Shown here: in pieces, positions 1 through 64,000 of the stretch | How positions within the stretch are numbered: the stretch's first letter is position 1 | Layout of the letters: each line of letters opens with the position of its first letter | NCBI GenBank assembly: GCA_945898275.1 | Contig: CAMDHZ010000013.1 | Span: forward strand, 6,695-70,694 | DNA: 64,000 nt | DNA from: Chitinophaga pinensis | Lineage (GTDB): Bacteria; Bacteroidota; Bacteroidia; UKL13-3 | Direction of reading: 5' to 3' | Made by a program: the position numbers and the translations under genes | Notes under the pieces: generated by a model | Seen by the model: the letters and a program-made list of their open reading frames with translations, nothing else | The model's database searches: none | What the model was told of the DNA's origin: nothing

Positions 1-1893
1 GGCATGGGCTTTGAGCGCTTATGCCGTGCCATAGAAGCCAAACAAAGTAACTATGATACAGATGTATTCGTACCTTATATTAAGTTTTTAGAAGAAACTT
101 CTGGGATGGTTTATGGCAGTTCAGAAAAAACAGATATTGCCATGCGTGTGCTTGCCGACCATATTCGTACCATTACTTTTGCTATATTAGATGGACAATT
201 GCCTTCCAACAATGGCGCAGGTTATGTGATTAGAAGGATTTTACGCAGGGCAGTTAGGTATTATTATAGTTTCTTAAACCGCCGCGAGCCGCTCTTGCAT
301 TACATGGTAGCTTTGGTAGGAAATGCTTTCGCTGATATTTTCCCTGAAGTAAAAGAGAAAAAATCTTTCATCGAAACCGTAATCAAAGAAGAAGAATTGG
401 CTTTCTTGAGAACCTTAGAAAATGGTATAAAAAGAATAGAAAGACATGCTGGTGATATCAATGGTGAAGTAGCGTTTGAGTTATTTGACACCTTTGGATT
501 TCCAATAGATTTAACACAATTGATTGCCAGAGAGCAAGGTTTTACTGTTGACTTAACAGGCTTTGAAAGGAACTTGCAATTGCAAAAAGAACGCTCTAGA
601 AAGGCCACTACACTCGAAACAGAAGATTGGGTAGTAATAGAAGAAAATGATCAACTTAAATTTATCGGCTATGATTTTTTAAAAGCAGATGTTCGCATCA
701 TGCGTTACCGCAAGGTAAAAGCAAAAGGCAAAGAACAGTATCAATTAGTGTTGAACCAAACACCGTTTTATGCAGAGAGTGGTGGGCAAGTTGGAGATTC
801 AGGTGTTTTAGAAAGCATCAATGAAAAGATAGAAATATTAGACACACAAAAGGAGAACAACCTAATTGTTCATATTGCGGCAAGGTTGCCAGAAAATCCT
901 GTTGCTGTTTTTATAGCAAAGGTTAACGCAACTAAACGCCAACTCACTAGTTCCAATCACTCGGCAACACATTTGTTGCATGCCGCTTTAAGGGAAGTTT
1001 TAGGCACCCATGTAGAGCAAAAAGGTTCATTGGTAAACAGTGAGTATTTGCGTTTCGACTTCTCACATTTTAAAGCTATGAGTGAAGCAGAATTGGAGCA
1101 AGTAAGCAAGCGTGTAAATGAAAAAATAAGAGAGAACATTGTCTTAGATGAACTCAGAGATGTGCCAATTGAAGAAGCAAAATCCCTTGGCGCCATGGCT
1201 TTATTTGGTGAAAAATATGGCGATAAAGTTCGCGTAATTACATTTGACCCAAGCTACAGTATAGAACTTTGCGGAGGTACGCATGTGCAAGCTACTGGTC
1301 AAATTGGAATGTTTAGCTTTAGTGCAGAATCTGCTGTAGCAGCTGGAGTAAGGCGCATTGAAGCCATCACTTCTGTAGCTGCAGAAAATCAAAGTAAGGA
1401 AGAAAAGCAGGTGCTTGCAGAACTTAAAGACTTGCTAAAAAGCAAAGACTTGAAAAAATCTGTGGAAGCCTTGATGGCGGAAAAGGCTGAATTGCAAAAG
1501 AAATTGGAACATTTAGAATCAGAAAAAACACAAGCCTTAAAGCATTTGCTAAAAGCCAAAGTTGAGAAAGTTGGAGATATTCATTTGCTAATTGAAGCGG
1601 TTGAAATTCCAAATGCAGAGCAGTTAAAGAACTTATCATTTCAATTGCGCCAAGAAATTCCAAACTTGGTTTGTATTTTAGGTTGCGGTTTGAACCAAAA
1701 GCCTTTATTAAGTATTATTTTAGCAGATGAGTTGGTTCAAACCAAACAATTGAATGCCGGAAATTTGGTAAAGCAATTGGCTAAGCACATACAAGGTGGG
1801 GGAGGCGGTCAGCCATTTTATGCCACAGCAGGCGGTAACAAGATGGAAGGCTTGGCTGCAGCGTTAACTGAGGCAAGAGAAATGTTTAAATAG
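1..1893 (+). CDS. alaS: Alanine--tRNA ligase, 5' part outside the window
   Basis: GMGFERL, ADHIRT, QTPFYAESGGQVGD, HSATHLLH, RFDFSH, ELCGGTHV and C-terminal GGGGGQP (DHHA1) motifs; frame is open from base 1. Confidence 0.98.
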   Translation, partial: GMGFERLCRAIEAKQSNYDTDVFVPYIKFLEETSGMVYGSSEKTDIAMRVLADHIRTITFAILDGQLPSNNGAGYVIRRILRRAVRYYYSFLNRREPLLHYMVALVGNAFADIFPEVKEKKSFIETVIKEEELAFLRTLENGIKRIERHAGDINGEVAFELFDTFGFPIDLTQLIAREQGFTVDLTGFERNLQLQKERSRKATTLETEDWVVIEENDQLKFIGYDFLKADVRIMRYRKVKAKGKEQYQLVLNQTPFYAESGGQVGDSGVLESINEKIEILDTQKENNLIVHIAARLPENPVAVFIAKVNATKRQLTSSNHSATHLLHAALREVLGTHVEQKGSLVNSEYLRFDFSHFKAMSEAELEQVSKRVNEKIRENIVLDELRDVPIEEAKSLGAMALFGEKYGDKVRVITFDPSYSIELCGGTHVQATGQIGMFSFSAESAVAAGVRRIEAITSVAAENQSKEEKQVLAELKDLLKSKDLKKSVEALMAEKAELQKKLEHLESEKTQALKHLLKAKVEKVGDIHLLIEAVEIPNAEQLKNLSFQLRQEIPNLVCILGCGLNQKPLLSIILADELVQTKQLNAGNLVKQLAKHIQGGGGGQPFYATAGGNKMEGLAAALTEAREMFK

Positions 1894-1991
1894 TTTTGAA
1901 TGAAGTTACCTTTTGAAATGGAACGAAATCCTAGACATACTTAACTGAGTTAAAATCAGAAATTATGTTTTTCAAAATTGTTAATACCAAA

Positions 1992-2669
1992 ATGGCTAGA
2001 AAGATTTTAATAACAGGTTCAAAAGGGCAAATAGGAAGTGTGCTTTTGGGCGGGTTGAGAAATTATATTTTGGTAGAAGCAGATTTGCCTGAGACGGATG
2101 TAAGAGATTATGCCACCTTATTGAAAAAATGCAAAGGAATAGACGCAATTATTCATTTGGCATGGGATACCAATGAAAATCATAGAAGCAAGACATACAA
2201 TCCAGATAATTCACTTATGTTTTTAAATGTTTATAAGGCCTCTCTTGAGCTTGGAATTAAAAGGGTAATTATGGCTTCGTCAGTTCATGCAGATGAGTAC
2301 GTGGCAAATTCAACTGCTAGGCTATATGTTAATCAAAATCCTAAACCTAATAGTCCATATGGCGCCCACAAAATTTTCATGGAAAAGATGGGATACTGGT
2401 ATTCTCAGCAAGGATTAGAAATTATATGCATTAGGTTTGGGGGTGTTTGTGGGCTAAATAGAAAACCATGGAATTCACTCAAAATTGAAGGTCTGGCTCA
2501 TGCAGATTGCCTAGATTTGATTGAGAAATGTTTGTCAATTAAGACAGTGCCACAGAACTATATGGTATTGTATGGCGTATCCAACAATAAATTAGGCGTT
2601 CATGATTTTTCCAATCCATTAGGTTGGAAACCAATATTAGATGCAGCAGAATTTTATAATTGGGGTTGA
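1992..2669 (+). CDS. NAD-dependent epimerase/dehydrogenase (extended SDR, uronate dehydrogenase-like)
   Basis: ILITGSKGQIG Rossmann motif, IIHLAW, MASS, PYGAHK (YxxxK); start taken at MARK (1992), ORF track starts at 1965. Confidence 0.85.
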   Translation: MARKILITGSKGQIGSVLLGGLRNYILVEADLPETDVRDYATLLKKCKGIDAIIHLAWDTNENHRSKTYNPDNSLMFLNVYKASLELGIKRVIMASSVHADEYVANSTARLYVNQNPKPNSPYGAHKIFMEKMGYWYSQQGLEIICIRFGGVCGLNRKPWNSLKIEGLAHADCLDLIEKCLSIKTVPQNYMVLYGVSNNKLGVHDFSNPLGWKPILDAAEFYNWG

Positions 2670-2873
2670 TTTTCTATAAGTTCATTTTAATCTAATCTTT
2701 CTTTATTGATCTTAGTAAGTTAGTAATTGGCAATCTGCTTATATCTATTTGTATTTGTACAAAGCCATTCTTAAATATTAACAACTATTCAGTCTTAACA
2801 AAGCTTGCTTACTAACCTTCAAAGTGGATAGAATTAAAGAGGCCGAAAATTTATTTGTGTAGTTCAAAATCTT

Positions 2874-2891
2874 TATTGTAATATTGCAATA
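2874..2891. promoter_or_regulatory. Putative ArsR operator
   Basis: TATTGTAATATTGCAATA, an 18-bp palindrome with one imperfect pair, 13 bp upstream of the arsR ATG; ArsR repressors autoregulate through such sites. Confidence 0.6.
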
Positions 2892-2904
2892 TAAAAATAT
2901 AATA

Positions 2905-3237
2905 ATGGGTGCTACCAAGACAGATCATTTTACAGACAAACAAAATGCGATTGCTACACTAGCCAAGGCATTGGGACATCCTGCAAGGGTTGCCATTGTA
3001 GATTATCTACTTAAAGTGGACGCTTGTATTTGTGGAGATATTGTAAATGAACTGCCTTTAGCACAGCCTACAGTTTCGCAACATTTGAAAGAACTCAAAA
3101 ACGCTGGAATTATTAAAGGTGAAATTGAAGGAAATACTATTTGTTACTGCCTTGACAAAAATAGCATTGACAAATTGCAAAGTTATTTTGCAAACATTTC
3201 AATCAAATTAGAAACGAAGAAAAAAGACTGTTGTTAA
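2905..3237 (+). CDS. arsR: ArsR/SmtB family repressor
   Basis: KALGHPARVAI, CICGDIV metal site, LAQPTVSQHLKELK HTH, C-terminal CC; ATG at 2905. Confidence 0.93.
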   Translation: MGATKTDHFTDKQNAIATLAKALGHPARVAIVDYLLKVDACICGDIVNELPLAQPTVSQHLKELKNAGIIKGEIEGNTICYCLDKNSIDKLQSYFANISIKLETKKKDCC

Positions 3238-3257
3238 CCAAATAAATATAAAGCAAA

Positions 3258-3318
3258 ATGAAATTATCTGAATTAACAAACCAAAATACTTGCAAGCCTG
3301 AGGGTAGGTTGTTGCTAA
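3258..3318 (+). pseudogene. Possible deletion remnant of a DUF6428-type ars-operon gene
   Basis: Reads MKLSELTNQNTCKPEG, then GCC-stop in the +1 frame; position and both ends match my recollection of that family. Confidence 0.4.
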
Positions 3319-3332
3319 TTAATTCCACTAAA

Positions 3333-4049
3333 ATGAAAATGATCAAAAAAGCAATTCTTTTAACTTTTTGCACCGTTAGTGTGCTAGTAATTTCTTCTTA
3401 TAAACCAATTAAAAAATTAGAATTATATCCAAAGCTATCCTCTTATTGTGATAAGCTTTCTGATGAGTTTATTCAAATACCTGAAGAAAGAAAAGCAGAA
3501 CTAAAAGATATAGCTAGTTTTATTGTGGAGCAAAGAAAGGAACATAAACCAGCTAATTTACTTTTTGTATGCACAAGTAACTCACGAAGAAGTCACATGG
3601 CACAAGTATGGTCTCAAATTGCTTCCTATTATTACAACATTGATAGCGTATTTACTTTTTCTGGAGGTACCGAACAAACTCGCGTAAACATTAATGCCAT
3701 TGAGGCTTTAAATAGAACAGGAATTGAATTTTACTCAAATAATCAAGGTGATAATCCATTGAGGTATCTTAAGGTAGGAAGTAAAATAAATCCTTGGGTT
3801 ATTTTTTCTAAAAAATATACAGATGCTACAAATCCTAAAAAGAATTTTGCTGCAGTTATGGTTTGTTCTGAAGCCGACGAAGCGTGCCCTTTTGTAGAGG
3901 GTGCCGAATTAAGAATTGGCTTGCCCTATCAAGATCCAAAAGCATTTGACAATTCCCCGTTAAAGGAAGCAAAGTATGACGAACGTTGCCGTCAAATTGC
4001 TAGAGAAATGTTTTTTATAATGGATGTAGTTTCAAAGAATAAACTATGA
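3333..4049 (+). CDS. Low-molecular-weight PTP / arsenate reductase-like protein with N-terminal signal-like peptide
   Basis: [11 protein letters not shown] (CX5R), [26 protein letters not shown]; hydrophobic N-terminus after MKMIKK; start moved from 3258 to 3333. Confidence 0.82.
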
Positions 4050-5119
4050 CAGCAAATGATTGTGCCCCTGTTGCTGAAAGAAAGAAACTCAGTTTCTTAG
4101 ACCGCTTTCTAACCTTATGGATTTTTATAGCAATGGCTTTAGGTGTGGCTATTGGCTATTTTGTTCCATCCAGTAGCGACTTTATCAATTCTTTCTCAAA
4201 TGGTACAACTAATATACCTTTAGCCATAGGCTTGATATTAATGATGTATCCGCCACTTGCCAAGGTAAAATATGAGCAAATGGGTGAGGTTTTTAAAAAT
4301 ACAAAAGTGCTTGGAGCTTCTTTATTTTTAAACTGGATTGTTGGACCTGTATTGATGTTCTTTTTAGCATTGACTTTTCTTCAAGGTTATCCAGAATATA
4401 TGATTGGATTAATCTTGATTGGATTGGCTCGTTGCATTGCAATGGTTGTAGTTTGGAACGATTTAGCAGATGGAAGTAGAGAATATGCAGCAGGATTGAT
4501 TGCATTGAATAGCATTTTTCAAGTGCTTCTATACAGTGTTTATGCTTATATTTTTATAACTGTACTTCCTCCCTTATTTGGATATAAAGGTTTCGAAGTA
4601 AATATTAGTATTGGACAAATTGCCGAAAGTGTAGGAATTTATTTAGGTGTTCCATTTGCATTAGGTATCTTAAGCCGTTATTCACTAATTAAATGGAAAG
4701 GTTTGGAATGGTTTCAAAATAAATTTGTTCCAGTAATTTCTCCAATTACACTTATCGCCTTGCTCTTTACAATCATTCTAATGTTTAGCTTAAAAGGTGA
4801 ACTCATTGTTCAAATTCCAATGGATGTTGTTAGGATTGCAATCCCACTTGTACTTTATTTCGTTATAATGTTTATCGTAAGTTTTTTCGTGGGAAAATAC
4901 TTCGGTGCAGATTATTCCAAGAGCACCTCAATTGCATTTACAGCAACTGGAAATAATTTCGAATTGGCTATTGCTGTTGCTATTGGTGTTTTTGGTATTA
5001 ATAGCGGACAAGCATTTGCTGGTGTTATTGGTCCTTTAGTTGAAGTACCTGCACTTATCGCTTTGGTAAATGTTGCTTTTTGGTTTAGAAAGAAATACTT
5101 TAAAAATAAAATTTTATAA
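4046..5119 (+). CDS. acr3: ACR3 family arsenite efflux transporter
   Basis: [46 protein letters not shown]; about 10 TM helices; ATGA overlap with the upstream gene. Confidence 0.96.
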
Positions 5120-5122
5120 AAA

Positions 5123-5896
5123 ATGAAAATTGCACTATTTAGCGACATCCATTCAAACCTTCCTGCATTAGAAGCTTTTTTTAAAGACCTTGAAACTTCA
5201 AAACCAGATGCAGTTTATTGTTTAGGCGACTTGGTAGGCTACAACATTTGGCCTAATGAAGTAATAAACGAAATTAGAAAAAGAGGTATTCCAACCATTG
5301 CAGGAAACTATGATTTTGGCGTTGGTAGAACTTCGGACGACTGCGGTTGCGCTTATAAAACAGATGAAGAAAAAGAAATGGGCGTTCAATCTATTGCCTT
5401 AACAAACCAATTAGTACAACCCCATGAACGCGAATATTTGCGAACACTTCCTGCACATATTCAACTAGAGTATCAACTCAATAACGACCATTTGTTTTTA
5501 TTGATGGTTCATGGAAGTCCACGAAAAATAAACGAGTATTTATTTGAAGACCGCGACGAAAAAAGTATGCTCCGCATTCTTGAAGCTTCAAATGCCGACC
5601 TTATGTTTTTTGGACATACTCACAAATCATATCACCGCATTTTCGAGTATGATAAAGACGGACAAAAAGCATTTCGCCATGCTATAAATTTAGGTTCAAT
5701 TGGAAAACCAAAAGACGGAGACCCAAGAGGCTGTTATGTGATGATTACTATAAATGATAACAGCAGCAAGTTTGATAAAGACAGCATAAAAGTTGAATTT
5801 ATTCGAGTTGCTTATGATGTTGAAAAAGCAGCAAAGGCGGTAGAAGAAAGTATTTTACCAAACGCCTATGCAGATATGTTACGAAAAGGATATTAA
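5123..5896 (+). CDS. Metallophosphoesterase (calcineurin-like, ars-associated)
   Basis: SDIHSN, LGDLVGY, GNYD, VHGSP, FGHTH, NLGSIGKPKDG. Confidence 0.9.
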   Translation: MKIALFSDIHSNLPALEAFFKDLETSKPDAVYCLGDLVGYNIWPNEVINEIRKRGIPTIAGNYDFGVGRTSDDCGCAYKTDEEKEMGVQSIALTNQLVQPHEREYLRTLPAHIQLEYQLNNDHLFLLMVHGSPRKINEYLFEDRDEKSMLRILEASNADLMFFGHTHKSYHRIFEYDKDGQKAFRHAINLGSIGKPKDGDPRGCYVMITINDNSSKFDKDSIKVEFIRVAYDVEKAAKAVEESILPNAYADMLRKGY

Positions 5897-5900
5897 GAAA

Positions 5901-6533
5901 ATGGAAAATATAGTCAGAAAAAAACATTGGGAAAACATCTATCAAACCAAAGACTTGAAAGATGTAAGTTGGTATCAGCCAACACCAACAACTTCTTTGG
6001 ATTTCTTGAAACAGTTCAATATTCCTTCCAATGCAAAAATTATTGACATTGGAGGAGGAGACAGCTTTTTGGTTGACCATCTATTAGACTTAGGATACCT
6101 AGATATTACTGTTCTTGATATTTCAGCCTCTTCACTTGATAGAGCAAAGCAAAGGCTAGGTAGCAGAGCATCATTAGTAAAATGGATAGTTGCAGATGCA
6201 TCTATTTTTGAACCAACTGAAAAATATGACTTTTGGCACGATAGAGCTGCCTTTCATTTTTTGACCCAAGAACAAGAAATTACAAATTACATTGACACTA
6301 TTCAAAAGAGTATTAGCCCCAATGGTGTTTTAGTTATTGGAACATTTTCTGAGTTAGGTCCACAAAAATGTAGTGGAATTGAAATAAAACAATACTCTGA
6401 AACATCAATGACTGAAAGACTAAAAAGATTTTTTGAAAAAGTAAAGTGTATAGCTGTTGACCACCAAACGCCCTTTAACACAATTCAAAACTTTATTTTT
6501 TGCAGCTTCTTAAAGAAGCAAATTATAAGTTAG
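5901..6533 (+). CDS. Class I SAM-dependent methyltransferase
   Basis: HWENIY, IIDIGGGDS, VLDIS, WHDRAAFHFL; ATG at 5901, 4 bp after the preceding stop. Confidence 0.88.
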   Translation: MENIVRKKHWENIYQTKDLKDVSWYQPTPTTSLDFLKQFNIPSNAKIIDIGGGDSFLVDHLLDLGYLDITVLDISASSLDRAKQRLGSRASLVKWIVADASIFEPTEKYDFWHDRAAFHFLTQEQEITNYIDTIQKSISPNGVLVIGTFSELGPQKCSGIEIKQYSETSMTERLKRFFEKVKCIAVDHQTPFNTIQNFIFCSFLKKQIIS

Positions 6534-6700
6534 TCCTAACAATTATTGGTAAGTTGTGATTTGCTTTCGGATTTAGTTCTTTTTAAATTTTAAATATTAA
6601 TTCAGCATAGCCTTAAGTTATGCCCAATTGTAAAATGACACTTACTGCAACTTCCGAAAATAAAGTAAAGACTATGGAAAGTAGAAAATTTCAGAACAAA

Positions 6701-7789
6701 TTAATTGGATGAGAATTTTTTGTCCTTTAATTTTAAGAAATAAGATTCATAATAATAGAAAGAAATATGGGCAATTATTATTGAAAAAAACATTGGGATT
6801 ACATAGGCGTAAATATTAAATAAAATTGGATTATCAATTTCAAAAATTTGGCCATACTCCAATGCAAGTTTTAATGGATATCGATGAAGTAGATAAAATC
6901 CAAAAGAAATTTTTCCAATGTATTCTAAGGCCTTATTTTTTAAACTAACAATGCAATTTGGGTTCAAAGCGAGATTTGCAATTACAAATGCAGCAAAAAT
7001 TGACATCAATTGGTCATTGTAATACTTCGCAATTGCTGTTGATAAAACTAAATAGGCTACAAATGTCGAATATAATATAATTTGGAACCATTTGGTAAAT
7101 ATGATTTTTGGTGAAATTAAAGTTGAAAAATATTTATTACCACTTTGAAAATTAACAATCCAAAGGCTAAAAATTCCACCTAACATCATGCAATCAAACC
7201 TAGCTTTATACATAATGGTAGAACACATTTCCCAATCTAATTTACTAGCTGCTAGTTTAATAACATACAATCCTAGAAAAACCGCGATTAGTGTATTGAA
7301 CGAATTTTTTAACAACTTCATTCTAAGAATATGAGGATGAAATAAGTAAAATTGTTCTTCTACACCTAAAGACCAAATGGGATCAACAATGCTAGGAAGT
7401 TTTTCTAAAATAAAAGCAATATTGGATAGAAAAAATACGCTTAACATAATCGCTGTTGAATCTATACCTCTTGGATATACAAAAATGGCAAATGCTAGAA
7501 AAGCAAAATATAAGGGCCAAATTCTTAAAATACGCCTGAAATAAAACTTTTTAATATTTATTTCTCCTTTAGAAGTTTTTTCCTGTACTAGGAGGTAAGA
7601 AATTAAAAACCCACTTAAAACGAAAAATAAGGTAACACCCATACCTCCAAAACACATTACTGTTGACCTGATGTTTGACATTCCCAATTCTTGCTTTTGG
7701 AGCTCAACGTGGGAAATAAACACCAACAAAACTGCTATCGCCCTAAGTACATCCAAATTTGGCAACTGTTTATGAACTGATTTATTCAA
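6701..7789 (-). CDS. Acyltransferase family 3 (OafA-like)
   Basis: LDVLRAIAVLLV, GVTLFFVLSGFLI, RRILRIWPLY, WSLGVEEQFY; multi-TM. Confidence 0.9.
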   Translation of the reverse strand: MNKSVHKQLPNLDVLRAIAVLLVFISHVELQKQELGMSNIRSTVMCFGGMGVTLFFVLSGFLISYLLVQEKTSKGEINIKKFYFRRILRIWPLYFAFLAFAIFVYPRGIDSTAIMLSVFFLSNIAFILEKLPSIVDPIWSLGVEEQFYLFHPHILRMKLLKNSFNTLIAVFLGLYVIKLAASKLDWEMCSTIMYKARFDCMMLGGIFSLWIVNFQSGNKYFSTLISPKIIFTKWFQIILYSTFVAYLVLSTAIAKYYNDQLMSIFAAFVIANLALNPNCIVSLKNKALEYIGKISFGFYLLHRYPLKLALEYGQIFEIDNPILFNIYAYVIPMFFSIIIAHISFYYYESYFLKLKDKKFSSN

Positions 7790-8215
7790 TTTACTAGCGA
7801 TTATGATTGTTTAAATACTACACTGCAAAATAGTAAAAAAAAAATAAAACGGAATTAAATGAAATTATAATTCGTTTATTTTTATTGCTTGGTACCTATT
7901 TTAGCAATAATAATGGTTATTTTCAACTGTCAATGTTTCTTTTAAATTCTATATAAAAATCATTTGTTCTAATTTACAGTAAATCCAAAATCAGTAATTT
8001 TGGTATTAAACTAAACTGATTAAAAGTGAGAACTCTTTAAAGTTCAGATTTAGGTCTTTCTATATTTTCAAGCAATTAATCAATTCATAATCTTCATACA
8101 AAATTATTTTGGGATGCTTCCGTTAAAGTAAGAAATATTTGCTTTATCCAAATTTTGTTTTAATCAACTAGCTTTATGATTTACTTTGGTTCAAACCTTA
8201 AGAAAAATATTAACC

Positions 8216-8935
8216 ATGAAAAACAGTTTACTCCTAGCATTTGCCATTCTCTTTTTTTTCAGTTGTAAAAAAGAAACAATTGAAACTCCAATGCCAACCC
8301 CAGTTAGCATTTGTATGATTGATTCTACCATTGCGGATGGAATTGCACAAAAGATAATTTACGACGAAAACTTTAGGTTCAAAAAAGGTATCATTTATTC
8401 TAAAGTGGATACCATAATTCAAAATGCAGTTTATGAAGGTAATAAAGTTACCTTAACCTATGAAGATAGGTCTGGTTCCCAAACCGTTTACCTTAATAAA
8501 AATGGCTATTGTGATAGCTTAATTGTTGATTTAGGAGTAGGCATAATTTATCTTGAGTATAAATATGATGCCCTCAAACAGCCTATTGAAAGAGTTGCCT
8601 ATGGCAATGTTGGTGGAACTGAAATCGACGAAGTCACGAGCTTTGAATGGCTCAATGGAAACCTTGTCAAGGAAACTACTGAATCTGCTACCGGTATTAG
8701 TGTTACTTCTCATGAGTTCGATTTGAGCCAAAAGAACACTCTTCAAACCTACGAATCAAGTTTATCATTTGTACCTAGCAGCAAAAATCTAGTAACTAAA
8801 ACTGCTATCAATGGGGAGACTACTGTAATTCTATACAGCTACTTTTTTGATAGTAAAAACAGGGTGAATAAGGTGCAAACAATCGTAGACGAAGAAGTTT
8901 CAGAAACCTTCTATCATTGGACTTGCAACAATTAA
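8216..8935 (+). CDS. Lipoprotein, DUF4595/YD-like beta-rich
   Basis: Signal peptide II (FFFSC), repeated Y.YD / W.NGNL beta-strand pattern. Confidence 0.65.
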   Translation: MKNSLLLAFAILFFFSCKKETIETPMPTPVSICMIDSTIADGIAQKIIYDENFRFKKGIIYSKVDTIIQNAVYEGNKVTLTYEDRSGSQTVYLNKNGYCDSLIVDLGVGIIYLEYKYDALKQPIERVAYGNVGGTEIDEVTSFEWLNGNLVKETTESATGISVTSHEFDLSQKNTLQTYESSLSFVPSSKNLVTKTAINGETTVILYSYFFDSKNRVNKVQTIVDEEVSETFYHWTCNN

Positions 8936-9137
8936 GTTTTCCTTCTTTTACATTGCCATTTTTGAAATAGCTGCTTTAAACAACCAAGGTTTAAATTGAA
9001 AATTTTGGTTCAAAATGGGATGAATTGTATAGTATAAAACTTGCTTTTTTAATATTTAAAGTATTGAATATCAATATTTTGTATTAGATTTTTCGATTTG
9101 GTTGCGTTTTTGATTTCATAAGGGAAACAACCAGATT

Positions 9138-9563
9138 ATGAAATTCAAAAATTTAATTTATGCTTTTTTGTTGATTACCTTAGTTTCATGCAAAAAAGAG
9201 TTTTTAGAACAACCAAGCACCACAGTTGATGCTCCAACATCAACTGTAAATAGTTTTAGAGAACTAACTCCAGAGGAGAATTTTGATTGGGCTACTCAAA
9301 AAGAAGTTTCAGTTGGCATTTTAGGCTTAACAACAAAAGTGCCTATCAATCGCACTTTAAAAATCACTAGTCTTGATGGAAACGCTGTTTATTACACAGG
9401 TCTTTACTTAATGGAGACAAGCAGCATTCTAAAAATAAAGGTACCTTCTGCTGTAAGTGATATCAAAGTTACTTATGGCGCTATCGAAAAAAGTATTAAA
9501 ATTGCCTCAGGTAAAAGCACCTTTAGTTTTATGCCTGATGTTGTAGAGGTGACTGCTCAATAA
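9138..9563 (+). CDS. Hypothetical lipoprotein resembling the N-terminal region of LruC-type proteins
   Basis: Lipobox LVSC, NFDWATQKEV segment, immediately upstream of the LruC gene. Confidence 0.6.
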   Translation: MKFKNLIYAFLLITLVSCKKEFLEQPSTTVDAPTSTVNSFRELTPEENFDWATQKEVSVGILGLTTKVPINRTLKITSLDGNAVYYTGLYLMETSSILKIKVPSAVSDIKVTYGAIEKSIKIASGKSTFSFMPDVVEVTAQ

Positions 9564-9601
9564 ATTCTAATTCGTAATACAATCTCATAAATAAATACAT
9601 C

Positions 9602-11122
9602 ATGAAATTTATTAAAATAGTATTTACCTTCCTGATTTTATCAAGTTCGGTAATATTAGAAGCACAAACTGTTTCAACAGATTGTGAAACAGCAGCGCCA
9701 CTTGCGCCTAGAAGACCAGAAAATTGCCAAGCTTACGATATCGCCAATTGTTGGGCATTTGGCGCGGTTACCTATACCACTACTAGCGCTCAAAGAATTT
9801 CTGGGGTTATGTCTATGCGTTCTAATTCGCCAACCAGTTTAGACCCTGGTGCATGTTGGGTTAAATCACCTTGGCTTAAGCCTGGTAGTGGTAACATTAC
9901 GTTTAAAATTAAATTTGAAGCAGCAGCTGCAGCAACCATTAGAAGAGTGATTTTATCTTACTGTCCTTATAATGCTAGTAGTGTTACTGCGCATAAAGAA
10001 GGAGCAATGGTATTGTTCGACTCTATTAGCTATACACCGAATCTTCCATTAACTGCACAAAGTTTATCGTTTGCAATGCCTTCAGCAATTGCCAATTCGG
10101 GTCAGCCTTATAAAATTAGAATTTCATTTGTTGGTTCAGGTGGCACAACACGCTACAATATGGACGATTTTGTGATTCCTGGTACTTACTGGGCAGATCC
10201 TTCTAACAGCTGTTTACCTTTACCTCTCATACAAGATGCAGATTCAGATGGTGTAGCAGATAATGACGATGCTTATCCTAATGATGCTACCAGAGCCTAT
10301 AACAATTATTATCCTGCTGCTGGAAAAGGTACTTTAATGTACGAAGATTTATGGCCAGCAATGGGTGATTATGATTTTAATGATTACGTATGTTCTTATC
10401 GCTATAACTTGGTTACCAATGCAAGCAATAAGGTGGTAGAAATGAAATTGAACATTACTTCGAGAGCCATTGGCGCAAGTAATAAGAATGGCTTTGCGTT
10501 TCAATTAGATTACTTAGATCCTTCAAAAATTACTGCTGTAAGTGGCACACAAACTAATAGCGCTGCCTGGGTATCAAATGCTGGAAATGGCACAGAAAAT
10601 GGACAAGACTATGCAAACATTTTGGTTTTTGATGATGCATTTAAAATTTTACCTTCTCCTGGTGGAAGTGGCGTGAACGTAGATTTAAACAATCCATATG
10701 CAACACCTGTAGAAACGAACATTACCGTTTTCTTTAAAACTGCATCTGGAGAAGCTATAACAGTGAACGATATTAGTTTTAATCCTTACATTATCGTTAA
10801 TCAAGATAGAAGTAGAGAAGTACATTTGCCTGATTTTTTACCAAGTAAGAAAGCAAACCAAGAGTTATTTGGGACCGATGATGATGATAGCATGAAAGGT
10901 TTAGGAAAAATGGTTGCTATGAAATTTTATAAAACAAAAAGCAATCTTCCTTGGGCATTATCTTTAGAAGGGGAAGTTCCTTATCCAACAGAAAAAACTG
11001 ATATCTTAGGAGCATATTTACATTTAGCAGAATGGGCAGAAAGCAACGGAACGCTATTTACCGATTGGTATACAAATGGCGAAGGCTATAGAAATAATAC
11101 TAAGTTATATATCAGACCTTAG
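9602..11122 (+). CDS. LruC domain (DUF4842) secreted protein with a TSP3-like Ca-binding repeat
   Basis: DADSDGVADNDDAYPND, YEDLWPAMGDYDFND, REVHLPD, LPWAL, WAESNG...DWY. Confidence 0.85.
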   Translation: MKFIKIVFTFLILSSSVILEAQTVSTDCETAAPLAPRRPENCQAYDIANCWAFGAVTYTTTSAQRISGVMSMRSNSPTSLDPGACWVKSPWLKPGSGNITFKIKFEAAAAATIRRVILSYCPYNASSVTAHKEGAMVLFDSISYTPNLPLTAQSLSFAMPSAIANSGQPYKIRISFVGSGGTTRYNMDDFVIPGTYWADPSNSCLPLPLIQDADSDGVADNDDAYPNDATRAYNNYYPAAGKGTLMYEDLWPAMGDYDFNDYVCSYRYNLVTNASNKVVEMKLNITSRAIGASNKNGFAFQLDYLDPSKITAVSGTQTNSAAWVSNAGNGTENGQDYANILVFDDAFKILPSPGGSGVNVDLNNPYATPVETNITVFFKTASGEAITVNDISFNPYIIVNQDRSREVHLPDFLPSKKANQELFGTDDDDSMKGLGKMVAMKFYKTKSNLPWALSLEGEVPYPTEKTDILGAYLHLAEWAESNGTLFTDWYTNGEGYRNNTKLYIRP

Positions 11123-11150
11123 TTTATAAAATTTGGTTCAAACCGAAACT

Positions 11151-11185
11151 AAAAAGGCTACCCTAAACAGGTAGCCTTTTTTTTT
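11151..11185. terminator. Bidirectional intrinsic terminator
   Basis: AAAAAGGCTACC-ctaaaca-GGTAGCCTTTTT plus T-run, between convergent genes. Confidence 0.88.
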
Positions 11186-11196
11186 GCAAAGTTCTT

Positions 11197-13149
11197 TTAA
11201 GGTTTAACAGTTGTTTCCTTGGTAATCTTTACAGGGCCAATCTGAGTTTCTTCAACTCTTACTTCCTTGCCATTTTTAATTTTGGTGGTAATTTTTTTCG
11301 ACTTTCCTTCCTTTCCTTTTTCTACTTTGATGCTCATTTTATCTCCATCTTTGCTTTCAATTTTGATATCAACATCTTTTAAATCATCTTCTTCTTCACC
11401 AATAGAATCTTCTTGGATAATAATTTCTTCCTCATCATAAATACAATCTTGGCAAACAAGGCCACTATTGGTAATTTTATAATAATGACCATCTGCTTCA
11501 TCCATGTTGTTTTCATTTAAATTCTCCTTAGAAGCATCATCTAAATAAACAATTGTTCCAACAGGTAAAACTAGAATTACATCCACCTCTTGCCAGCTAA
11601 ATTGTTTTGATTTATTGATATTAAAGTAACTTGGAATATGTAGTTTATTTCCTTCAATAATTATGTCATAACTAATCATCTCAATTTTAGATAAGGCATC
11701 TTCCTTATCGCTGCCGTTACCCCTTTTGATAATCTTAATATAAGCGCTGTCATTCTTGCTCGGCTTTATGGTAATGTCATCAATTTCAAAATGCACCACC
11801 TCTTTGCCAATAACGAGGCCTTTATCATAGAAAACCAATTCACCTTCATTTTCTATGGCCACCATTTCATCCTCTTTCATTTCAATGCCATGAATAAATA
11901 AAGTATCACTTTTTGCAAGTCTTGTAATGCTAGATTTATTCTCAGAATGATGAATGGATGTTCCAAAATTTACACCAGCATACACCAAGCACCCTATGCC
12001 TATTAAGAAAAATCCAAGTAAAGAGAAGAACCAAGCATTGTTAGCAAAAGATAGTTTAAACAAACCTTTTATAACCACCATTAACAAGGCAATTAAAGGA
12101 GTGATTAGAATTAAGAAAACACCTGCTTTTGCTGTGAAAATGATAGTAGGATTATTAATGGTAAAGTTAATCAGTTCGTTGAGTTGAGCCGTGTTTCCTA
12201 GGTTAAAAAATACCGAAACCATGGCAATACTTAAAGCAATAACTAAGATGAAAAGTATCAAGGCAGCAAAAGAACCCACCAACTTAATGATTCCTTTGAG
12301 TATAATACCTATTAAATGTGTGCAATGTTGCGCAATGCTATTTGTCCTTGTTCCGGTGTTGTTTTCTAATACTTGTTGTTGAATGCTGTGTATGTCTACA
12401 GCCCTTCCTTTCATCATCAATTTATCTGAGGCGCTAATGGCTTTCGGAACGATAATCCAAAGTATGATGTATAACCAAAAGCCAGTACCAAAAACAAATA
12501 AGGCGATTACAAACGCAATTCTTATCCAAGTAACTTCAATAGCAAAATAATTTGCGAGTCCAGAAGATACACCACCTACTACTCTAGAATCATTGTCTCT
12601 AAAGAGCTTTTTAGATTTCTTTTCTTTTTGCATGCGCATGGCAAATGCATCTTCTCCTTTGGCCAATGGAACGGCAATCCATAAAATCACGTACAATAAG
12701 ATTCCTCCTCCAAAAGCCACTAATAGAACCACAAAAAGTACACGAATCAAAACTGGGTCAACATCAAAAAAGTTTGCAAGTCCAGAACATACGCCACCCA
12801 AAGATTGGTCATAAGGGTCTCTTCTCAATTTCTTTTCATGGGTTGAACCTATCGAAGCTGATGGATTTTCGGCTTGTGCTGTTTTGGTTGCACCATGTTC
12901 ATCCATTTGGTTTACATTACCCAAAGTAGTAATAACAGCGGCTATATCTTCGGTAAATAGGGTTGTTCGGTTTGAACCTAATCTGTCGTTAAGCAATTCA
13001 GACATGCGAGATTCAATGTCTTGTACCACATCAGAATTGCTTGCAAAATGCCTTCGCAAACTTTCTATGTACGACTTTAACTTTTCATAAGCTTGCTCTT
13101 CAATGGTGAATACAGAACCCGCCAAGTGAATTTGAAATACTTTATCCAT
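11197..13149 (-). CDS. PspC domain-containing membrane protein (two PspC domains)
   Basis: LRRDPYDQSLGGVCSGLA and LFRDNDSRVVGGVSSGLA repeats, N-terminal IESRMSELL, TM block, C-terminal periplasmic region. Confidence 0.88.
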   Translation of the reverse strand: MDKVFQIHLAGSVFTIEEQAYEKLKSYIESLRRHFASNSDVVQDIESRMSELLNDRLGSNRTTLFTEDIAAVITTLGNVNQMDEHGATKTAQAENPSASIGSTHEKKLRRDPYDQSLGGVCSGLANFFDVDPVLIRVLFVVLLVAFGGGILLYVILWIAVPLAKGEDAFAMRMQKEKKSKKLFRDNDSRVVGGVSSGLANYFAIEVTWIRIAFVIALFVFGTGFWLYIILWIIVPKAISASDKLMMKGRAVDIHSIQQQVLENNTGTRTNSIAQHCTHLIGIILKGIIKLVGSFAALILFILVIALSIAMVSVFFNLGNTAQLNELINFTINNPTIIFTAKAGVFLILITPLIALLMVVIKGLFKLSFANNAWFFSLLGFFLIGIGCLVYAGVNFGTSIHHSENKSSITRLAKSDTLFIHGIEMKEDEMVAIENEGELVFYDKGLVIGKEVVHFEIDDITIKPSKNDSAYIKIIKRGNGSDKEDALSKIEMISYDIIIEGNKLHIPSYFNINKSKQFSWQEVDVILVLPVGTIVYLDDASKENLNENNMDEADGHYYKITNSGLVCQDCIYDEEEIIIQEDSIGEEEDDLKDVDIKIESKDGDKMSIKVEKGKEGKSKKITTKIKNGKEVRVEETQIGPVKITKETTVKP

Positions 13150-13151
13150 AA

Positions 13152-13493
13152 TTAAATTTGATTATTTGTTTTTTGAGTTAATTCATTTACCGCCTTTACA
13201 AGGTCTTGCCATGTCAATCCCAATTCATTCATAAAGGTAATTCCTTGTTGTGTGAGTTGATAATATTTTCTGGGAGGCCCGCTTTTACTTTCCACCCAAT
13301 TGTAGCTAAGCAATCCTTCATTTTTTAATCGACTAAGAAGTGGGTATATAGTTCCTTCCACCACCAATAAGCTACTCGATTTCATTTCTTCTAATATATC
13401 TGAAGCGTAAACTTCACCTCGACTGATAATCGAAAGGATGCAATATTCCAAAATGCCTTTCTTCATTTGTGCTTTACTATTCTCAATATCCAT
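13152..13493 (-). CDS. PadR family transcriptional regulator
   Basis: QMKKGILEYCIL, VVEGTIYPLLSRLK, SGPPRKYY; start moved to MDIEN. Confidence 0.93.
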   Translation of the reverse strand: MDIENSKAQMKKGILEYCILSIISRGEVYASDILEEMKSSSLLVVEGTIYPLLSRLKNEGLLSYNWVESKSGPPRKYYQLTQQGITFMNELGLTWQDLVKAVNELTQKTNNQI

Positions 13494-13525
13494 GTTCTTA
13501 CTATTACAAGGTTCAAAATATGGCA

Positions 13526-13564
13526 CAAATCTAAAAATTTATAAGTACTATGCAATACATAGTA
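13526..13564 (-). promoter_or_regulatory. Bacteroidota sigma70 promoter with overlapping inverted-repeat operator
   Basis: Minus strand TTG (13553-13555), 19-bp spacer, TAGATTTG (13526-13533); palindrome TACTATG-N5-CATAGTA at 13546-13564. Confidence 0.65.
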
Positions 13565-13614
13565 GATATTTATGATTTTAAATCTCTGAAAATGAGTGCA
13601 AAAAAATAGTTTTC

Positions 13615-14394
13615 TCAAATTGGCTTGCCTTCTAACTTCAACTTAGAAGGTAGCGTATCAAAATGTTCTTTAAACTTTTTGGTAAAGTAATTATGATTTT
13701 TAAAGCCGCATGCCGCAATTACTTCTGTTACATTAAGGGCTTTATTGTCTAAAATTTCTTTGGCTTTATTCAGGCGTGTTTCTAAAATGAACTGAAAGAT
13801 GGATTTACCTAAAATCCTTTTAACATGTTTTTGAATGCTCGAGGTGCTCATAGGAAATGCATTTCCTAAATCTTTTAACGAAAGCGATTCGTTACTGATA
13901 TTTTTATCAATAAATACCTTTAGTTCTGTTATAAATTTCTGGTCGCGCGAGGTATACGTTTCCTCTGTTTGGCTTTTATTTAAATACGATTGAATGACTT
14001 TCTTTCTATTGTCAATATTATTTCGGCATTTCAAAATAATTTCTTGAGCAACAAATGGTTTGGTTATAAAGTCATCAGCCATTAAATCAAGGGCCATTAA
14101 CTTATCTTCCAATGCAGTTTTAGCGGTTAAGAAAATAAATGGAATATGGGTGTAATTTTTATTTGATTTTATATTTTTTAACAATTCAATTCCATCCATT
14201 ACAGGCATAGAAATATCAGATATGATTAGTGCAACTCTTTTCGATTTGATTAGCTTTAGTGCATCCAAACCATTGCTGGCGCTGTATACTTGAAATCCTT
14301 CAATTTCTAGTATTGAACAGAGATTTTCACTTAGAATTAAATCATCTTCAACTACTAAGATTTTATCCATCATATACTGGTTTTTCTTTGTCAT
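13615..14394 (-). CDS. Response regulator, receiver plus AraC HTH
   Basis: ILVVEDD, ISDISMPVMDG, FLTAK, DDFITKPF; C-terminal RLNKAKEIL...GFKNHNYFTKKFKEHF. Confidence 0.92.
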   Translation of the reverse strand: MTKKNQYMMDKILVVEDDLILSENLCSILEIEGFQVYSASNGLDALKLIKSKRVALIISDISMPVMDGIELLKNIKSNKNYTHIPFIFLTAKTALEDKLMALDLMADDFITKPFVAQEIILKCRNNIDNRKKVIQSYLNKSQTEETYTSRDQKFITELKVFIDKNISNESLSLKDLGNAFPMSTSSIQKHVKRILGKSIFQFILETRLNKAKEILDNKALNVTEVIAACGFKNHNYFTKKFKEHFDTLPSKLKLEGKPI

Positions 14395-14401
14395 TTGCCT
14401 A

Positions 14402-15487
14402 TTAACTAATTTCCTTTATTCGAATGCTGTAGTTGATGATGTTTTTTTCAACTTTAAGACTAAGTTCGGCATTTAAATGTTGAATTATCTCCTTTATTAA
14501 AAAAATACCTAGGCCTAGTCCTTGATTACTAGTTTCGCTTGAATTACTACTAAAGAATGGATTAACGTTTTCAAAGTCTTTTTCAGAGAATCCATAAGAA
14601 ACATATTTTAGATCTAAAACTAAAAATTGGTTTACTTGATTAATGGTCCAAACTACTGCTGTGCCTGGTTTGCTAAACTTAAATGCATTATCTGAAAGTT
14701 CCTCAATTAATTTCTGAAGTAGGTAAGTGTCGAAGTTAAAGGATAGTAAGGAAATGTTAATTACTAAGTCTTCTTCTCTTAAGTACAGTTTATTTGATTT
14801 TCTTATAGCTTTTCTGATATCGATTTCAGTGAGTTTTTCTACTTGAATCTTTATTTTTTCTTTTAGCCAATTATTATAAAACAAATAGTTATTAATAGAA
14901 CGTTGCAGTTTTAACCCACTTTGTTCAATCACTTGTATAACGGTTTGAATGGTTAAATCTTCCTTTGCTGCAAGGTTGAATTTTAGGAAATGCGCACCCG
15001 CTGCAATGTTATTCAGGTTATTGTTAAAAGTATCAAAACTGGCAAGTATTGGTGGTTCGGATGATATTTTTTTAGCGTTATTAATTGCCTTATAGATTCT
15101 TTCTTGTTTTATTAGTTTGTTATAGATTACTTCTTGAAATTCTGCCAAGTCAAAAGGTTTAGTAATGTAATCATCAGCGCCTAAATTCATTCCTGTTCTA
15201 AGGTCTTCTGGATTATTCTTGGCGGTTAAAAATATAAAAAGACTTGTATGCAAGGGATGCATTAGGTTAATGTATTGCAAGAAATCAAAGCCATTCATTT
15301 CTGGCATCATGATGTCGCATAAAATCAAATGTGGATTATATTTTTCAAAAACCTCGCTGGCTTCTTTACCGTTAACCGTTGCTAAAACATCATGGTCTAG
15401 CATTTGAATAACCTCTTTTAAATTCTCTCGAATTGTTTGGTCGTCTTCTACTATTAAAATTCTCTTTTGCTCTATGCTTACTGACAT
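14402..15487 (-). CDS. Receiver domain fused to a degenerate HisKA/HATPase
   Basis: Receiver (LCDIMMPEMNG, ITKPF); N-box DNAFKFS and GLGLG retained; H-box His not visible. Confidence 0.8.
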   Translation of the reverse strand: MSVSIEQKRILIVEDDQTIRENLKEVIQMLDHDVLATVNGKEASEVFEKYNPHLILCDIMMPEMNGFDFLQYINLMHPLHTSLFIFLTAKNNPEDLRTGMNLGADDYITKPFDLAEFQEVIYNKLIKQERIYKAINNAKKISSEPPILASFDTFNNNLNNIAAGAHFLKFNLAAKEDLTIQTVIQVIEQSGLKLQRSINNYLFYNNWLKEKIKIQVEKLTEIDIRKAIRKSNKLYLREEDLVINISLLSFNFDTYLLQKLIEELSDNAFKFSKPGTAVVWTINQVNQFLVLDLKYVSYGFSEKDFENVNPFFSSNSSETSNQGLGLGIFLIKEIIQHLNAELSLKVEKNIINYSIRIKEIS

Positions 15488-18162
15488 ATTGGTATATAAA
15501 TAGTAATGTTGGTTCCTTTTCCTAATTTGCTTGAAATGTTTATTTTGCCTTCATGGAGTTCTGTAAAATATTTGGCTATGGATAGTCCTAATCCTGTTCC
15601 GGGTATATTTTCTACATTTGAACTTCTAAAAAAACTGGTAAAAATATTGTCTAATTCCCCCTCAGGTATTCCAATACCTTTGTCGCTTACTTCTATTTTA
15701 AAATAGTTTTCTATATTGTCAATTTGAATCTTAATTTCTGAAGCAGGATCAGAGTATTTAGCAGCATTCCCAATGATGTTATTAAGTAAATGTGAGATCA
15801 TAATAGCATCAAAATTTACAAGTGGTTGTTTTACATTATCTATAAAATTTAAAGTATGATTGCCTAACACTCTGCTTGCTTCTGAGTTTAAATATCGTAC
15901 GATATAGTCCCTTAAATTATTAGCAGTAGGATTAAACTTAACGCGTGAAGAATCAATTTGTCCGATAGTGAGCACATCTGTTATAAGCGAAGTAATGCGT
16001 TCTACATCATGCACTATGTGTTGAATCTTATTTTTGAATGCAATTGATAAGGTTTCATCTATTGGTGTTTTACTTTTGTTTAAACGCATTTCAATGATTT
16101 CGGCACTGCTACGAATACCTGCTAAAGGCGTTCTTAGTTCATGTGAAACCATATTCACAAACCTGCTTTTTAATTCGTTTAGTTCTTTTTCATTGGATAA
16201 AGCTTTCAATAATTCTAGTTCAGCATTTTTTCTTAAGGTAATGTCTTCAAATGAACCCCTTGTGCCAATTAAATTCCCAGCTTTGTCACTTTTAATGCTA
16301 ATTGCAATGTCTAACCAAATGGGTTGTCCTTGCTCGTTTTTTATAATCGCCTCAAATTGGATATTCCTGTTTAACTCGCCTTCTAATTGCGCTTGCATGA
16401 AATTTTTAATTTTCAACTGAATGTCTGGTTCAAACAATTGAGGTAAGAATGAACCAATAAAGGCATCAGTTGAATGTCCAGTTACTAATTTCCACGCTGC
16501 ATTTAAAAAACTTAAATGTAATTCGGCATCTGTTTCAAATATTACTTCTCTTAAGTTCTCTACTAGTTCCTTATACTTTCTTTCGCTTTTTCTGATTTTA
16601 TGCTCCGCTTCTTTTATTTCATTAGTGTCCAAAATGAAACCAATGATTTGTTGGGAATTTCCATTTTCGTCAAAATTTATGGCCCTTGCATTCATCATAA
16701 TCCATCTATAATCTCTTTCGCCGTTTAATATTCGGTATTCTATGGATTGATATGGATCTAAATTATTTGGACTCCTGCGTCTGAGTTTTAAAAATGCTTT
16801 CTTAACTTGTATTTTATCTTCAGGATGAACGTTTTTTAAAAAACGCTCAAATGGGAATTCATCTTCCTTGGTTAACCTATTATAAAAGGAATTGAAAAAG
16901 TAGTTGTTTCCGTCAATCTTTTTGGTGGCCAAATTCCAACTCCACATCCCTAATTGATTGCCTTCAATTGCCAATTCTAATTTATGATTGATTTCCTTTA
17001 ACATTAAATAGTTTTGTTTAATGGCAGAAATATCCTGTGTAGCACATATTAATGAATTGTCTTCCATCATGCGCAAGGTTAGATCCTGGTAAATCAATTC
17101 TCCATTTTTTTTCATACCTACCGTTTCGCCACGCCAAATTCTATCTCTCATTAGCAATGGGAAAATATTCAGTTTAATTCGGTCTTCTTCTTCTTGGCTG
17201 TATAAGGTTTCCCAATTTTTCCCAATTAATTCTCCTTCTTCATAATCAAAAAATACCTCATGCGCTCTATTCATAAATACATACTTTCCGCTTGGGTCAA
17301 GTAAAGCAATGCCATCTGGAGCATTGGTAATAGCTTCCTTTTGAAGGGCAATTAAATGTTCTTGCTCTTTAAGTTTGGTTATGTTTACGCTATATCCAAT
17401 GGTATATAAAAGGTTTTCGCTTTCATCTATTACAGGATGCAACATCCTCAAATGAGAGATAAAGGTCCCATCAGGTTTCTCAAAGGTTTCTTCAAATGAA
17501 TAGGGTTGCTTGTTTATTTTGATTTGCGATAATAAATTATGTCTATTTATTGCGATAGTATTCTCTCGATTTGTTTTTATACAATAATCAAAATCATCTT
17601 TTCCTACCATCCAGTTCCTAAGTTCTTCAGATTTAATGGCATGTTTACTTAGGTAAACATATTTAAAGTCATTGTTTAATACAACAACCTCAGTTGGATT
17701 GTTTGATATAATGGCCTCAAAAAAGTTTCTTTCCTCTATTACCTTTTCTAAGGCAACAGCCTTTTCATTTATGTTTTCCCAAATCCAAATTTGCTGACCT
17801 AGCATAAAAGCAAATTTTTGCAAAGCTTGATAACATGAGGGTTCAATTAAATGGGCCACTTGTTGTCCCTTAAGAACGATAAAGCCGTTTACTTTTCCAG
17901 TTTTTATGTTGGGAAATAGCAGGGTTTGTAATTGACTTTTCGGGTCGAAATAGTAAAACTCGTTTTTTGAATTTCTCTCTAGAAAGTCGCTAAAAATAAT
18001 ATGTGTTGAACCAATGGTATCGATACTATCTACTCCAAGGTTCTTGCCTAATTGTTCTAATACATCTTCTAAGGATTGTCCATTCTCAAAAGTCTCACAA
18101 ATACTTGTAATAGCGTTTAATAAAAGCGTGTTTAGGGTTTCTGAATTGGAAATTGTTTCCAT
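15478..18162 (-). CDS. Multi-PAS sensor histidine kinase
   Basis: Several PAS/PAC repeats; VSHELRTPLAGI, NIIGNAAKYS, DKGIGIP, GTGLGLSI. Confidence 0.93.
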   Translation of the reverse strand: METISNSETLNTLLLNAITSICETFENGQSLEDVLEQLGKNLGVDSIDTIGSTHIIFSDFLERNSKNEFYYFDPKSQLQTLLFPNIKTGKVNGFIVLKGQQVAHLIEPSCYQALQKFAFMLGQQIWIWENINEKAVALEKVIEERNFFEAIISNNPTEVVVLNNDFKYVYLSKHAIKSEELRNWMVGKDDFDYCIKTNRENTIAINRHNLLSQIKINKQPYSFEETFEKPDGTFISHLRMLHPVIDESENLLYTIGYSVNITKLKEQEHLIALQKEAITNAPDGIALLDPSGKYVFMNRAHEVFFDYEEGELIGKNWETLYSQEEEDRIKLNIFPLLMRDRIWRGETVGMKKNGELIYQDLTLRMMEDNSLICATQDISAIKQNYLMLKEINHKLELAIEGNQLGMWSWNLATKKIDGNNYFFNSFYNRLTKEDEFPFERFLKNVHPEDKIQVKKAFLKLRRRSPNNLDPYQSIEYRILNGERDYRWIMMNARAINFDENGNSQQIIGFILDTNEIKEAEHKIRKSERKYKELVENLREVIFETDAELHLSFLNAAWKLVTGHSTDAFIGSFLPQLFEPDIQLKIKNFMQAQLEGELNRNIQFEAIIKNEQGQPIWLDIAISIKSDKAGNLIGTRGSFEDITLRKNAELELLKALSNEKELNELKSRFVNMVSHELRTPLAGIRSSAEIIEMRLNKSKTPIDETLSIAFKNKIQHIVHDVERITSLITDVLTIGQIDSSRVKFNPTANNLRDYIVRYLNSEASRVLGNHTLNFIDNVKQPLVNFDAIMISHLLNNIIGNAAKYSDPASEIKIQIDNIENYFKIEVSDKGIGIPEGELDNIFTSFFRSSNVENIPGTGLGLSIAKYFTELHEGKINISSKLGKGTNITIYIPICQ

Positions 18163-18291
18163 AGGCTAATTATTCTATGGCAATTTATATTTCCATTTCT
18201 CTAAAAAAAATTATGGACTTCAAAAACCATTTTTTTCCTTTTTTTATTGAATAAAATCCACCCAAAAATTAAATATCTTCGGGTAAATCAG

Positions 18292-21200
18292 TTATTCTAT
18301 AATTATTTTTCGCGTAGTACTTTCTTCGCCTCTGCTAATTTTAACTATGTAAACGCCAGCTTTTAAACCTGTTGTTTTTAGTTCAAATCCTTGACTGTTT
18401 TCAATAGTTTCTATGTTTTCGGTTTGACCCAAAATATTAATCAAAGTAATTCTGGCATGTTCTAAATTGTTGCCAGTAATGAATAGTTTTTCTTTTGCAG
18501 GATTTGGATACACCAAAACTTCATTGTCTAAACTTTTATCCTCATTACTCAAAGCCCAATTAGTCGTAAAACTATACTCAAATCCACCGCCAAAATCGGG
18601 TTGAAAAGTTTTGAAAATTTGTCCATTTGCACGCTTTAGCCTTACAAAACCTGTTCCTTGCGCACTATTGGCCCACCATTGCACACCATCCTGACCTTTA
18701 TCTTCTACCACCAATTTAAAACAACCACCTAGGTTATAAGCTTTGCTAAAGGTGAAGTTGGCTTGGGTAAAGCTTTGTTGGTCTATTAAATTGCCTCTCA
18801 TGTCATACAATTTATAGTTGTTTTCTGCAGGGTTGTTGTTAGTTCTAAATTCTAGCGTAAATACAGAAGGTGCTATTTCGGGTATGCTAAATAAAGTAGT
18901 TTTCTCATTATTGTAAGGATTATCGTCTCCATTTTCTGATCCATTTACACCCTCAATTGTTAATTTAAGTTTATTTGCATTAACACCTGGCATTGAATTT
19001 TCCCAAAAAGTATTTAGGTTAAGGGACAATTCTACAGTATCAAAGCCCATAGGAGGAATTGTTCTATCCATCCAAAAAGTGTTTGACCCTACTTCATCAT
19101 TTATTCTATACCAAAATAAGATATCAGTTATATCTTGCGACCCTACATTTTGCACAACTACTCTTGGGGTTGTGCAGGCTGGGTTAAGCCTGCTGTGTAC
19201 TACATAGTTCGATGGATTAATGATATCTACAATTCTGGCATCTCTTTTAAAATTAAAATCGCCATAAGTAACCAATTGATGGGCTACATGGTAATTATAT
19301 GAACCACTTGGGTTTGGCGGAGTGCTTGCTTCGTAGTCAACTGTTATTGGGCTTCCTGCGCTTACCATGCTGCTGATAGCAAATTCTTTAGTCAATGATT
19401 TTTGTCCAGGGCACCAGCCTTGTCTATCGTAAACCCAAGTACCACCTTGCGGAAATACAGGGTTAAAGGCGCATTCTTCGCTGATTATCCATGAAAACTC
19501 ATTGGCACCACCATTTAAATTTAATTGGTGTGTAACTTGTCCGCCATTGGCTTCAAACTCTCCTTCAGCTCCATGCCCAGTAATGGTAGAGCGAATTTTA
19601 AATTCTTTTCCTGTTGCCAAAGTTGGCACATTTACAGGTGCAAATCTGCTATTATTATTTATGGCTGTCAATGGTGCTTGGCCTGTTCTATTTGTACCTT
19701 GCCAAATTTGCTCAAAGCTTAAAACATTTTTTGGTGGTGTGCCCACTATAAACCAAAACTCAACATCGTTTTGTTCTTGGTTTTGGCCTCCTAAAGTCAT
19801 TAGAATTCTTTTGTTACCTTTTAAAATGGGTGCAAAATCCGTAACGTCAAAATACCAAGTTTTACCAGTGGCTCCTAGGTTCAAACCGATGCCATACGGC
19901 GTTACAAACGACATAATCTCATTATACCAAGGAAACCTTCTAAAGAAATTAAGATTACTTAAGGTTAAACTTGCTTCTACATTCACAGCAATACTATCTA
20001 TAATTGGCAATGAACTACTATCTCCATTGTAAACATAACTATGGTTGGCATTGAACCAATTGCTTTGGGTGCTCACTAAGTTTATTTGATCATTGCTTAT
20101 AGGAAATTGCCCTTGTTTGGAAGTAATTGAATACTCTTCAACTACATTGGTTTTTCTAAGTATAGAATCGCGTAAAACAATATTTTGAATCGTGCTAGTT
20201 TGACTTGCTCTATTGAAAATCACATTGGGTCTTAAATCTACCTGACTAAATCCAAACCGAATTTGCTCACCTCTTTCATAAGACCATTTTAAGTTAGTGC
20301 CAGATACAGTTTTGTTATGAATTACTTCGGTAATGCTTTGCCCACCGGCTTCTCCCATTGGATAATAGGCAACTACATCTCCAGCAAGAGGTACCATATA
20401 TCCATTTATACCTGCAGTAATATTGCCAATTTGTGAGTCGGGCAGGGCTTTGTTCCAAATAAGGAGCTCACTGATACGGCCTTTATAATTATTATTTAAA
20501 TTTTGATCCTTGCCTAAAATTAGGTTCATCAAATTAATGGCTTTTGTTTTTGCAGTACCCGACATCCAAAGGCTTCCGTTTAAAAATACTTTCATGGTGC
20601 CGCTTGAGGCATTTTTAACAAACACCCAATGGTTCCAGCGGCCACCCATTTCGGCTAAGCTTGCTGCTTTTTCGATGCGGTCATATCCTCCTGCAAATCC
20701 ACAATCATAATAAACACTGCCATTAGAAAAAGGCAGGTGGATATTCAATTGGCGGTTGTTGATATTGTTATCATAACCATACAAAATTGAAGTGCTTATG
20801 GGCATTTGTGCAGCGTTGCCAAATGCCCAAAACGAAATGCTTATTTCATTTTTTATCTTTGAAAAATCTGCAGTATCTAATTTTACATGTCCGCTATGCG
20901 AAAGGTCTAAAGCATAATTATTAAGCGCTGTAATGCCAGAAATGGCATCGGTTGCCGAGGATGCAAGCTGTAAAATACTATCTTTAATTGAATTGGTAAA
21001 AGAAAATTCAACCACAATATTTTGAACCCCGTCCCAAATAAAAGGCCTATGAAAATTCAATCGGTTCAAACCGAAACCAAACTGATGATTGCTGAAAAAC
21101 ACCTCAGTAAAATTACCTTGCTCTGAGGAAATGGTTTGAAAATCATTTTTAGTAGTATGTTTTATTTTAACTTTTAAGAATGAGGCTTTTGCGCCATTAT

Positions 21201-21780
21201 TTAATACCTCTAATTGTAAACTATGAATTGGGCCTGCACTTAAACCTGCTGCAATAAGTTCCGAAGCCTTATAAATAAACTGAGATTTGCCAGATTGCTG
21301 ATGTGTGGCTACAGCAGAATTGCTTGGTAGTTTGCTTTGTCCAATAGCAAAACTTGAATCAAACAAAACACTATCTACAATAACTCGTTTTTGCGTGAAT
21401 TGAAGATAATCATATACTGGCTTAGTGGTATAATTAAAAGTGCTGCCCGTAAAATTGGAAATAACATATTTAGGTTGTAGGGCCGAAACTTCTTCAACTT
21501 TAGTAGAATCTACGATATAGGTATTGCAAGAATAATCCCACTCGCCACAACCTAAATTCCTATCGGTGCTGTTTGATACAAGTCCGTTTTTGCAACGCAT
21601 GTTATACGCCATTATGATGCGCTCATAACTTAAATTGGCGGATGGGAAATAGGCAACTGTATCTCTAGAATTGCTGCCATAATGAAAGGTTTTTACTTTG
21701 ATGGTATCCCCAGGATTTTGAGCCTGTGTTAACTTGCAAAAACTAAGTAATACTAATAGAAGAATTGCGCTGTGTTTCAT
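18292..21780 (-). CDS. Secreted PNGase F-like protein with LamG domain and T9SS type A CTD
   Basis: Signal peptide; CGEWDY; LamG (ISFWAF, WNHWVFV, GRISEL.IWN); TITGHG, W.YDRQGWCPG; VLVYPNPA...LKAGVYIV...KIIIE. Confidence 0.75.
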   Translation of the reverse strand: MKHSAILLLVLLSFCKLTQAQNPGDTIKVKTFHYGSNSRDTVAYFPSANLSYERIIMAYNMRCKNGLVSNSTDRNLGCGEWDYSCNTYIVDSTKVEEVSALQPKYVISNFTGSTFNYTTKPVYDYLQFTQKRVIVDSVLFDSSFAIGQSKLPSNSAVATHQQSGKSQFIYKASELIAAGLSAGPIHSLQLEVLNNGAKASFLKVKIKHTTKNDFQTISSEQGNFTEVFFSNHQFGFGLNRLNFHRPFIWDGVQNIVVEFSFTNSIKDSILQLASSATDAISGITALNNYALDLSHSGHVKLDTADFSKIKNEISISFWAFGNAAQMPISTSILYGYDNNINNRQLNIHLPFSNGSVYYDCGFAGGYDRIEKAASLAEMGGRWNHWVFVKNASSGTMKVFLNGSLWMSGTAKTKAINLMNLILGKDQNLNNNYKGRISELLIWNKALPDSQIGNITAGINGYMVPLAGDVVAYYPMGEAGGQSITEVIHNKTVSGTNLKWSYERGEQIRFGFSQVDLRPNVIFNRASQTSTIQNIVLRDSILRKTNVVEEYSITSKQGQFPISNDQINLVSTQSNWFNANHSYVYNGDSSSLPIIDSIAVNVEASLTLSNLNFFRRFPWYNEIMSFVTPYGIGLNLGATGKTWYFDVTDFAPILKGNKRILMTLGGQNQEQNDVEFWFIVGTPPKNVLSFEQIWQGTNRTGQAPLTAINNNSRFAPVNVPTLATGKEFKIRSTITGHGAEGEFEANGGQVTHQLNLNGGANEFSWIISEECAFNPVFPQGGTWVYDRQGWCPGQKSLTKEFAISSMVSAGSPITVDYEASTPPNPSGSYNYHVAHQLVTYGDFNFKRDARIVDIINPSNYVVHSRLNPACTTPRVVVQNVGSQDITDILFWYRINDEVGSNTFWMDRTIPPMGFDTVELSLNLNTFWENSMPGVNANKLKLTIEGVNGSENGDDNPYNNEKTTLFSIPEIAPSVFTLEFRTNNNPAENNYKLYDMRGNLIDQQSFTQANFTFSKAYNLGGCFKLVVEDKGQDGVQWWANSAQGTGFVRLKRANGQIFKTFQPDFGGGFEYSFTTNWALSNEDKSLDNEVLVYPNPAKEKLFITGNNLEHARITLINILGQTENIETIENSQGFELKTTGLKAGVYIVKISRGEESTTRKIIIE

Positions 21781-21833
21781 TTATAATCAGATGTATCTGC
21801 GCAATATATTTATTTTTAATGTTTTGACAAGGT

Positions 21834-21874
21834 AAAAGTAGCAGTTCAATTGTACTGGAAAATTGAACTGCTAC
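21834..21874 (-). terminator. Intrinsic terminator
   Basis: Perfect 14-bp stem GTAGCAGTTCAATT / AATTGAACTGCTAC, 9-nt loop, T-run on the minus strand, just after the DUF4139 stop. Confidence 0.8.
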
Positions 21875-21886
21875 CTGAAAAATTAT

Positions 21887-23566
21887 TTACAAGCCATATA
21901 CTACTTTGTCTTTAGGATAGCGAATTTCGTAAGTGAAGCTAAGTTTTTTGGTTTCTTTTGAGTTTACCTTTACACGCCAAGTTAGCTTGCCTTCCACTTC
22001 CTCTAATTGCGCGCCGCTGCCATCTAGCAAGGTTACTTTTATATCATTGGTGCCTCTTACTACTGGAATTTGGTCTTCTAAGTTAATGTATACTGCGCTC
22101 GACTTAGTATTCCTTACCACCAGTTCGATGGTTCTGCTTTCAACCTTCTCTGTTTCTAAGATTTTACTTCTCGATTTTTCCTTAATTTTTCTGCGTTGAA
22201 TCACCAAACTTTTATCGCGGCCTAGGTTAAAGGCAAGTGTGTCCGATTCTGATTGTGGGTTGATAAATGTTTCACCGATATAACCATTGTCAAAATATAC
22301 ACGGGCATTACCAGGTAGCAAGTTTAAAGATTCCCAACCACTCACATTGGCCATTAAAAAGGCATCACTGCTTAATTTAGGCACTGCTGCAAATTCTAAT
22401 CCCATGGCAATGCTTTCTTGTTTAATCATCACTTTATGTGGTTTGGTTGAACTTAAAATTTGATATTTTAATTTGATATCATATTCTGTGCGCAACAAAT
22501 TTTCACTTATGTTGATATACTCTTGCATGGCCTTGCTTTCTGCGTAAGGCGCTTCACTATCATTAACGGACAAGTCTTCTTGCATGTTTTTGCTTTTTAC
22601 AGTTACCCTAGCAGGAGCCAAGGTTTGCAATTGGGCATTGCTTAACTTTTGTTCTTTGCGCATTTGTACAAATTGTTGCAAGCTAATATGCCAAGGCGTT
22701 AACACAGGTTTCATGTTTTGTTCCATAGGATTGCTGCTGCTTAAGGTTAGTAAGGTTTGATCCCAATTTACTTCGCTTTGTTGCGAAACCATGGCAAAAT
22801 ATTTTACCGTCATTTTATTGTCAATAGGATTGGCATGTAATTCATATACAGGTTGCCAAGAGGCATTTGGTATAAAGTAATTGAAATTGATTACAGCAGT
22901 TCCAGGCGTTTCGGCATACAGATTTACTACCACCTGGTGAATAGGTGCAGCTGCATAACCTTCTTGGTAAACACCAGATTCTAACAATTGCAATTGCTTA
23001 AGTCTTTCGTTAAGTTGGTTTATCATTTTATTGATTTTACTCTTCTTCCGCTCCAAGGATAGACTTTGGTCGTAGATTAGGTTTAAACGATCATGGGTAA
23101 AATCCATGGCGCCAGCAAGCAGGGGCAAGGAATCTTTGGTAGATTCACCTTTGATGAGTTTAAAATTTAACAGCATCTTTTTTTCTGTTTCTAACACATA
23201 ATTTTTATTGTGAATTTCTTGCAAGTCAAACTCAAACATTTCTAAGGAGTCTTGAATACGCGTAATTTCTTTGGCATAGGTGCGCTGCACGGGTTTAACT
23301 TCTTTATAATAACTACGGTACTGCACTTCCATTACAGTGCCGCCTTTGCTATTGGCTTGCAAAGAGTTTTCGATGATGCCAGAAGAAATGTTTTCGAACA
23401 CAAACTCATTGTTACCCGTTTGTAAATACACTGTTTCTTGGTGATACAAATGTGCGCCTTGCAGGTAAACAGTGGCTTTATTTACTTTAGATGAAATGGG
23501 TTTAGCTGCCATTAAAACATTGGCAATTAAGATTAGGGTCAAACCGAAACATAATTTATTAAACAT
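21887..23566 (-). CDS. DUF4139/DUF4140 (MuiA-like) secreted protein
   Basis: VTVYL.GA-like ATVYLQGA, ASWQPVYEL, VSQQSEVNW, LLPGNARVYFD, FNLGRD, LEDQIPV. Confidence 0.85.
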   Translation of the reverse strand: MFNKLCFGLTLILIANVLMAAKPISSKVNKATVYLQGAHLYHQETVYLQTGNNEFVFENISSGIIENSLQANSKGGTVMEVQYRSYYKEVKPVQRTYAKEITRIQDSLEMFEFDLQEIHNKNYVLETEKKMLLNFKLIKGESTKDSLPLLAGAMDFTHDRLNLIYDQSLSLERKKSKINKMINQLNERLKQLQLLESGVYQEGYAAAPIHQVVVNLYAETPGTAVINFNYFIPNASWQPVYELHANPIDNKMTVKYFAMVSQQSEVNWDQTLLTLSSSNPMEQNMKPVLTPWHISLQQFVQMRKEQKLSNAQLQTLAPARVTVKSKNMQEDLSVNDSEAPYAESKAMQEYINISENLLRTEYDIKLKYQILSSTKPHKVMIKQESIAMGLEFAAVPKLSSDAFLMANVSGWESLNLLPGNARVYFDNGYIGETFINPQSESDTLAFNLGRDKSLVIQRRKIKEKSRSKILETEKVESRTIELVVRNTKSSAVYINLEDQIPVVRGTNDIKVTLLDGSGAQLEEVEGKLTWRVKVNSKETKKLSFTYEIRYPKDKVVYGL

Positions 23567-23589
23567 AAGTTTTTAGATTTATTACCCCT

Positions 23590-24270
23590 TTGATGCAAGG
23601 TTTTTTTGAATTCCATAAAAAGCCTCAAAAAAAATTTCATCTTTGTCTCGTGACCCACAATTGGCAAACTGAAGCAGACGAAGATTTAGTAAAACATTAC
23701 GCGAGTACTGGTGATAAACAGGTGCTTGGTACCTTGTTTAAACGACATTCCTTGTTGTGTTTTACTGTTTGCATGAAATACTTAAAGGATGAGATGGCTG
23801 CCGAAGACGCCGTGATGCAGGTGTTTGAAAAATTACTTACCGACCTACACAAACATGAAGTGCAGAATTTTAGAAGCTGGTTACACAGTGTTTGCCGAAA
23901 CCATTGCCTCATGCAATTGAGAAAGCCTCAGCTTTTTGCTGCTTTGCAAACCGAAGTTGAAGACAATGAAGAAATATTTGTGGAATCTGCAAGCAATTTG
24001 CATCAAGAGGATGACAAGCAAATGTTGGAAGAGAAATTACAAACCATGGAACAAGTATTAACTGAGCTAAATGCAGCGCAGGCAAGCTGTTTACGCCTGT
24101 TCTATTTGGAAGGTAAAAGTTATGAGGATATTAGCCAACAACTTGGTTTATCGCTTAATGAAGTTAAAAGTCATCTTCAAAATGGCAAACGAAATTTAAA
24201 AATTGGCATGGCGCGCAAAGGCATTACGTATGTTTCAATATTATTTTTATGGATGCAACAAAGTGCATAA
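23590..24270 (+). CDS. ECF sigma factor
   Basis: AEDAVMQVFEKL, FRSWLHSVCRNHC, LFYLEGKSYEDIS, VKSHLQNGKRNL; true start may be GTG at 23650. Confidence 0.9.
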   Translation: MMQGFFEFHKKPQKKFHLCLVTHNWQTEADEDLVKHYASTGDKQVLGTLFKRHSLLCFTVCMKYLKDEMAAEDAVMQVFEKLLTDLHKHEVQNFRSWLHSVCRNHCLMQLRKPQLFAALQTEVEDNEEIFVESASNLHQEDDKQMLEEKLQTMEQVLTELNAAQASCLRLFYLEGKSYEDISQQLGLSLNEVKSHLQNGKRNLKIGMARKGITYVSILFLWMQQSA

Positions 24271-25244
24271 GTAACCAACAATGGGAGGCCTACAGCCAAG
24301 GCATGCTTAGCAAATCACAGCTAGACTTGCTAAACGCGCATGTGCAATCCTGTGAAATTTGTGCTGATATGAAAGCTGGTATTGATGCCATGCAACATCC
24401 TGAAAATTTAGTGAAGCATGTTGCTGCTATCGATAAAAAAATAGCACAAAAAACGCAAAAGCCTTATGCTAAAATCATTGCTATAACTGCCTTTGTAGCT
24501 ATTGCCGCCACCTTGCTAATCTTTGGAAATGCTTTTTTATTAATGGAAGCAGAGGATGCCGAAATACATCCAATTCTAACTGAAAAAATTACAGATGCAA
24601 ACGACTCGGTTCAAGCCGAAACCAAAAAGATATTGGCTTTAGAAGTGCCTGCCAAAAAGAAAAAAGCAGTAACAAAGCCTTTTAATCCTAGTCTGGATGC
24701 AGCCATAAAAGTGCAAGAAACACTTCCGGAAAAAATGATGGTTCAATCAGATGATGCTTCAAGTGTGGCAGAGGACTTAGTCCCGCCTGAAATAGCGCCA
24801 GTTAAGGCATTAGAGCAGGAAACAACAGACAATGTTATTGAAGAAAGTTGGAAGCCCGAAACAAAAAAGGATGCCCAAAAGGCTATGCCCACAAGTAAAA
24901 AGCAGAAAGCTCGTGTGGCTGGTCCGCAAACCTTGAGTAATAACAATGCCTATAACAATAATGCTATTTCATTTGAACTCCCCACTGATTCTGCGCGGAT
25001 TGCCGTATCCAAGCAGTTATTGGGCAGAAAAGAATATCAATTGGGCCTTAATTATTTATTGGGAGTAAGAAACGATAGCACTTCTGCCTTTTACCACGAA
25101 GCTTTGTACCTTAGTGCACAATTTTATATCGGGTTGAACCAAACCCATTTTGCAAAAGGTTTGTTGCAGGAGATTTTGAAATCAGAAAACGACTTTACCC
25201 TTAAGGCAGAAGCGCTTTTGAGAAAACTAAACGAAGAAGATTAA
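24249..25244 (+). CDS. Putative zinc-binding anti-sigma factor, single TM
   Basis: HVQSCEIC (HxxxCxxC), TM helix, C-terminal TPR-like helices; overlaps the sigma gene. Confidence 0.72.
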   Translation: MDATKCISNQQWEAYSQGMLSKSQLDLLNAHVQSCEICADMKAGIDAMQHPENLVKHVAAIDKKIAQKTQKPYAKIIAITAFVAIAATLLIFGNAFLLMEAEDAEIHPILTEKITDANDSVQAETKKILALEVPAKKKKAVTKPFNPSLDAAIKVQETLPEKMMVQSDDASSVAEDLVPPEIAPVKALEQETTDNVIEESWKPETKKDAQKAMPTSKKQKARVAGPQTLSNNNAYNNNAISFELPTDSARIAVSKQLLGRKEYQLGLNYLLGVRNDSTSAFYHEALYLSAQFYIGLNQTHFAKGLLQEILKSENDFTLKAEALLRKLNEED

Positions 25245-25738
25245 GCCAATTCTACCAAGACAGTATTTTTTTCAACTGCTTGCTTTTCGCTTACGCAAAT
25301 TTTCTTAATAATTCCTTCGCCATCTGCTTTGATGACATTTTCCATTTTCATTGCCTCTAACACTAAAATAGCATCCCCTTTTTTAATTTGATCTCCTTCT
25401 TTGGCAATAATTCTTAATACCAAACCTGGCATGGGTGCCTTAACGATATTGGCTTTGGTGCTTAGCATTTTATCCATGCCAAGCTCACTCAATAAATGAT
25501 CGTATTTATCCTTAATGCTCACTTCTTGCTTTATGCCATTTACCAAAATGCGCATGGTCTTTTGGTTTTCTGACTTTTCTAGCAACTCAATTGTAAAGCT
25601 TTGATGATTGATAATCAAATGATATTTATTTGGACCTAATTTGATGGTATCTGCATTTACAGCTTTGCCATCAAGGGTTGCTTCACCACTGTGTAAATTA
25701 TATTGAAATTGCTGTTCGTTAACTTTTATATTTAACAT
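25241..25738 (-). CDS. Biotin carboxyl carrier (biotinyl-domain) protein
   Basis: VKAPMPGLV and VLEAMKMEN biotin attachment motif. Confidence 0.93.
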   Translation of the reverse strand: MLNIKVNEQQFQYNLHSGEATLDGKAVNADTIKLGPNKYHLIINHQSFTIELLEKSENQKTMRILVNGIKQEVSIKDKYDHLLSELGMDKMLSTKANIVKAPMPGLVLRIIAKEGDQIKKGDAILVLEAMKMENVIKADGEGIIKKICVSEKQAVEKNTVLVELA

Positions 25739-25769
25739 GATTGGCGTTTATTGCGTGTTTAAATTACGT

Positions 25770-28286
25770 ATGAGGTTATACTTGAGTTTGGCTTTTGCAC
25801 TTTTTGTTGCTTTAAGCGCTTGCAAAATAAATAAAAAGGAGTCCAATAAACAGCCCGAAAAATATTTTTTAGAAGATGTGGTGGTTAAGCCAGCCAAAAA
25901 CTTGCCCAAGGCTGAGTTGCAGGTGATGCGCCAGCAGCTTGAAGATTTGCAACATACCCATTTGGAGGTTGCTTTTGACTATGCGCGTCAATGGGTATTG
26001 GGCAAAGCCGTATTGCGTTTTGTGCCATATAATGCTTTACCAGACAGTTTGCACTTGGATGCAAAAGGCTTTGAAATCAATAGGGTAGGGGTAATTGTTG
26101 GCAAAGATACCTTGCCAATTCCTTATAGATACGATGATAAACAATTGCATTTGCCTTATGGTAAAAACCCCAACTTAATTGTTTTTATTGATTATATAGC
26201 CAAGCCCAATGAACTTGAAAAAGAAGGCGGCAATGCCATTACCGATTCACGTGGTTTATATTTTATCAATCCTTTGGGCAAAGACCCTCTTAAACCAAGG
26301 CAAATCTGGACACAAGGAGAAACAGAATACAACTCTTGCTGGTTCCCAACCATTGATGCGCCAAACGAAAAGCATACCCAAGACATTTACATTACGGTTG
26401 ATAGTGGAGAAGTGAGCCTTTGTAACGGACTTTTAATATCCACAAAGAAATTGCCCAATGGTAAGCATATCGATCATTGGCAGCAATTAAAACCACATGC
26501 ACCTTATTTAACTATGTTGGCTGTGGGCAATTTTGTAATTACCAAAGATACTTGGCGTGGCAAGGAAGTTAGCTATTATTTAGAACCTGATTATGCCCCT
26601 TATGCCCGAGCAATTTTTGGCAAAACCAGCGAAATGCTTGATATTTTTTCACGTATTACGGGTGTAGAATATCCTTGGGAGAAGTTTAGTCAGATTGTAT
26701 GTAGAGACTTTGTAAGCGGTGCCATGGAAAATACGAGTGCCGTATTGCATGGTGAGTTTGTGCAACAAGATGAAAGAGGATTGCTTGACCATCCGCAAGA
26801 AGATATCATTGCCCATGAATTGTTTCACCATTGGTTTGGCGATTTGGTTACTAGCAGAAGTTGGGGACATTTGCCATTAAACGAAAGTTTTGCAACCTAT
26901 GGCGAATACCTTTACCACGAGGCAGCGCTAGGGAAAGAAGAAGCAGACAGAGTTTTTGCTTGGAATTTGGAAGCTTATTTACGTCAGAAAAATAAACACC
27001 AAGTTTCACCAGTCAGACAATATTTTAATCACCCCGATGATATGTTTGATGTAGTGAGTTATCAAAAAGGCTCTTGGATTTTGCATCACTTGCGCAGCGT
27101 GATTGGTGATTCTGCTTTCTTCAAAGGGATGAAAATTTACCTTACAGAAAATGCCTATCAAGCTGCCGATATCCATAACCTTCGCATGGCAATGGAAAAG
27201 GCATCTGGCACAGATTTAATTCCGTTTTTTAACCGTTGGTTTCTTAGCAAAGGCCATCCTTCATTTTTGGTCGGTTTGAACCAAAACGCTGAAGGTAAAA
27301 TTGAGGTGGCGGTAAAACAAGTTCAGGACAGTAGCTTTGGGTTGTTTCAATTAAGTTTACCTATAACTTTAGTTTATGCCGATGGCAGATCCGAAGTGCA
27401 TATTTTGGAAGTGAAAAATAAATCACAAATTTTCATACTTGAAAAAGATACTTCACTTTCTATTCTTACTTGGTTCAGCGATGCAAAAGGCGAGATACCC
27501 ATGCAACTTACAGAAGTTAAATCAGAGGCAGAATGGTTAGCACAATTAGAATATGCTAAGAATTATCCTGCAAAGAATAAAGCTTTTCAATACTTCAATG
27601 ACCCTCGGTTCAATAAAAACTTAACTAGGGTAAAGGCTGCTGAATACTTACTGAAACAAAAGCAATGGTACTATCAGTTAAAAGGAATTGACTTAATTGG
27701 TGATACCTTAATTGAGCCGTTTGAACCCATGCTAATTACCGCTGCTAAGCAAACTGACAAATACGATTTAGCAACTTATGCTTTGGAGGTTTTGGTGGAG
27801 AAATTTGGATATGAAAAGCACCAAGAAAAGGTGTTTGCAGCATTACAATCTCCTTCATATGAAATGCTAAAAACAGGAATAGAAATTTTGGCCGAACACC
27901 AAATGGATACCTTATTATTTTTACTTCCTCAGTATGAAAGTCTGAAGAACGAAGCAGTCCAAAAGGCAATTGCCAGCGTATATGCAAAGCAAGTTAACTT
28001 AAACTATAATGCTTATTTTGCAGCCAATTTAGGCAGGTTTGGGTATGCTAAGCGCGCCATGCGGAATAGTTATTTGCAATACTTAATTAAGCAGAATGGT
28101 GTTATTTGTAGGGAAGCAATCCTTGTTTTAGATACACATTTTAAGCAAAGCACTGAAGCAGATATAGCCAATACATTACTTAACTTTTTAAACCAGTGGA
28201 AACTAAAATCAGAGAACAAAGAATTTTTTGATAACACAGACTTTAAAGAATTTTATGCTAAGGTAGAAGCAGCCACAAAGATTTAA
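25770..28286 (+). CDS. M1 family aminopeptidase, probable lipoprotein
   Basis: WTQGE, WFPTID, SGAMEN, AHELFHHWFG, LNESFATY, YQKGSW; lipobox LSAC. Confidence 0.93.
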   Translation: MRLYLSLAFALFVALSACKINKKESNKQPEKYFLEDVVVKPAKNLPKAELQVMRQQLEDLQHTHLEVAFDYARQWVLGKAVLRFVPYNALPDSLHLDAKGFEINRVGVIVGKDTLPIPYRYDDKQLHLPYGKNPNLIVFIDYIAKPNELEKEGGNAITDSRGLYFINPLGKDPLKPRQIWTQGETEYNSCWFPTIDAPNEKHTQDIYITVDSGEVSLCNGLLISTKKLPNGKHIDHWQQLKPHAPYLTMLAVGNFVITKDTWRGKEVSYYLEPDYAPYARAIFGKTSEMLDIFSRITGVEYPWEKFSQIVCRDFVSGAMENTSAVLHGEFVQQDERGLLDHPQEDIIAHELFHHWFGDLVTSRSWGHLPLNESFATYGEYLYHEAALGKEEADRVFAWNLEAYLRQKNKHQVSPVRQYFNHPDDMFDVVSYQKGSWILHHLRSVIGDSAFFKGMKIYLTENAYQAADIHNLRMAMEKASGTDLIPFFNRWFLSKGHPSFLVGLNQNAEGKIEVAVKQVQDSSFGLFQLSLPITLVYADGRSEVHILEVKNKSQIFILEKDTSLSILTWFSDAKGEIPMQLTEVKSEAEWLAQLEYAKNYPAKNKAFQYFNDPRFNKNLTRVKAAEYLLKQKQWYYQLKGIDLIGDTLIEPFEPMLITAAKQTDKYDLATYALEVLVEKFGYEKHQEKVFAALQSPSYEMLKTGIEILAEHQMDTLLFLLPQYESLKNEAVQKAIASVYAKQVNLNYNAYFAANLGRFGYAKRAMRNSYLQYLIKQNGVICREAILVLDTHFKQSTEADIANTLLNFLNQWKLKSENKEFFDNTDFKEFYAKVEAATKI

Positions 28287-28300
28287 TTTAATGATATAAT

Positions 28301-28522
28301 CCTAGCGATGATTTCGCTCCTAGCGATGATATCGCTCCTACGGAGCTTGATAAAATATGTTGATGAATGATTCAATTTGGCTATTGCTTCAATGGATAGC
28401 AATAGCCCCAGCGGGGCGAAATCCTACTAGTATGAAATTTAATTATCAGGATTAAAGCCCCAGCGGGGCGAAATCACAACAGAGAATTATAATTGTATAA
28501 GTAAATACCCTGAGGGGCGAAA
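28301..28522. repeat. Cluster of REP-like hairpins upstream of the Y1 transposase
   Basis: AGCCCCAGCGGGGCGAAAT at 28404-28422 and 28456-28474; degenerate copy at 28507-28522; related inverted copy ATATCGCTCCTACGGAGCT at 28329-28347. Confidence 0.78.
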
Positions 28523-28537
28523 CCACCATCAAACATT

Positions 28538-28999
28538 ATGGCAAATACATATACCCAAATTTATATTCAAATTGTTTTTTCAGTCAAAGGGCGTCAAAAC
28601 CTAATTCAAAATAATTGGAAAGATGAATTACACAAATACATTTGCGGGATTATAAATGCCAAGGAACAGAAGGCTTATGCAATCGGTGGTGTATCCGACC
28701 ATATACATATATTAATTAGTATGAAGCCTGATATTTCTATTTCCGATTTAGTAAGAGATATCAAAGCAAATTCATCAAAATGGATTAATGAGAATGATTT
28801 TATTACCGGCAAATTTCAATGGCAGCAAGGTTTTGGTGCATTTTCATATTCGAAATCACAATTGGATAATGTAATTAAATACATTAACAACCAAGAAAAG
28901 CATCATCAAAAGCAAACATTTAAAGATGAGTATTTTGAGCTATTACAAAAATTTGATATTGAATTTAATGAAAAATACCTTTTTGAATGGATTGATTGA
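28538..28999 (+). mobile_element. tnpA: IS200/IS605-like Y1 HUH transposase, likely REP-associated (RAYT-type)
   Basis: DHIHILI HUH motif, IKANSSKW, FQWQQGFGAFS, catalytic-Tyr helix YINNQ; no tnpB; REP-like hairpins adjacent. Confidence 0.88.
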
Positions 29000-29041
29000 T
29001 TACAAAATAAAAGTATATGAAATCGGAAATCTAATAATATA

Positions 29042-29824
29042 TCATTCCATCTTAAACGAAATTCTATCTGCAGCAAAAACTTGCCAAGTGCGTTGGTGTT
29101 GAATATAAGCGATGAGTGCAAAGTTCTCCATGTTAAAATCTGGGTTGTAGGGAATCTTAAAAGAACCTTGATTGGCCGCCATGGGAATAGTATAAAAACC
29201 TCTTACCAAATTGTGATGATGTAAGGTTTGCCCAATATTCTCTCCTGCCGTAACCATATTATTGATTTTCTTTTGAACAAATGCAACTCTCAAATCACAT
29301 GAATCTACATTTCCCCATGAGGTAAACGCAAAGGTCAAACTGTCTTCTCCTTCTACTGGGGCAGCGCCTGTGCGCAAGAAATGCTCTGAAGGAGTGTTTA
29401 TCAAGGTATGAACTCTTCTGCCGATGCTAGGCTTATCATTGCCTGCATATTCTTTATCCCCACCATTCACAAACGCCATAGGCGTATAGGTTGAAGTCAA
29501 ACCTTTTTTCTTAAGGTAGGTCTGCTGACGTTGAGTATAGTTTGAATCCGAGAATGGGTCTACCCAACCCGAGCGGTTCCAAATGTCTACATGGAAATCT
29601 ACTACATAAACAGGAAATCCAGCGCTATCACTCATGTGAATTAACTCTCCCATAAACTCATCTGCAAAAGGACAACTGCTACAACCTTCTGATGAAAACA
29701 ACTCTATTAAAACACTTGGCTGATAAAGAATAGGCTCTTTTTCTTCCGTGGTTTGTGCCGATAAAGTTGCCAAAAATCCTAAACTAATTACTACTGCTAA
29801 TACTATTTTTTTTACTTGAACCAT
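29042..29824 (-). CDS. DUF1223 thioredoxin-like secreted protein
   Basis: ELFSSEGCSSCP, FHVDIWN..GW.DPFS, YTPM, GENIG..L.H.N.VR. Confidence 0.85.
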   Translation of the reverse strand: MVQVKKIVLAVVISLGFLATLSAQTTEEKEPILYQPSVLIELFSSEGCSSCPFADEFMGELIHMSDSAGFPVYVVDFHVDIWNRSGWVDPFSDSNYTQRQQTYLKKKGLTSTYTPMAFVNGGDKEYAGNDKPSIGRRVHTLINTPSEHFLRTGAAPVEGEDSLTFAFTSWGNVDSCDLRVAFVQKKINNMVTAGENIGQTLHHHNLVRGFYTIPMAANQGSFKIPYNPDFNMENFALIAYIQHQRTWQVFAADRISFKME

Positions 29825-31575
29825 AAACGTTGTGTATCAATTTTTTCTCCTGCAATATAAAAACTACAATGATAAAGTCCTTTAGCAGAAAAGCCATGCG
29901 CATAAACCACCTCGTTAATGTTTTTGTCGAGTGGAATTTCTAACTCCTGCACAATTCTACCTTGTAAATCTGTTATCACTATATTTCCGATTAATCCTTG
30001 CCTTGGGTTTAGCATCCAAACGCTCAAGGTTAAGGTTTCGTCTACAGGATTGGGACTAATAGGTAAAAGTTGCATGTTGGGTTTAATTAAATCCTTTTCA
30101 ATTATCCCTGTTGGAGGCACTCCTGCTACTTTTACATACTTTTCTGCCGAAAATAAACTCTCTGTTCCTGCAGCATCCATGATGGCAACACTCACAAAAT
30201 AAAAACTATCCTTTTTTACATGATAAGTTTTAAAGTCGCTTTGATTAACGATTGTAAATATGGTGTCAAAAGTATTAGCTCTGCTTCTAAACCCAATTTT
30301 ATAGGCTTGGTTAGCCACAGGGTTTGAAATTTTTACTGACAGTCCGTTGCCATCATTAATGAGTTCAAATTCTGGTGGGGCTTGGGGCCCAATAGCTAGC
30401 ATCGTTGCGGTTATGCCATTGATTTGAACATTTCTTTTGAGGTAAGAAGTGCTTACAAAAAGTGAATCTAATTTTCCATCGCCATTTACATCTTTGCCCA
30501 ATACATCTCTGGTGCTATGCTGTCTGTCTTGGTAACCCGGCGCAGTGGCGTTGGCATCGCCATGCTCATTAGCGCTGGTAAACCTAATAGCTGCATAGCC
30601 TTGTTGCCTAAACGGAATATGGTCGCCACCCCGACCAATACGGTCTTCTGCATTCATTATCTGAATATTGGTTTTAACTGGCATTTGGGCTAAGAGTTCT
30701 TCCTCAAAAGAAAGCTTGGTATACCTGGCCAAGCCTTTTGGCATGGAGTAGTTAGTGCCAGCTGAGAAAATTCTTACTTGTAAACTATCAATTTCATTTT
30801 CACCCGGACAGCCAGGAGGGGAAGCGGTTTTGCCACAAATAATGCCCCCAATTACATCGTTGTTTAAAACTGCTCTGATTGGTAGCGCATTGGTTTTAGC
30901 AAATACCGCAAAAGCATTGGCGCCATCTAGGCCTTGTTCTTCGGCAGTGGTGAGCATAAATACTAAAGTTCTTTCATAAGTATGCTTGCTTAAAACCCTT
31001 GCTAGTTCTAACACCAATGCAACGCCACTGCCATTGTCTTCCATGCCGCGTGCCTCGCAGGCAGTATCGCAAACATTTTCGCAGCGACTGTCATAATGGG
31101 CTTCAATTAATATAAAACCTTTTTGAGCAGTATCTGTGCCTGGTAAAATGCCTAATACATTTTTATGCGAGTTCATGTTACAAATGGCTTGGTCGAATTG
31201 GAAAAAGCCAGTGATGAAAGCCGGATTTGTAAGTTTAATTTTATCAAATTGAGCCAAAGCCCAATTTCTAGCAGCGCCAATTCCATTGGTTAAGGAAAGG
31301 GTATCCGAGCCAGAATTTCTGTTGCGGAATTGGTTCAAACCGAATAAAAAATGCAATAAAGAGTCTGAAGAAGTTTGGGAAAGTATGGTTTGCTTAATGG
31401 CAGCTTTATTGGTGTTGGTTTGACCCGAGTAATATTGCGAAGGATTGTATTGGCCTTTTAGAATTGGTAGGATTTTAGGCTCGCTAAACCTAAAATTAGT
31501 TTGGGCAGAAAGTTGGTAAACCATAGCCACAAGAGCAATAATTAAAAGATATTGTCTATTGAATTTCATATGCAC
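29812..31575 (-). CDS. M28 family peptidase with T9SS type A CTD
   Basis: AHYDS, EDNGSG, AEEQGL.G, NNDVIG, GDHIPF, HSTRD; PNPV...G.Y...F C-terminus. Confidence 0.88.
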   Translation of the reverse strand: MHMKFNRQYLLIIALVAMVYQLSAQTNFRFSEPKILPILKGQYNPSQYYSGQTNTNKAAIKQTILSQTSSDSLLHFLFGLNQFRNRNSGSDTLSLTNGIGAARNWALAQFDKIKLTNPAFITGFFQFDQAICNMNSHKNVLGILPGTDTAQKGFILIEAHYDSRCENVCDTACEARGMEDNGSGVALVLELARVLSKHTYERTLVFMLTTAEEQGLDGANAFAVFAKTNALPIRAVLNNDVIGGIICGKTASPPGCPGENEIDSLQVRIFSAGTNYSMPKGLARYTKLSFEEELLAQMPVKTNIQIMNAEDRIGRGGDHIPFRQQGYAAIRFTSANEHGDANATAPGYQDRQHSTRDVLGKDVNGDGKLDSLFVSTSYLKRNVQINGITATMLAIGPQAPPEFELINDGNGLSVKISNPVANQAYKIGFRSRANTFDTIFTIVNQSDFKTYHVKKDSFYFVSVAIMDAAGTESLFSAEKYVKVAGVPPTGIIEKDLIKPNMQLLPISPNPVDETLTLSVWMLNPRQGLIGNIVITDLQGRIVQELEIPLDKNINEVVYAHGFSAKGLYHCSFYIAGEKIDTQRLWFK

Positions 31576-31780
31576 TAGCTTCTGTTAAAATTATATTAGG
31601 TTTAAAAGTAGGGATTTAGTGATAAATCAACAAGTGATTACGGGCTCTCAAGAAATTTAAGCAATGGCTAAAGTAGTATTTTGGACTAAAGAGGACGAAT
31701 AGATTTGTTTTTTTTTGGGATACCCGAAAAAACCCTGTTAGTAAAAAATCGTATAAGCGTAGGTAGAAAATATAAATAGT

Positions 31781-32857
31781 TTAAAAACTTTCTATTTTGC
31801 CCCTGCCTTCAAAATCAGGACAGCTTAATGGTTTGGAAATTATATGGTTATTGTTAAAATCAAAGGCTTCTTTTAAGCTGTTTCCGCACAAAGAACCTAT
31901 TGTTCCAATGATGATTCCAATTTCAAAGGAACTTGTTTTTCCCTTTATAGTTCTGCCTCCAATATTATTTTCATACGAAACATACATTTGAAAAGATGGA
32001 TTAAATTGATAATAGGACGCAAAAGAAACAAAATATAGGTTTATATCATTTGAAATAGTTCTTGAAAAAGGAATTGAAAACCCACCAGCAAAACCTAATT
32101 GTTTTTTAAACATAAATTCTTGGTTCAACCCAATAAAGCGATTATCTCCTTGTGCATCCAATCTGAAATTTGATTTGTGTATGTATTGCTTATTTTTATT
32201 CACCATAATTGAGCCATGCAAACTAAACCTTCTTTTTAAGGTGTATTCAGAAAACAATCCAATCTTAGATTGTATTAAGTTAAAAACACTTAATCCAATC
32301 ATAGTTTTTGGTTTTTTATCCTTGTAAATATTATACTTAATCCCTATATCAAAATCTTTACTTGTTGATAGGTCTAAGACAGCACCATGGTTAAAGGAAG
32401 GTCTGCTTATTCCATTCAATGGGTCTAGTTGGTCAGAGAAAGTAAATTCATCCCAATTGATGGATTGTTGAATAATTCCTGGTCTTACACCAAAGGATAA
32501 CGAACTGAATTTACTTGTTTTAATAGTATATGCTAGGTTTAAACCAACCCTTATTTTGGTGTAATATCCATCGCCTTGGGTTTCTCTATTAATTAATACA
32601 CCAGTTCCTAAAATGCCTAAATTTGATTGTAAGCACGGACTAAAATCTAATGCAAATGTTGAAAAATTAAATGGGCCTCGAACTGGGTAAAATGAAGTTC
32701 TTGTAGCTGAGGATAAATGAAACATGCCAGTTCCACTATGCCCTCCATATGCAGGATTTAACTCCAGTTTTTGAAACTGAAATTGAGCCATAATTGGATC
32801 TTGTGATTTAACAATGGTTACAAACCCAATGAATAGAAAAAGTAATAATGCTCTCAT
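31781..32857 (-). CDS. PorP/SprF family T9SS outer-membrane protein
   Basis: QDP...QF......LNPAYGG N-terminus, beta-barrel strand pattern, SFEIGI; ATGA-coupled to a type B CTD gene. Confidence 0.85.
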   Translation of the reverse strand: MRALLLFLFIGFVTIVKSQDPIMAQFQFQKLELNPAYGGHSGTGMFHLSSATRTSFYPVRGPFNFSTFALDFSPCLQSNLGILGTGVLINRETQGDGYYTKIRVGLNLAYTIKTSKFSSLSFGVRPGIIQQSINWDEFTFSDQLDPLNGISRPSFNHGAVLDLSTSKDFDIGIKYNIYKDKKPKTMIGLSVFNLIQSKIGLFSEYTLKRRFSLHGSIMVNKNKQYIHKSNFRLDAQGDNRFIGLNQEFMFKKQLGFAGGFSIPFSRTISNDINLYFVSFASYYQFNPSFQMYVSYENNIGGRTIKGKTSSFEIGIIIGTIGSLCGNSLKEAFDFNNNHIISKPLSCPDFEGRGKIESF

Positions 32858-35800
32858 CGTATTAGTGTTACATTGCCATACCTTACCACTTTAGTTGCTC
32901 CTGGAAATAACATGCCATCCCAAGCCTTGCCATCTGTAAAAGTTGCTTCAATTGTCCAAATATAAGCCCCTTGGTCGCATTCATTGCCAGTGTCTTTGTG
33001 TTTACCGTCCCATCCAATAGCCGGACTTCCATTTCTAAGTTCTGTAGATTCCCAAACCAACTCGCCCCACTTCGTATAAATTCTCAAATGATAATCTCTT
33101 AATTCCTTGCCCGATGGCAAAAATGTTCTCACCGCATCGATACCGTAATTTGGTGTAAAGGCATTGGGTACATATAATCCTTTCCAGTAGCCGGGCAAGC
33201 AAATGGTGTCACTTATTGTAGTGTCACAACCATAAAAGGATTCTACATCCAGTTTTATTCCAAAGCAACCGGAATCACTTTCTCCATAGACATGCATTGG
33301 TTTTCTTCCTTGTCCAATGCTTCCATCGCCAAATTGCCAATTAAAATTATAGCCATTTGTTCCAGTATATTCAAATACCACCTCTCTACTTGGTTTTTTG
33401 CTAATATCAACCGTATTCAAAAAGGATGGATTAGGATTTGGATGCACTGTAATGATTTGATTGCTGCTCAAACTGTCAAAACAAATAGTGCCAGCATATA
33501 CAAATAATGTTACTTTATATTGACCCGAATCTTTGTAAACATGGCTTGGATTTTCTAGCGTTGAACTATCTCCATCGCCAAAATACCAGACATAACTTGC
33601 ACCAAGCTTGCTGGTATTTGTAAAGCTTACCGTTGCCCCAACGCATAAGGAAGTAGGAGTGAAGGTGAATTCTGGTACAGGCTTTTCAAAGATTTCAAAT
33701 ATTGCCTCGCTGGTATCTTTACATAGGAAATTGTTTGTTGCGATCAATTGGTTATTGTATTTGCCAATGCCACTAAAAAACTGCCGTTCGTTAACATTGC
33801 TAGAGTTATTGCCATTTCCAAAGGTCCATTGATATGTATTTGCCCCCACACTTGTATTGGTAAAGTTAACCCATGCCGGACCATTACAGGTGTCTTTTGG
33901 GTTCAAACCAAACGATGCTACAGGAACAGGATAAACAATAATGTCATTGATGGCAGTGTCTGAACAACCCGCCGCGTTGGTGGCAATTACTTTTACACGA
34001 TAATTTCCTGGTTTACTAAAAAAGTGTGTAGCGCCATATCCCAGGCCATATGTTGAATCTCCAAAATCCCAAATCAAAAAGGAGGGTTGTAAGGTTGAAC
34101 CAACAAATCTAAACGCTAAATTTTGGCAGGCTCGAATGGTATCGGCTGTTATTTTAACTTCTGGTAGGGCATTTATAAAAATAGAATCTGTTAGGGTGCG
34201 ACTGCAATAATTTGTATTTGAAACTAATATTGCCCTAAAAACTTTTAGTCCTGAGGTTTTGTAATAATGTACCGGATTGATTAACTGCGAAGAATCGCCG
34301 TCGCCAAAATGCCAAGTAAGCGTTCCTGAGTCAATAATATTGGCTTTAAAAAATACAGGTGAACGTTCACAAACAGGAGTGCTGAGTTTTTCTAAACTAA
34401 AAGCTGGACTTGGAAATACATTTATTAGCAAAGAGCTGGTATCAAAACTACAATTATTATTTACATACTGAAATACCCTATAGGTGCCAGGATTGCTGAA
34501 AGTGTGTTTTGGGTTTTTCAAGCTAGAGCCACTACCATCTCCAAAATTCCAACTGATGTTTTGTCCTCCCATCGCGTAATCCGTAAACTGCACTGTTAGT
34601 GCATCACAGCCATTTTGAATATCTGCTGTAAAGAATGACTTCACGGTATTAGGCATTACTTTTACTTTTCTATAACTAGTGTCTGAGCCACAAATATTGC
34701 TTACAATAAGCCTAATGGAAAAGGTGCTTGGCGTGTCGATTGTGGTATAAGTAATTGGATTTTGTAAAGGAAACTGCCGTATGCTGGAGTCACCATTTCC
34801 AAAATGCCACAGAAATTGTTGTGGCACACCAAAACTTTGGTTTTGCATAAATACTGGCAATGGCGAGCACCCTGAGTCTGTATTTGTTAAAAAGAAAGAG
34901 GTGGGTTTTGGTAAAACCTGAATGGTGTCTCTATTGATGAAATTACCACAAACATTACTTATGTTATGGTTAACGTAATAGAAGGTATCATTACGTAGAC
35001 TTTGTAGATAGGTTTGTGTTGGAACTTGAAAGCTTGTGTAAGAATTTCCATTGCCCATGTTCCAATTGAAAACAGCCCTAAAGGTGTCGGTGCTTAAATT
35101 GCTAAACTGTACATTCATGGGGCTGCAACCCACAGAATCTGTTTTTGTAATTAATAGGTTAGGGGGTGTTTGAACCAAAACGTAAGCTGTATCAAAACTT
35201 TCTCTACAATCATTAACAGCTTTTAAGGAAATGCGATAGTATCCTTCTTTGTCGTAGGGATGCAGGATTGTGCTATCGGCAGTAGTAGTTAACTCTTGGC
35301 CATCGCCAAAATTCCAGTAAAAGGTGTCAACACTTCCATATGATTTATTTTCGATGCGCAAACTAGCGGGACTTGTTTTTGAAGAGCACAATTGTGTGTC
35401 GGGCAAATGAATTTTGGCAACTGCACCACTTTCTATATACATGGCTTTTGAAACAGTATCTAAACAACCGTTTGCAGAGCGAATGATAAGTCTTGTGAAA
35501 AATATTGTATCGTTAAAAATAGAACCTAAAAAGAGGTGATTGCTAGAGTCAGAAGTGCCTATTATACCATTTCCATCACCAAATTGCCAATTAAAAAGGG
35601 CAGGCTTTTTTACATCAGAGTTGCTTATAAACTTTACAGGCAATGGTGCACAGCCACTATCCACAGAGCTTGAAAAACTAGCAATTGGTTTTGGAAAAAC
35701 GCTAACAGGTTTTTCAATAGAGTCGATACAACCTTCAATGCTGCTGGCAATTAACCTGATTTTATAAATAGAATCAATGCTACCTCTGTGGCCCGGAAAT

Positions 35801-38800
35801 TGAATATTTATGTTGCTTCCAGTTGGGTTTACAATGTTGCCAGCCACTTGTAGGCTCAGCCATTGAAAGTTATTTGCAAAACTAGAAATGCTACTTGCTA
35901 TAGTATTGTATGGTCCGCAACCGCTATCTAAAACAAAGTTGAAATTGGCAATTGGTCGAGTTGGAATTCTCACTTGTTTTTGCACACTATCTAAACATCC
36001 AAAATCAGATTGTACTTTTAGCCTAAGCCAATAGATGTTGTTGGTTCCAGATTGATTATCGTTAAAAGAAAGAGAAGTACTTGTTGCAGCGCTATCGTTT
36101 GAAATGAAAATTCCTGTTGGACCGCCCTGCCAGTGGTAAGTTAATGCATTGATAGGTGGAATGTTTGTTGAATTTATGGTCGCCAATACAGTTCTTGGGA
36201 AGCAATTGATAGAGTCGCTAAAATTAAAATTGGGATTTGGCAGGGGCTTGATAACAATTGGTTTTATAATAGAATCTCTGCAGCCTGTTCCGCCCGCAAT
36301 AGTGATAAGTTTAATTAAAATGGTGGTGTCGAGGACGCCATAATTGTTAAAAATTAAACTTGGGTTGTTTTGGGTTGACCCGAGCGTTTGATTCCCGAAA
36401 AACCATTGATAGCTCAGGCCAAAATTTGGAGTAGAAAGGTTGTTAAATTGAACCAAATTCCCACTACAAGTTATGCTGTCCACTGCAATAAATTTAGGCT
36501 TAGGATTTTCGATGGTGTAAAACCATGCTTCCATGCTGTCATTTTTGCAGCCATTTTTGCTGATAGCCTTCAAGGTTATTTTTACACTATCGGCTTGGTT
36601 TGAGAGAATAAAGCCAGGAAAGTTTAAACCCGTTCCAATTAGGTTTTGGTTGGCATACCACTCATAGTTGCTATTGGCATCAGGAAAAGTACTTGCCACA
36701 ACATTGGAAGCATTAATTATAAACGGGGCACAGTTTATAACAGTTGTTCTGGTAAATACTGCTTTTGCATCAGGCCAAATTCTAACGGTTTTAGTTATGC
36801 TATCAAGGCAACCATGCTTTGTAGTTCCTTTAAGTTTAACATTAAAAACGATATCATTATTGCCATTGTTAAGGTATCTCATTTGAGTGTCAATAGCATT
36901 TGATAAAACACTATTACCAAAATTCCAATTAAATGACATACTGTTAATTGAATCTCCATTTTTAGGATTGGAAGTATTGGTAAAAGTAAACAAGGCAGGA
37001 CTACAAAGTGCGGTATCACTTACGTTGAAGTTTACGTTTGGTTTTGGGAAAATAACAACATTGCTCAAAGAGGTATCTCTGCAATCTAAAAGGTTTGAAC
37101 GTGTTGCCACTAAGCGCACATTGTATATGATAGAATCGTTTGTATTGTTTAAAGGAAAGCTAATGTTTGGACTGGTAGAAGTAGTGGTAACAATGTTAAC
37201 ACCTGATATTGGGTTAACACTCCATAAAGCGTTTGTGGGAATATTAGTTGTATTATTAATTGCTTGCAGGGTAATAGGTCCACAACCTTTGTTGGTTAAA
37301 CTAAACTGGGCCAAGGGAACTGCTCTTTGGTTAATTGGTCTTGTTGTATCATGCACACATCCATCTACGCTTGTAATCCTTAATCGGATATTGAAGAGGC
37401 TATCAACTGAAGTTTGGTTTTGGGCAAAGGCAATGGTTGGTGAAGCAATGGTAGAATCACTTAAAGAAAGACTTGCATTAAACTTAGTCCAGCTATAGGA
37501 ATTAGCAGCAGCAGCACCTTTAAACACACTAGTATTTGTAGGCAAAACACTGCTTGCAGCGCAAATTTGATTAAGCAAAGTGAAGCTAGCCAAGGGACGA
37601 GGAAAAACCCTCACTTGGCGCTCAATACTATCTTTACAGCCAGTTCCACCATCAGTTACCAATAATTTAATGCGATAAACAGAATCAATAGTATGAGAAA
37701 GATTTGGGTAACTAATTAGTGGGTTTGCATTAGTGCTTGTATTGCCATTACCCAAACGCCAAAGCAAAGAAACCCCTGAGGTGCTGGTATTGGTAAATTG
37801 CACCGAAAGGGGATGACAGCCTGCACTATCACTCATGTTAAAGTCCGCAACAGGATTGGCAATGGTGCGGAAGACCATTTGCATTGAATCATCCTTACAA
37901 CCATTTAAACTTGTTACTACTAATTTAATGGTAACACTATCAGCAGGATTTTGTAGAGTTTGTCCAGGGAATGTAGCTCCGGTTCCAATTAAAACATTGT
38001 TTGCAAACCAGCGATAAATGCCATTGGCTTGTGGATGCGTTTGAGTAGAGATTACACTGCTGTTAATAAAAAACGGCGCACAGCTCGTAGATGTGCTTGC
38101 AGTAAATACTGCCTTGGCATCAGGCCAAATTCTGACAGTTTTGTTAGTACTATCAAGGCAACCATGCTTTGTAGTTCCTTTAAGTTTAACATTAAAAACG
38201 ATATCATTATTGCCATTGTTGAGGTATCTCATTTGAGTGTCAATAGCATTTGATAAAACACCATTACCAAAATTCCAATTAAACGACATGCTGTTAATTG
38301 AATCTCCATTTTTAGGATTGGAAGTATTGGTAAAAGTAAACAAGGCAGGACTACAAAGTGCGATATCACTTACGTTGAAGTTTACGTTTGGTTTTGGGTA
38401 AATAACAACATTGTTCAAAGCGGTATCTCTGCAATCTAAAAGGTTTGAACGTGTTGCCACTAAACGCACATTGTATATGATAGAATCGTTTGTATTGTTT
38501 AAAGGAAAGCTAATGTTTGGACTACTGCTTGAAGTTGTAACAATACTTACACCAGTAGCAGGAGTTACACTCCATAAAGAATTTATTTGAACATTTGTTG
38601 TGCCATTGGTTGCCTGCAGGGTAATTGGTCCACAGCCTTTGTTGTTTAAACTAAACTGGGCCAAAGGAACTGCTCTTTGATTAATTAGTCTTGTGGTATC
38701 ATGCACACAACCATCTGCGCTTGTAATCCTTAATCGGATATTGAAGAGGCTATCAACTGCTGTTTGATTTTGGGCAAAGGCAATGGTTGGTGAAGCAATG

Positions 38801-41800
38801 GTAGAATCATTAAGACTAACACTTGCATTAAACTTAGTCCAGCGATATGTGCTTACATTAGCAGCACCTTTAAACACACTAGCATTTGTAGGTAAAACAC
38901 TGCTAGCAGCGCAAATTTGATTAAGCAAAGTGAAGCTAGCCAAGGGACGAGGAAAAACCCTCACTTGGCGCTCAATACTATCTTTACAGCCAGTTCCACC
39001 AGCAGTTATTATCAACCTGATTCGATAAACAGAATCAATAGTATGAGAAAGATTTGGGTAGTTAATCAAAGGATTTGCAGTAGTGCTGGTATTTCCATTT
39101 CCCAAGCGCCAAAGTAAAGAAACCCCTGAGGTGCTGGTATTAGTAAATTGAACCGAAAGGGGATGACAGCCTACACTATCACTCATGTTAAAGCCCGCAA
39201 CAGGATTGGCAATTGTGCGAAAGACCAGTTGCATTGAATCATCCTTACAACCATTTAAACTTGTTACAACTAATTTAATTGTAACACTATCAGAAGGATT
39301 TGGTAGGGTATGTCCTGGGAATGCAGCTCCAGTTCCAATTAAAACATTGTTTGCAAACCAGTGATAAATTCCATTGGCCTGCGGATGTATTTGAGTAGAG
39401 ATTACACTGCTATTAATGGCAAATGGCGCGCAACTTGTGGTATTGTTAGCTGTGAAGCTTGCTTTTGCATCAGGCCAAATTCTTACTGTTTTGGTAGTGC
39501 TATCCAAACAACCATGTTTAGAAGTTCCTTTAAGTTTAACATTGTAAACGATATCAGTAGTGCCATTGTTGAGGTAACGCATTTGTGTGTCAATGGCATT
39601 AGACAAAATACCATTTCCAAAGTTCCAATTAAACAACATGCTGTTAATTGGTTCTCCATTTTTCGGAGAAGATTGATTGGTAAAAGTAAACAAAGCAGGA
39701 CTGCAAAGCGCGGTATCACTCGCGTTAAAGTTTACGTTTGGTTTTGGGTAAACAACAACATTGCTCAAAGCGGTATCTCTGCAATCTAAAAGGTTTGAAC
39801 GTGTTGCCACTAAACGCACATTGTATATGATAGAATCGTTTGTATTGTTTAAAGGAAAGCTAATGTTTGGACTGGTAGAAGTAGTGGTAACAATATTTAA
39901 ACCAGTAGCAGGAGTTACACTCCATAAAGAATTTATTTGAACATTTGTTGTGCCATTGGTTGCCTGCAGGGTAATTGGTCCGCAGCCTTTGTTGTTTAAA
40001 CTAAACTGGGCCAAAGGAACTGCTCTTTGATTAATTGGTCTTGTTGTATCATGCACACATCCATCTGCGCTAGTAATCCTTAATCGGATATTAAAGAGGC
40101 TATCAACTGAAGTTTGATTTTGGGCAAAGGCAATGGTTGGCGAAGCAATGGTAGAATCACTTAAAGAAAGACTTGCATTAAACTTAGTCCAGCGATAGGT
40201 GCTGATATTAGCTGCACCTTTAAATACACTGGTATTGCTAGGATTAATTGTTGAATTTGCACAAACATTAGTTGTAAGTGTAAAGCGCGCCAAAGGTTTA
40301 GGTAGAACGCGAACTAGTTTTTCGATACTGTCCTTACAACCAGTTCCACCAGCAGTTATTATCAACCTGATTCGATAAACAGAATCAATAGTATGAGAAA
40401 GATTTGGGTAGTTAATCAAAGGATTTGCAGTAGTGCTGGTTGAGCCATTTCCCAAACGCCAAAGTAAAGAAACACCTGGGGTGCTGGTATTGGTAAATTG
40501 CACCGATAGAGGATGACAACCCAAACTATCACTCATGTTAAAGCCCGCAACAGGATTGGCAATGGTGCGAAAGACCATTTGCATTGAATCATCCTTACAA
40601 CCATTTAAACTTGTTACAACTAATTTAATGGTAACACTATCAGAAGGATTTTGTAGAGTTTGTCCAGGGAATGCAGCTCCGGTTCCAATTAAAACATTGT
40701 TTGCAAACCAGCGATAAATTCCATTGGCCTGCGGATGTATTTGAGTAGAGATTACACTGCTATTAATGGCAAATGGCGCACAGCTAGTTGTAATGTTTGC
40801 AGTAAATACAGCTTCGGCATCAGGCCAAATTCTAACGGTTTTAGTTATGCTATCAAGGCAACCATGTTTGGTTACGCCTTTTAACTTAACATTATAAACG
40901 ATATCAGTAATACCATTGTTGAGGTAACTCATTTGGGAGTCTAAGGCATTAGATAAAATACCATTACCAAAGTTCCAATTAAACAACATACTGTTAATTG
41001 AATCGCCATTTTTAGGATTGGAAGTATTTGTAAAAGTAAATAAAGCAGGATTACACTTTGCAGTATCGCTTACATTAAAATTAATATTTGGTTTTGGGTA
41101 AATGGTTACAATTCTAAAAGCAGAATCAGGACAATTTAGAATGGTTGATCTTGTTGCAATGAGCCTGATATTATAGTTGATTGAGTCGTTTGAAAGGTTA
41201 ATTGGGAAAGAGATATTAGGACTCGTTGAGGCGCTTGTAGAAATATTTACACCAGTAGCAGGAGTTACACTCCATAAAGAATTTATTTGAACATTTGTTG
41301 TGCCATTGGTTGCCTGTAGGGTAATTGGTCCGCAGCCTTTGTTGTTTAAACTAAACTGGGCCAAAGGAACTGCTCTTTGATTAATTGGTCTTGTTGTGTC
41401 ATGCACACAACCATCTGCGCTTGTTATCCTTAATCGGATATTGAAGAGGCTATCAAATGAAGTTTGGTTTTGGGCAAAGGCAATGATTGGCGAAGCAATG
41501 GTAGAATCATTAAGACTAACACTTGCATTAAACTTAGCCCAACGATAGGTATTTGCATTAGCAGAACCTTTAAATAAACTAGTATTACTAGGATTAATTG
41601 TTGAATTGGCGCAAACATTAGTTGCAAGCGTAAAACGCGCCAAAGGTTTAGGCAACACACGAACTAGTTTTTCGATACTGTCCTTACAGCCAGTTCCACC
41701 AGCAGTTATCACTAATTTAATGCGATAAATAGAATCAAGAGTATGAGAGAGGTTAGGATAAGAAATTAAAGGATTTGCAGCAGTGCTGGTTGAGCCATTT

Positions 41801-44800
41801 CCCAAACGCCAAAGCAAAGAAACACCTGGGGTGCTGGTATTGGTAAATTGCACCGATAGAGGATGACAACCCAAACTATCACTCATATTAAAGCCTGCAA
41901 CAGGGTTGGCAATGGTGCGGAAGACTAACTCCAAAGTATCTGCATTACAATTGTTTGGACTAGTTGTGATCAACCTTAAATAAATAGAATCTAATCCTGT
42001 GCTAATGGTATCTGTGGGAGGTGAAATACCTATTTGCTGTTTTCTAATAGTTTTATTTGGGTTCAAAAATTGCCAAATATACTGATTGTTGGCTAGCGGG
42101 AATTGGGTTAAACTAATTAGAGTAGGACTAATAACAAATGGAGGGCAGGAGCTATTAAAACTGGCACTAAATAGTGCTTTGGGTTCAGGATAAACTGTTA
42201 CTGTTTTAACAACTGAATCCAAACAGCCTAAACTGTTAGCTCCCTTTAATTTTATTTGATAGACACTATCCCTAAAAATTGGATTTGCAAAAATTGAAGC
42301 ATGATTCTGACTACTTGCCACAAGGTTATTGTTTACAAACCATTGAAAATTCATAGTACTTAAACCAGCGCCATTTCTTGGGTCAGATATATTTGTGAAA
42401 TTTACACTCAAAGGTGAACAACCGTTAATTGCAGATATGTTAAAGTTAACACTTGGCTTCTGATTGATTATAACTTGATTTTGTGTTGTATCATAACAAA
42501 CCTTACTGCCATGTTGAATTCCTGTTACCAATTGAACTTGATATTGAGCCAGTGATGCAGTGAAATTTATTGGTAAAGTTATTTGCGTATTGCTTAGTGT
42601 TGGGGTATTTATGATAACAGATGAATTAGGATTAACAGTCCAATTAAATACATTCGGACTGCCGCTACTTGTATTATTGGTGTTTAAAACAACAGGTCCA
42701 CAAAATGGTGAAGGAAGTGTAAATTGAGCAGTAGGTCGTCTAAGTAAGGTTGACGATCTTGTCAAGGAATCTTTGCATCCTAAACCATTAGTAACAATTA
42801 ACTTAAATGTATAATTGACATTGGTTGATGTTTTATTTTCTGGGTAAACTACAACTGGATTGGCAATATTATTATTATTCAAAACTGAATTTGAAAATCC
42901 ACTGTTATTTGAAACTGTCCAAGTAAAACTGTTTGAACCAAATGTTGAAGTAGCAGAAGCATTTAAGTTAAAGGTTTGATAATTGCACAAACTATCACTC
43001 ACCACAAAGCTTGGAATTGGTGAAGCAATTACATTTACCAATGCAGAATCAATGGTTAAGCAACTTCCACTTCCAAAACTATAATATATCTTAAAAATTC
43101 CTGCGCTATCGCTGCTAAACACGCCGGATGAATTAATTTTTTGACCACTCCAAACCCCACCTATAGGTTGTCCAGAAAATTGAATTGTTTTGTTAAGTTT
43201 ACAAACTGTAGTGTCATTTCCTGCATTGGCAAATGCAGCATTGACAATCGATACGCTAATTGTATCATGGTTAAGACAGCCGTTTGAAGCAGTAAAGGTG
43301 TAAATGAAACTAAATATTCCTAAACCTGATGATATAGGATTAAACGTCCCATTGGCATTTACTTTTCCTGAAGGAATGCTACTCCAAACACCAGTTCCTC
43401 CACTACCTGAAATAGGAGGTGAATATCCAGATAAAGTAACTGGTAAATTTTGGTAACAATAACTTTGGTTTTTTGTGCCGGCATTCACGGTTGGAATGAT
43501 ATTTACTGTTGCGGTAACTGGTAACCTTGCCCCATTACTTTCGCAACCGCTAAGGTTATTAAAAGAACTTGCATAAAAAATGGTGGTTGAACCTACAAAT
43601 CGAGTAATCGAAATACCTGTGTCAATTAAATTCCCCCCTGATAAAGCATCGTACCAACGTATAGTATTTGCATTAATTCCAACTGTTGAGGATAAGGTAA
43701 TAATACCTGGGCCACAACGTGTAGCATTTATTCCATTTATGGCAACACTAGGTATTGGATAAACTGTTACTGTAATCGGTAAACTATCACTTAAACATCC
43801 TGTTGAACCTATCACAGACCTAACATAATAATTTGTAGTTCCGGTTAAGGAAGGAGTGTAGTTTAATCCAGTCTGTAACAAGGTGCCGTTTATTGAATAC
43901 CAGTTTAGATTAGAACCATACGTGCCTGGAGAACCAGTTAGTGTTATGGCTCCAGGCCCGCATCTAAAAGTATCTCCTACATTAACTGGCAATCCTGGCT
44001 TAGGTAAAATAGTTATTTCTTGTGTGTCTCTCCCAGTTCCACATTCATTTGTAATTTGTGCAATAACTCTATAGGTAATGGGGACATTACTTTGGTCAAA
44101 AAATATAGTTGGATACTTTGAAAAGCTGTTAGTGCCACCAGTAAATGTAGCTGTGGGTTGAACCGACCAGTTATAAGAAATAGTTTGACCAAATGCGGTG
44201 TCAAAAACTACCCTATGTAGTCCTGCATTGTTATTGAATGAAATGGTTTGAGGGCCACAATAAGTTTGGTTATTGAGCAAGGTTGCATTAGGTGGGCCTT
44301 TTATAATTATGATGGTATCTTTTACCACAGTTGTACATTGGTTTGCAACAGCTAGCCTTAAGGTAAAAACCCCTGATTGATTAAATACCATTTGGGCATT
44401 GATTGAATTTGCATTTGTTCCGCCAGCAAAAGTTACGCCTGCTGCTGGTATTGTACTCCAAGTATAGCTAGTGGTGCCGCAAGAGGCAAGCGTATTAGAT
44501 GTATTTGTAGTGTTAACGGTTACAGGCAAACACCGATTTGCTGGACTGATATTGAAAGTGAAATTTGGCGTTGGAATGGGTTGGACGCATATGGTTTTGA
44601 TAGCAGTGTCATTTCCACATCCAGAAAGGCTTTGTTTCACAAGCATTAATGTATAAGTGCCAATTGAATTAAAACGTATGTTTATTATATTTGAGCCTTG
44701 TAGCAAAGGAGTGAAATTAGTACCTAGGCTTCCTGAAATTATAGAATATGAAGTTGGTGTAATAAACCATCTTCTATAAGTTTGAGAATCGCAGGAATTT

Positions 44801-46224
44801 CCAATAGGCGAACCACTTGGATAAAAACCATTTATAGATGCATCAGTAAATTGTCTTGTAGCATTTATGCAAAAGGAAGAATCTCCCAAAATAATAGCTT
44901 TAGGTTTACTTCTAGTTCTTATTGGCACAATAACAGAACCATTAGTTCCACATGGATTAGTAGCTAATAAATTTACTTGAAATGCATTATTAAAAGTTGT
45001 TGAACCATTAGATCCTAAAAACCCACAGGAATTTGAATTTATTGTATGCCTAATTGAATCAGGTGGAGGATGAAATAATGTTGTATCAGGTCGGCCATTT
45101 GAAAATGAAAGCGTATAAAAAGTACCAGGAGGATTTTGAAATACATTATTAGCAAACGGAATATAAAACGTGAAAGGTATACAACTACTAACAGGCAAAC
45201 CTGGGTTTACAATAGAACCGGATGGTATTTTTCCATTAAATACACTAATAAAAGTATCTTTTGAGCAACCAAATCTATTTGTAACTAAATTTCTTAACTG
45301 AAAGTATCCAAAACCAACATAGGTAATTGTATCAAAGACAAATGTAGAATCAAAATTCCTGATAATTGAATTTCCATAGTTTATTGAATAAGATGAGTTT
45401 GTAGTAAAGGTGGTCGAAAAATTATCTATACTCAAATTAACTCTTAATGAATCATCACATTTAATAAATGGTGAAGGACTAAGATTTACAATTGTTGGAT
45501 CAGGAAGTGGCTTTACCTGCAGTACATTTGATTGCGTAGTACTTGTTGCGCAGCCATTATTGTCAACTATATTAAGTCCTATTGTATAATTCGAAATACC
45601 ATTGCCAACCCCAGGATTAAATGTGACAGTTGGATTTGCCGATGTAGTATTTGGCGGTGTCCCCGTTCCACCTGTAAATGTCCAAAAATAACTTGCAATA
45701 CCTGCTAAGCTGTTTGAAGCATTTGAGAATGAAATAGGCGTACCTGAACAAACATTGTTAGGGGAAAAGGTAAAGGATGCACTTGGAATAGAAATAGTAA
45801 ATGAACCTGAAGTGTCTGATTTTGGAGTTGCATCTGAACTCCTGATGCGAATTCTATAATTAGTTCCCGCAGCAATTCCTGTAAACAGACAACTAATGCT
45901 GCCGTTTCCATTAGTTATCGTGCTAGTATTGCCTAAAGCGTATGGAGTTCCAAATAATCCATTTACATCAGACAATTGTGCTAAAATGGGAGTAACTGGA
46001 ATATTGAGCGTATCGTAAGAAAAATTTAAGATGAAATTGTTACCATTACACCTATTTCCACTAAATCCAGTAATTTTTAAACTTTGAGCATTTACATGAA
46101 AAAGAATAAAAAAATTAAATATTAAAAAAGTGGTTAAAGGGACTTTTTTTAAGGATGAAAAAAGAAATTTGATTATTATCAAAAATCTCTTTCTGGGGTA
46201 ACAAAAAGATTTTAATTGTTTCAT
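32854..46224 (-). CDS. Giant (4456 aa) PKD/Ig-repeat surface adhesin with T9SS type B (gliding-associated) CTD
   Basis: Signal peptide; dozens of PKD-like units (W.FGDG, P.A.F, GC.DS); CHU_C-associated Ig repeats; YVPNAFTPN...IYTKWGELVWE...GWDG...GNVTLIR. Confidence 0.92.
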   Translation of the reverse strand: MKQLKSFCYPRKRFLIIIKFLFSSLKKVPLTTFLIFNFFILFHVNAQSLKITGFSGNRCNGNNFILNFSYDTLNIPVTPILAQLSDVNGLFGTPYALGNTSTITNGNGSISCLFTGIAAGTNYRIRIRSSDATPKSDTSGSFTISIPSASFTFSPNNVCSGTPISFSNASNSLAGIASYFWTFTGGTGTPPNTTSANPTVTFNPGVGNGISNYTIGLNIVDNNGCATSTTQSNVLQVKPLPDPTIVNLSPSPFIKCDDSLRVNLSIDNFSTTFTTNSSYSINYGNSIIRNFDSTFVFDTITYVGFGYFQLRNLVTNRFGCSKDTFISVFNGKIPSGSIVNPGLPVSSCIPFTFYIPFANNVFQNPPGTFYTLSFSNGRPDTTLFHPPPDSIRHTINSNSCGFLGSNGSTTFNNAFQVNLLATNPCGTNGSVIVPIRTRSKPKAIILGDSSFCINATRQFTDASINGFYPSGSPIGNSCDSQTYRRWFITPTSYSIISGSLGTNFTPLLQGSNIINIRFNSIGTYTLMLVKQSLSGCGNDTAIKTICVQPIPTPNFTFNISPANRCLPVTVNTTNTSNTLASCGTTSYTWSTIPAAGVTFAGGTNANSINAQMVFNQSGVFTLRLAVANQCTTVVKDTIIIIKGPPNATLLNNQTYCGPQTISFNNNAGLHRVVFDTAFGQTISYNWSVQPTATFTGGTNSFSKYPTIFFDQSNVPITYRVIAQITNECGTGRDTQEITILPKPGLPVNVGDTFRCGPGAITLTGSPGTYGSNLNWYSINGTLLQTGLNYTPSLTGTTNYYVRSVIGSTGCLSDSLPITVTVYPIPSVAINGINATRCGPGIITLSSTVGINANTIRWYDALSGGNLIDTGISITRFVGSTTIFYASSFNNLSGCESNGARLPVTATVNIIPTVNAGTKNQSYCYQNLPVTLSGYSPPISGSGGTGVWSSIPSGKVNANGTFNPISSGLGIFSFIYTFTASNGCLNHDTISVSIVNAAFANAGNDTTVCKLNKTIQFSGQPIGGVWSGQKINSSGVFSSDSAGIFKIYYSFGSGSCLTIDSALVNVIASPIPSFVVSDSLCNYQTFNLNASATSTFGSNSFTWTVSNNSGFSNSVLNNNNIANPVVVYPENKTSTNVNYTFKLIVTNGLGCKDSLTRSSTLLRRPTAQFTLPSPFCGPVVLNTNNTSSGSPNVFNWTVNPNSSVIINTPTLSNTQITLPINFTASLAQYQVQLVTGIQHGSKVCYDTTQNQVIINQKPSVNFNISAINGCSPLSVNFTNISDPRNGAGLSTMNFQWFVNNNLVASSQNHASIFANPIFRDSVYQIKLKGANSLGCLDSVVKTVTVYPEPKALFSASFNSSCPPFVISPTLISLTQFPLANNQYIWQFLNPNKTIRKQQIGISPPTDTISTGLDSIYLRLITTSPNNCNADTLELVFRTIANPVAGFNMSDSLGCHPLSVQFTNTSTPGVSLLWRLGNGSTSTAANPLISYPNLSHTLDSIYRIKLVITAGGTGCKDSIEKLVRVLPKPLARFTLATNVCANSTINPSNTSLFKGSANANTYRWAKFNASVSLNDSTIASPIIAFAQNQTSFDSLFNIRLRITSADGCVHDTTRPINQRAVPLAQFSLNNKGCGPITLQATNGTTNVQINSLWSVTPATGVNISTSASTSPNISFPINLSNDSINYNIRLIATRSTILNCPDSAFRIVTIYPKPNINFNVSDTAKCNPALFTFTNTSNPKNGDSINSMLFNWNFGNGILSNALDSQMSYLNNGITDIVYNVKLKGVTKHGCLDSITKTVRIWPDAEAVFTANITTSCAPFAINSSVISTQIHPQANGIYRWFANNVLIGTGAAFPGQTLQNPSDSVTIKLVVTSLNGCKDDSMQMVFRTIANPVAGFNMSDSLGCHPLSVQFTNTSTPGVSLLWRLGNGSTSTTANPLINYPNLSHTIDSVYRIRLIITAGGTGCKDSIEKLVRVLPKPLARFTLTTNVCANSTINPSNTSVFKGAANISTYRWTKFNASLSLSDSTIASPTIAFAQNQTSVDSLFNIRLRITSADGCVHDTTRPINQRAVPLAQFSLNNKGCGPITLQATNGTTNVQINSLWSVTPATGLNIVTTTSTSPNISFPLNNTNDSIIYNVRLVATRSNLLDCRDTALSNVVVYPKPNVNFNASDTALCSPALFTFTNQSSPKNGEPINSMLFNWNFGNGILSNAIDTQMRYLNNGTTDIVYNVKLKGTSKHGCLDSTTKTVRIWPDAKASFTANNTTSCAPFAINSSVISTQIHPQANGIYHWFANNVLIGTGAAFPGHTLPNPSDSVTIKLVVTSLNGCKDDSMQLVFRTIANPVAGFNMSDSVGCHPLSVQFTNTSTSGVSLLWRLGNGNTSTTANPLINYPNLSHTIDSVYRIRLIITAGGTGCKDSIERQVRVFPRPLASFTLLNQICAASSVLPTNASVFKGAANVSTYRWTKFNASVSLNDSTIASPTIAFAQNQTAVDSLFNIRLRITSADGCVHDTTRLINQRAVPLAQFSLNNKGCGPITLQATNGTTNVQINSLWSVTPATGVSIVTTSSSSPNISFPLNNTNDSIIYNVRLVATRSNLLDCRDTALNNVVIYPKPNVNFNVSDIALCSPALFTFTNTSNPKNGDSINSMSFNWNFGNGVLSNAIDTQMRYLNNGNNDIVFNVKLKGTTKHGCLDSTNKTVRIWPDAKAVFTASTSTSCAPFFINSSVISTQTHPQANGIYRWFANNVLIGTGATFPGQTLQNPADSVTIKLVVTSLNGCKDDSMQMVFRTIANPVADFNMSDSAGCHPLSVQFTNTSTSGVSLLWRLGNGNTSTNANPLISYPNLSHTIDSVYRIKLLVTDGGTGCKDSIERQVRVFPRPLASFTLLNQICAASSVLPTNTSVFKGAAAANSYSWTKFNASLSLSDSTIASPTIAFAQNQTSVDSLFNIRLRITSVDGCVHDTTRPINQRAVPLAQFSLTNKGCGPITLQAINNTTNIPTNALWSVNPISGVNIVTTTSTSPNISFPLNNTNDSIIYNVRLVATRSNLLDCRDTSLSNVVIFPKPNVNFNVSDTALCSPALFTFTNTSNPKNGDSINSMSFNWNFGNSVLSNAIDTQMRYLNNGNNDIVFNVKLKGTTKHGCLDSITKTVRIWPDAKAVFTRTTVINCAPFIINASNVVASTFPDANSNYEWYANQNLIGTGLNFPGFILSNQADSVKITLKAISKNGCKNDSMEAWFYTIENPKPKFIAVDSITCSGNLVQFNNLSTPNFGLSYQWFFGNQTLGSTQNNPSLIFNNYGVLDTTILIKLITIAGGTGCRDSIIKPIVIKPLPNPNFNFSDSINCFPRTVLATINSTNIPPINALTYHWQGGPTGIFISNDSAATSTSLSFNDNQSGTNNIYWLRLKVQSDFGCLDSVQKQVRIPTRPIANFNFVLDSGCGPYNTIASSISSFANNFQWLSLQVAGNIVNPTGSNINIQFPGHRGSIDSIYKIRLIASSIEGCIDSIEKPVSVFPKPIASFSSSVDSGCAPLPVKFISNSDVKKPALFNWQFGDGNGIIGTSDSSNHLFLGSIFNDTIFFTRLIIRSANGCLDTVSKAMYIESGAVAKIHLPDTQLCSSKTSPASLRIENKSYGSVDTFYWNFGDGQELTTTADSTILHPYDKEGYYRISLKAVNDCRESFDTAYVLVQTPPNLLITKTDSVGCSPMNVQFSNLSTDTFRAVFNWNMGNGNSYTSFQVPTQTYLQSLRNDTFYYVNHNISNVCGNFINRDTIQVLPKPTSFFLTNTDSGCSPLPVFMQNQSFGVPQQFLWHFGNGDSSIRQFPLQNPITYTTIDTPSTFSIRLIVSNICGSDTSYRKVKVMPNTVKSFFTADIQNGCDALTVQFTDYAMGGQNISWNFGDGSGSSLKNPKHTFSNPGTYRVFQYVNNNCSFDTSSLLINVFPSPAFSLEKLSTPVCERSPVFFKANIIDSGTLTWHFGDGDSSQLINPVHYYKTSGLKVFRAILVSNTNYCSRTLTDSIFINALPEVKITADTIRACQNLAFRFVGSTLQPSFLIWDFGDSTYGLGYGATHFFSKPGNYRVKVIATNAAGCSDTAINDIIVYPVPVASFGLNPKDTCNGPAWVNFTNTSVGANTYQWTFGNGNNSSNVNERQFFSGIGKYNNQLIATNNFLCKDTSEAIFEIFEKPVPEFTFTPTSLCVGATVSFTNTSKLGASYVWYFGDGDSSTLENPSHVYKDSGQYKVTLFVYAGTICFDSLSSNQIITVHPNPNPSFLNTVDISKKPSREVVFEYTGTNGYNFNWQFGDGSIGQGRKPMHVYGESDSGCFGIKLDVESFYGCDTTISDTICLPGYWKGLYVPNAFTPNYGIDAVRTFLPSGKELRDYHLRIYTKWGELVWESTELRNGSPAIGWDGKHKDTGNECDQGAYIWTIEATFTDGKAWDGMLFPGATKVVRYGNVTLIR
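36508..41907 (-). repeat. Four tandem 1350-bp (450-aa) intragenic repeats
   Basis: Matching sequence at 37831, 39181, 40531 and 41881, and at 36781, 38131, 39481 and 40831; period exactly 1350. Confidence 0.95.
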
Positions 46225-46248
46225 AGGGTAAGATGTTCATCTACTGCA

Positions 46249-46256
46249 CAAATATA
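46249..46256 (-). promoter_or_regulatory. Putative -7 element (TATATTTG) of the adhesin gene
   Basis: Matches the Bacteroidota TAnnTTTG consensus about 25 nt upstream of the ATG. Confidence 0.5.
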
Positions 46257-46272
46257 ATTATCTTCTTAAACT

Positions 46273-47172
46273 TTACCCCAAAATCTCCCTCACCGCTTCC
46301 TCAGCATGTAAATATTTGAAGCCAAAGCCAACCTCTTGAATTTTTTCTGAGCTAATGTTTTGGTCGGATAACAGCATACCTCCCATTTCTCCCATCAATA
46401 ACTTTAGCATGAAGCCTGGAACAGGAGGCAAAAACATTGGGCGGTTTAAGGCTTTTGCAATATACTTGGTAAGTCCGGCATTGGTTTCTGGGTGCGGTGC
46501 TACGCCATTGTATATGCCTTTGTACTCGGGGTGCTGACCTAAAAACAGAAACATTCTGCAAAGGTCTTCTACATGAATCCACGGTACCATCATTTTGCCA
46601 GAACCCAATGGCGCCGCCAAACCATACTTGGCTAAATTGCCTATTTCTTTGATAAAACCACCTTCTTTGCTCAATACAATGCCAATTCTGATGATGCTTA
46701 AGTTAATTCCTAAATTAGAAAAAGCCATGGCCTCATCTTCCCATTTTACACATACCTCCGCCAAAAAATTGCTATCAGCAGGGTATTGCTCTTTTACCAA
46801 GCCCTCTGGGTGCGTGCCATAAATGCCAACCGCCGAGGCAGAAACAATTGATTTTACTTGATGGGTATGCCTTTGTAAAGTTTCAACCAAGAGCCTTGTT
46901 CCGTTTACACGGCTCTCTAAAATTTCTTTTTTGTAGGAACTTGTCCACTTTTTATCAGCAACTCCTGCGCCTGCAAGGTGGAAAATCATATCCGTACCTG
47001 CTAGAAATTTAGGGTCAATTTCCATTTTATCAGGATCCCAATAATAGTCGTTTTTGTTGTCTTTACTGGGGTTTCTGGTGAGTATGCCTACCTCAAAACC
47101 ATTCTTTTTTAATAGGGTTGTAAGGTTTTTGCCTACATTGCCACTTCCTCCACTGATAATGACTTTTGTCAT
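46273..47172 (-). CDS. TIGR01777 family NAD-dependent oxidoreductase
   Basis: IISGGSGNVG, HLAGAGVADKKW, SASAVGIYG, RIGIVLS, GSGKMMVPWIHVED. Confidence 0.92.
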   Translation of the reverse strand: MTKVIISGGSGNVGKNLTTLLKKNGFEVGILTRNPSKDNKNDYYWDPDKMEIDPKFLAGTDMIFHLAGAGVADKKWTSSYKKEILESRVNGTRLLVETLQRHTHQVKSIVSASAVGIYGTHPEGLVKEQYPADSNFLAEVCVKWEDEAMAFSNLGINLSIIRIGIVLSKEGGFIKEIGNLAKYGLAAPLGSGKMMVPWIHVEDLCRMFLFLGQHPEYKGIYNGVAPHPETNAGLTKYIAKALNRPMFLPPVPGFMLKLLMGEMGGMLLSDQNISSEKIQEVGFGFKYLHAEEAVREILG

Positions 47173-47208
47173 AATTGTATTTTATATTAAAACATTTTAT
47201 TTACCACA

Positions 47209-48159
47209 ATGTTTAATTCTGACAAACAGTATATTCAAAATAAATTGGGAACCTTTTCTATTAAGGACATAGAAGCGCTTACGGGTATCAAATGTCATAC
47301 CCTTAGGATTTGGGAGCAACGCTATGGAATAGTTGTGCCCAAACGCAGCGATACTAATATTAGGTATTACGACGACCATGATTTAAAAACGCTGCTTAAC
47401 ATTAGTGTGCTTAACGACAATGGCATCAAAATTTCTGAAATTGCAAAATTAACTTCGGACGAAATATCGGAAAAAGTTCTGGAAATTAGTCAATTAGGCA
47501 CAGAATTTAAAATTCATATTCGTTCTTTCGTTTCGGCAATGCTCAGTTTTGACGAAACAGGCTTTCATAAATTGATGAATACTTATATTCTTCAATTTGG
47601 CATTGAGGATACTTTTCTAAAAATTGTTTTTCCTTTTCTTCAAGAAGTAGGATTGCTTTGGCAAGTTGGAACCATCCAACCTTCTCATGAACATTTTGTT
47701 TCAAATATTATAAAACAAAAACTGTATGTGGCTATTGATGGCCAGGTTGGGAAATATAGCAACAATCGTAAAAGATTTTTATTGTTTCTGCCAGAATCTG
47801 AAAAGCATAGTTTAGGGCTTTTATTTGCAAATTTTTTAATACGTTCTAGAGGACATGAAGTTTTGTATTTGGGTCAAGAAGTTCCATTGATAGATTTAAG
47901 GGATGCTTTTGAAAAAGATAATCCAGATTTTATCCTAACCATGATGACTATTCCTCAACCTGATATGGACAAACAAAATTTTGTTGATTTCCTGACAGAG
48001 AATTGGCCTAACAGCGAAATATTACTTACAGGTCCGCAGTTTATTCATGCAGGACTTACACTTGGTTCAAACGTGCACAAGATTGCTCAATTTTCAGAGT
48101 TAATTACCCTTGTCAATAGCATGGAATTACCAGATGCTAAACGAAATTTAATTTCCTGA
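47209..48159 (+). CDS. MerR family regulator with cobalamin-binding domain (LitR/CarH-like)
   Basis: FSIKDIE..TGIKCHTLRIWEQRY HTH; W-x10-EH (W...HEHF) and EKHSLG B12 motifs; true start may be TTG at 47245. Confidence 0.85.
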   Translation: MFNSDKQYIQNKLGTFSIKDIEALTGIKCHTLRIWEQRYGIVVPKRSDTNIRYYDDHDLKTLLNISVLNDNGIKISEIAKLTSDEISEKVLEISQLGTEFKIHIRSFVSAMLSFDETGFHKLMNTYILQFGIEDTFLKIVFPFLQEVGLLWQVGTIQPSHEHFVSNIIKQKLYVAIDGQVGKYSNNRKRFLLFLPESEKHSLGLLFANFLIRSRGHEVLYLGQEVPLIDLRDAFEKDNPDFILTMMTIPQPDMDKQNFVDFLTENWPNSEILLTGPQFIHAGLTLGSNVHKIAQFSELITLVNSMELPDAKRNLIS

Positions 48160-48858
48160 TTGCTTACTTTGCAATAAAGGAAGCAAACGTTTAAACTCTG
48201 CATCGGTAACTACCTGATATGTTACAGGAATTTCAAATAGTTTATCCTCCATAGGAAGTGGTGCAACCATTTTTACGGTTAACTGCATAATGACACCATT
48301 GTTATTTGAACTGTATTGCATTAAAAATCCTGGTATTTCTTTTAAACCTTCTTCATTTTGAGTATTATAAGGCGGTATTTCTTTGGTGAACCAACAATCA
48401 TTAAAGGTGGTATCATACACAGTTTGTCTTACAACTTGAGCCTTTTGACAATTATAACCAGCAATTTTTTTGTATTCATTTAGAATGGTTACCTTGAAAG
48501 AAAGTTGCAAAGAATCGGGCACCATTTCCTTTTTAAATGCGACCATCTCGCTATCACTTTTCTTTAAGGCTAGCTTTTTGGAAAAGATATTTAATAACAC
48601 TATCGTTTCTTTGGTGTTTCCATCATAAATCGTTGTGTTTTTGCCCATTCCCCCTAAGCCCATTTCCATTCGGGTGCGTTTATCTTTAAAGTAAAAACTG
48701 GCTTCATGCGGCAATAAATGCTCATTGCGTTTCATCTCTTGAGGCAAGTTTTGGTAAGTAATGTCATAAAACAATTTGCCTTCCTTCAAAAGATTTTGCC
48801 CTAAGCAAAGCTTTGCTACTAGGGAAAGTAGAATTAATAAATAGCTACGCATTACCAA
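48148..48858 (-). CDS. Secreted DUF4412/GLPGLI-like protein
   Basis: Signal peptide; KKIAGYNCQKA, WFTKEI, IPGFLMQY, LFEIP..Y. Confidence 0.7.
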   Translation of the reverse strand: MVMRSYLLILLSLVAKLCLGQNLLKEGKLFYDITYQNLPQEMKRNEHLLPHEASFYFKDKRTRMEMGLGGMGKNTTIYDGNTKETIVLLNIFSKKLALKKSDSEMVAFKKEMVPDSLQLSFKVTILNEYKKIAGYNCQKAQVVRQTVYDTTFNDCWFTKEIPPYNTQNEEGLKEIPGFLMQYSSNNNGVIMQLTVKMVAPLPMEDKLFEIPVTYQVVTDAEFKRLLPLLQSKQSGN

Positions 48859-49628
48859 CTTAATTTTTCTTTGTTTAGAAAGGCATTAATCCCTTTTTTA
48901 CAATCGTCACTTGCACGTGTTTTTGCATTCATTTCTGCTGCATAATTAATAGCTTGTTCTAAGCTAAGTTCTGGAACCTTAGCCAACATTGTTTTAGTGG
49001 CAGAAATAGATTGGCTAGAGGTTTGTTTAGTCAATTTTACTGCAAACTCATGCACTGTTTCCTCTAGTATTGGAGATTCTACTACATAATTTATAAGTCC
49101 TAATTCTTTGGCCTGATTGGCCTCTAATATTTCACCACTCAGTAAAATTTGTCTAGCTTTTCTTTCACCAACTTGTCTCAATAAAAACACTAGTACAATT
49201 GCGGGAATAAAACCTATTTTAACTTCGGTATAGGCAAATTTTGCATGCGACTCAGCAAAGCAAAAATCACAAATGGTAGCCAAGCCGCAACCTCCAGCAA
49301 ACGCAGCGCCATGCACCATGCTTATAACAACTTTAGGGAAATGGTAAATCATCAAAAATAGTTCGGCTAAATGTTTACTGTCGGCCAAGTTTTCTTCAAA
49401 GGTATTGGTTTGAAGACTTTGCAAAGAGGCTAAATCCGCTCCTGAACAAAAAGCTTCACCACTTCCCTTTAAGATAACTACCTTACAATTTGAATCGTTA
49501 GTGGCTTGTGAAAGGTTTTCTTTAATAGCTGACACAAATTCAAAACTCAATGCATTTCTTTTTTCTGGTCTATTTAACGTGAGATAGGCCACTCTGTCGC
49601 GGACTTCATAGGTTACCAATGCTTCCAT
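48852..49628 (-). CDS. Enoyl-CoA hydratase/isomerase (methylglutaconyl-CoA hydratase-like)
   Basis: LNRPEKRNAL, AFCSGADL, GAAFAGGCGLA, TEVKIGFIPA. Confidence 0.92.
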   Translation of the reverse strand: MEALVTYEVRDRVAYLTLNRPEKRNALSFEFVSAIKENLSQATNDSNCKVVILKGSGEAFCSGADLASLQSLQTNTFEENLADSKHLAELFLMIYHFPKVVISMVHGAAFAGGCGLATICDFCFAESHAKFAYTEVKIGFIPAIVLVFLLRQVGERKARQILLSGEILEANQAKELGLINYVVESPILEETVHEFAVKLTKQTSSQSISATKTMLAKVPELSLEQAINYAAEMNAKTRASDDCKKGINAFLNKEKLSW

Positions 49629-51682
49629 GTTGTTTCTTTTATTATAAATGCTCCTTGGCTTGCAATATCATGACAAGCTAGCTTACTTTTTCCACAAAGT
49701 TTTTGAACAGCCTCTCGCTGGTAGGATGAAAGTCCTTGCAGCAAAATAATTTGTTTGACCCCAAGCTCCTTAATCAGGCTATCTGTCATCAATTGTGTTT
49801 TTCCACCTACAATCAAAATATCAACTTTAGATGGCCATTTCACTAGTTTCTTGTTTACCAAAAGTAGGCTTAATTCATTTGGCATTTGAATCATAAAACT
49901 TCCACTATCCAAATAATTGGTTGCTGTTAAGTTTATATCTTCCTTAACAAAATGCTGCTGTACGATTCGCTTTGTTTTAGAACTGTCAGCGCTGCTCCAA
50001 GCCCATCCTTTTGCGTTTTCTGTATAGCTAATCAATGTCTTTTTTGGTAAAGCATATATTGTTATGGCTGCCTCTTTATTTTTGAGTATTTGGCTCGTTA
50101 GGTTCAAACCGAAACCTAAAAGCAAACTTGCTAAAACTAATTTCATGTAATAAGCCGATTTGAAATATAAAAATGCACTCATAAGTATGACAATTGAATA
50201 GGCAAAAATGGCGTAGGTGTGAGGAAAGTAAATTTGTTCAATTGCCGAAAAGGGTAGATTTGATAGGTAAACTACCAAGAAATTTGTAAGCATTATCATT
50301 TTTGAAATAAGCCAAGCTAAACCGCTGGCTAGAAGACTAATCTTATGCACCACTAATAAAAGAATACCAAGATAAATTAGCAAAGTGGTAAGTGGAATAA
50401 GTAGCAGATTGGCGATTAAAAAGTAGTTAGGGAATTGGTGAAAATAGAACAAACTAATAGGGAAGGTTAGCAGTTGTGCCGCCAATGAAACCGCAATTAC
50501 TTTATAGATTTCATTAAAAAATTTATTGCCAATATAAACTGCTTGATAAAGCGGAGGGTAAAAACAGATAATACCTAGTACAGCGGTGTAACTTAACTGG
50601 AACCCAGCATGCCAAAGCATTTGCGGCTGCCAACATAAAAGGAAAAAGCATGAAGCAGCTAAGCTGTTGAAAGGATTTCCGCTTCTATGAATAATTTTAC
50701 CAATTACCATAAAACTAAACATGATGGCCGCCCTTAAAATACTTGGAGACATTCCACATAATAGTGCATAAGCCCAGATACCAATTAACAGAAAGTAGGG
50801 TTCTAATAATCGGCCCCATTTTTTTCTTTTAATGGGTTTAAAAATTGCTCCAAGAATGATAAAAATTAGACCTACGTGCATGCCACTCACGGCAAGCACA
50901 TGTAAAGTTCCTGTTCGGCTGTAGGCTTGTATGAGTTCGTCAGGAATATGATCGTCTAAGCCAAATAACAAGGCTTCTGATATGCCAATTTCTGCATCGG
51001 AGTTAAGGTAATTAGCAAGAATAGCGCTTATCGCGCTTTGCCATTCGTCAACCTTGGTTTGAAGAGTGAAAGACGGTGTAGAGGTATACAATTTCCATTC
51101 GGGATGAAACATGAATTGCTGGTGAAATACTCCCTTTCTGGCCATAAAAGATTTGTAGTTAAACTCACCTGGATTTTTTGGAAAAGAAATTTCTTGAAAG
51201 TTAGATTTTATTAATATTTGGTCGCCAAGTTTGAGTTTTTTGGAAAGACTGTCTAAAGGCAAGTTCAATTGAAGTTTTCCTTTTAATGGAATTAGAAGGT
51301 CATTGTTTGTTTGTCCAGCAATAACAAGTGTTTCAAAGGATATTCTTTTGTTTAATGCTTTTGGTTTTGTTTCGGTTTGAACCAAAAGCCAGTCTGTTTT
51401 TTGCGCCGAGAAATGATTTTGCAGCTTTGATTGTTTATCGGAAGAAATGAGGCATAAACCAATCAAAAAACAAAGCAAAGTATGTATAATTCCATGACTT
51501 GGTTCAAACCGAAAACTCTTTATAAAACGGAAAATACAAAAGTTGAAGATGGCAGTAAACGCCAATAAAATAAAGAGCAGAGGAGGATTTAATTGAAATG
51601 AATCTCCAACAATAATTCCAAATACCAATGGAATTAGTAAACGTACAAAAGGCATTTGTTGCCAAAAAGTGGCTATCATCAT
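49613..51682 (-). CDS. comEC: ComEC/Rec2 competence protein
   Basis: PKNPGEFNY (DUF4131), GTLHVLAVSGMHVG, SPSILRA, GFQLSY, HQFP.YFLIANL. Confidence 0.92.
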   Translation of the reverse strand: MMIATFWQQMPFVRLLIPLVFGIIVGDSFQLNPPLLFILLAFTAIFNFCIFRFIKSFRFEPSHGIIHTLLCFLIGLCLISSDKQSKLQNHFSAQKTDWLLVQTETKPKALNKRISFETLVIAGQTNNDLLIPLKGKLQLNLPLDSLSKKLKLGDQILIKSNFQEISFPKNPGEFNYKSFMARKGVFHQQFMFHPEWKLYTSTPSFTLQTKVDEWQSAISAILANYLNSDAEIGISEALLFGLDDHIPDELIQAYSRTGTLHVLAVSGMHVGLIFIILGAIFKPIKRKKWGRLLEPYFLLIGIWAYALLCGMSPSILRAAIMFSFMVIGKIIHRSGNPFNSLAASCFFLLCWQPQMLWHAGFQLSYTAVLGIICFYPPLYQAVYIGNKFFNEIYKVIAVSLAAQLLTFPISLFYFHQFPNYFLIANLLLIPLTTLLIYLGILLLVVHKISLLASGLAWLISKMIMLTNFLVVYLSNLPFSAIEQIYFPHTYAIFAYSIVILMSAFLYFKSAYYMKLVLASLLLGFGLNLTSQILKNKEAAITIYALPKKTLISYTENAKGWAWSSADSSKTKRIVQQHFVKEDINLTATNYLDSGSFMIQMPNELSLLLVNKKLVKWPSKVDILIVGGKTQLMTDSLIKELGVKQIILLQGLSSYQREAVQKLCGKSKLACHDIASQGAFIIKETTWKHW

Positions 51683-51749
51683 TTTGGGTGTTTATAACCG
51701 TTATGGACATAAGATACTGAATGTTTAGTTTTGATAAAATTTGAACCAT

Positions 51750-52196
51750 ATGTATAATACACTACTAATCCTTCACAATTTGTTGCGCTGGGTTTTTCTA
51801 GCAGCAGCTATTTATGCCATTCTTCGTTCTGTATTGGGTTTAATGAACAAGAATGTTTACAACAAAAGCGACAACACAGCTGGCTCTATGTTAGTTGCTT
51901 TGGCGCATACACAATTACTAATCGGAATAATCTTGTTGTTTGTGAGTCCGGTTATTCAGGCTGCCATGCAAGACATGGGTGCTGCTATGAAAGACAAGAC
52001 CTTGCGTTTGCAATTAATTGAACATCCTCTTACCATGATTATTGGCGTGGTGTTAATTCAGATTGGTCGTATTAGAACCCGCAAAGCATACGCAGATGCA
52101 GATAAATACAAGCGCAGTCTGATTTTTTATGGCCTTGGTTTGTTATTAATCCTATCTCGTATTCCTTGGGGAAACTCACCTTTGTATCGTTTCTAA
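51750..52196 (+). CDS. Conserved 4-TM membrane protein (often annotated cytochrome b-like)
   Basis: LHNLLRW, AHTQLLIG, IEHPLTMI, IPW; four hydrophobic helices. Confidence 0.7.
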   Translation: MYNTLLILHNLLRWVFLAAAIYAILRSVLGLMNKNVYNKSDNTAGSMLVALAHTQLLIGIILLFVSPVIQAAMQDMGAAMKDKTLRLQLIEHPLTMIIGVVLIQIGRIRTRKAYADADKYKRSLIFYGLGLLLILSRIPWGNSPLYRF

Positions 52197-52207
52197 AAAA
52201 TTAAGTT

Positions 52208-52237
52208 AAAGGGAATCAGTTGGTTCCCTTTATTTTT
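52208..52237 (+). terminator. Intrinsic terminator
   Basis: AAAGGGAATC-agtt-GGTTCCCTTT followed by ATTTTT. Confidence 0.65.
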
Positions 52238-52254
52238 GAAGTTTAATTCCTAAA

Positions 52255-52297
52255 CTTTCAGTAATAATTGAAAGTATAGGAAATTGTTATATATTTG
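52255..52297 (+). promoter_or_regulatory. Promoter with operator CTTTCA-N8-TGAAAG
   Basis: TTG 52268-52270, 19-bp spacer, TATATTTG 52290-52297; inverted repeat 52255-52274 covers the -33 element. Confidence 0.7.
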
Positions 52298-52311
52298 TGC
52301 CCAGAAACACT

Positions 52312-52818
52312 ATGAATTTTAATCAAGCAAAAACGCAGTTCATTCAAACTTGGGGTACCCTAGGAAGCGAGTGGGGAATTAACAGAAGCATGGCACAAGT
52401 GCATGCCTTGTTATTGATATCACCAGAGCCATTGAGCACAGAAAATGTAATGGAGGAATTGAGCATAAGCAGAGGAAATGCAAACATGAATTTGCGTGAT
52501 TTAATCAATTGGAATTTGATGAGTAAAGTTTTGGTACCGGGGGATAGACAAGAATATTTTGAAGCTGAAAAAGACATTTGGGAAATTGCCAGACGCATTG
52601 CCAAAGAACGCAAAAAAAGGGAGCTTGAGCCTGTACTTAAAGTCCTCGATCAACTGAAACAAGCCGATTTGGATAAGTCGCTTAAAACGCATCAATCTTT
52701 TTTAGCAACCATCAATGATTTAGATGATTTTGTAGGGAAGATGGATAAGTCTGTAGAGGTAATGCTCAAAGCAGATGAGAGTTGGTTTTTTAGTACGCTA
52801 CTCAAATTGATTAAATAG
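52312..52818 (+). CDS. GbsR/MarR family regulator
   Basis: FIQTWGTLGSEWGINRSMAQVHALL, ISRGNANMNLRDL, PGDRQEYF. Confidence 0.92.
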   Translation: MNFNQAKTQFIQTWGTLGSEWGINRSMAQVHALLLISPEPLSTENVMEELSISRGNANMNLRDLINWNLMSKVLVPGDRQEYFEAEKDIWEIARRIAKERKKRELEPVLKVLDQLKQADLDKSLKTHQSFLATINDLDDFVGKMDKSVEVMLKADESWFFSTLLKLIK

Positions 52819-52820
52819 AC

Positions 52821-52946
52821 ATGGAACAAAATAATTATTCGAAGTTTAAATTGAAGTTGCTTACTGCAGTTATTCAGATGATAGGTGCAATTGGTAATTT
52901 GTTGAAAGCCTTAAAAGGAAAACCGCGCTCTTTTTTTGATTTATAG
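52821..52946 (+). CDS. 41-aa small cationic amphipathic protein (below the ORF-track cutoff)
   Basis: ATG 2 bp after the regulator stop; MEQNNYSKFKLKLLTAVIQMIGAIGNLLKALKGKPRSFFDL. Confidence 0.5.
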   Translation: MEQNNYSKFKLKLLTAVIQMIGAIGNLLKALKGKPRSFFDL

Positions 52947-52964
52947 TTTCAATATTTATTGAAA
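52947..52964. promoter_or_regulatory. Second TTTCA-N8-TGAAA operator copy
   Basis: TTTCAATATTTATTGAAA, 12 bp upstream of the ATG at 52977. Confidence 0.6.
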
Positions 52965-52976
52965 ATACCATAAGTT

Positions 52977-53336
52977 ATGACATATAATACAATTGCCTAT
53001 TTGTTTTATTTACCATTCACCATCGCATTAACTTGGTGGGTTGGAAAAGATTTAAACCGCAAAGGAGCGCATTTATTAATGGAGGCCTTTGGCGATGTAA
53101 CATTGGTAAATACCATTAACCGGTTTTTGCTTTTAGGTTATTACTTGTTAAACATTGGCTATGCGGTACTTAGTTTGAGCTTATTTCCATACTTAGTTAG
53201 TATGGCTCAGTTGCTTTCTGTGTTGTGTTTTAGGATAGGCATTATCATGACAAGTTTGGCCATCATTCATTATTTCAACATACTCGTTATTCAGCTTTTT
53301 TCAGTCCAAATCAAAAGGTTTTTTCAAGTATCATAA
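52977..53336 (+). CDS. Small integral membrane protein
   Basis: YLP.TI.LT.WVG..L...G and N..LL.GYYL.NIGYA pattern. Confidence 0.8.
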   Translation: MTYNTIAYLFYLPFTIALTWWVGKDLNRKGAHLLMEAFGDVTLVNTINRFLLLGYYLLNIGYAVLSLSLFPYLVSMAQLLSVLCFRIGIIMTSLAIIHYFNILVIQLFSVQIKRFFQVS

Positions 53337-53363
53337 ATCAATTTAATCCTTAATTACAATTTT

Positions 53364-53732
53364 ATGGAAACCCAATTTGTATTAGTAGCCTATTATGTTT
53401 ACCTACCAGTAACTATTTTGTTGACCCTTTATGTGGCGCATGTGTTGTTTAAACAAGGTCGTATTTTTATGTTAGATATATTTAAAGGTCGCGCCGAAAT
53501 TGCAGATGCCACAAATCATTTATTCAAAGTTGGTTTTTACTTATTAAACATTGGCTTTGCCTTGATGATGATGGAAACCCGACAAGACATATTGAGCTCA
53601 CAAGCATTGGTAGAAGTTCTAAGCAATAAGATTGGTTGGTTCTCAGTTTATTTAGGCATTATGTTGTTTTTCAACTTGTATTTGTTTTTTAGAGGTAAAA
53701 AGAAATCATCCCAATCAGCACAAATGGCCTAA
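53364..53732 (+). CDS. Small integral membrane protein, paralog of the upstream gene
   Basis: YLP.TI.LT.YVA..L...G and N.L...GFYL.NIGFA pattern. Confidence 0.8.
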   Translation: METQFVLVAYYVYLPVTILLTLYVAHVLFKQGRIFMLDIFKGRAEIADATNHLFKVGFYLLNIGFALMMMETRQDILSSQALVEVLSNKIGWFSVYLGIMLFFNLYLFFRGKKKSSQSAQMA

Positions 53733-53740
53733 AACTTATA

Positions 53741-53770
53741 AGGTCGAAGTTCATGCTAAAACTTCGGCCT
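53741..53770 (+). terminator. Possible terminator hairpin
   Basis: AGGTCGAAGTT / AACTTCGGCCT stem with one G-U pair; weak T-tract. Confidence 0.45.
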
Positions 53771-53803
53771 TATTGGTTATATTCGTAGAAACATATATTA
53801 ACT

Positions 53804-55048
53804 TTGACATTCGACGATTTTTACTTAGATAACCAATTAATGGATGGCCTTGATGCCATGGGTTTTCTAACACCAACCCCCATTCAAGAAAGAGCGATTC
53901 CACTTATATTAGACCATTACGATTTAATTGCCTGTGCCCAAACTGGGACAGGAAAAACAGCAGCCTACCTTTTGCCGATAATTGATAAAATTATCAACTC
54001 AAACCATAGCCATTTAAACACTTTGATATTGGTGCCAACTCGCGAATTGGCGCAGCAAATAGACCAACAATTGGTGGGCTTTGGGTATTATGTGGCCATT
54101 AGTTCAATTGCAGTTTATGGAGGTGGTGACGGAAACTTGTTTAGTCAACAACAAGTGGCCTTAAGAGAAGGGGCAGATATTATTATTGCAACACCAGGAA
54201 GATTATTATCACACTTGGCTTCTGGTTCTATTGATTTTGGTAAATTGGAGCACCTTGTGTTGGACGAAGCTGATAGAATGTTGGACATGGGTTTTTATGA
54301 TGACATTATCAAGATCATAAGTTATTTGCCTAAGGAGCGCCAAACACTATTGTTCTCTGCAACCATGCCGCCTCGCATTAAAACTTTGGCAGCTAAGATT
54401 CTGTTTGAACCAAAAGAAGTAAGCATCTCCATTTCTAAGCCAGCAGAAGGCATAAAGCAATTGGCTTATGTAACTTATGAACCTCAGAAAATGGGTTTGT
54501 TAGGCGAGATTTTCAAAGAAAAATTCCAAAGTGTAATTGTATTTGCTTCAACCAAAGAAAAGGTAAAAGGGTTACATTTTGAGTTCAAGAAAATTGGTAT
54601 TCCTGCAAAATCGTTTCATTCAGATTTAGAGCAAAGAGAAAGAGAAGAGTTGCTCAATGATTTCCGAAATAGAAAAATACAGGTTTTGATTGGAACCGAT
54701 ATTTTATCTCGGGGAATTGATGTGGATGGCATTGACTTGGTAATAAACTTTGATGTGCCACCAGATCCAGAGGATTATGTGCACAGAATTGGTAGAACTG
54801 CAAGGGCAGCAACTACAGGAACTGCAATTACCTTTATCAACGAGAAAGACATGCGCAGGTTTCATGCCATAGAAAAGCTAATAGAAAAAGAAGTTCCAAA
54901 ATTACCCTTGCCAGAAAGCTTAGGAACTGGTCCGGTTTATGAGCCCTTAAAAAAGGTTTCTTCTGGTTTGAACCGAAATAGGCCTTCAGGAAATGGAAAG
55001 TCGAAAGGCCAGTGGCGCGGCGGACCTCCTAGAAAAGCTACAAAGTAA
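53804..55048 (+). CDS. DEAD-box RNA helicase (TTG start)
   Basis: PTPIQ, AQTGTGKT, PTRELA, TPGRL, DEAD, SAT, RGID, HRIGRTAR. Confidence 0.97.
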   Translation: MTFDDFYLDNQLMDGLDAMGFLTPTPIQERAIPLILDHYDLIACAQTGTGKTAAYLLPIIDKIINSNHSHLNTLILVPTRELAQQIDQQLVGFGYYVAISSIAVYGGGDGNLFSQQQVALREGADIIIATPGRLLSHLASGSIDFGKLEHLVLDEADRMLDMGFYDDIIKIISYLPKERQTLLFSATMPPRIKTLAAKILFEPKEVSISISKPAEGIKQLAYVTYEPQKMGLLGEIFKEKFQSVIVFASTKEKVKGLHFEFKKIGIPAKSFHSDLEQREREELLNDFRNRKIQVLIGTDILSRGIDVDGIDLVINFDVPPDPEDYVHRIGRTARAATTGTAITFINEKDMRRFHAIEKLIEKEVPKLPLPESLGTGPVYEPLKKVSSGLNRNRPSGNGKSKGQWRGGPPRKATK

Positions 55049-55910
55049 GTTCGTTTAAGTCGATTTGTTTTACACTTTCTGTTAACCCAGCATACATGCT
55101 ATTGAATTGGTTAGCGAAGATTTGAAAGTTTTTATCTAAATCATTAATTTTTCTACTTATTTCTTGCATCTCAAATGATACCTTGGTTTCACTTGGAACA
55201 CTCAATAGTTGCCTTTCTACTTCCTGAACGGTACTACTAATATAATTAAACTGACTTCTAACTTGGTCTCCTATTTGTGTTTCGAATTGTTTGTGCCGAA
55301 CCAATAGCAATGAGAAATTATACTTGAGTTGAATTAATGGCGTAATATCATAAATACTCACAATGACAAGTCCATCTTCAACACATTTGAAATGAAGGTT
55401 ACAATAAATATCTTCTCCTTTTTTGCGCGTCATTCTTACGTCGCGCATAAAAAAAGAATCCTCTGTATAGGTGTGAAACTCTTTAGTAAAATTTTCTCTT
55501 TTACCACTGTAAATAAATTCTAATAATTTTGCTGATTCTAGCATTTCTTCTGGGCAATCCAAGAAATACATTGCTTCTCTATTTGCATCTCTTATTTTGA
55601 AGTTGAGTTTTTCAAAAACGAGTAATGGGTTAGGATTTTCATCGAATATAAAACTTAGCCGATCATCTACTTTTAAGTGGGAAAGTTGTTGTTTGAAAAT
55701 ATAGTAATACCCAATGATAGCAGTAATTACAAAAAACATAAGCTCCAGAAAAACAAGAATTGATTTTCCAAAATTTCCTGGCAAAATACTACTTATTTTG
55801 TCACCCATAAAATTGATGAGCAACCAAGAACTAAAGGTAGCTATGAGATAAACACTAATTATTTTTAGTGAACGGGTAGAGGCAATATCTTCTAATTTAC
55901 TTTGCTTCAT
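55038..55910 (-). CDS. Membrane-anchored PAS-domain protein, possibly a truncated sensor kinase
   Basis: Two N-terminal TMs; IFDENPNPLLV...ANREA PAS; coiled coil; no HATPase. Confidence 0.65.
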   Translation of the reverse strand: MKQSKLEDIASTRSLKIISVYLIATFSSWLLINFMGDKISSILPGNFGKSILVFLELMFFVITAIIGYYYIFKQQLSHLKVDDRLSFIFDENPNPLLVFEKLNFKIRDANREAMYFLDCPEEMLESAKLLEFIYSGKRENFTKEFHTYTEDSFFMRDVRMTRKKGEDIYCNLHFKCVEDGLVIVSIYDITPLIQLKYNFSLLLVRHKQFETQIGDQVRSQFNYISSTVQEVERQLLSVPSETKVSFEMQEISRKINDLDKNFQIFANQFNSMYAGLTESVKQIDLNELTL

Positions 55911-55927
55911 GCTGGTTAAGTCTATAG

Positions 55928-55935
55928 CAAATATA
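55928..55935 (-). promoter_or_regulatory. Putative -7 element TATATTTG
   Basis: Consensus match about 18 nt upstream of the ATG at 55910. Confidence 0.45.
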
Positions 55936-55992
55936 TAGGCTTAACTTTAACTAATTTGAGAAAATTTATTTTAAGTGGCTTTTTTTTGTGGA

Positions 55993-56280
55993 TTACCAGC
56001 TTTTTACTTGGTTGCCACTTTGGCCTTCTCTTTCAATATCTGCGGTATCGCTGGCAGCCTTATTCTCTTTTACCATATCGCGCATTTCTTTCATGCCTTT
56101 TTTATCCTTAGCTTCCATCCCCTCTATTCCAGTTTGAAAACTGCTCATGTTAAACATAACAGCCATACCAGCTACTACGAATATTTGAGCCACCATATAA
56201 ATTTTAGCCCAAGCTTTTCTGCGATTCATAAATCCAATAAGATTTACGATTAATAGGATTGCAAAAATGGTAAGTAACAT
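55993..56280 (-). CDS. Hypothetical small membrane protein
   Basis: Two hydrophobic helices and a charged tail; no family recognised. Confidence 0.55.
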   Translation of the reverse strand: MLLTIFAILLIVNLIGFMNRRKAWAKIYMVAQIFVVAGMAVMFNMSSFQTGIEGMEAKDKKGMKEMRDMVKENKAASDTADIEREGQSGNQVKSW

Positions 56281-56430
56281 AATTTTATTATTTAAGGTAT
56301 ACTAGATTAGTTTCAAATTGCTTGCCAATGAAATTGAATTGCTCCAAGACCTTGTTATTATTGGAAAGCCTAATTTGATTTTCATAGTTTTGTTTTGGTA
56401 TTTGGTTCAAACTGGGAATTAGCTATCTCA

Positions 56431-56715
56431 TTATGGATTTTCTGGAGCAGGTGCTTGACCAGAAATACGGTCTTTTATTCCAAAGTAAGCGTCATCAAAT
56501 GGCGTATTTACACCTGGAAACAAGTCGATTTGGTATTCAGATTTTAATTCAAGTAAAACAGCAATGGTAAAGATGGCAATAAAAAGCAAATACAAAACAG
56601 TAAAAGCTTCATTAGCTAAAGCAAATCGTTCCTTTTCTACAATTTCATCTGTATTGGTTTTTCCGCGTTTTTTACCAATTTTAAATAAGGGCTCGTCTTT
56701 ACTTATGGTTTTCAA
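56431..56715 (-). CDS. Hypothetical single-TM protein
   Basis: Basic N-terminus and one TM helix; same strand as neighbours. Confidence 0.5.
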   Translation of the reverse strand: MKTISKDEPLFKIGKKRGKTNTDEIVEKERFALANEAFTVLYLLFIAIFTIAVLLELKSEYQIDLFPGVNTPFDDAYFGIKDRISGQAPAPENP

Positions 56716-56735
56716 AGCTAATTAGTAATTTGAGA

Positions 56736-57107
56736 TTAAAAATAAGCTTTTACGTCTGCAGCGTTGATTGGCTTGGTAATAAATCCTTTTATGAAATCAT
56801 ACTTTTCGGCTTTTATTCTGTCCGACCTATCAATAGAAGAAGTAATGATAACCACCTCAAAATTAGATTTATTAGGCATTTCTGCTATTTTATCACAAAC
56901 CTCCCAACCACCAATATCCTGCATATTGATGTCTAATAATAAAACATATTTGTTTCCATCATCTTCTACTTTAGCAATAAATTCGTTCAGGTCTTTACCG
57001 TCTGGAAACTCTAATACCTCTCCTGAAAATCCTGCGTTTCTTAATGCATTGTTCACAAGGAACAATGCAATTGGATCATCATCAATATTTAAAATTATTG
57101 TTTTCAT
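56736..57107 (-). CDS. Stand-alone response regulator receiver
   Basis: NIDDD, LLDINMQDIGGWE, ITSS, ITKP. Confidence 0.9.
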   Translation of the reverse strand: MKTIILNIDDDPIALFLVNNALRNAGFSGEVLEFPDGKDLNEFIAKVEDDGNKYVLLLDINMQDIGGWEVCDKIAEMPNKSNFEVVIITSSIDRSDRIKAEKYDFIKGFITKPINAADVKAYF

Positions 57108-57117
57108 TGAGAAGTTA

Positions 57118-57939
57118 TTATTCAGCCTTTTTTTCCATTAATTTAAAAACATCATGGCTGAAACCAGTGTAACTAAAACCGCCATCATGAAATAAATTTT
57201 GCATGGTTACCATTTTACTTAAATCTGAAAACATTAAAACACAATAGTTAGCGCAATCTTCGGCACTGGCATTACCTAATGGCGAAAGTGCTGAGGCATA
57301 GTCAAAAAAGTCGCCAAAACCTTTTACTCCACCACCAGCAGTGGTTGGTGTTGGACTTTGAGAAATGGTATTGATACGTACTTTTTTGTTTTTTCCATAA
57401 TGGTAACCAAAGCTACGTGCAATACTTTCTAAAACAGATTTACTATCTGCCATTTCGCTATAATCAGGGAATACTCTTTGCGCAGCTATGTATGTTAAAG
57501 CCACCACAGACCCCCAATCATTGATAGCATCCATTTTATAACAAGTTTGAAGTAACCTGTGAAACGAAAGCGCACTGATATCGATGGTTTCATGTGCCCA
57601 TTTGTAGTCTAAATCGGTATAAGCTCTACCTTTTCTAATATTTAAACTCATGCCCACCGAATGTAATATAAAATCTATTTTGCCTCCTAAAATCTCCATA
57701 GATTTACTAATCAGGTTGTTCATGTCTTCATCTTTACTCACATCACAAGGAATAATTTGAGCATTGTTGCAAACAGCTGCTAAGTTGTTTATCTCGCCCA
57801 TGCGCATGGCAATGGGCGCGTTGGTTAATACAAAAGTAGCACCTTGTTCATGACATTTTAAGGCAACTTGCCATGCAATACTTTTATCATTTAATGCTCC
57901 GAAAATAATTCCCTTTTTTCCTTTTAATAAGTTATTCAT
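57118..57939 (-). CDS. fabI: Enoyl-ACP reductase
   Basis: GIIFGALNDKSIAW, DFILHSVGMS, ISALSFH, ALTYIAA, INTISQSPT.TTAG, HDGGFS. Confidence 0.93.
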   Translation of the reverse strand: MNNLLKGKKGIIFGALNDKSIAWQVALKCHEQGATFVLTNAPIAMRMGEINNLAAVCNNAQIIPCDVSKDEDMNNLISKSMEILGGKIDFILHSVGMSLNIRKGRAYTDLDYKWAHETIDISALSFHRLLQTCYKMDAINDWGSVVALTYIAAQRVFPDYSEMADSKSVLESIARSFGYHYGKNKKVRINTISQSPTPTTAGGGVKGFGDFFDYASALSPLGNASAEDCANYCVLMFSDLSKMVTMQNLFHDGGFSYTGFSHDVFKLMEKKAE

Positions 57940-58051
57940 ATCTATTACAATGTGATTTTAAATTGCAAGTTTAACTTTTTTTAGACATTCTATGCGTTTA
58001 TTTCTAGATTAAATTATGTCTAAATTTATCTATTTTGCAAGTCAACTCATT

Positions 58052-59632
58052 ATGAAGAATTTATTCTTAACATTTGCATTGATGGCTGTTTGCCTGTTTT
58101 CACTTGCATTTCCAGCCAAAGAAGCTAGTATAAATGTGCTTTCTTATGATATTTCGCTAACCGTAAATCCAAGCACTAAACTAATTTCCGGTGCTAACAA
58201 TATTAGCTTCTTAGTTTTAAAACCTGGCGATATTTGCGTTTTCAAGTTGGCTCCAAACCTTAAACTCATAAGCATTGACAATAATATTTCTTTCCAAAGA
58301 ATTCAGGAACGTATCCTTGTTAATCTCCCTCAAAATGTTTCTAAAGGTGACACCTTAAGCTTTAAGTTTGTTTATGAAGGCACGCCACAAGTAGCAAAAA
58401 ATGCACCTTGGGATGGCGGATTTGTTTGGCAACAAGACAGTTCTGGTAATCCTTGGGTTGGTATGGCTTGTGAAGGCATTGGTGCACATAGCTGGCTCCC
58501 CTGCAAAGACACCTGGGATGATGAACCCTCTAGTGTAACTTTAAGGTTGACAGTGCCTAAAGGTTTAATCGGGGTGAGTAATGGGCGATTGGTTCAAACC
58601 GAACAAAAAGAAAATACAAGTACTTTTACCTGGCAAACCAACAACCCTATAAACCATTATAACATAGCCATAAATGTTGGGAAATATGCACTTATCAAGG
58701 ATTTTTATATCAACGAAAAAGGGGATACACTATCCCTTGATTTTTATGTTTTAAAGGATAATTATAGTAAAGCCAAAACACATTTTCAACAGTCGAAGCG
58801 CATGCTAAAGGCCTTTGAACATTTCTTTGGAAAGTATCCATTTTACGAAGATGGTTACAAATTGGTTGAAACGCCTTATTGGGGAATGGAGCATCAAAGT
58901 TGTGTGGCTTATGGAAACAATTATGAGAACAATAGCTTTGGTTTCGACTTTATCATCATACACGAAAGCGGCCATGAATGGTTTGCCAATAGTATAACAG
59001 CACAAGACAAGGCAGATATGTGGCTACATGAGAGCTTTACAACGTATAGCGAGTCACTATTTGTGGAATATTATTTTGGAAAATCACGCGCCATTCAATA
59101 TCTGCTAAATCAAAAGGCAAAAATTAAAAATGAATTACCAATGATTGGCAAATATGGCACCCACCATCAGTTTACCGACAATGATATTTATTATAAAGGG
59201 GCTTGGATGCTTCATACTTTGCGAGGGATGATAGATAATGATACGCTTTGGTTTAATACTTTACGTGACCTAAATAAGAAGTACTATCATCAAATAATCA
59301 CAACCAAGGAGGTAGAGCAGTTTTTAAGCGAGCGAACTCGTATGAAATTGGCCCCATTTTTTGAGCAATACTTGCGCACATCTAACTTGCCAGTTTTAGA
59401 ATATTACATAACCAAGAAAAATGAATTAAACGAGTTACATTACCGTTTACAATCCTCGGTAAAGGGTTTAGAAATGCCAATATTGGTAACCCTTGCCAAA
59501 GATAAATTTGATTTTATCACAGCAGGTGACAATTGGAAAATCATTGATTTACCTTATGAAGATGTTTCTAATTTTAGAGCAGAGGAGAGCAAATTCTTGG
59601 TTCAAACCAAACTGATAAGCCCTAAAAAATAA
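58052..59632 (+). CDS. M1 family metallopeptidase
   Basis: APWDGG, GMEHQ, IIHESGHEWF, MWLHESFTTY, YYKGAW; signal peptide. Confidence 0.92.
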   Translation: MKNLFLTFALMAVCLFSLAFPAKEASINVLSYDISLTVNPSTKLISGANNISFLVLKPGDICVFKLAPNLKLISIDNNISFQRIQERILVNLPQNVSKGDTLSFKFVYEGTPQVAKNAPWDGGFVWQQDSSGNPWVGMACEGIGAHSWLPCKDTWDDEPSSVTLRLTVPKGLIGVSNGRLVQTEQKENTSTFTWQTNNPINHYNIAINVGKYALIKDFYINEKGDTLSLDFYVLKDNYSKAKTHFQQSKRMLKAFEHFFGKYPFYEDGYKLVETPYWGMEHQSCVAYGNNYENNSFGFDFIIIHESGHEWFANSITAQDKADMWLHESFTTYSESLFVEYYFGKSRAIQYLLNQKAKIKNELPMIGKYGTHHQFTDNDIYYKGAWMLHTLRGMIDNDTLWFNTLRDLNKKYYHQIITTKEVEQFLSERTRMKLAPFFEQYLRTSNLPVLEYYITKKNELNELHYRLQSSVKGLEMPILVTLAKDKFDFITAGDNWKIIDLPYEDVSNFRAEESKFLVQTKLISPKK

Positions 59633-60635
59633 GTTTATCTCTGGTTTGTCCGTAGCTTACATCAATAACTGCTGGCTCTAAGAAAAAGTCATGTGGGAAG
59701 CCTAATTCGATTGAAGACACCTCATTGAGTTTTTGAATCCATTTTTCAGGAATAATAACTTCAACACCAGCCAAGGCTTCTTCTATTTGTGCAGCTTTTG
59801 TAGCACCAATAATTGGAATTACTTGTTGATTGCGTTGTCTTGTCCATTGAATAGCAACTTGAGAAGGTGCACAACCCATTTCATTGGCAGCATCTACAAC
59901 AGTTTGTGCAATGACGGTATTTCTTTCATTGAGTCTTTTAGAAGCATCTGGAAGCCTTCCTTTTTCGCCACGTAAATACTTGCCAGTTAAAGCGCCACCA
60001 GCCAAAGGTGCCCAAGGAGTAACCGATAAATTTAGGGCTTTTGCCATAGGTAAAAGGTCTCTTTCAGCAGTTCTGTTGATTAGGCTGTATTCCACTTGAA
60101 GTCCGGCAAACTTATGCCAGCCGCGCAGTTCTGCAATAGTATTGGCTTGTGCCACACGCCAAGCGGGTGTATCGCTAATCCCAATATAATTTACCATACC
60201 ACGGTGAATAAGGTCGTTTAAACCCATTAAAATTTCATCTGGAGAAGTAGTAAAGTCCCAGATATGAAGCCAAAGTAAATCTATGTAATCTGTTTGAAGG
60301 CGTTTTAAACTTTCATGCACAGAGCGCATCATGTTTTTGCGATGATTGCCGCTAAAATTTGGGTCGCCATTGCGGTCTTTTAAACCATATTTGGTAGCCA
60401 CTACAAAGTGGTCTCGGTCTGAACCAACAAATTTTCCAACAAATTTTTCGGAAGTGCCTGATGTGTAAATATTGGCAGTGTCTATGAAGTTACCTCCAGC
60501 GTTGGCAAAGGTTTCAAAAACTGCTTTTGAGTTTTCTTCAGTAGCGCCCCAGCCATTTTCTGTGCCAAATCCCATGGTGCCCAAACATAGTTCTGAAACA
60601 CGTAAACCTGTGTTTCCAAATAAATGATACTTCAT
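59622..60635 (-). CDS. Aldo/keto reductase
   Basis: VSELCLGTM, FIDTANIY, ATKY, LQTDYIDLLWLH, QVEYSL, PWAPLAGG. Confidence 0.95.
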   Translation of the reverse strand: MKYHLFGNTGLRVSELCLGTMGFGTENGWGATEENSKAVFETFANAGGNFIDTANIYTSGTSEKFVGKFVGSDRDHFVVATKYGLKDRNGDPNFSGNHRKNMMRSVHESLKRLQTDYIDLLWLHIWDFTTSPDEILMGLNDLIHRGMVNYIGISDTPAWRVAQANTIAELRGWHKFAGLQVEYSLINRTAERDLLPMAKALNLSVTPWAPLAGGALTGKYLRGEKGRLPDASKRLNERNTVIAQTVVDAANEMGCAPSQVAIQWTRQRNQQVIPIIGATKAAQIEEALAGVEVIIPEKWIQKLNEVSSIELGFPHDFFLEPAVIDVSYGQTRDKLIF

Positions 60636-60716
60636 GGTACAATGATAATGAATTAACAGGAAAGGAAATTGGCTTATTGTGTTAAGTATTATACAAATGT
60701 CATTGTATTTTCTCCC

Positions 60717-60724
60717 TACCTTTG
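60717..60724 (+). promoter_or_regulatory. Putative -7 element TACCTTTG
   Basis: Consensus match 6 nt upstream of the nnr ATG, implying a very short leader. Confidence 0.4.
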
Positions 60725-60730
60725 GTTTTG

Positions 60731-62206
60731 ATGCAAGTACTCACCAATACCCAAATTGCTGCTTGGGATAAATATACCATTTCTCAAGAGCCAATTGCTG
60801 ATATAGATTTAATGGAAAGGGCTTCGCTAACTTTTGTTGAGGCCTTTGTGGCCCTCATTCAACAGCAAGATTTTTTGAGTCCTAGCATTTCTATTTATTG
60901 CGGCCAAGGCAACAATGGGGGAGATGGTCTTGCCATTGCGCGCTTGTTATTTGAAAAGGGTTATGAGGCTCGCGTTATAATATTAGCGATCAAACCAAAG
61001 GGTACCGAATCTTTCGAAATAAATCTAGATAGGGTCAAACAACTTAATATTTCTATTAATTACCTAAAAGCGTCAAACGATTTAGAAAGTTTAACATCTT
61101 CTGATATCATCATCGATGCAATGATAGGCATAGGAATAGATAAGCATTTGCAAGGCTTACCTTTTGAGGTGGTGCAATTTCTTAACCAACAGGTAGCATT
61201 TAAAGTGGCAGTTGATTTGCCTACCCCAAATTTGCTGGTGCATTATACCTTTACGTTTCAAGTGTTAAAAAAGAGTTTTCTATTTCAAGAAACTGGAGCA
61301 AATGCTGGCAAAATAAAGGTGTTGCCCATTGGTTTGCATCTAACATATTTAACTACTTTGCCTTGTGGAAATAGTTTTTTCAATAGTTTTTCTGCTAACA
61401 ACTTTCCAATCAATAGCCAATTTAACATGAAATGGGAAAAGGGACATGCCTTATTAGTGGGCGGTTCGTATGGAATGATTGGTGCTATTATTCTTTCAAG
61501 CAAGGCCGCTCTCAGTGCGTTTTGCGGCATGGTGAGTGTATATGTTCCAAAACACGCCAATTCAATTGTTCAAACAGCCTTTCCGGAGGCTTTGGTTCAA
61601 ACCGACACAGAAGAAAATTTTATAAGTACTATTCCTATTCCTGAAAACTGCAATGCTATTGGCATTGGACCAGGTTTAGGTAGGGCGGAAGAAACGCAAA
61701 ATGCTTTAATTGATTTTTTAAAACGTTGCGAAAAACCTTTGGTAATTGATGCAGATGCCTTGAATCTATTAGCTAATATTTTTAGGTTTGAACCAAACTT
61801 TATTCTGCCTAAATCTTGCATTCTAACACCTCATGCTAAAGAGTTTGACAGGTTATTTGGAAAATCTGAAAACTCCGAAGCACGTTTACAGAAGCAAAGA
61901 GATTTCAGTAAAAAATTAGAAGTGATTATAGTTTTAAAAGGTGCTAATACCTCCATTACAGATACCGAAGGAAATTGTTGGTTCAACACAAATGGGCATC
62001 CTTTACTTGCTACTGCCGGCAGTGGTGATGTGCTAACAGGTATTATAACTTCTTTGCTTGCAAAAGGAGAAACACCCATAATGGCAGCTAGGAAAGGTGT
62101 TTATATACATGCGCAAGCCGCGCAGCAGTTGGCTTTAAAAGGTTATAAACAAATTTTGGCTAGTCATCTAATTAATGAGCTGCCAATGCTTGAGCGGATT
62201 CACTAA
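60731..62206 (+). CDS. nnr: Bifunctional NAD(P)H-hydrate epimerase/dehydratase
   Basis: LMERA, CGQGNNGGDG, IDAMIGIG; GIGPGLG, VIDADAL, LTPHAKEF, LATAGSGDVLTG. Confidence 0.92.
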   Translation: MQVLTNTQIAAWDKYTISQEPIADIDLMERASLTFVEAFVALIQQQDFLSPSISIYCGQGNNGGDGLAIARLLFEKGYEARVIILAIKPKGTESFEINLDRVKQLNISINYLKASNDLESLTSSDIIIDAMIGIGIDKHLQGLPFEVVQFLNQQVAFKVAVDLPTPNLLVHYTFTFQVLKKSFLFQETGANAGKIKVLPIGLHLTYLTTLPCGNSFFNSFSANNFPINSQFNMKWEKGHALLVGGSYGMIGAIILSSKAALSAFCGMVSVYVPKHANSIVQTAFPEALVQTDTEENFISTIPIPENCNAIGIGPGLGRAEETQNALIDFLKRCEKPLVIDADALNLLANIFRFEPNFILPKSCILTPHAKEFDRLFGKSENSEARLQKQRDFSKKLEVIIVLKGANTSITDTEGNCWFNTNGHPLLATAGSGDVLTGIITSLLAKGETPIMAARKGVYIHAQAAQQLALKGYKQILASHLINELPMLERIH

Positions 62207-63179
62207 TGTATCCGTTTTCTTCCTTTAGCATTTCAAAAGGTTCATTGGCTAAAATTAGACAACCATCTAAATCTGCATAATCAACACCAGCGCATAAGTT
62301 CCATGCGCTATGAATGCCTAAAGTAGTTTCTACCATGCATCCCACCATGGTTTTCATTTTTCGGCGGCGGGCTTCATGCAAAATTCTTAAACCATTTAAG
62401 TAGCCTCCAGCTTTCATCAACTTCATGTTTATTCCGTGAAATTGTTTTTCTAAAGCGCTCATATCGGGTTGATTCAACACACTTTCGTCTGCCATTAGCG
62501 GAAAAGGAGTGTGCTTTTTTAAATAGATATATTCTTCCTTTAAATGCGCAGGCATGGGTTGTTCCACAAATAAAATAGGATGCTTCTGAAGTTTTGGTAG
62601 AAACTGAATAAGTGCTTCAACATCTTTCCAAGCTTCATTGGCATCTATCATCATAGGTTTGTTGGTTAGCTTACTTAAAACATCCAAAACCTCAATGGCG
62701 CGTTCATCTATTATCTTTACTTTGATGTGCTGAAATCTTCCCAAATCATAAGCCTCATAAAATTTTACGACCTCTTCAGCCTCCATTATTGGCAAAGTAT
62801 AGCAAGTTGCCACTTGGCCTGGTTTTTCAACACCAAGAAACTCATGAATGCTTATTTCATTTGCCTTGCAATACCAATGAATAAAGGCCGATTCGATACC
62901 AAAACGCAAAGCATTTGGTAATTGATGTAAGTCCAAAAACTGCATCAAATCCTTTACTTCTTCTATTGGTTTATAGATGGATGCCTTAAAAGTTTCAAAA
63001 GCATTATTAATAATAGCAGGATTTTCATTGTATCTAACATTTGGAGCTACTTCTCCCATGCCAACAATTCCATTGTGCTCGAACTCTATGATAAAGTTCT
63101 CTTTAAATTCGCTGGCATTTCTAGATATCTTCCAGATATATTTTAATTCCAGGCGTAGTTGTTTGATGCGCCATTCCAC
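62172..63179 (-). CDS. Dipeptide (L-Ala-D/L-Glu) epimerase, enolase superfamily
   Basis: HIKVK, IDANEAW, VEQP, MADES, INMKLMKAGG, GCMVE, ADLDG. Confidence 0.9.
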   Translation of the reverse strand: MEWRIKQLRLELKYIWKISRNASEFKENFIIEFEHNGIVGMGEVAPNVRYNENPAIINNAFETFKASIYKPIEEVKDLMQFLDLHQLPNALRFGIESAFIHWYCKANEISIHEFLGVEKPGQVATCYTLPIMEAEEVVKFYEAYDLGRFQHIKVKIIDERAIEVLDVLSKLTNKPMMIDANEAWKDVEALIQFLPKLQKHPILFVEQPMPAHLKEEYIYLKKHTPFPLMADESVLNQPDMSALEKQFHGINMKLMKAGGYLNGLRILHEARRRKMKTMVGCMVETTLGIHSAWNLCAGVDYADLDGCLILANEPFEMLKEENGYISESAQALAAH

Positions 63180-63248
63180 TTGTGCAATTTAAAAACTAGT
63201 TTTGAATTATTGGTACTTTTTAGAAAAATAGTACAAATCTGTTACAGT

Positions 63249-64000
63249 CTAGTTCCTTTTTATTCTGTCAATACTCACTTCTCTTGGGATTGTCAAATTA
63301 TTTTCGATGTGGTTAAAAAGGGTTTTCGCCAGCCATGGTCCGCGCACCACACCCTTTGTTCCTAAGCCATTTAAAACATACGTCCGCTCAAATTCTTTTA
63401 TTTTCCCAATCACTGGATTTCTATCTTTTGTGGTTGGTCTAATGCCTGCCTCTTGGGTCAAAACGTAAAAAGGCAAATGAATTAAAGCTTTAATTTTTTC
63501 CAACATTTCTTGTTTCCCAAGTTCATTAGGGATTTCATTTACTTCGTCCCATTCATAGGTTGCGCCAGCCCTAAACTGATTTTCGCCAATTGGAACCAAG
63601 TAAATTCCTTTTTTTACAATTCTATCCTCGGCTAACCCTTCACAATGGATGGTGAGCACTTGTCCTTTGCATAGCTTAAATGGCAAAGCATCTTTCAAGT
63701 AAGGATTTTCTAAGGCCCCAATTCCTTCAGCAAATACTACCGTTGAATATAATTGGTTTTGGTAATTCCAGCCGTTTTCGGTTTGAACCAAAAGTGAATA
63801 ATCAAAGGTCTTGTTTTCGAAGCTGTGCCTGTTTGTTAGATATTCGGTGTAAGTTTTAATAAATAATTTTGTATTGAGCCAACCTCCTTTAAGCATCTCA
63901 AAACTGCCATAGGGTGCAATAATATTTTCAGAGCCATTTCTAATTTCAGAAAGGTGTTCATTTAAAGTTTCATTTTTATTTCTGCACGCATAATCATTGG
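63249..64000 (-). CDS. FAD-dependent oxidoreductase (DAO/MnmC-like), 5' part outside the window
   Basis: KGQVL, GATYEW, AGIRPT.KDR.P.IG, NGLGTKG; frame stays open to the window end. Confidence 0.88.
   Translation of the reverse strand, partial: NDYACRNKNETLNEHLSEIRNGSENIIAPYGSFEMLKGGWLNTKLFIKTYTEYLTNRHSFENKTFDYSLLVQTENGWNYQNQLYSTVVFAEGIGALENPYLKDALPFKLCKGQVLTIHCEGLAEDRIVKKGIYLVPIGENQFRAGATYEWDEVNEIPNELGKQEMLEKIKALIHLPFYVLTQEAGIRPTTKDRNPVIGKIKEFERTYVLNGLGTKGVVRGPWLAKTLFNHIENNLTIPREVSIDRIKRN

Follow-up and report, generated by a model that had tools for sequence, protein, structure and literature searches.

A short directional DNA word, highly abundant in an uncultured lineage of freshwater Bacteroidota

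Why should one short word recur 19 times, letter for letter, in 64,000 nucleotides of bacterial DNA? In this stretch (hereinafter the window), GGTTCAAACC is present in 19 exact copies, 12 on the forward and 7 on the reverse strand, i.e., 0.3/kb or about 1 per 3.4 kb, each where a first-pass annotation had placed it. The chance expectation of about 0.1 given there was borne out by a dinucleotide shuffle (0.11, maximum 1) and a zero-order model (0.08). As it had also claimed, T occupies position -2 in 19/19 and A position +2 in 16/19 exact copies; other flanking preferences are G at +1 (13/19) and A at +3 (16/19), the most frequent flanked form being TTGGTTCAAACCGA. The full word, T-N-GGTTCAAACC-GA, spans 12–17 bases, stands ~170x above chance, and populates the genes of an uncultured lineage of freshwater Bacteroidota; the phylum is confirmed by the type IX secretion domains Por_Secre_tail, PorP/SprF and CHU_C encoded in the window. 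We counted 23 one-mismatch copies where about 20 had been claimed, all 8 example positions among them, and 89 two-mismatch copies; the window ratio of exact to one-mismatch copies is 19:23, as against ~1:33 by chance. The one-mismatch copies include GGgTCAAACC at 18418..18432 (-) and 23534..23548 (+), with full flanks (T-2 and, respectively, GAAAAC or GAAAC), GGTTCAAgCC at 24606..24620 (+), likewise fully flanked (T-2 and GAAACCAAAAAG), and GGTTCAgACC at 60413..60427 (-), which is the commonest dialect of the relatives L011 and L280.

Such an excess might be a by-product of codon or dipeptide usage, a protein motif, MITE/REP or tRNA-derived remnants, or an assembly artefact, with no function at the DNA level. 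GGTTCAAACC does resemble the tRNA T-arm GGTTCAAATCC, and the window carries a RAYT-like gene with REP-like hairpins. However, these hairpins are unrelated to the motif in sequence, and neither tRNA genes nor an RNA family match to the motif (0 Rfam hits) were found in the window. The excess also holds under Markov models of orders 1–4 (0.14–0.41 expected versus 19 observed in the window); orders of at least 5 are not a fair null because sub-words of the motif itself raise their expectation. When synonymous codons were shuffled 500 times within 45 ORFs of the window, copies averaged 1.1 and never exceeded 4, as compared to 18 observed, and the whole-codon shuffle expectation is 0.13. Moreover, the copies lie in three frames, on both strands and in intergenic DNA; the similarity among them stops after ~17–25 nt, and no longer repeat contains the motif. 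The word is also found in many independent assemblies of different studies. Together, the codon shuffles, the other contigs, the frame and strand spread and the short copy similarity refute the by-product reading for practical purposes, and we give it next to no credence.

As a correction to the first-pass annotation, 17/19 copies (about 90%) are genic and two intergenic; 2/19 against roughly 6% non-coding DNA is no intergenic enrichment. One of the two, at 8186..8200 (+; core 8188–8197), precedes by 18 nt a 239-aa hypothetical gene whose start is called at 8216, and is unchanged in L002. The other, at 11133..11147 (+; core 11135–11144), directly precedes on the 5' side a terminator-like hairpin AAAAAGGCTACC...GGTAGCCTTTTTTTT and reads GGaTCAAACC in its L003 orthologue. 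Gene-relative orientation is balanced (41 sense versus 44 antisense, in three reading frames), and the three frames that tolerate the motif code LVQT, GLN or RFEP. The sense reading L-V-Q-T is seen twice in an M1-like peptidase gene (58016–59632), at 58589..58603 (+; core 58591–58600; GGTTCGAACC in L275, with Q to R) and, 24 nt before the stop, at 59597..59611 (+; core 59599–59608; LVKI in L275), in the YjeF_N/Carb_kinase (nnr) gene at 61592..61606 (+; core 61594–61603) and in a DAO oxidoreductase gene at 63777..63791 (-; core 63780–63789). The antisense reading G-L-N is found in a 1162-aa Laminin_G_3/N-glycanase_C/Por_Secre_tail gene at 19876..19890 (+; core 19878–19887) and 21061..21075 (+; core 21063–21072), an M1 peptidase gene (25737–28286, +) at 27270..27284 (-; core 27273–27282; one mismatch in L275), an M28 peptidase gene (29812–31575, -) at 31330..31344 (+; core 31332–31341; exact in L275), and near the 3' end of a DEAD-box helicase gene at 54962..54976 (-; core 54965–54974). 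The nnr gene has a second copy, antisense and read R-F-E-P, at 61782..61796 (-; core 61785–61794), facing, in convergent orientation, the copy that lies 191 nt upstream of it. A PspC-domain gene (11197–13149, -) carries a sense copy read L-G-S-N-R at 12966..12980 (-; core 12969–12978), the L003 orthologue of which is the palindromic variant GGTTCGAACC.

Three exact copies lie in comEC (49613..51682, -), the DNA-import channel gene with DUF4131 and Competence domains. That at 50099..50113 (+; core 50101–50110; antisense, G-L-N) is exact in L275 and has one mismatch in L274; that at 51371..51385 (-; core 51374–51383; sense, L-V-Q-T) belongs to a 22-nt stretch, TGGCTTTTGGTTCAAACCGAAA, identical in L274 and L275; and the core of that at 51499..51513 (+; core 51501–51510; antisense, R-F-E-P) is exact in L274 and L276 and replaced by GGTTCGAACC in L275. 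The ComEC proteins of L274 and L275 share 67% and 54% amino-acid identity with that of the window. Two further copies lie in alaS. The one at 1684..1698 (-; core 1687–1696; antisense, C-G-L-N-Q) is unchanged in L002 and L003; G is found at this site (CGLN) only in these two and the window, while most relatives have E (CELN). The one at 1732..1746 (+; core 1734–1743; sense) is read E-L-V-Q-T-K where relatives have ELV[KATNE][SKEQ]K, e.g., ELVKSK, and L011 shows the dialect TTGGTTCAGACC at this very site. Sister MAGs carry the motif at orthologous sites: of 15 window sites compared in L003, L274 and L275, 7 hold the exact word versus 1.41 expected (P=1.9e-4), the remainder being mostly one-mismatch variants, and L276 retains 1/6 window sites yet carries 4 others of its own. 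Point mutation both creates and erodes the copies, with independent gains in other lineages. The occurrence in both orientations and three frames, the residues unlike those of relatives, the point-mutation turnover and the ortholog retention show that the signal acts on DNA and not on protein.

If the word is read on DNA, is it read with a polarity? A Chi-like hotspot or KOPS-like guide would be a polar signal recognized by AddAB/RecBCD or FtsK, and the spacing of ~1 per 3.4 kb does resemble that of E. coli Chi. Like Chi GCTGGTGG and KOPS GGGNAGGG, the motif is a short, asymmetric, over-represented word, and it is richer in core than in inserted DNA. Nevertheless, while Chi and KOPS follow the direction of replication, no orientation bias was seen in any of 15 loci. 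Strong replichore polarity had been raised as the sign of such a role, and strand polarity is absent from the window: the full motif is distributed 12:7 between strands and TTGGTTC 20:21, the latter rejecting a Chi-like 75% skew (P=9e-4), and close motif pairs are inverted in 3/3 cases. We thus regard a Chi- or KOPS-like role as very improbable. The inserted DNA in question is a lineage-specific 14.4-kb region (31781..46224, -) coding for a PorP/SprF protein and a 4456-aa PKD/CHU_C adhesin; in L275, L276, L279 and L280, which are without it, the direct neighbour of the epimerase gene is that of the M28 peptidase or of DUF1223. Its sole exact copy, at 33898..33912 (+; core 33900–33909), compares with 5.3 expected, a marginal scarcity from one island (Poisson P=0.031, binomial P=0.048).

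The signal is not confined to the window. One further copy occurs in 6.6 kb of the same contig outside it; sister genomes, other genomic regions of relatives and independent metagenome contigs carry it too, and 44 unrelated low-GC metagenome contigs (215 kb) contribute 28 non-seed copies (0.13/kb), in which T is invariant at -2. In a clade of freshwater MAGs, TTGGTTC shows a 4–10-fold enrichment, at 0.3–1.5/kb in every member, including second, independent regions (L279, L280), as compared to 0.1–0.35/kb in outgroup Bacteroidota, where enrichment was not found. Lineages differ in the 3' extension of TTGGTTC, with AAACC, AGACC/AGCC, GAACC and GGC "dialects"; in the genus of the window the core is extended to T-N-GGTTCAAACC-G-A-A, followed by an A/T-rich tail. 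The motif had been called an interrupted palindrome with a fixed CA core. The word is indeed near-palindromic and the core fixed, the centre of GGTTNNAACC in the window being CA 19 times, TA once and any other dinucleotide never. The constraint, however, is not symmetric: the 5' half (T-2, G1, G2, T4, C5) is nearly invariant while substitutions are tolerated in the 3' half, making the element a directional one with a TTGGTTC core and a variable 3' part.

A rival is a HIP-like role, wherein the word, ancestrally the palindrome TTGGTTCGAACCAA, would be recognized on the resident chromosome by an orphan DNA methyltransferase or a repair/recombination factor. Selection or biased repair would keep it up, the mechanism put forward for HIP1 GCGATCGC of cyanobacteria. 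HIP1 is one of three recognized classes of over-represented oligomers (PMC4390886), and a 2024 preprint reportedly ties it to transformation efficiency. Like HIP1, the motif is hyper-abundant, non-polar, present in coding and non-coding DNA and kept at orthologous sites; it is quasi-palindromic, and sister lineages have the palindromic relative GGTTCGAACC. Relatives have a strong excess of the perfect palindrome GTTCGAAC (14 versus 0.7 expected in L004/5/6/18; 8 versus 0.6 in L007-10), and an orthologous site may have a CA centre in one genome and a CG centre in another. Against this, the palindrome is absent from this genus (CG centres 0 versus CA 19), the constraint is one-sided, and the word varies among related lineages. 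HIP1, by contrast, is perfectly palindromic, constant across cyanobacteria (PMC4390886), and overlaps orphan methyltransferase targets. No DNA methyltransferase gene was found in the window; the methyltransferase domains seen are of the small-molecule type (5868–6533) and, in the contig extension, MnmC-like. We therefore consider a HIP-like role possible but doubtful.

Another candidate reader is an abundant chromosomal protein, be it nucleoid-associated, condensin-loading or another structuring factor, with a preference evolved in this clade and sites selected in cis. The dispersed, non-polar distribution and the retention at orthologous positions would fit such sites, as would the enrichment of the half-site-like TTGGTTC by itself (25 versus 12.2 under the synonymous shuffle). 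Yet the lack of intergenic enrichment and an exact to one-mismatch ratio far sharper than that of typical binding-site families point the other way. Known nucleoid proteins have degenerate sites and are not known to rewrite coding sequence to an exact 12-mer, and parS, matS, NBS and SBS occur in tens per genome rather than in about a thousand. We hold this alternative to be improbable.

The motif is best explained as a "self" signature of this uncultured freshwater Bacteroidota clade, directional and acting at the level of DNA, in line with the earlier proposal of a genome-wide signal of the DUS/USS/HIP type. That proposal is supported: the two outcomes named beforehand as refuting it, loss of the excess under Markov or codon-preserving nulls and confinement to the window, did not occur, and the motif is non-polar. 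By analogy to DUS and USS, we tentatively suggest a DNA-uptake-type signal spread by transformation-linked drive, a reading that we deem somewhat short of probable. A surface or periplasmic component of the transformation machinery would preferentially bind dsDNA with the word, and conspecific fragments would hence enter via ComEC and recombine more often. Point mutations creating or perfecting the word would then be over-transmitted (molecular drive), and the word would build up wherever the protein tolerates it in the LVQT, GLN or RFEP frames. On this account, competence of the host, a receptor for the word, and uptake bias as its driver in place of selection for a chromosomal function are all inferred. 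The uptake reading is favored by the abundance, sharpness, genome-wide occurrence, DNA-level placement, point-mutation dynamics, retention, non-polarity, directional constraint, dialects, scarcity in the insertion and A/T-rich flank.

The Neisseriaceae DUS, AT-GCCGTCTGAA, is likewise a 10–12 nt non-palindromic word, over-represented by orders of magnitude in both orientations without replichore polarity. Both combine a rigid sub-core with tolerant positions, show core-sharing dialects in related lineages, are scarce in recently inserted DNA and are created and eroded by point substitution. DUS, from another phylum, differs in favoring intergenic inverted pairs that act as terminators, and in its type IV pilin receptor (ComP), which is not in evidence here; no such terminator pairs were found for the largely genic motif, of which a single copy adjoins a terminator. 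The Pasteurellaceae USS, AAGTGCGGT/ACAAGCGGT, lies, like the motif, mainly within genes, where a small set of frames is preferred and the proteins accommodate the encoded peptides; it has an A/T-rich flank after the core, an exact to one-mismatch ratio near 1 and at least two lineage types with a common sub-core; the motif differs in being quasi-palindromic. Counting against the uptake reading are the lack of terminator pairs and a density 3–8 times below DUS/USS (0.3/kb exact; 0.13/kb in related contigs), as does comEC being near-universal in bacteria. The near-palindrome, with GGTTCGAACC/GTTCGAAC in relatives, fits a dimeric DNA-binding or modifying protein equally, and a selected function in cis would explain the retention across 54% ComEC identity just as well.

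As the first-pass annotation had supposed, neither this motif nor any uptake sequence in Bacteroidota was found described in the searchable literature; the pattern is the one that the uptake signals of Neisseria and Haemophilus leave, signals not known to have been described in this phylum. Against the uptake reading, that of P. gingivalis is the only Bacteroidota uptake system examined for sequence preference, and none was shown (PMC3268665). In its favor, transformation does exist in Bacteroidota, and two Riemerella species favor their own DNA, with no uptake word found (PMC7965970, PMC8459023); outer-membrane uptake in the one dissected system employs proteins unrelated to the classical machinery (PMC8459023).

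The exact core GGTTCAAACC, a 10-mer, occurs 19 times in the window (12 copies on the + and 7 on the − strand), and our recount bears out both the number and the placement claimed in the first-pass annotation, which had been made from the sequence alone. Dinucleotide-preserving shuffles of the window yield an expectation of 0.11 copies (never more than 1), and analytical Markov models of orders 0–4 an expectation of 0.08–0.41. Models of orders 5–8 were discarded as circular: they come near the observed count only through training on sub-words of the motif itself. In a de novo ranking of k-mers, the highest-placed 7- and 8-mers of the window are sub-words of TTGGTTCAAACCGA. Thus, the word is over-represented by orders of magnitude, as uptake sequences are. 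The flanks proposed earlier also hold in motif orientation: T is found at −2 in 19/19 copies and A at +2 in 16/19, to which can be added T at −1 (13/19), G at +1 (13/19), A at +3 (16/19) and an A/C-rich tail thereafter. The center of GGTTNNAACC is CA in 19 instances and TA in one, with no other dinucleotide. One-mismatch copies are, as had been estimated, about as numerous as exact ones (23 vs 19, as compared to a chance ratio of about 33:1), and two-mismatch copies number 89.

Motifs of the uptake and HIP1 type had been characterized as mostly coding, and 17 of the 19 copies (89%) are indeed genic here, in agreement with a non-coding fraction of about 6%; the two intergenic copies are at 8188 and 11135. 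The terminal 15% of genes holds 10 of the 17 genic copies (P = 0.013). A codon-preserving null does not remove the enrichment: 45 ORFs of the window contain 18 copies as compared to 1.1 (maximum 4 in 500) after synonymous shuffling and 0.13 after shuffling of whole codons. The tenfold gap between these two nulls indicates that the amino-acid sequences are themselves enriched for motif-compatible peptides. The window copies lie on either gene strand and in a few frames, namely xTG GTT CAA ACC (LVQT), GGT TTG AAC C (GLN) and xGG TTT GAA CC (RFEP), and sense and antisense copies are balanced (41:44) in a pool of 108. Preferred coding frames and proteins that accommodate the word are both traits of uptake sequences, and both are observed here.

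Several more mundane origins can be set aside. Codon usage or a protein motif as the source is ruled out by both codon shuffles together with the presence of the word in several frames and on both strands. A MITE, a REP element or a longer repeat is ruled out by flank alignment and repeat searches, in which the similarity between copies fades after 17–25 nt; the word also lacks the extragenic placement, at least 20 nt of shared sequence and hairpin typical of REP and MITE elements, its arms being only 2 nt apart, too short for a hairpin loop. Derivation from the tRNA T-arm, or an RNA motif, is ruled out by the neutrality of orientation, by the absence of tRNA genes from the window in an ARAGORN scan and by an Rfam search with zero matches. 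As a separate observation, GGTTCAAACC is similar to the T-arm and loop of tRNA (GGTTCAAATCC / GGTTCGAATCC) less one base.

The first-pass annotation had envisaged a genome-wide signal, and the word is not confined to the window, being found in sister genomes, at other loci and in unrelated metagenome contigs. The window belongs to a 90-kb contig of an ENA metagenome assembly, and 6.6 kb of this contig outside the window add one further copy. The closest MAGs, each covered over 22 kb, have 5 copies (L002, 92–94% nucleotide identity) and 3 copies (L003, about 80%), and loci reached via ComEC homologues have 2 copies in 10.6 kb, 3 in 22 kb and 4 in 15.4 kb. A metagenome scan with the 18-mer TTTGGTTCAAACCGAAAC recovered 73 contigs, from which the 44 with a GC content below 0.40 were kept (215 kb in total, none overlapping the window). 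These carry 28 non-seed core copies, i.e., 0.13/kb as compared to about 0.002/kb by chance. All 28 have T at −2, 20 have G at +1, and T at −1 and A at +2 are each found in 19; the non-seed copies thereby confirm the abundance and the flanks free of ascertainment. Type IX secretion domains encoded in the window place the source in Bacteroidota, and its AlaRS-based relatives among GTDB genomes are all uncultured pond or lake MAGs. Among the matches listed in a scan of viral contigs with a 14-mer, there were isolated matches at chance level and no phage of this lineage with several copies, which says nothing on depletion in phages. Two giant-virus MAG contigs, L119 (IMG/VR GVMAG-M-3300023174-206) and L085, each have two TTGGTTCAAACCGA copies separated by between a few bases and 50 nt, probably as a local tandem repeat with no connection to the bacterial signal.

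To define the constraint on the word we pooled 370 kb of clade sequence with 108 exact copies. Among the one-mismatch copies in this pool, T−2, G1, G2, T4 and C5 almost never vary, and the variation falls on A6, A7, A8, C9 and C10. The constrained 5′ half, TTGGTTC, is enriched in the window even when full copies are excluded (25 vs 12.2 ± 3.2 under synonymous shuffling, all frames), and ranks first or nearly first among the over-represented words of each related lineage (0.3–1.5/kb), as compared to 0.1–0.35/kb in outgroup Bacteroidota, Ignavibacteria and Firmicutes. Second, independent regions give 0.68/kb in both of the relatives L279 and L280 and 0.09/kb in the Flavobacteriales outgroup L281. 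On the 3′ side, the core is extended in a lineage-specific manner (hereinafter dialects): by AAACC in the window lineage, L274–L276 and L279; by AGACC or AGCC in L011 and L280; and by GAACC, which forms a perfect palindrome, or GGC in L004/L018 and L007–L010. The top 8-mers by lineage are TTGGTTCA-AACC, TGGTTCAG, TTGGTTCG and GTTCGAAC, although the dialect logos are coarse as there are 10–44 kb per relative. At the sequence level, this matches what is expected of uptake sequences, namely a common core with other positions differing between taxa; indeed, the dialects described for the neisserial DUS have the same structure of a core with lineage-specific extensions.

The word is unpolarised: the full form shows a ratio of 12:7 and TTGGTTC one of 20:21 in the window, with balance in all 15 loci, and a Chi-like skew of 75% is rejected for TTGGTTC in the window (P = 9e-4). 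Hyper-abundant oligomers have been grouped into Chi sites, uptake signals and HIP elements (PMC4390886). The result on polarity excludes the first of these three classes, and with it the polar Chi/KOPS signals, which are co-oriented with replication; occurrence in both orientations without strand polarity, as seen across these loci, is what uptake sequences display. The three shortest gaps between copies all separate inverted pairs, at 1687/1734 (47 nt, alaS), 51374/51501 (127 nt, comEC) and 61594/61785 (191 nt, nnr). All three pairs are inside genes, two being divergent and one convergent, with marginal clustering (P about 0.08), and none is a terminator pair of the Neisseria type. The copy at 11135 alone adjoins a terminator and is not part of its hairpin.

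Orthologous sites offer a view of how the copies evolve. L002 matches the window exactly at sites 1687, 1734 and 8188; L003 keeps two window sites identical and has two with one mismatch (GGTTCGAACC and GGaTCAAACC). Two 'glycanase' rows that the k-mer search for orthologues had wrongly placed in comEC were left out. Across L003, L274 and L275, 7/15 window sites are retained exactly as compared to 1.41 predicted from background 10-mers of the same genes (P = 1.9e-4), and most of the remaining ones are one transition off, often with the central CA changed to CG. At one comEC site, 22 nt are identical across genomes whose ComEC proteins are only 54–67% identical. L276 keeps only 1/6 window sites, yet has 4 copies of its own. 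Taken together, the retention, the one-mismatch states and the gains in L276 indicate that copies arise by point mutation, persist once perfect and accumulate independently in each lineage. In a codon alignment of alaS from 20 genomes, the window lineage has ELVQTK where relatives most often have ELV[K/A/T]SK (e.g., ELVKSK), and CGLN as compared to CELN in most relatives; therefore, it encodes different residues at both motif sites. L011 likewise has ELVQTK at this site, written by its own dialect TTGGTTCAGACC. From the majority state in the relatives, we infer that the residues changed toward the motif-bearing state.

These findings bear on the proposal that the word is an interrupted palindrome. 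Its near-palindromic shape stands but its symmetry does not, since the tolerance of mismatches is one-sided and the word directional. In two other readings the word functions in cis, namely as an element like the cyanobacterial HIP1 palindrome or as the binding site of another chromosomal protein. Speaking for these are the near-palindromic shape, the enrichment of the perfect palindrome in relatives, the long retention of orthologous sites, the lower density and the lack of terminator pairs. Against a HIP1-type element stand the asymmetric mismatch tolerance and the count of perfect palindromes in the window, with 0 copies of GGTTCGAACC as compared to 19 of GGTTCAAACC, the palindromic form being enriched only in relatives. 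We consider a HIP-like element rather unlikely, and the binding site of another chromosomal protein improbable.

We tentatively favor the word being a DNA-uptake-type signal spread by transformation-linked drive, a credible reading rather than a firm one. It fits the directional constraint, the dialects and the independent gains in separate lineages; the frame-restricted intragenic copies with residues unlike those of relatives; and the A/T-rich flank and suggested scarcity in inserted DNA. To our knowledge, sequence-specific DNA uptake is firmly established in two proteobacterial families only, and it has long been asked whether other bacteria have it too. In the searchable literature we found no uptake sequence described in Bacteroidota and no report of the word in a bacterial context, the string being seen only as a primer or in eukaryotic sequence. 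The word is filed with the hyper-abundant, non-polar genomic signature words (the Neisseriaceae DUS, the Pasteurellaceae USS and HIP), its role in uptake being putative.

Among transforming Bacteroidota, P. gingivalis shows no preference for the source of DNA (PMC3268665), and R. columbina and R. anatipestifer favor their own DNA, with k-mer counting having found only A-runs (PMC7965970). Transformation of R. anatipestifer requires ComEC, DprA, ComF and RecA, as well as outer-membrane, surface and HhH proteins unrelated to the classical machinery (PMC8459023). Given this non-classical machinery in Riemerella, a ComP-type pilin is not expected as the receptor here. More guardedly still, we posit that the word might be the first uptake signal outside Proteobacteria, read by a non-classical Bacteroidota transformation machinery and with its dialects limiting gene flow. 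Under this proposal, the reader might be, for example, outer-membrane or surface proteins like those essential in Riemerella rather than a type IV pilin, and the dialects could act as gene-flow barriers between co-occurring lake and pond populations. If so, the word would tag an abundant, uncultured freshwater Bacteroidota clade common in lakes and ponds. Being sharply defined, it supplies a defined oligonucleotide to use in uptake, pull-down and methylome work, and comparing the dialect series with candidate receptors is a natural approach that could identify the reader protein. As a sequence tag, it assigns metagenomic contigs to the clade and flags foreign DNA in its genomes. Were the word instead HIP-like, that unexplained phenomenon would gain a second case, one both independent and evolving.

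The gene context of the window offers one instance of inserted DNA. By synteny in L275, L276, L279 and L280, the segment 31781–46224 (14.4 kb) is a lineage-specific insertion that codes for a PorP/SprF protein and a 4456-aa PKD/Ig_7/CHU_C adhesin secreted by the type IX system. It has 1 exact copy as compared to 5.3 expected (P = 0.03–0.05), a scarcity that is suggestive, this being a single island. The adhesin gene contains four tandem 1350-bp repeat units (about 36.7–42 kb; 79–95% identity), three of which each have a one-mismatch copy, cGTTCAAACC. The comEC gene is present, conserved and has three exact copies inside it. No gene for a DNA methyltransferase, the kind of enzyme whose orphan members have targets overlapping HIP1, lies within the window. 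A 148-aa predicted membrane protein is encoded divergently from comEC in 6/6 lineages (the window, L274, L275, L276, L279 and L280), a conserved pairing that may be functional. After this gene, in the comEC flank (51741–53732), closer lineages add a gene for a MarR-like regulator and a further two or three for small membrane proteins, and the small conserved ORFs there returned no informative family matches.

Other sequence features were noted in the window and its relatives. The core GGTTCAAACC is one transition (CpG to CpA/TpG) from the palindrome GGTTCGAACC carried by L004, L018, L007–L009, L003 and L275, and the CpG ratio of the window is 0.62. In the pooled sequence of L004, L005, L006 and L018, further 8-mers with no relation to the motif are strongly over-represented, namely CGGACAAG (10 vs 0.3 expected), GGCGGACA, GCGGACAA and TGCTCGTC; these could represent a second signature or repeat of that lineage. 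Also found in the outgroup pool are GACGGACA and CTTGTCCG. In the region 28300–29000 of the window, arrays of REP-like hairpin repeats, GCCCCAGCGGGGCGAAATC (three copies) and TCCTAGCGATGAT(T/A)TCGC (two copies), precede an IS200/RAYT-like Y1 transposase gene (28538–28999, PF01797), the whole unit being missing at the syntenic position in L275. Gene and hairpins look like a REP/RAYT pair, whose sequence has no relation to GGTTCAAACC. Finally, an arsenic-resistance-like cluster lies at 2884–5119; it codes for an ArsR-type HTH regulator and an SBF/ACR3-type transporter, as well as for a 263-aa protein that weakly resembles arsenate reductase.
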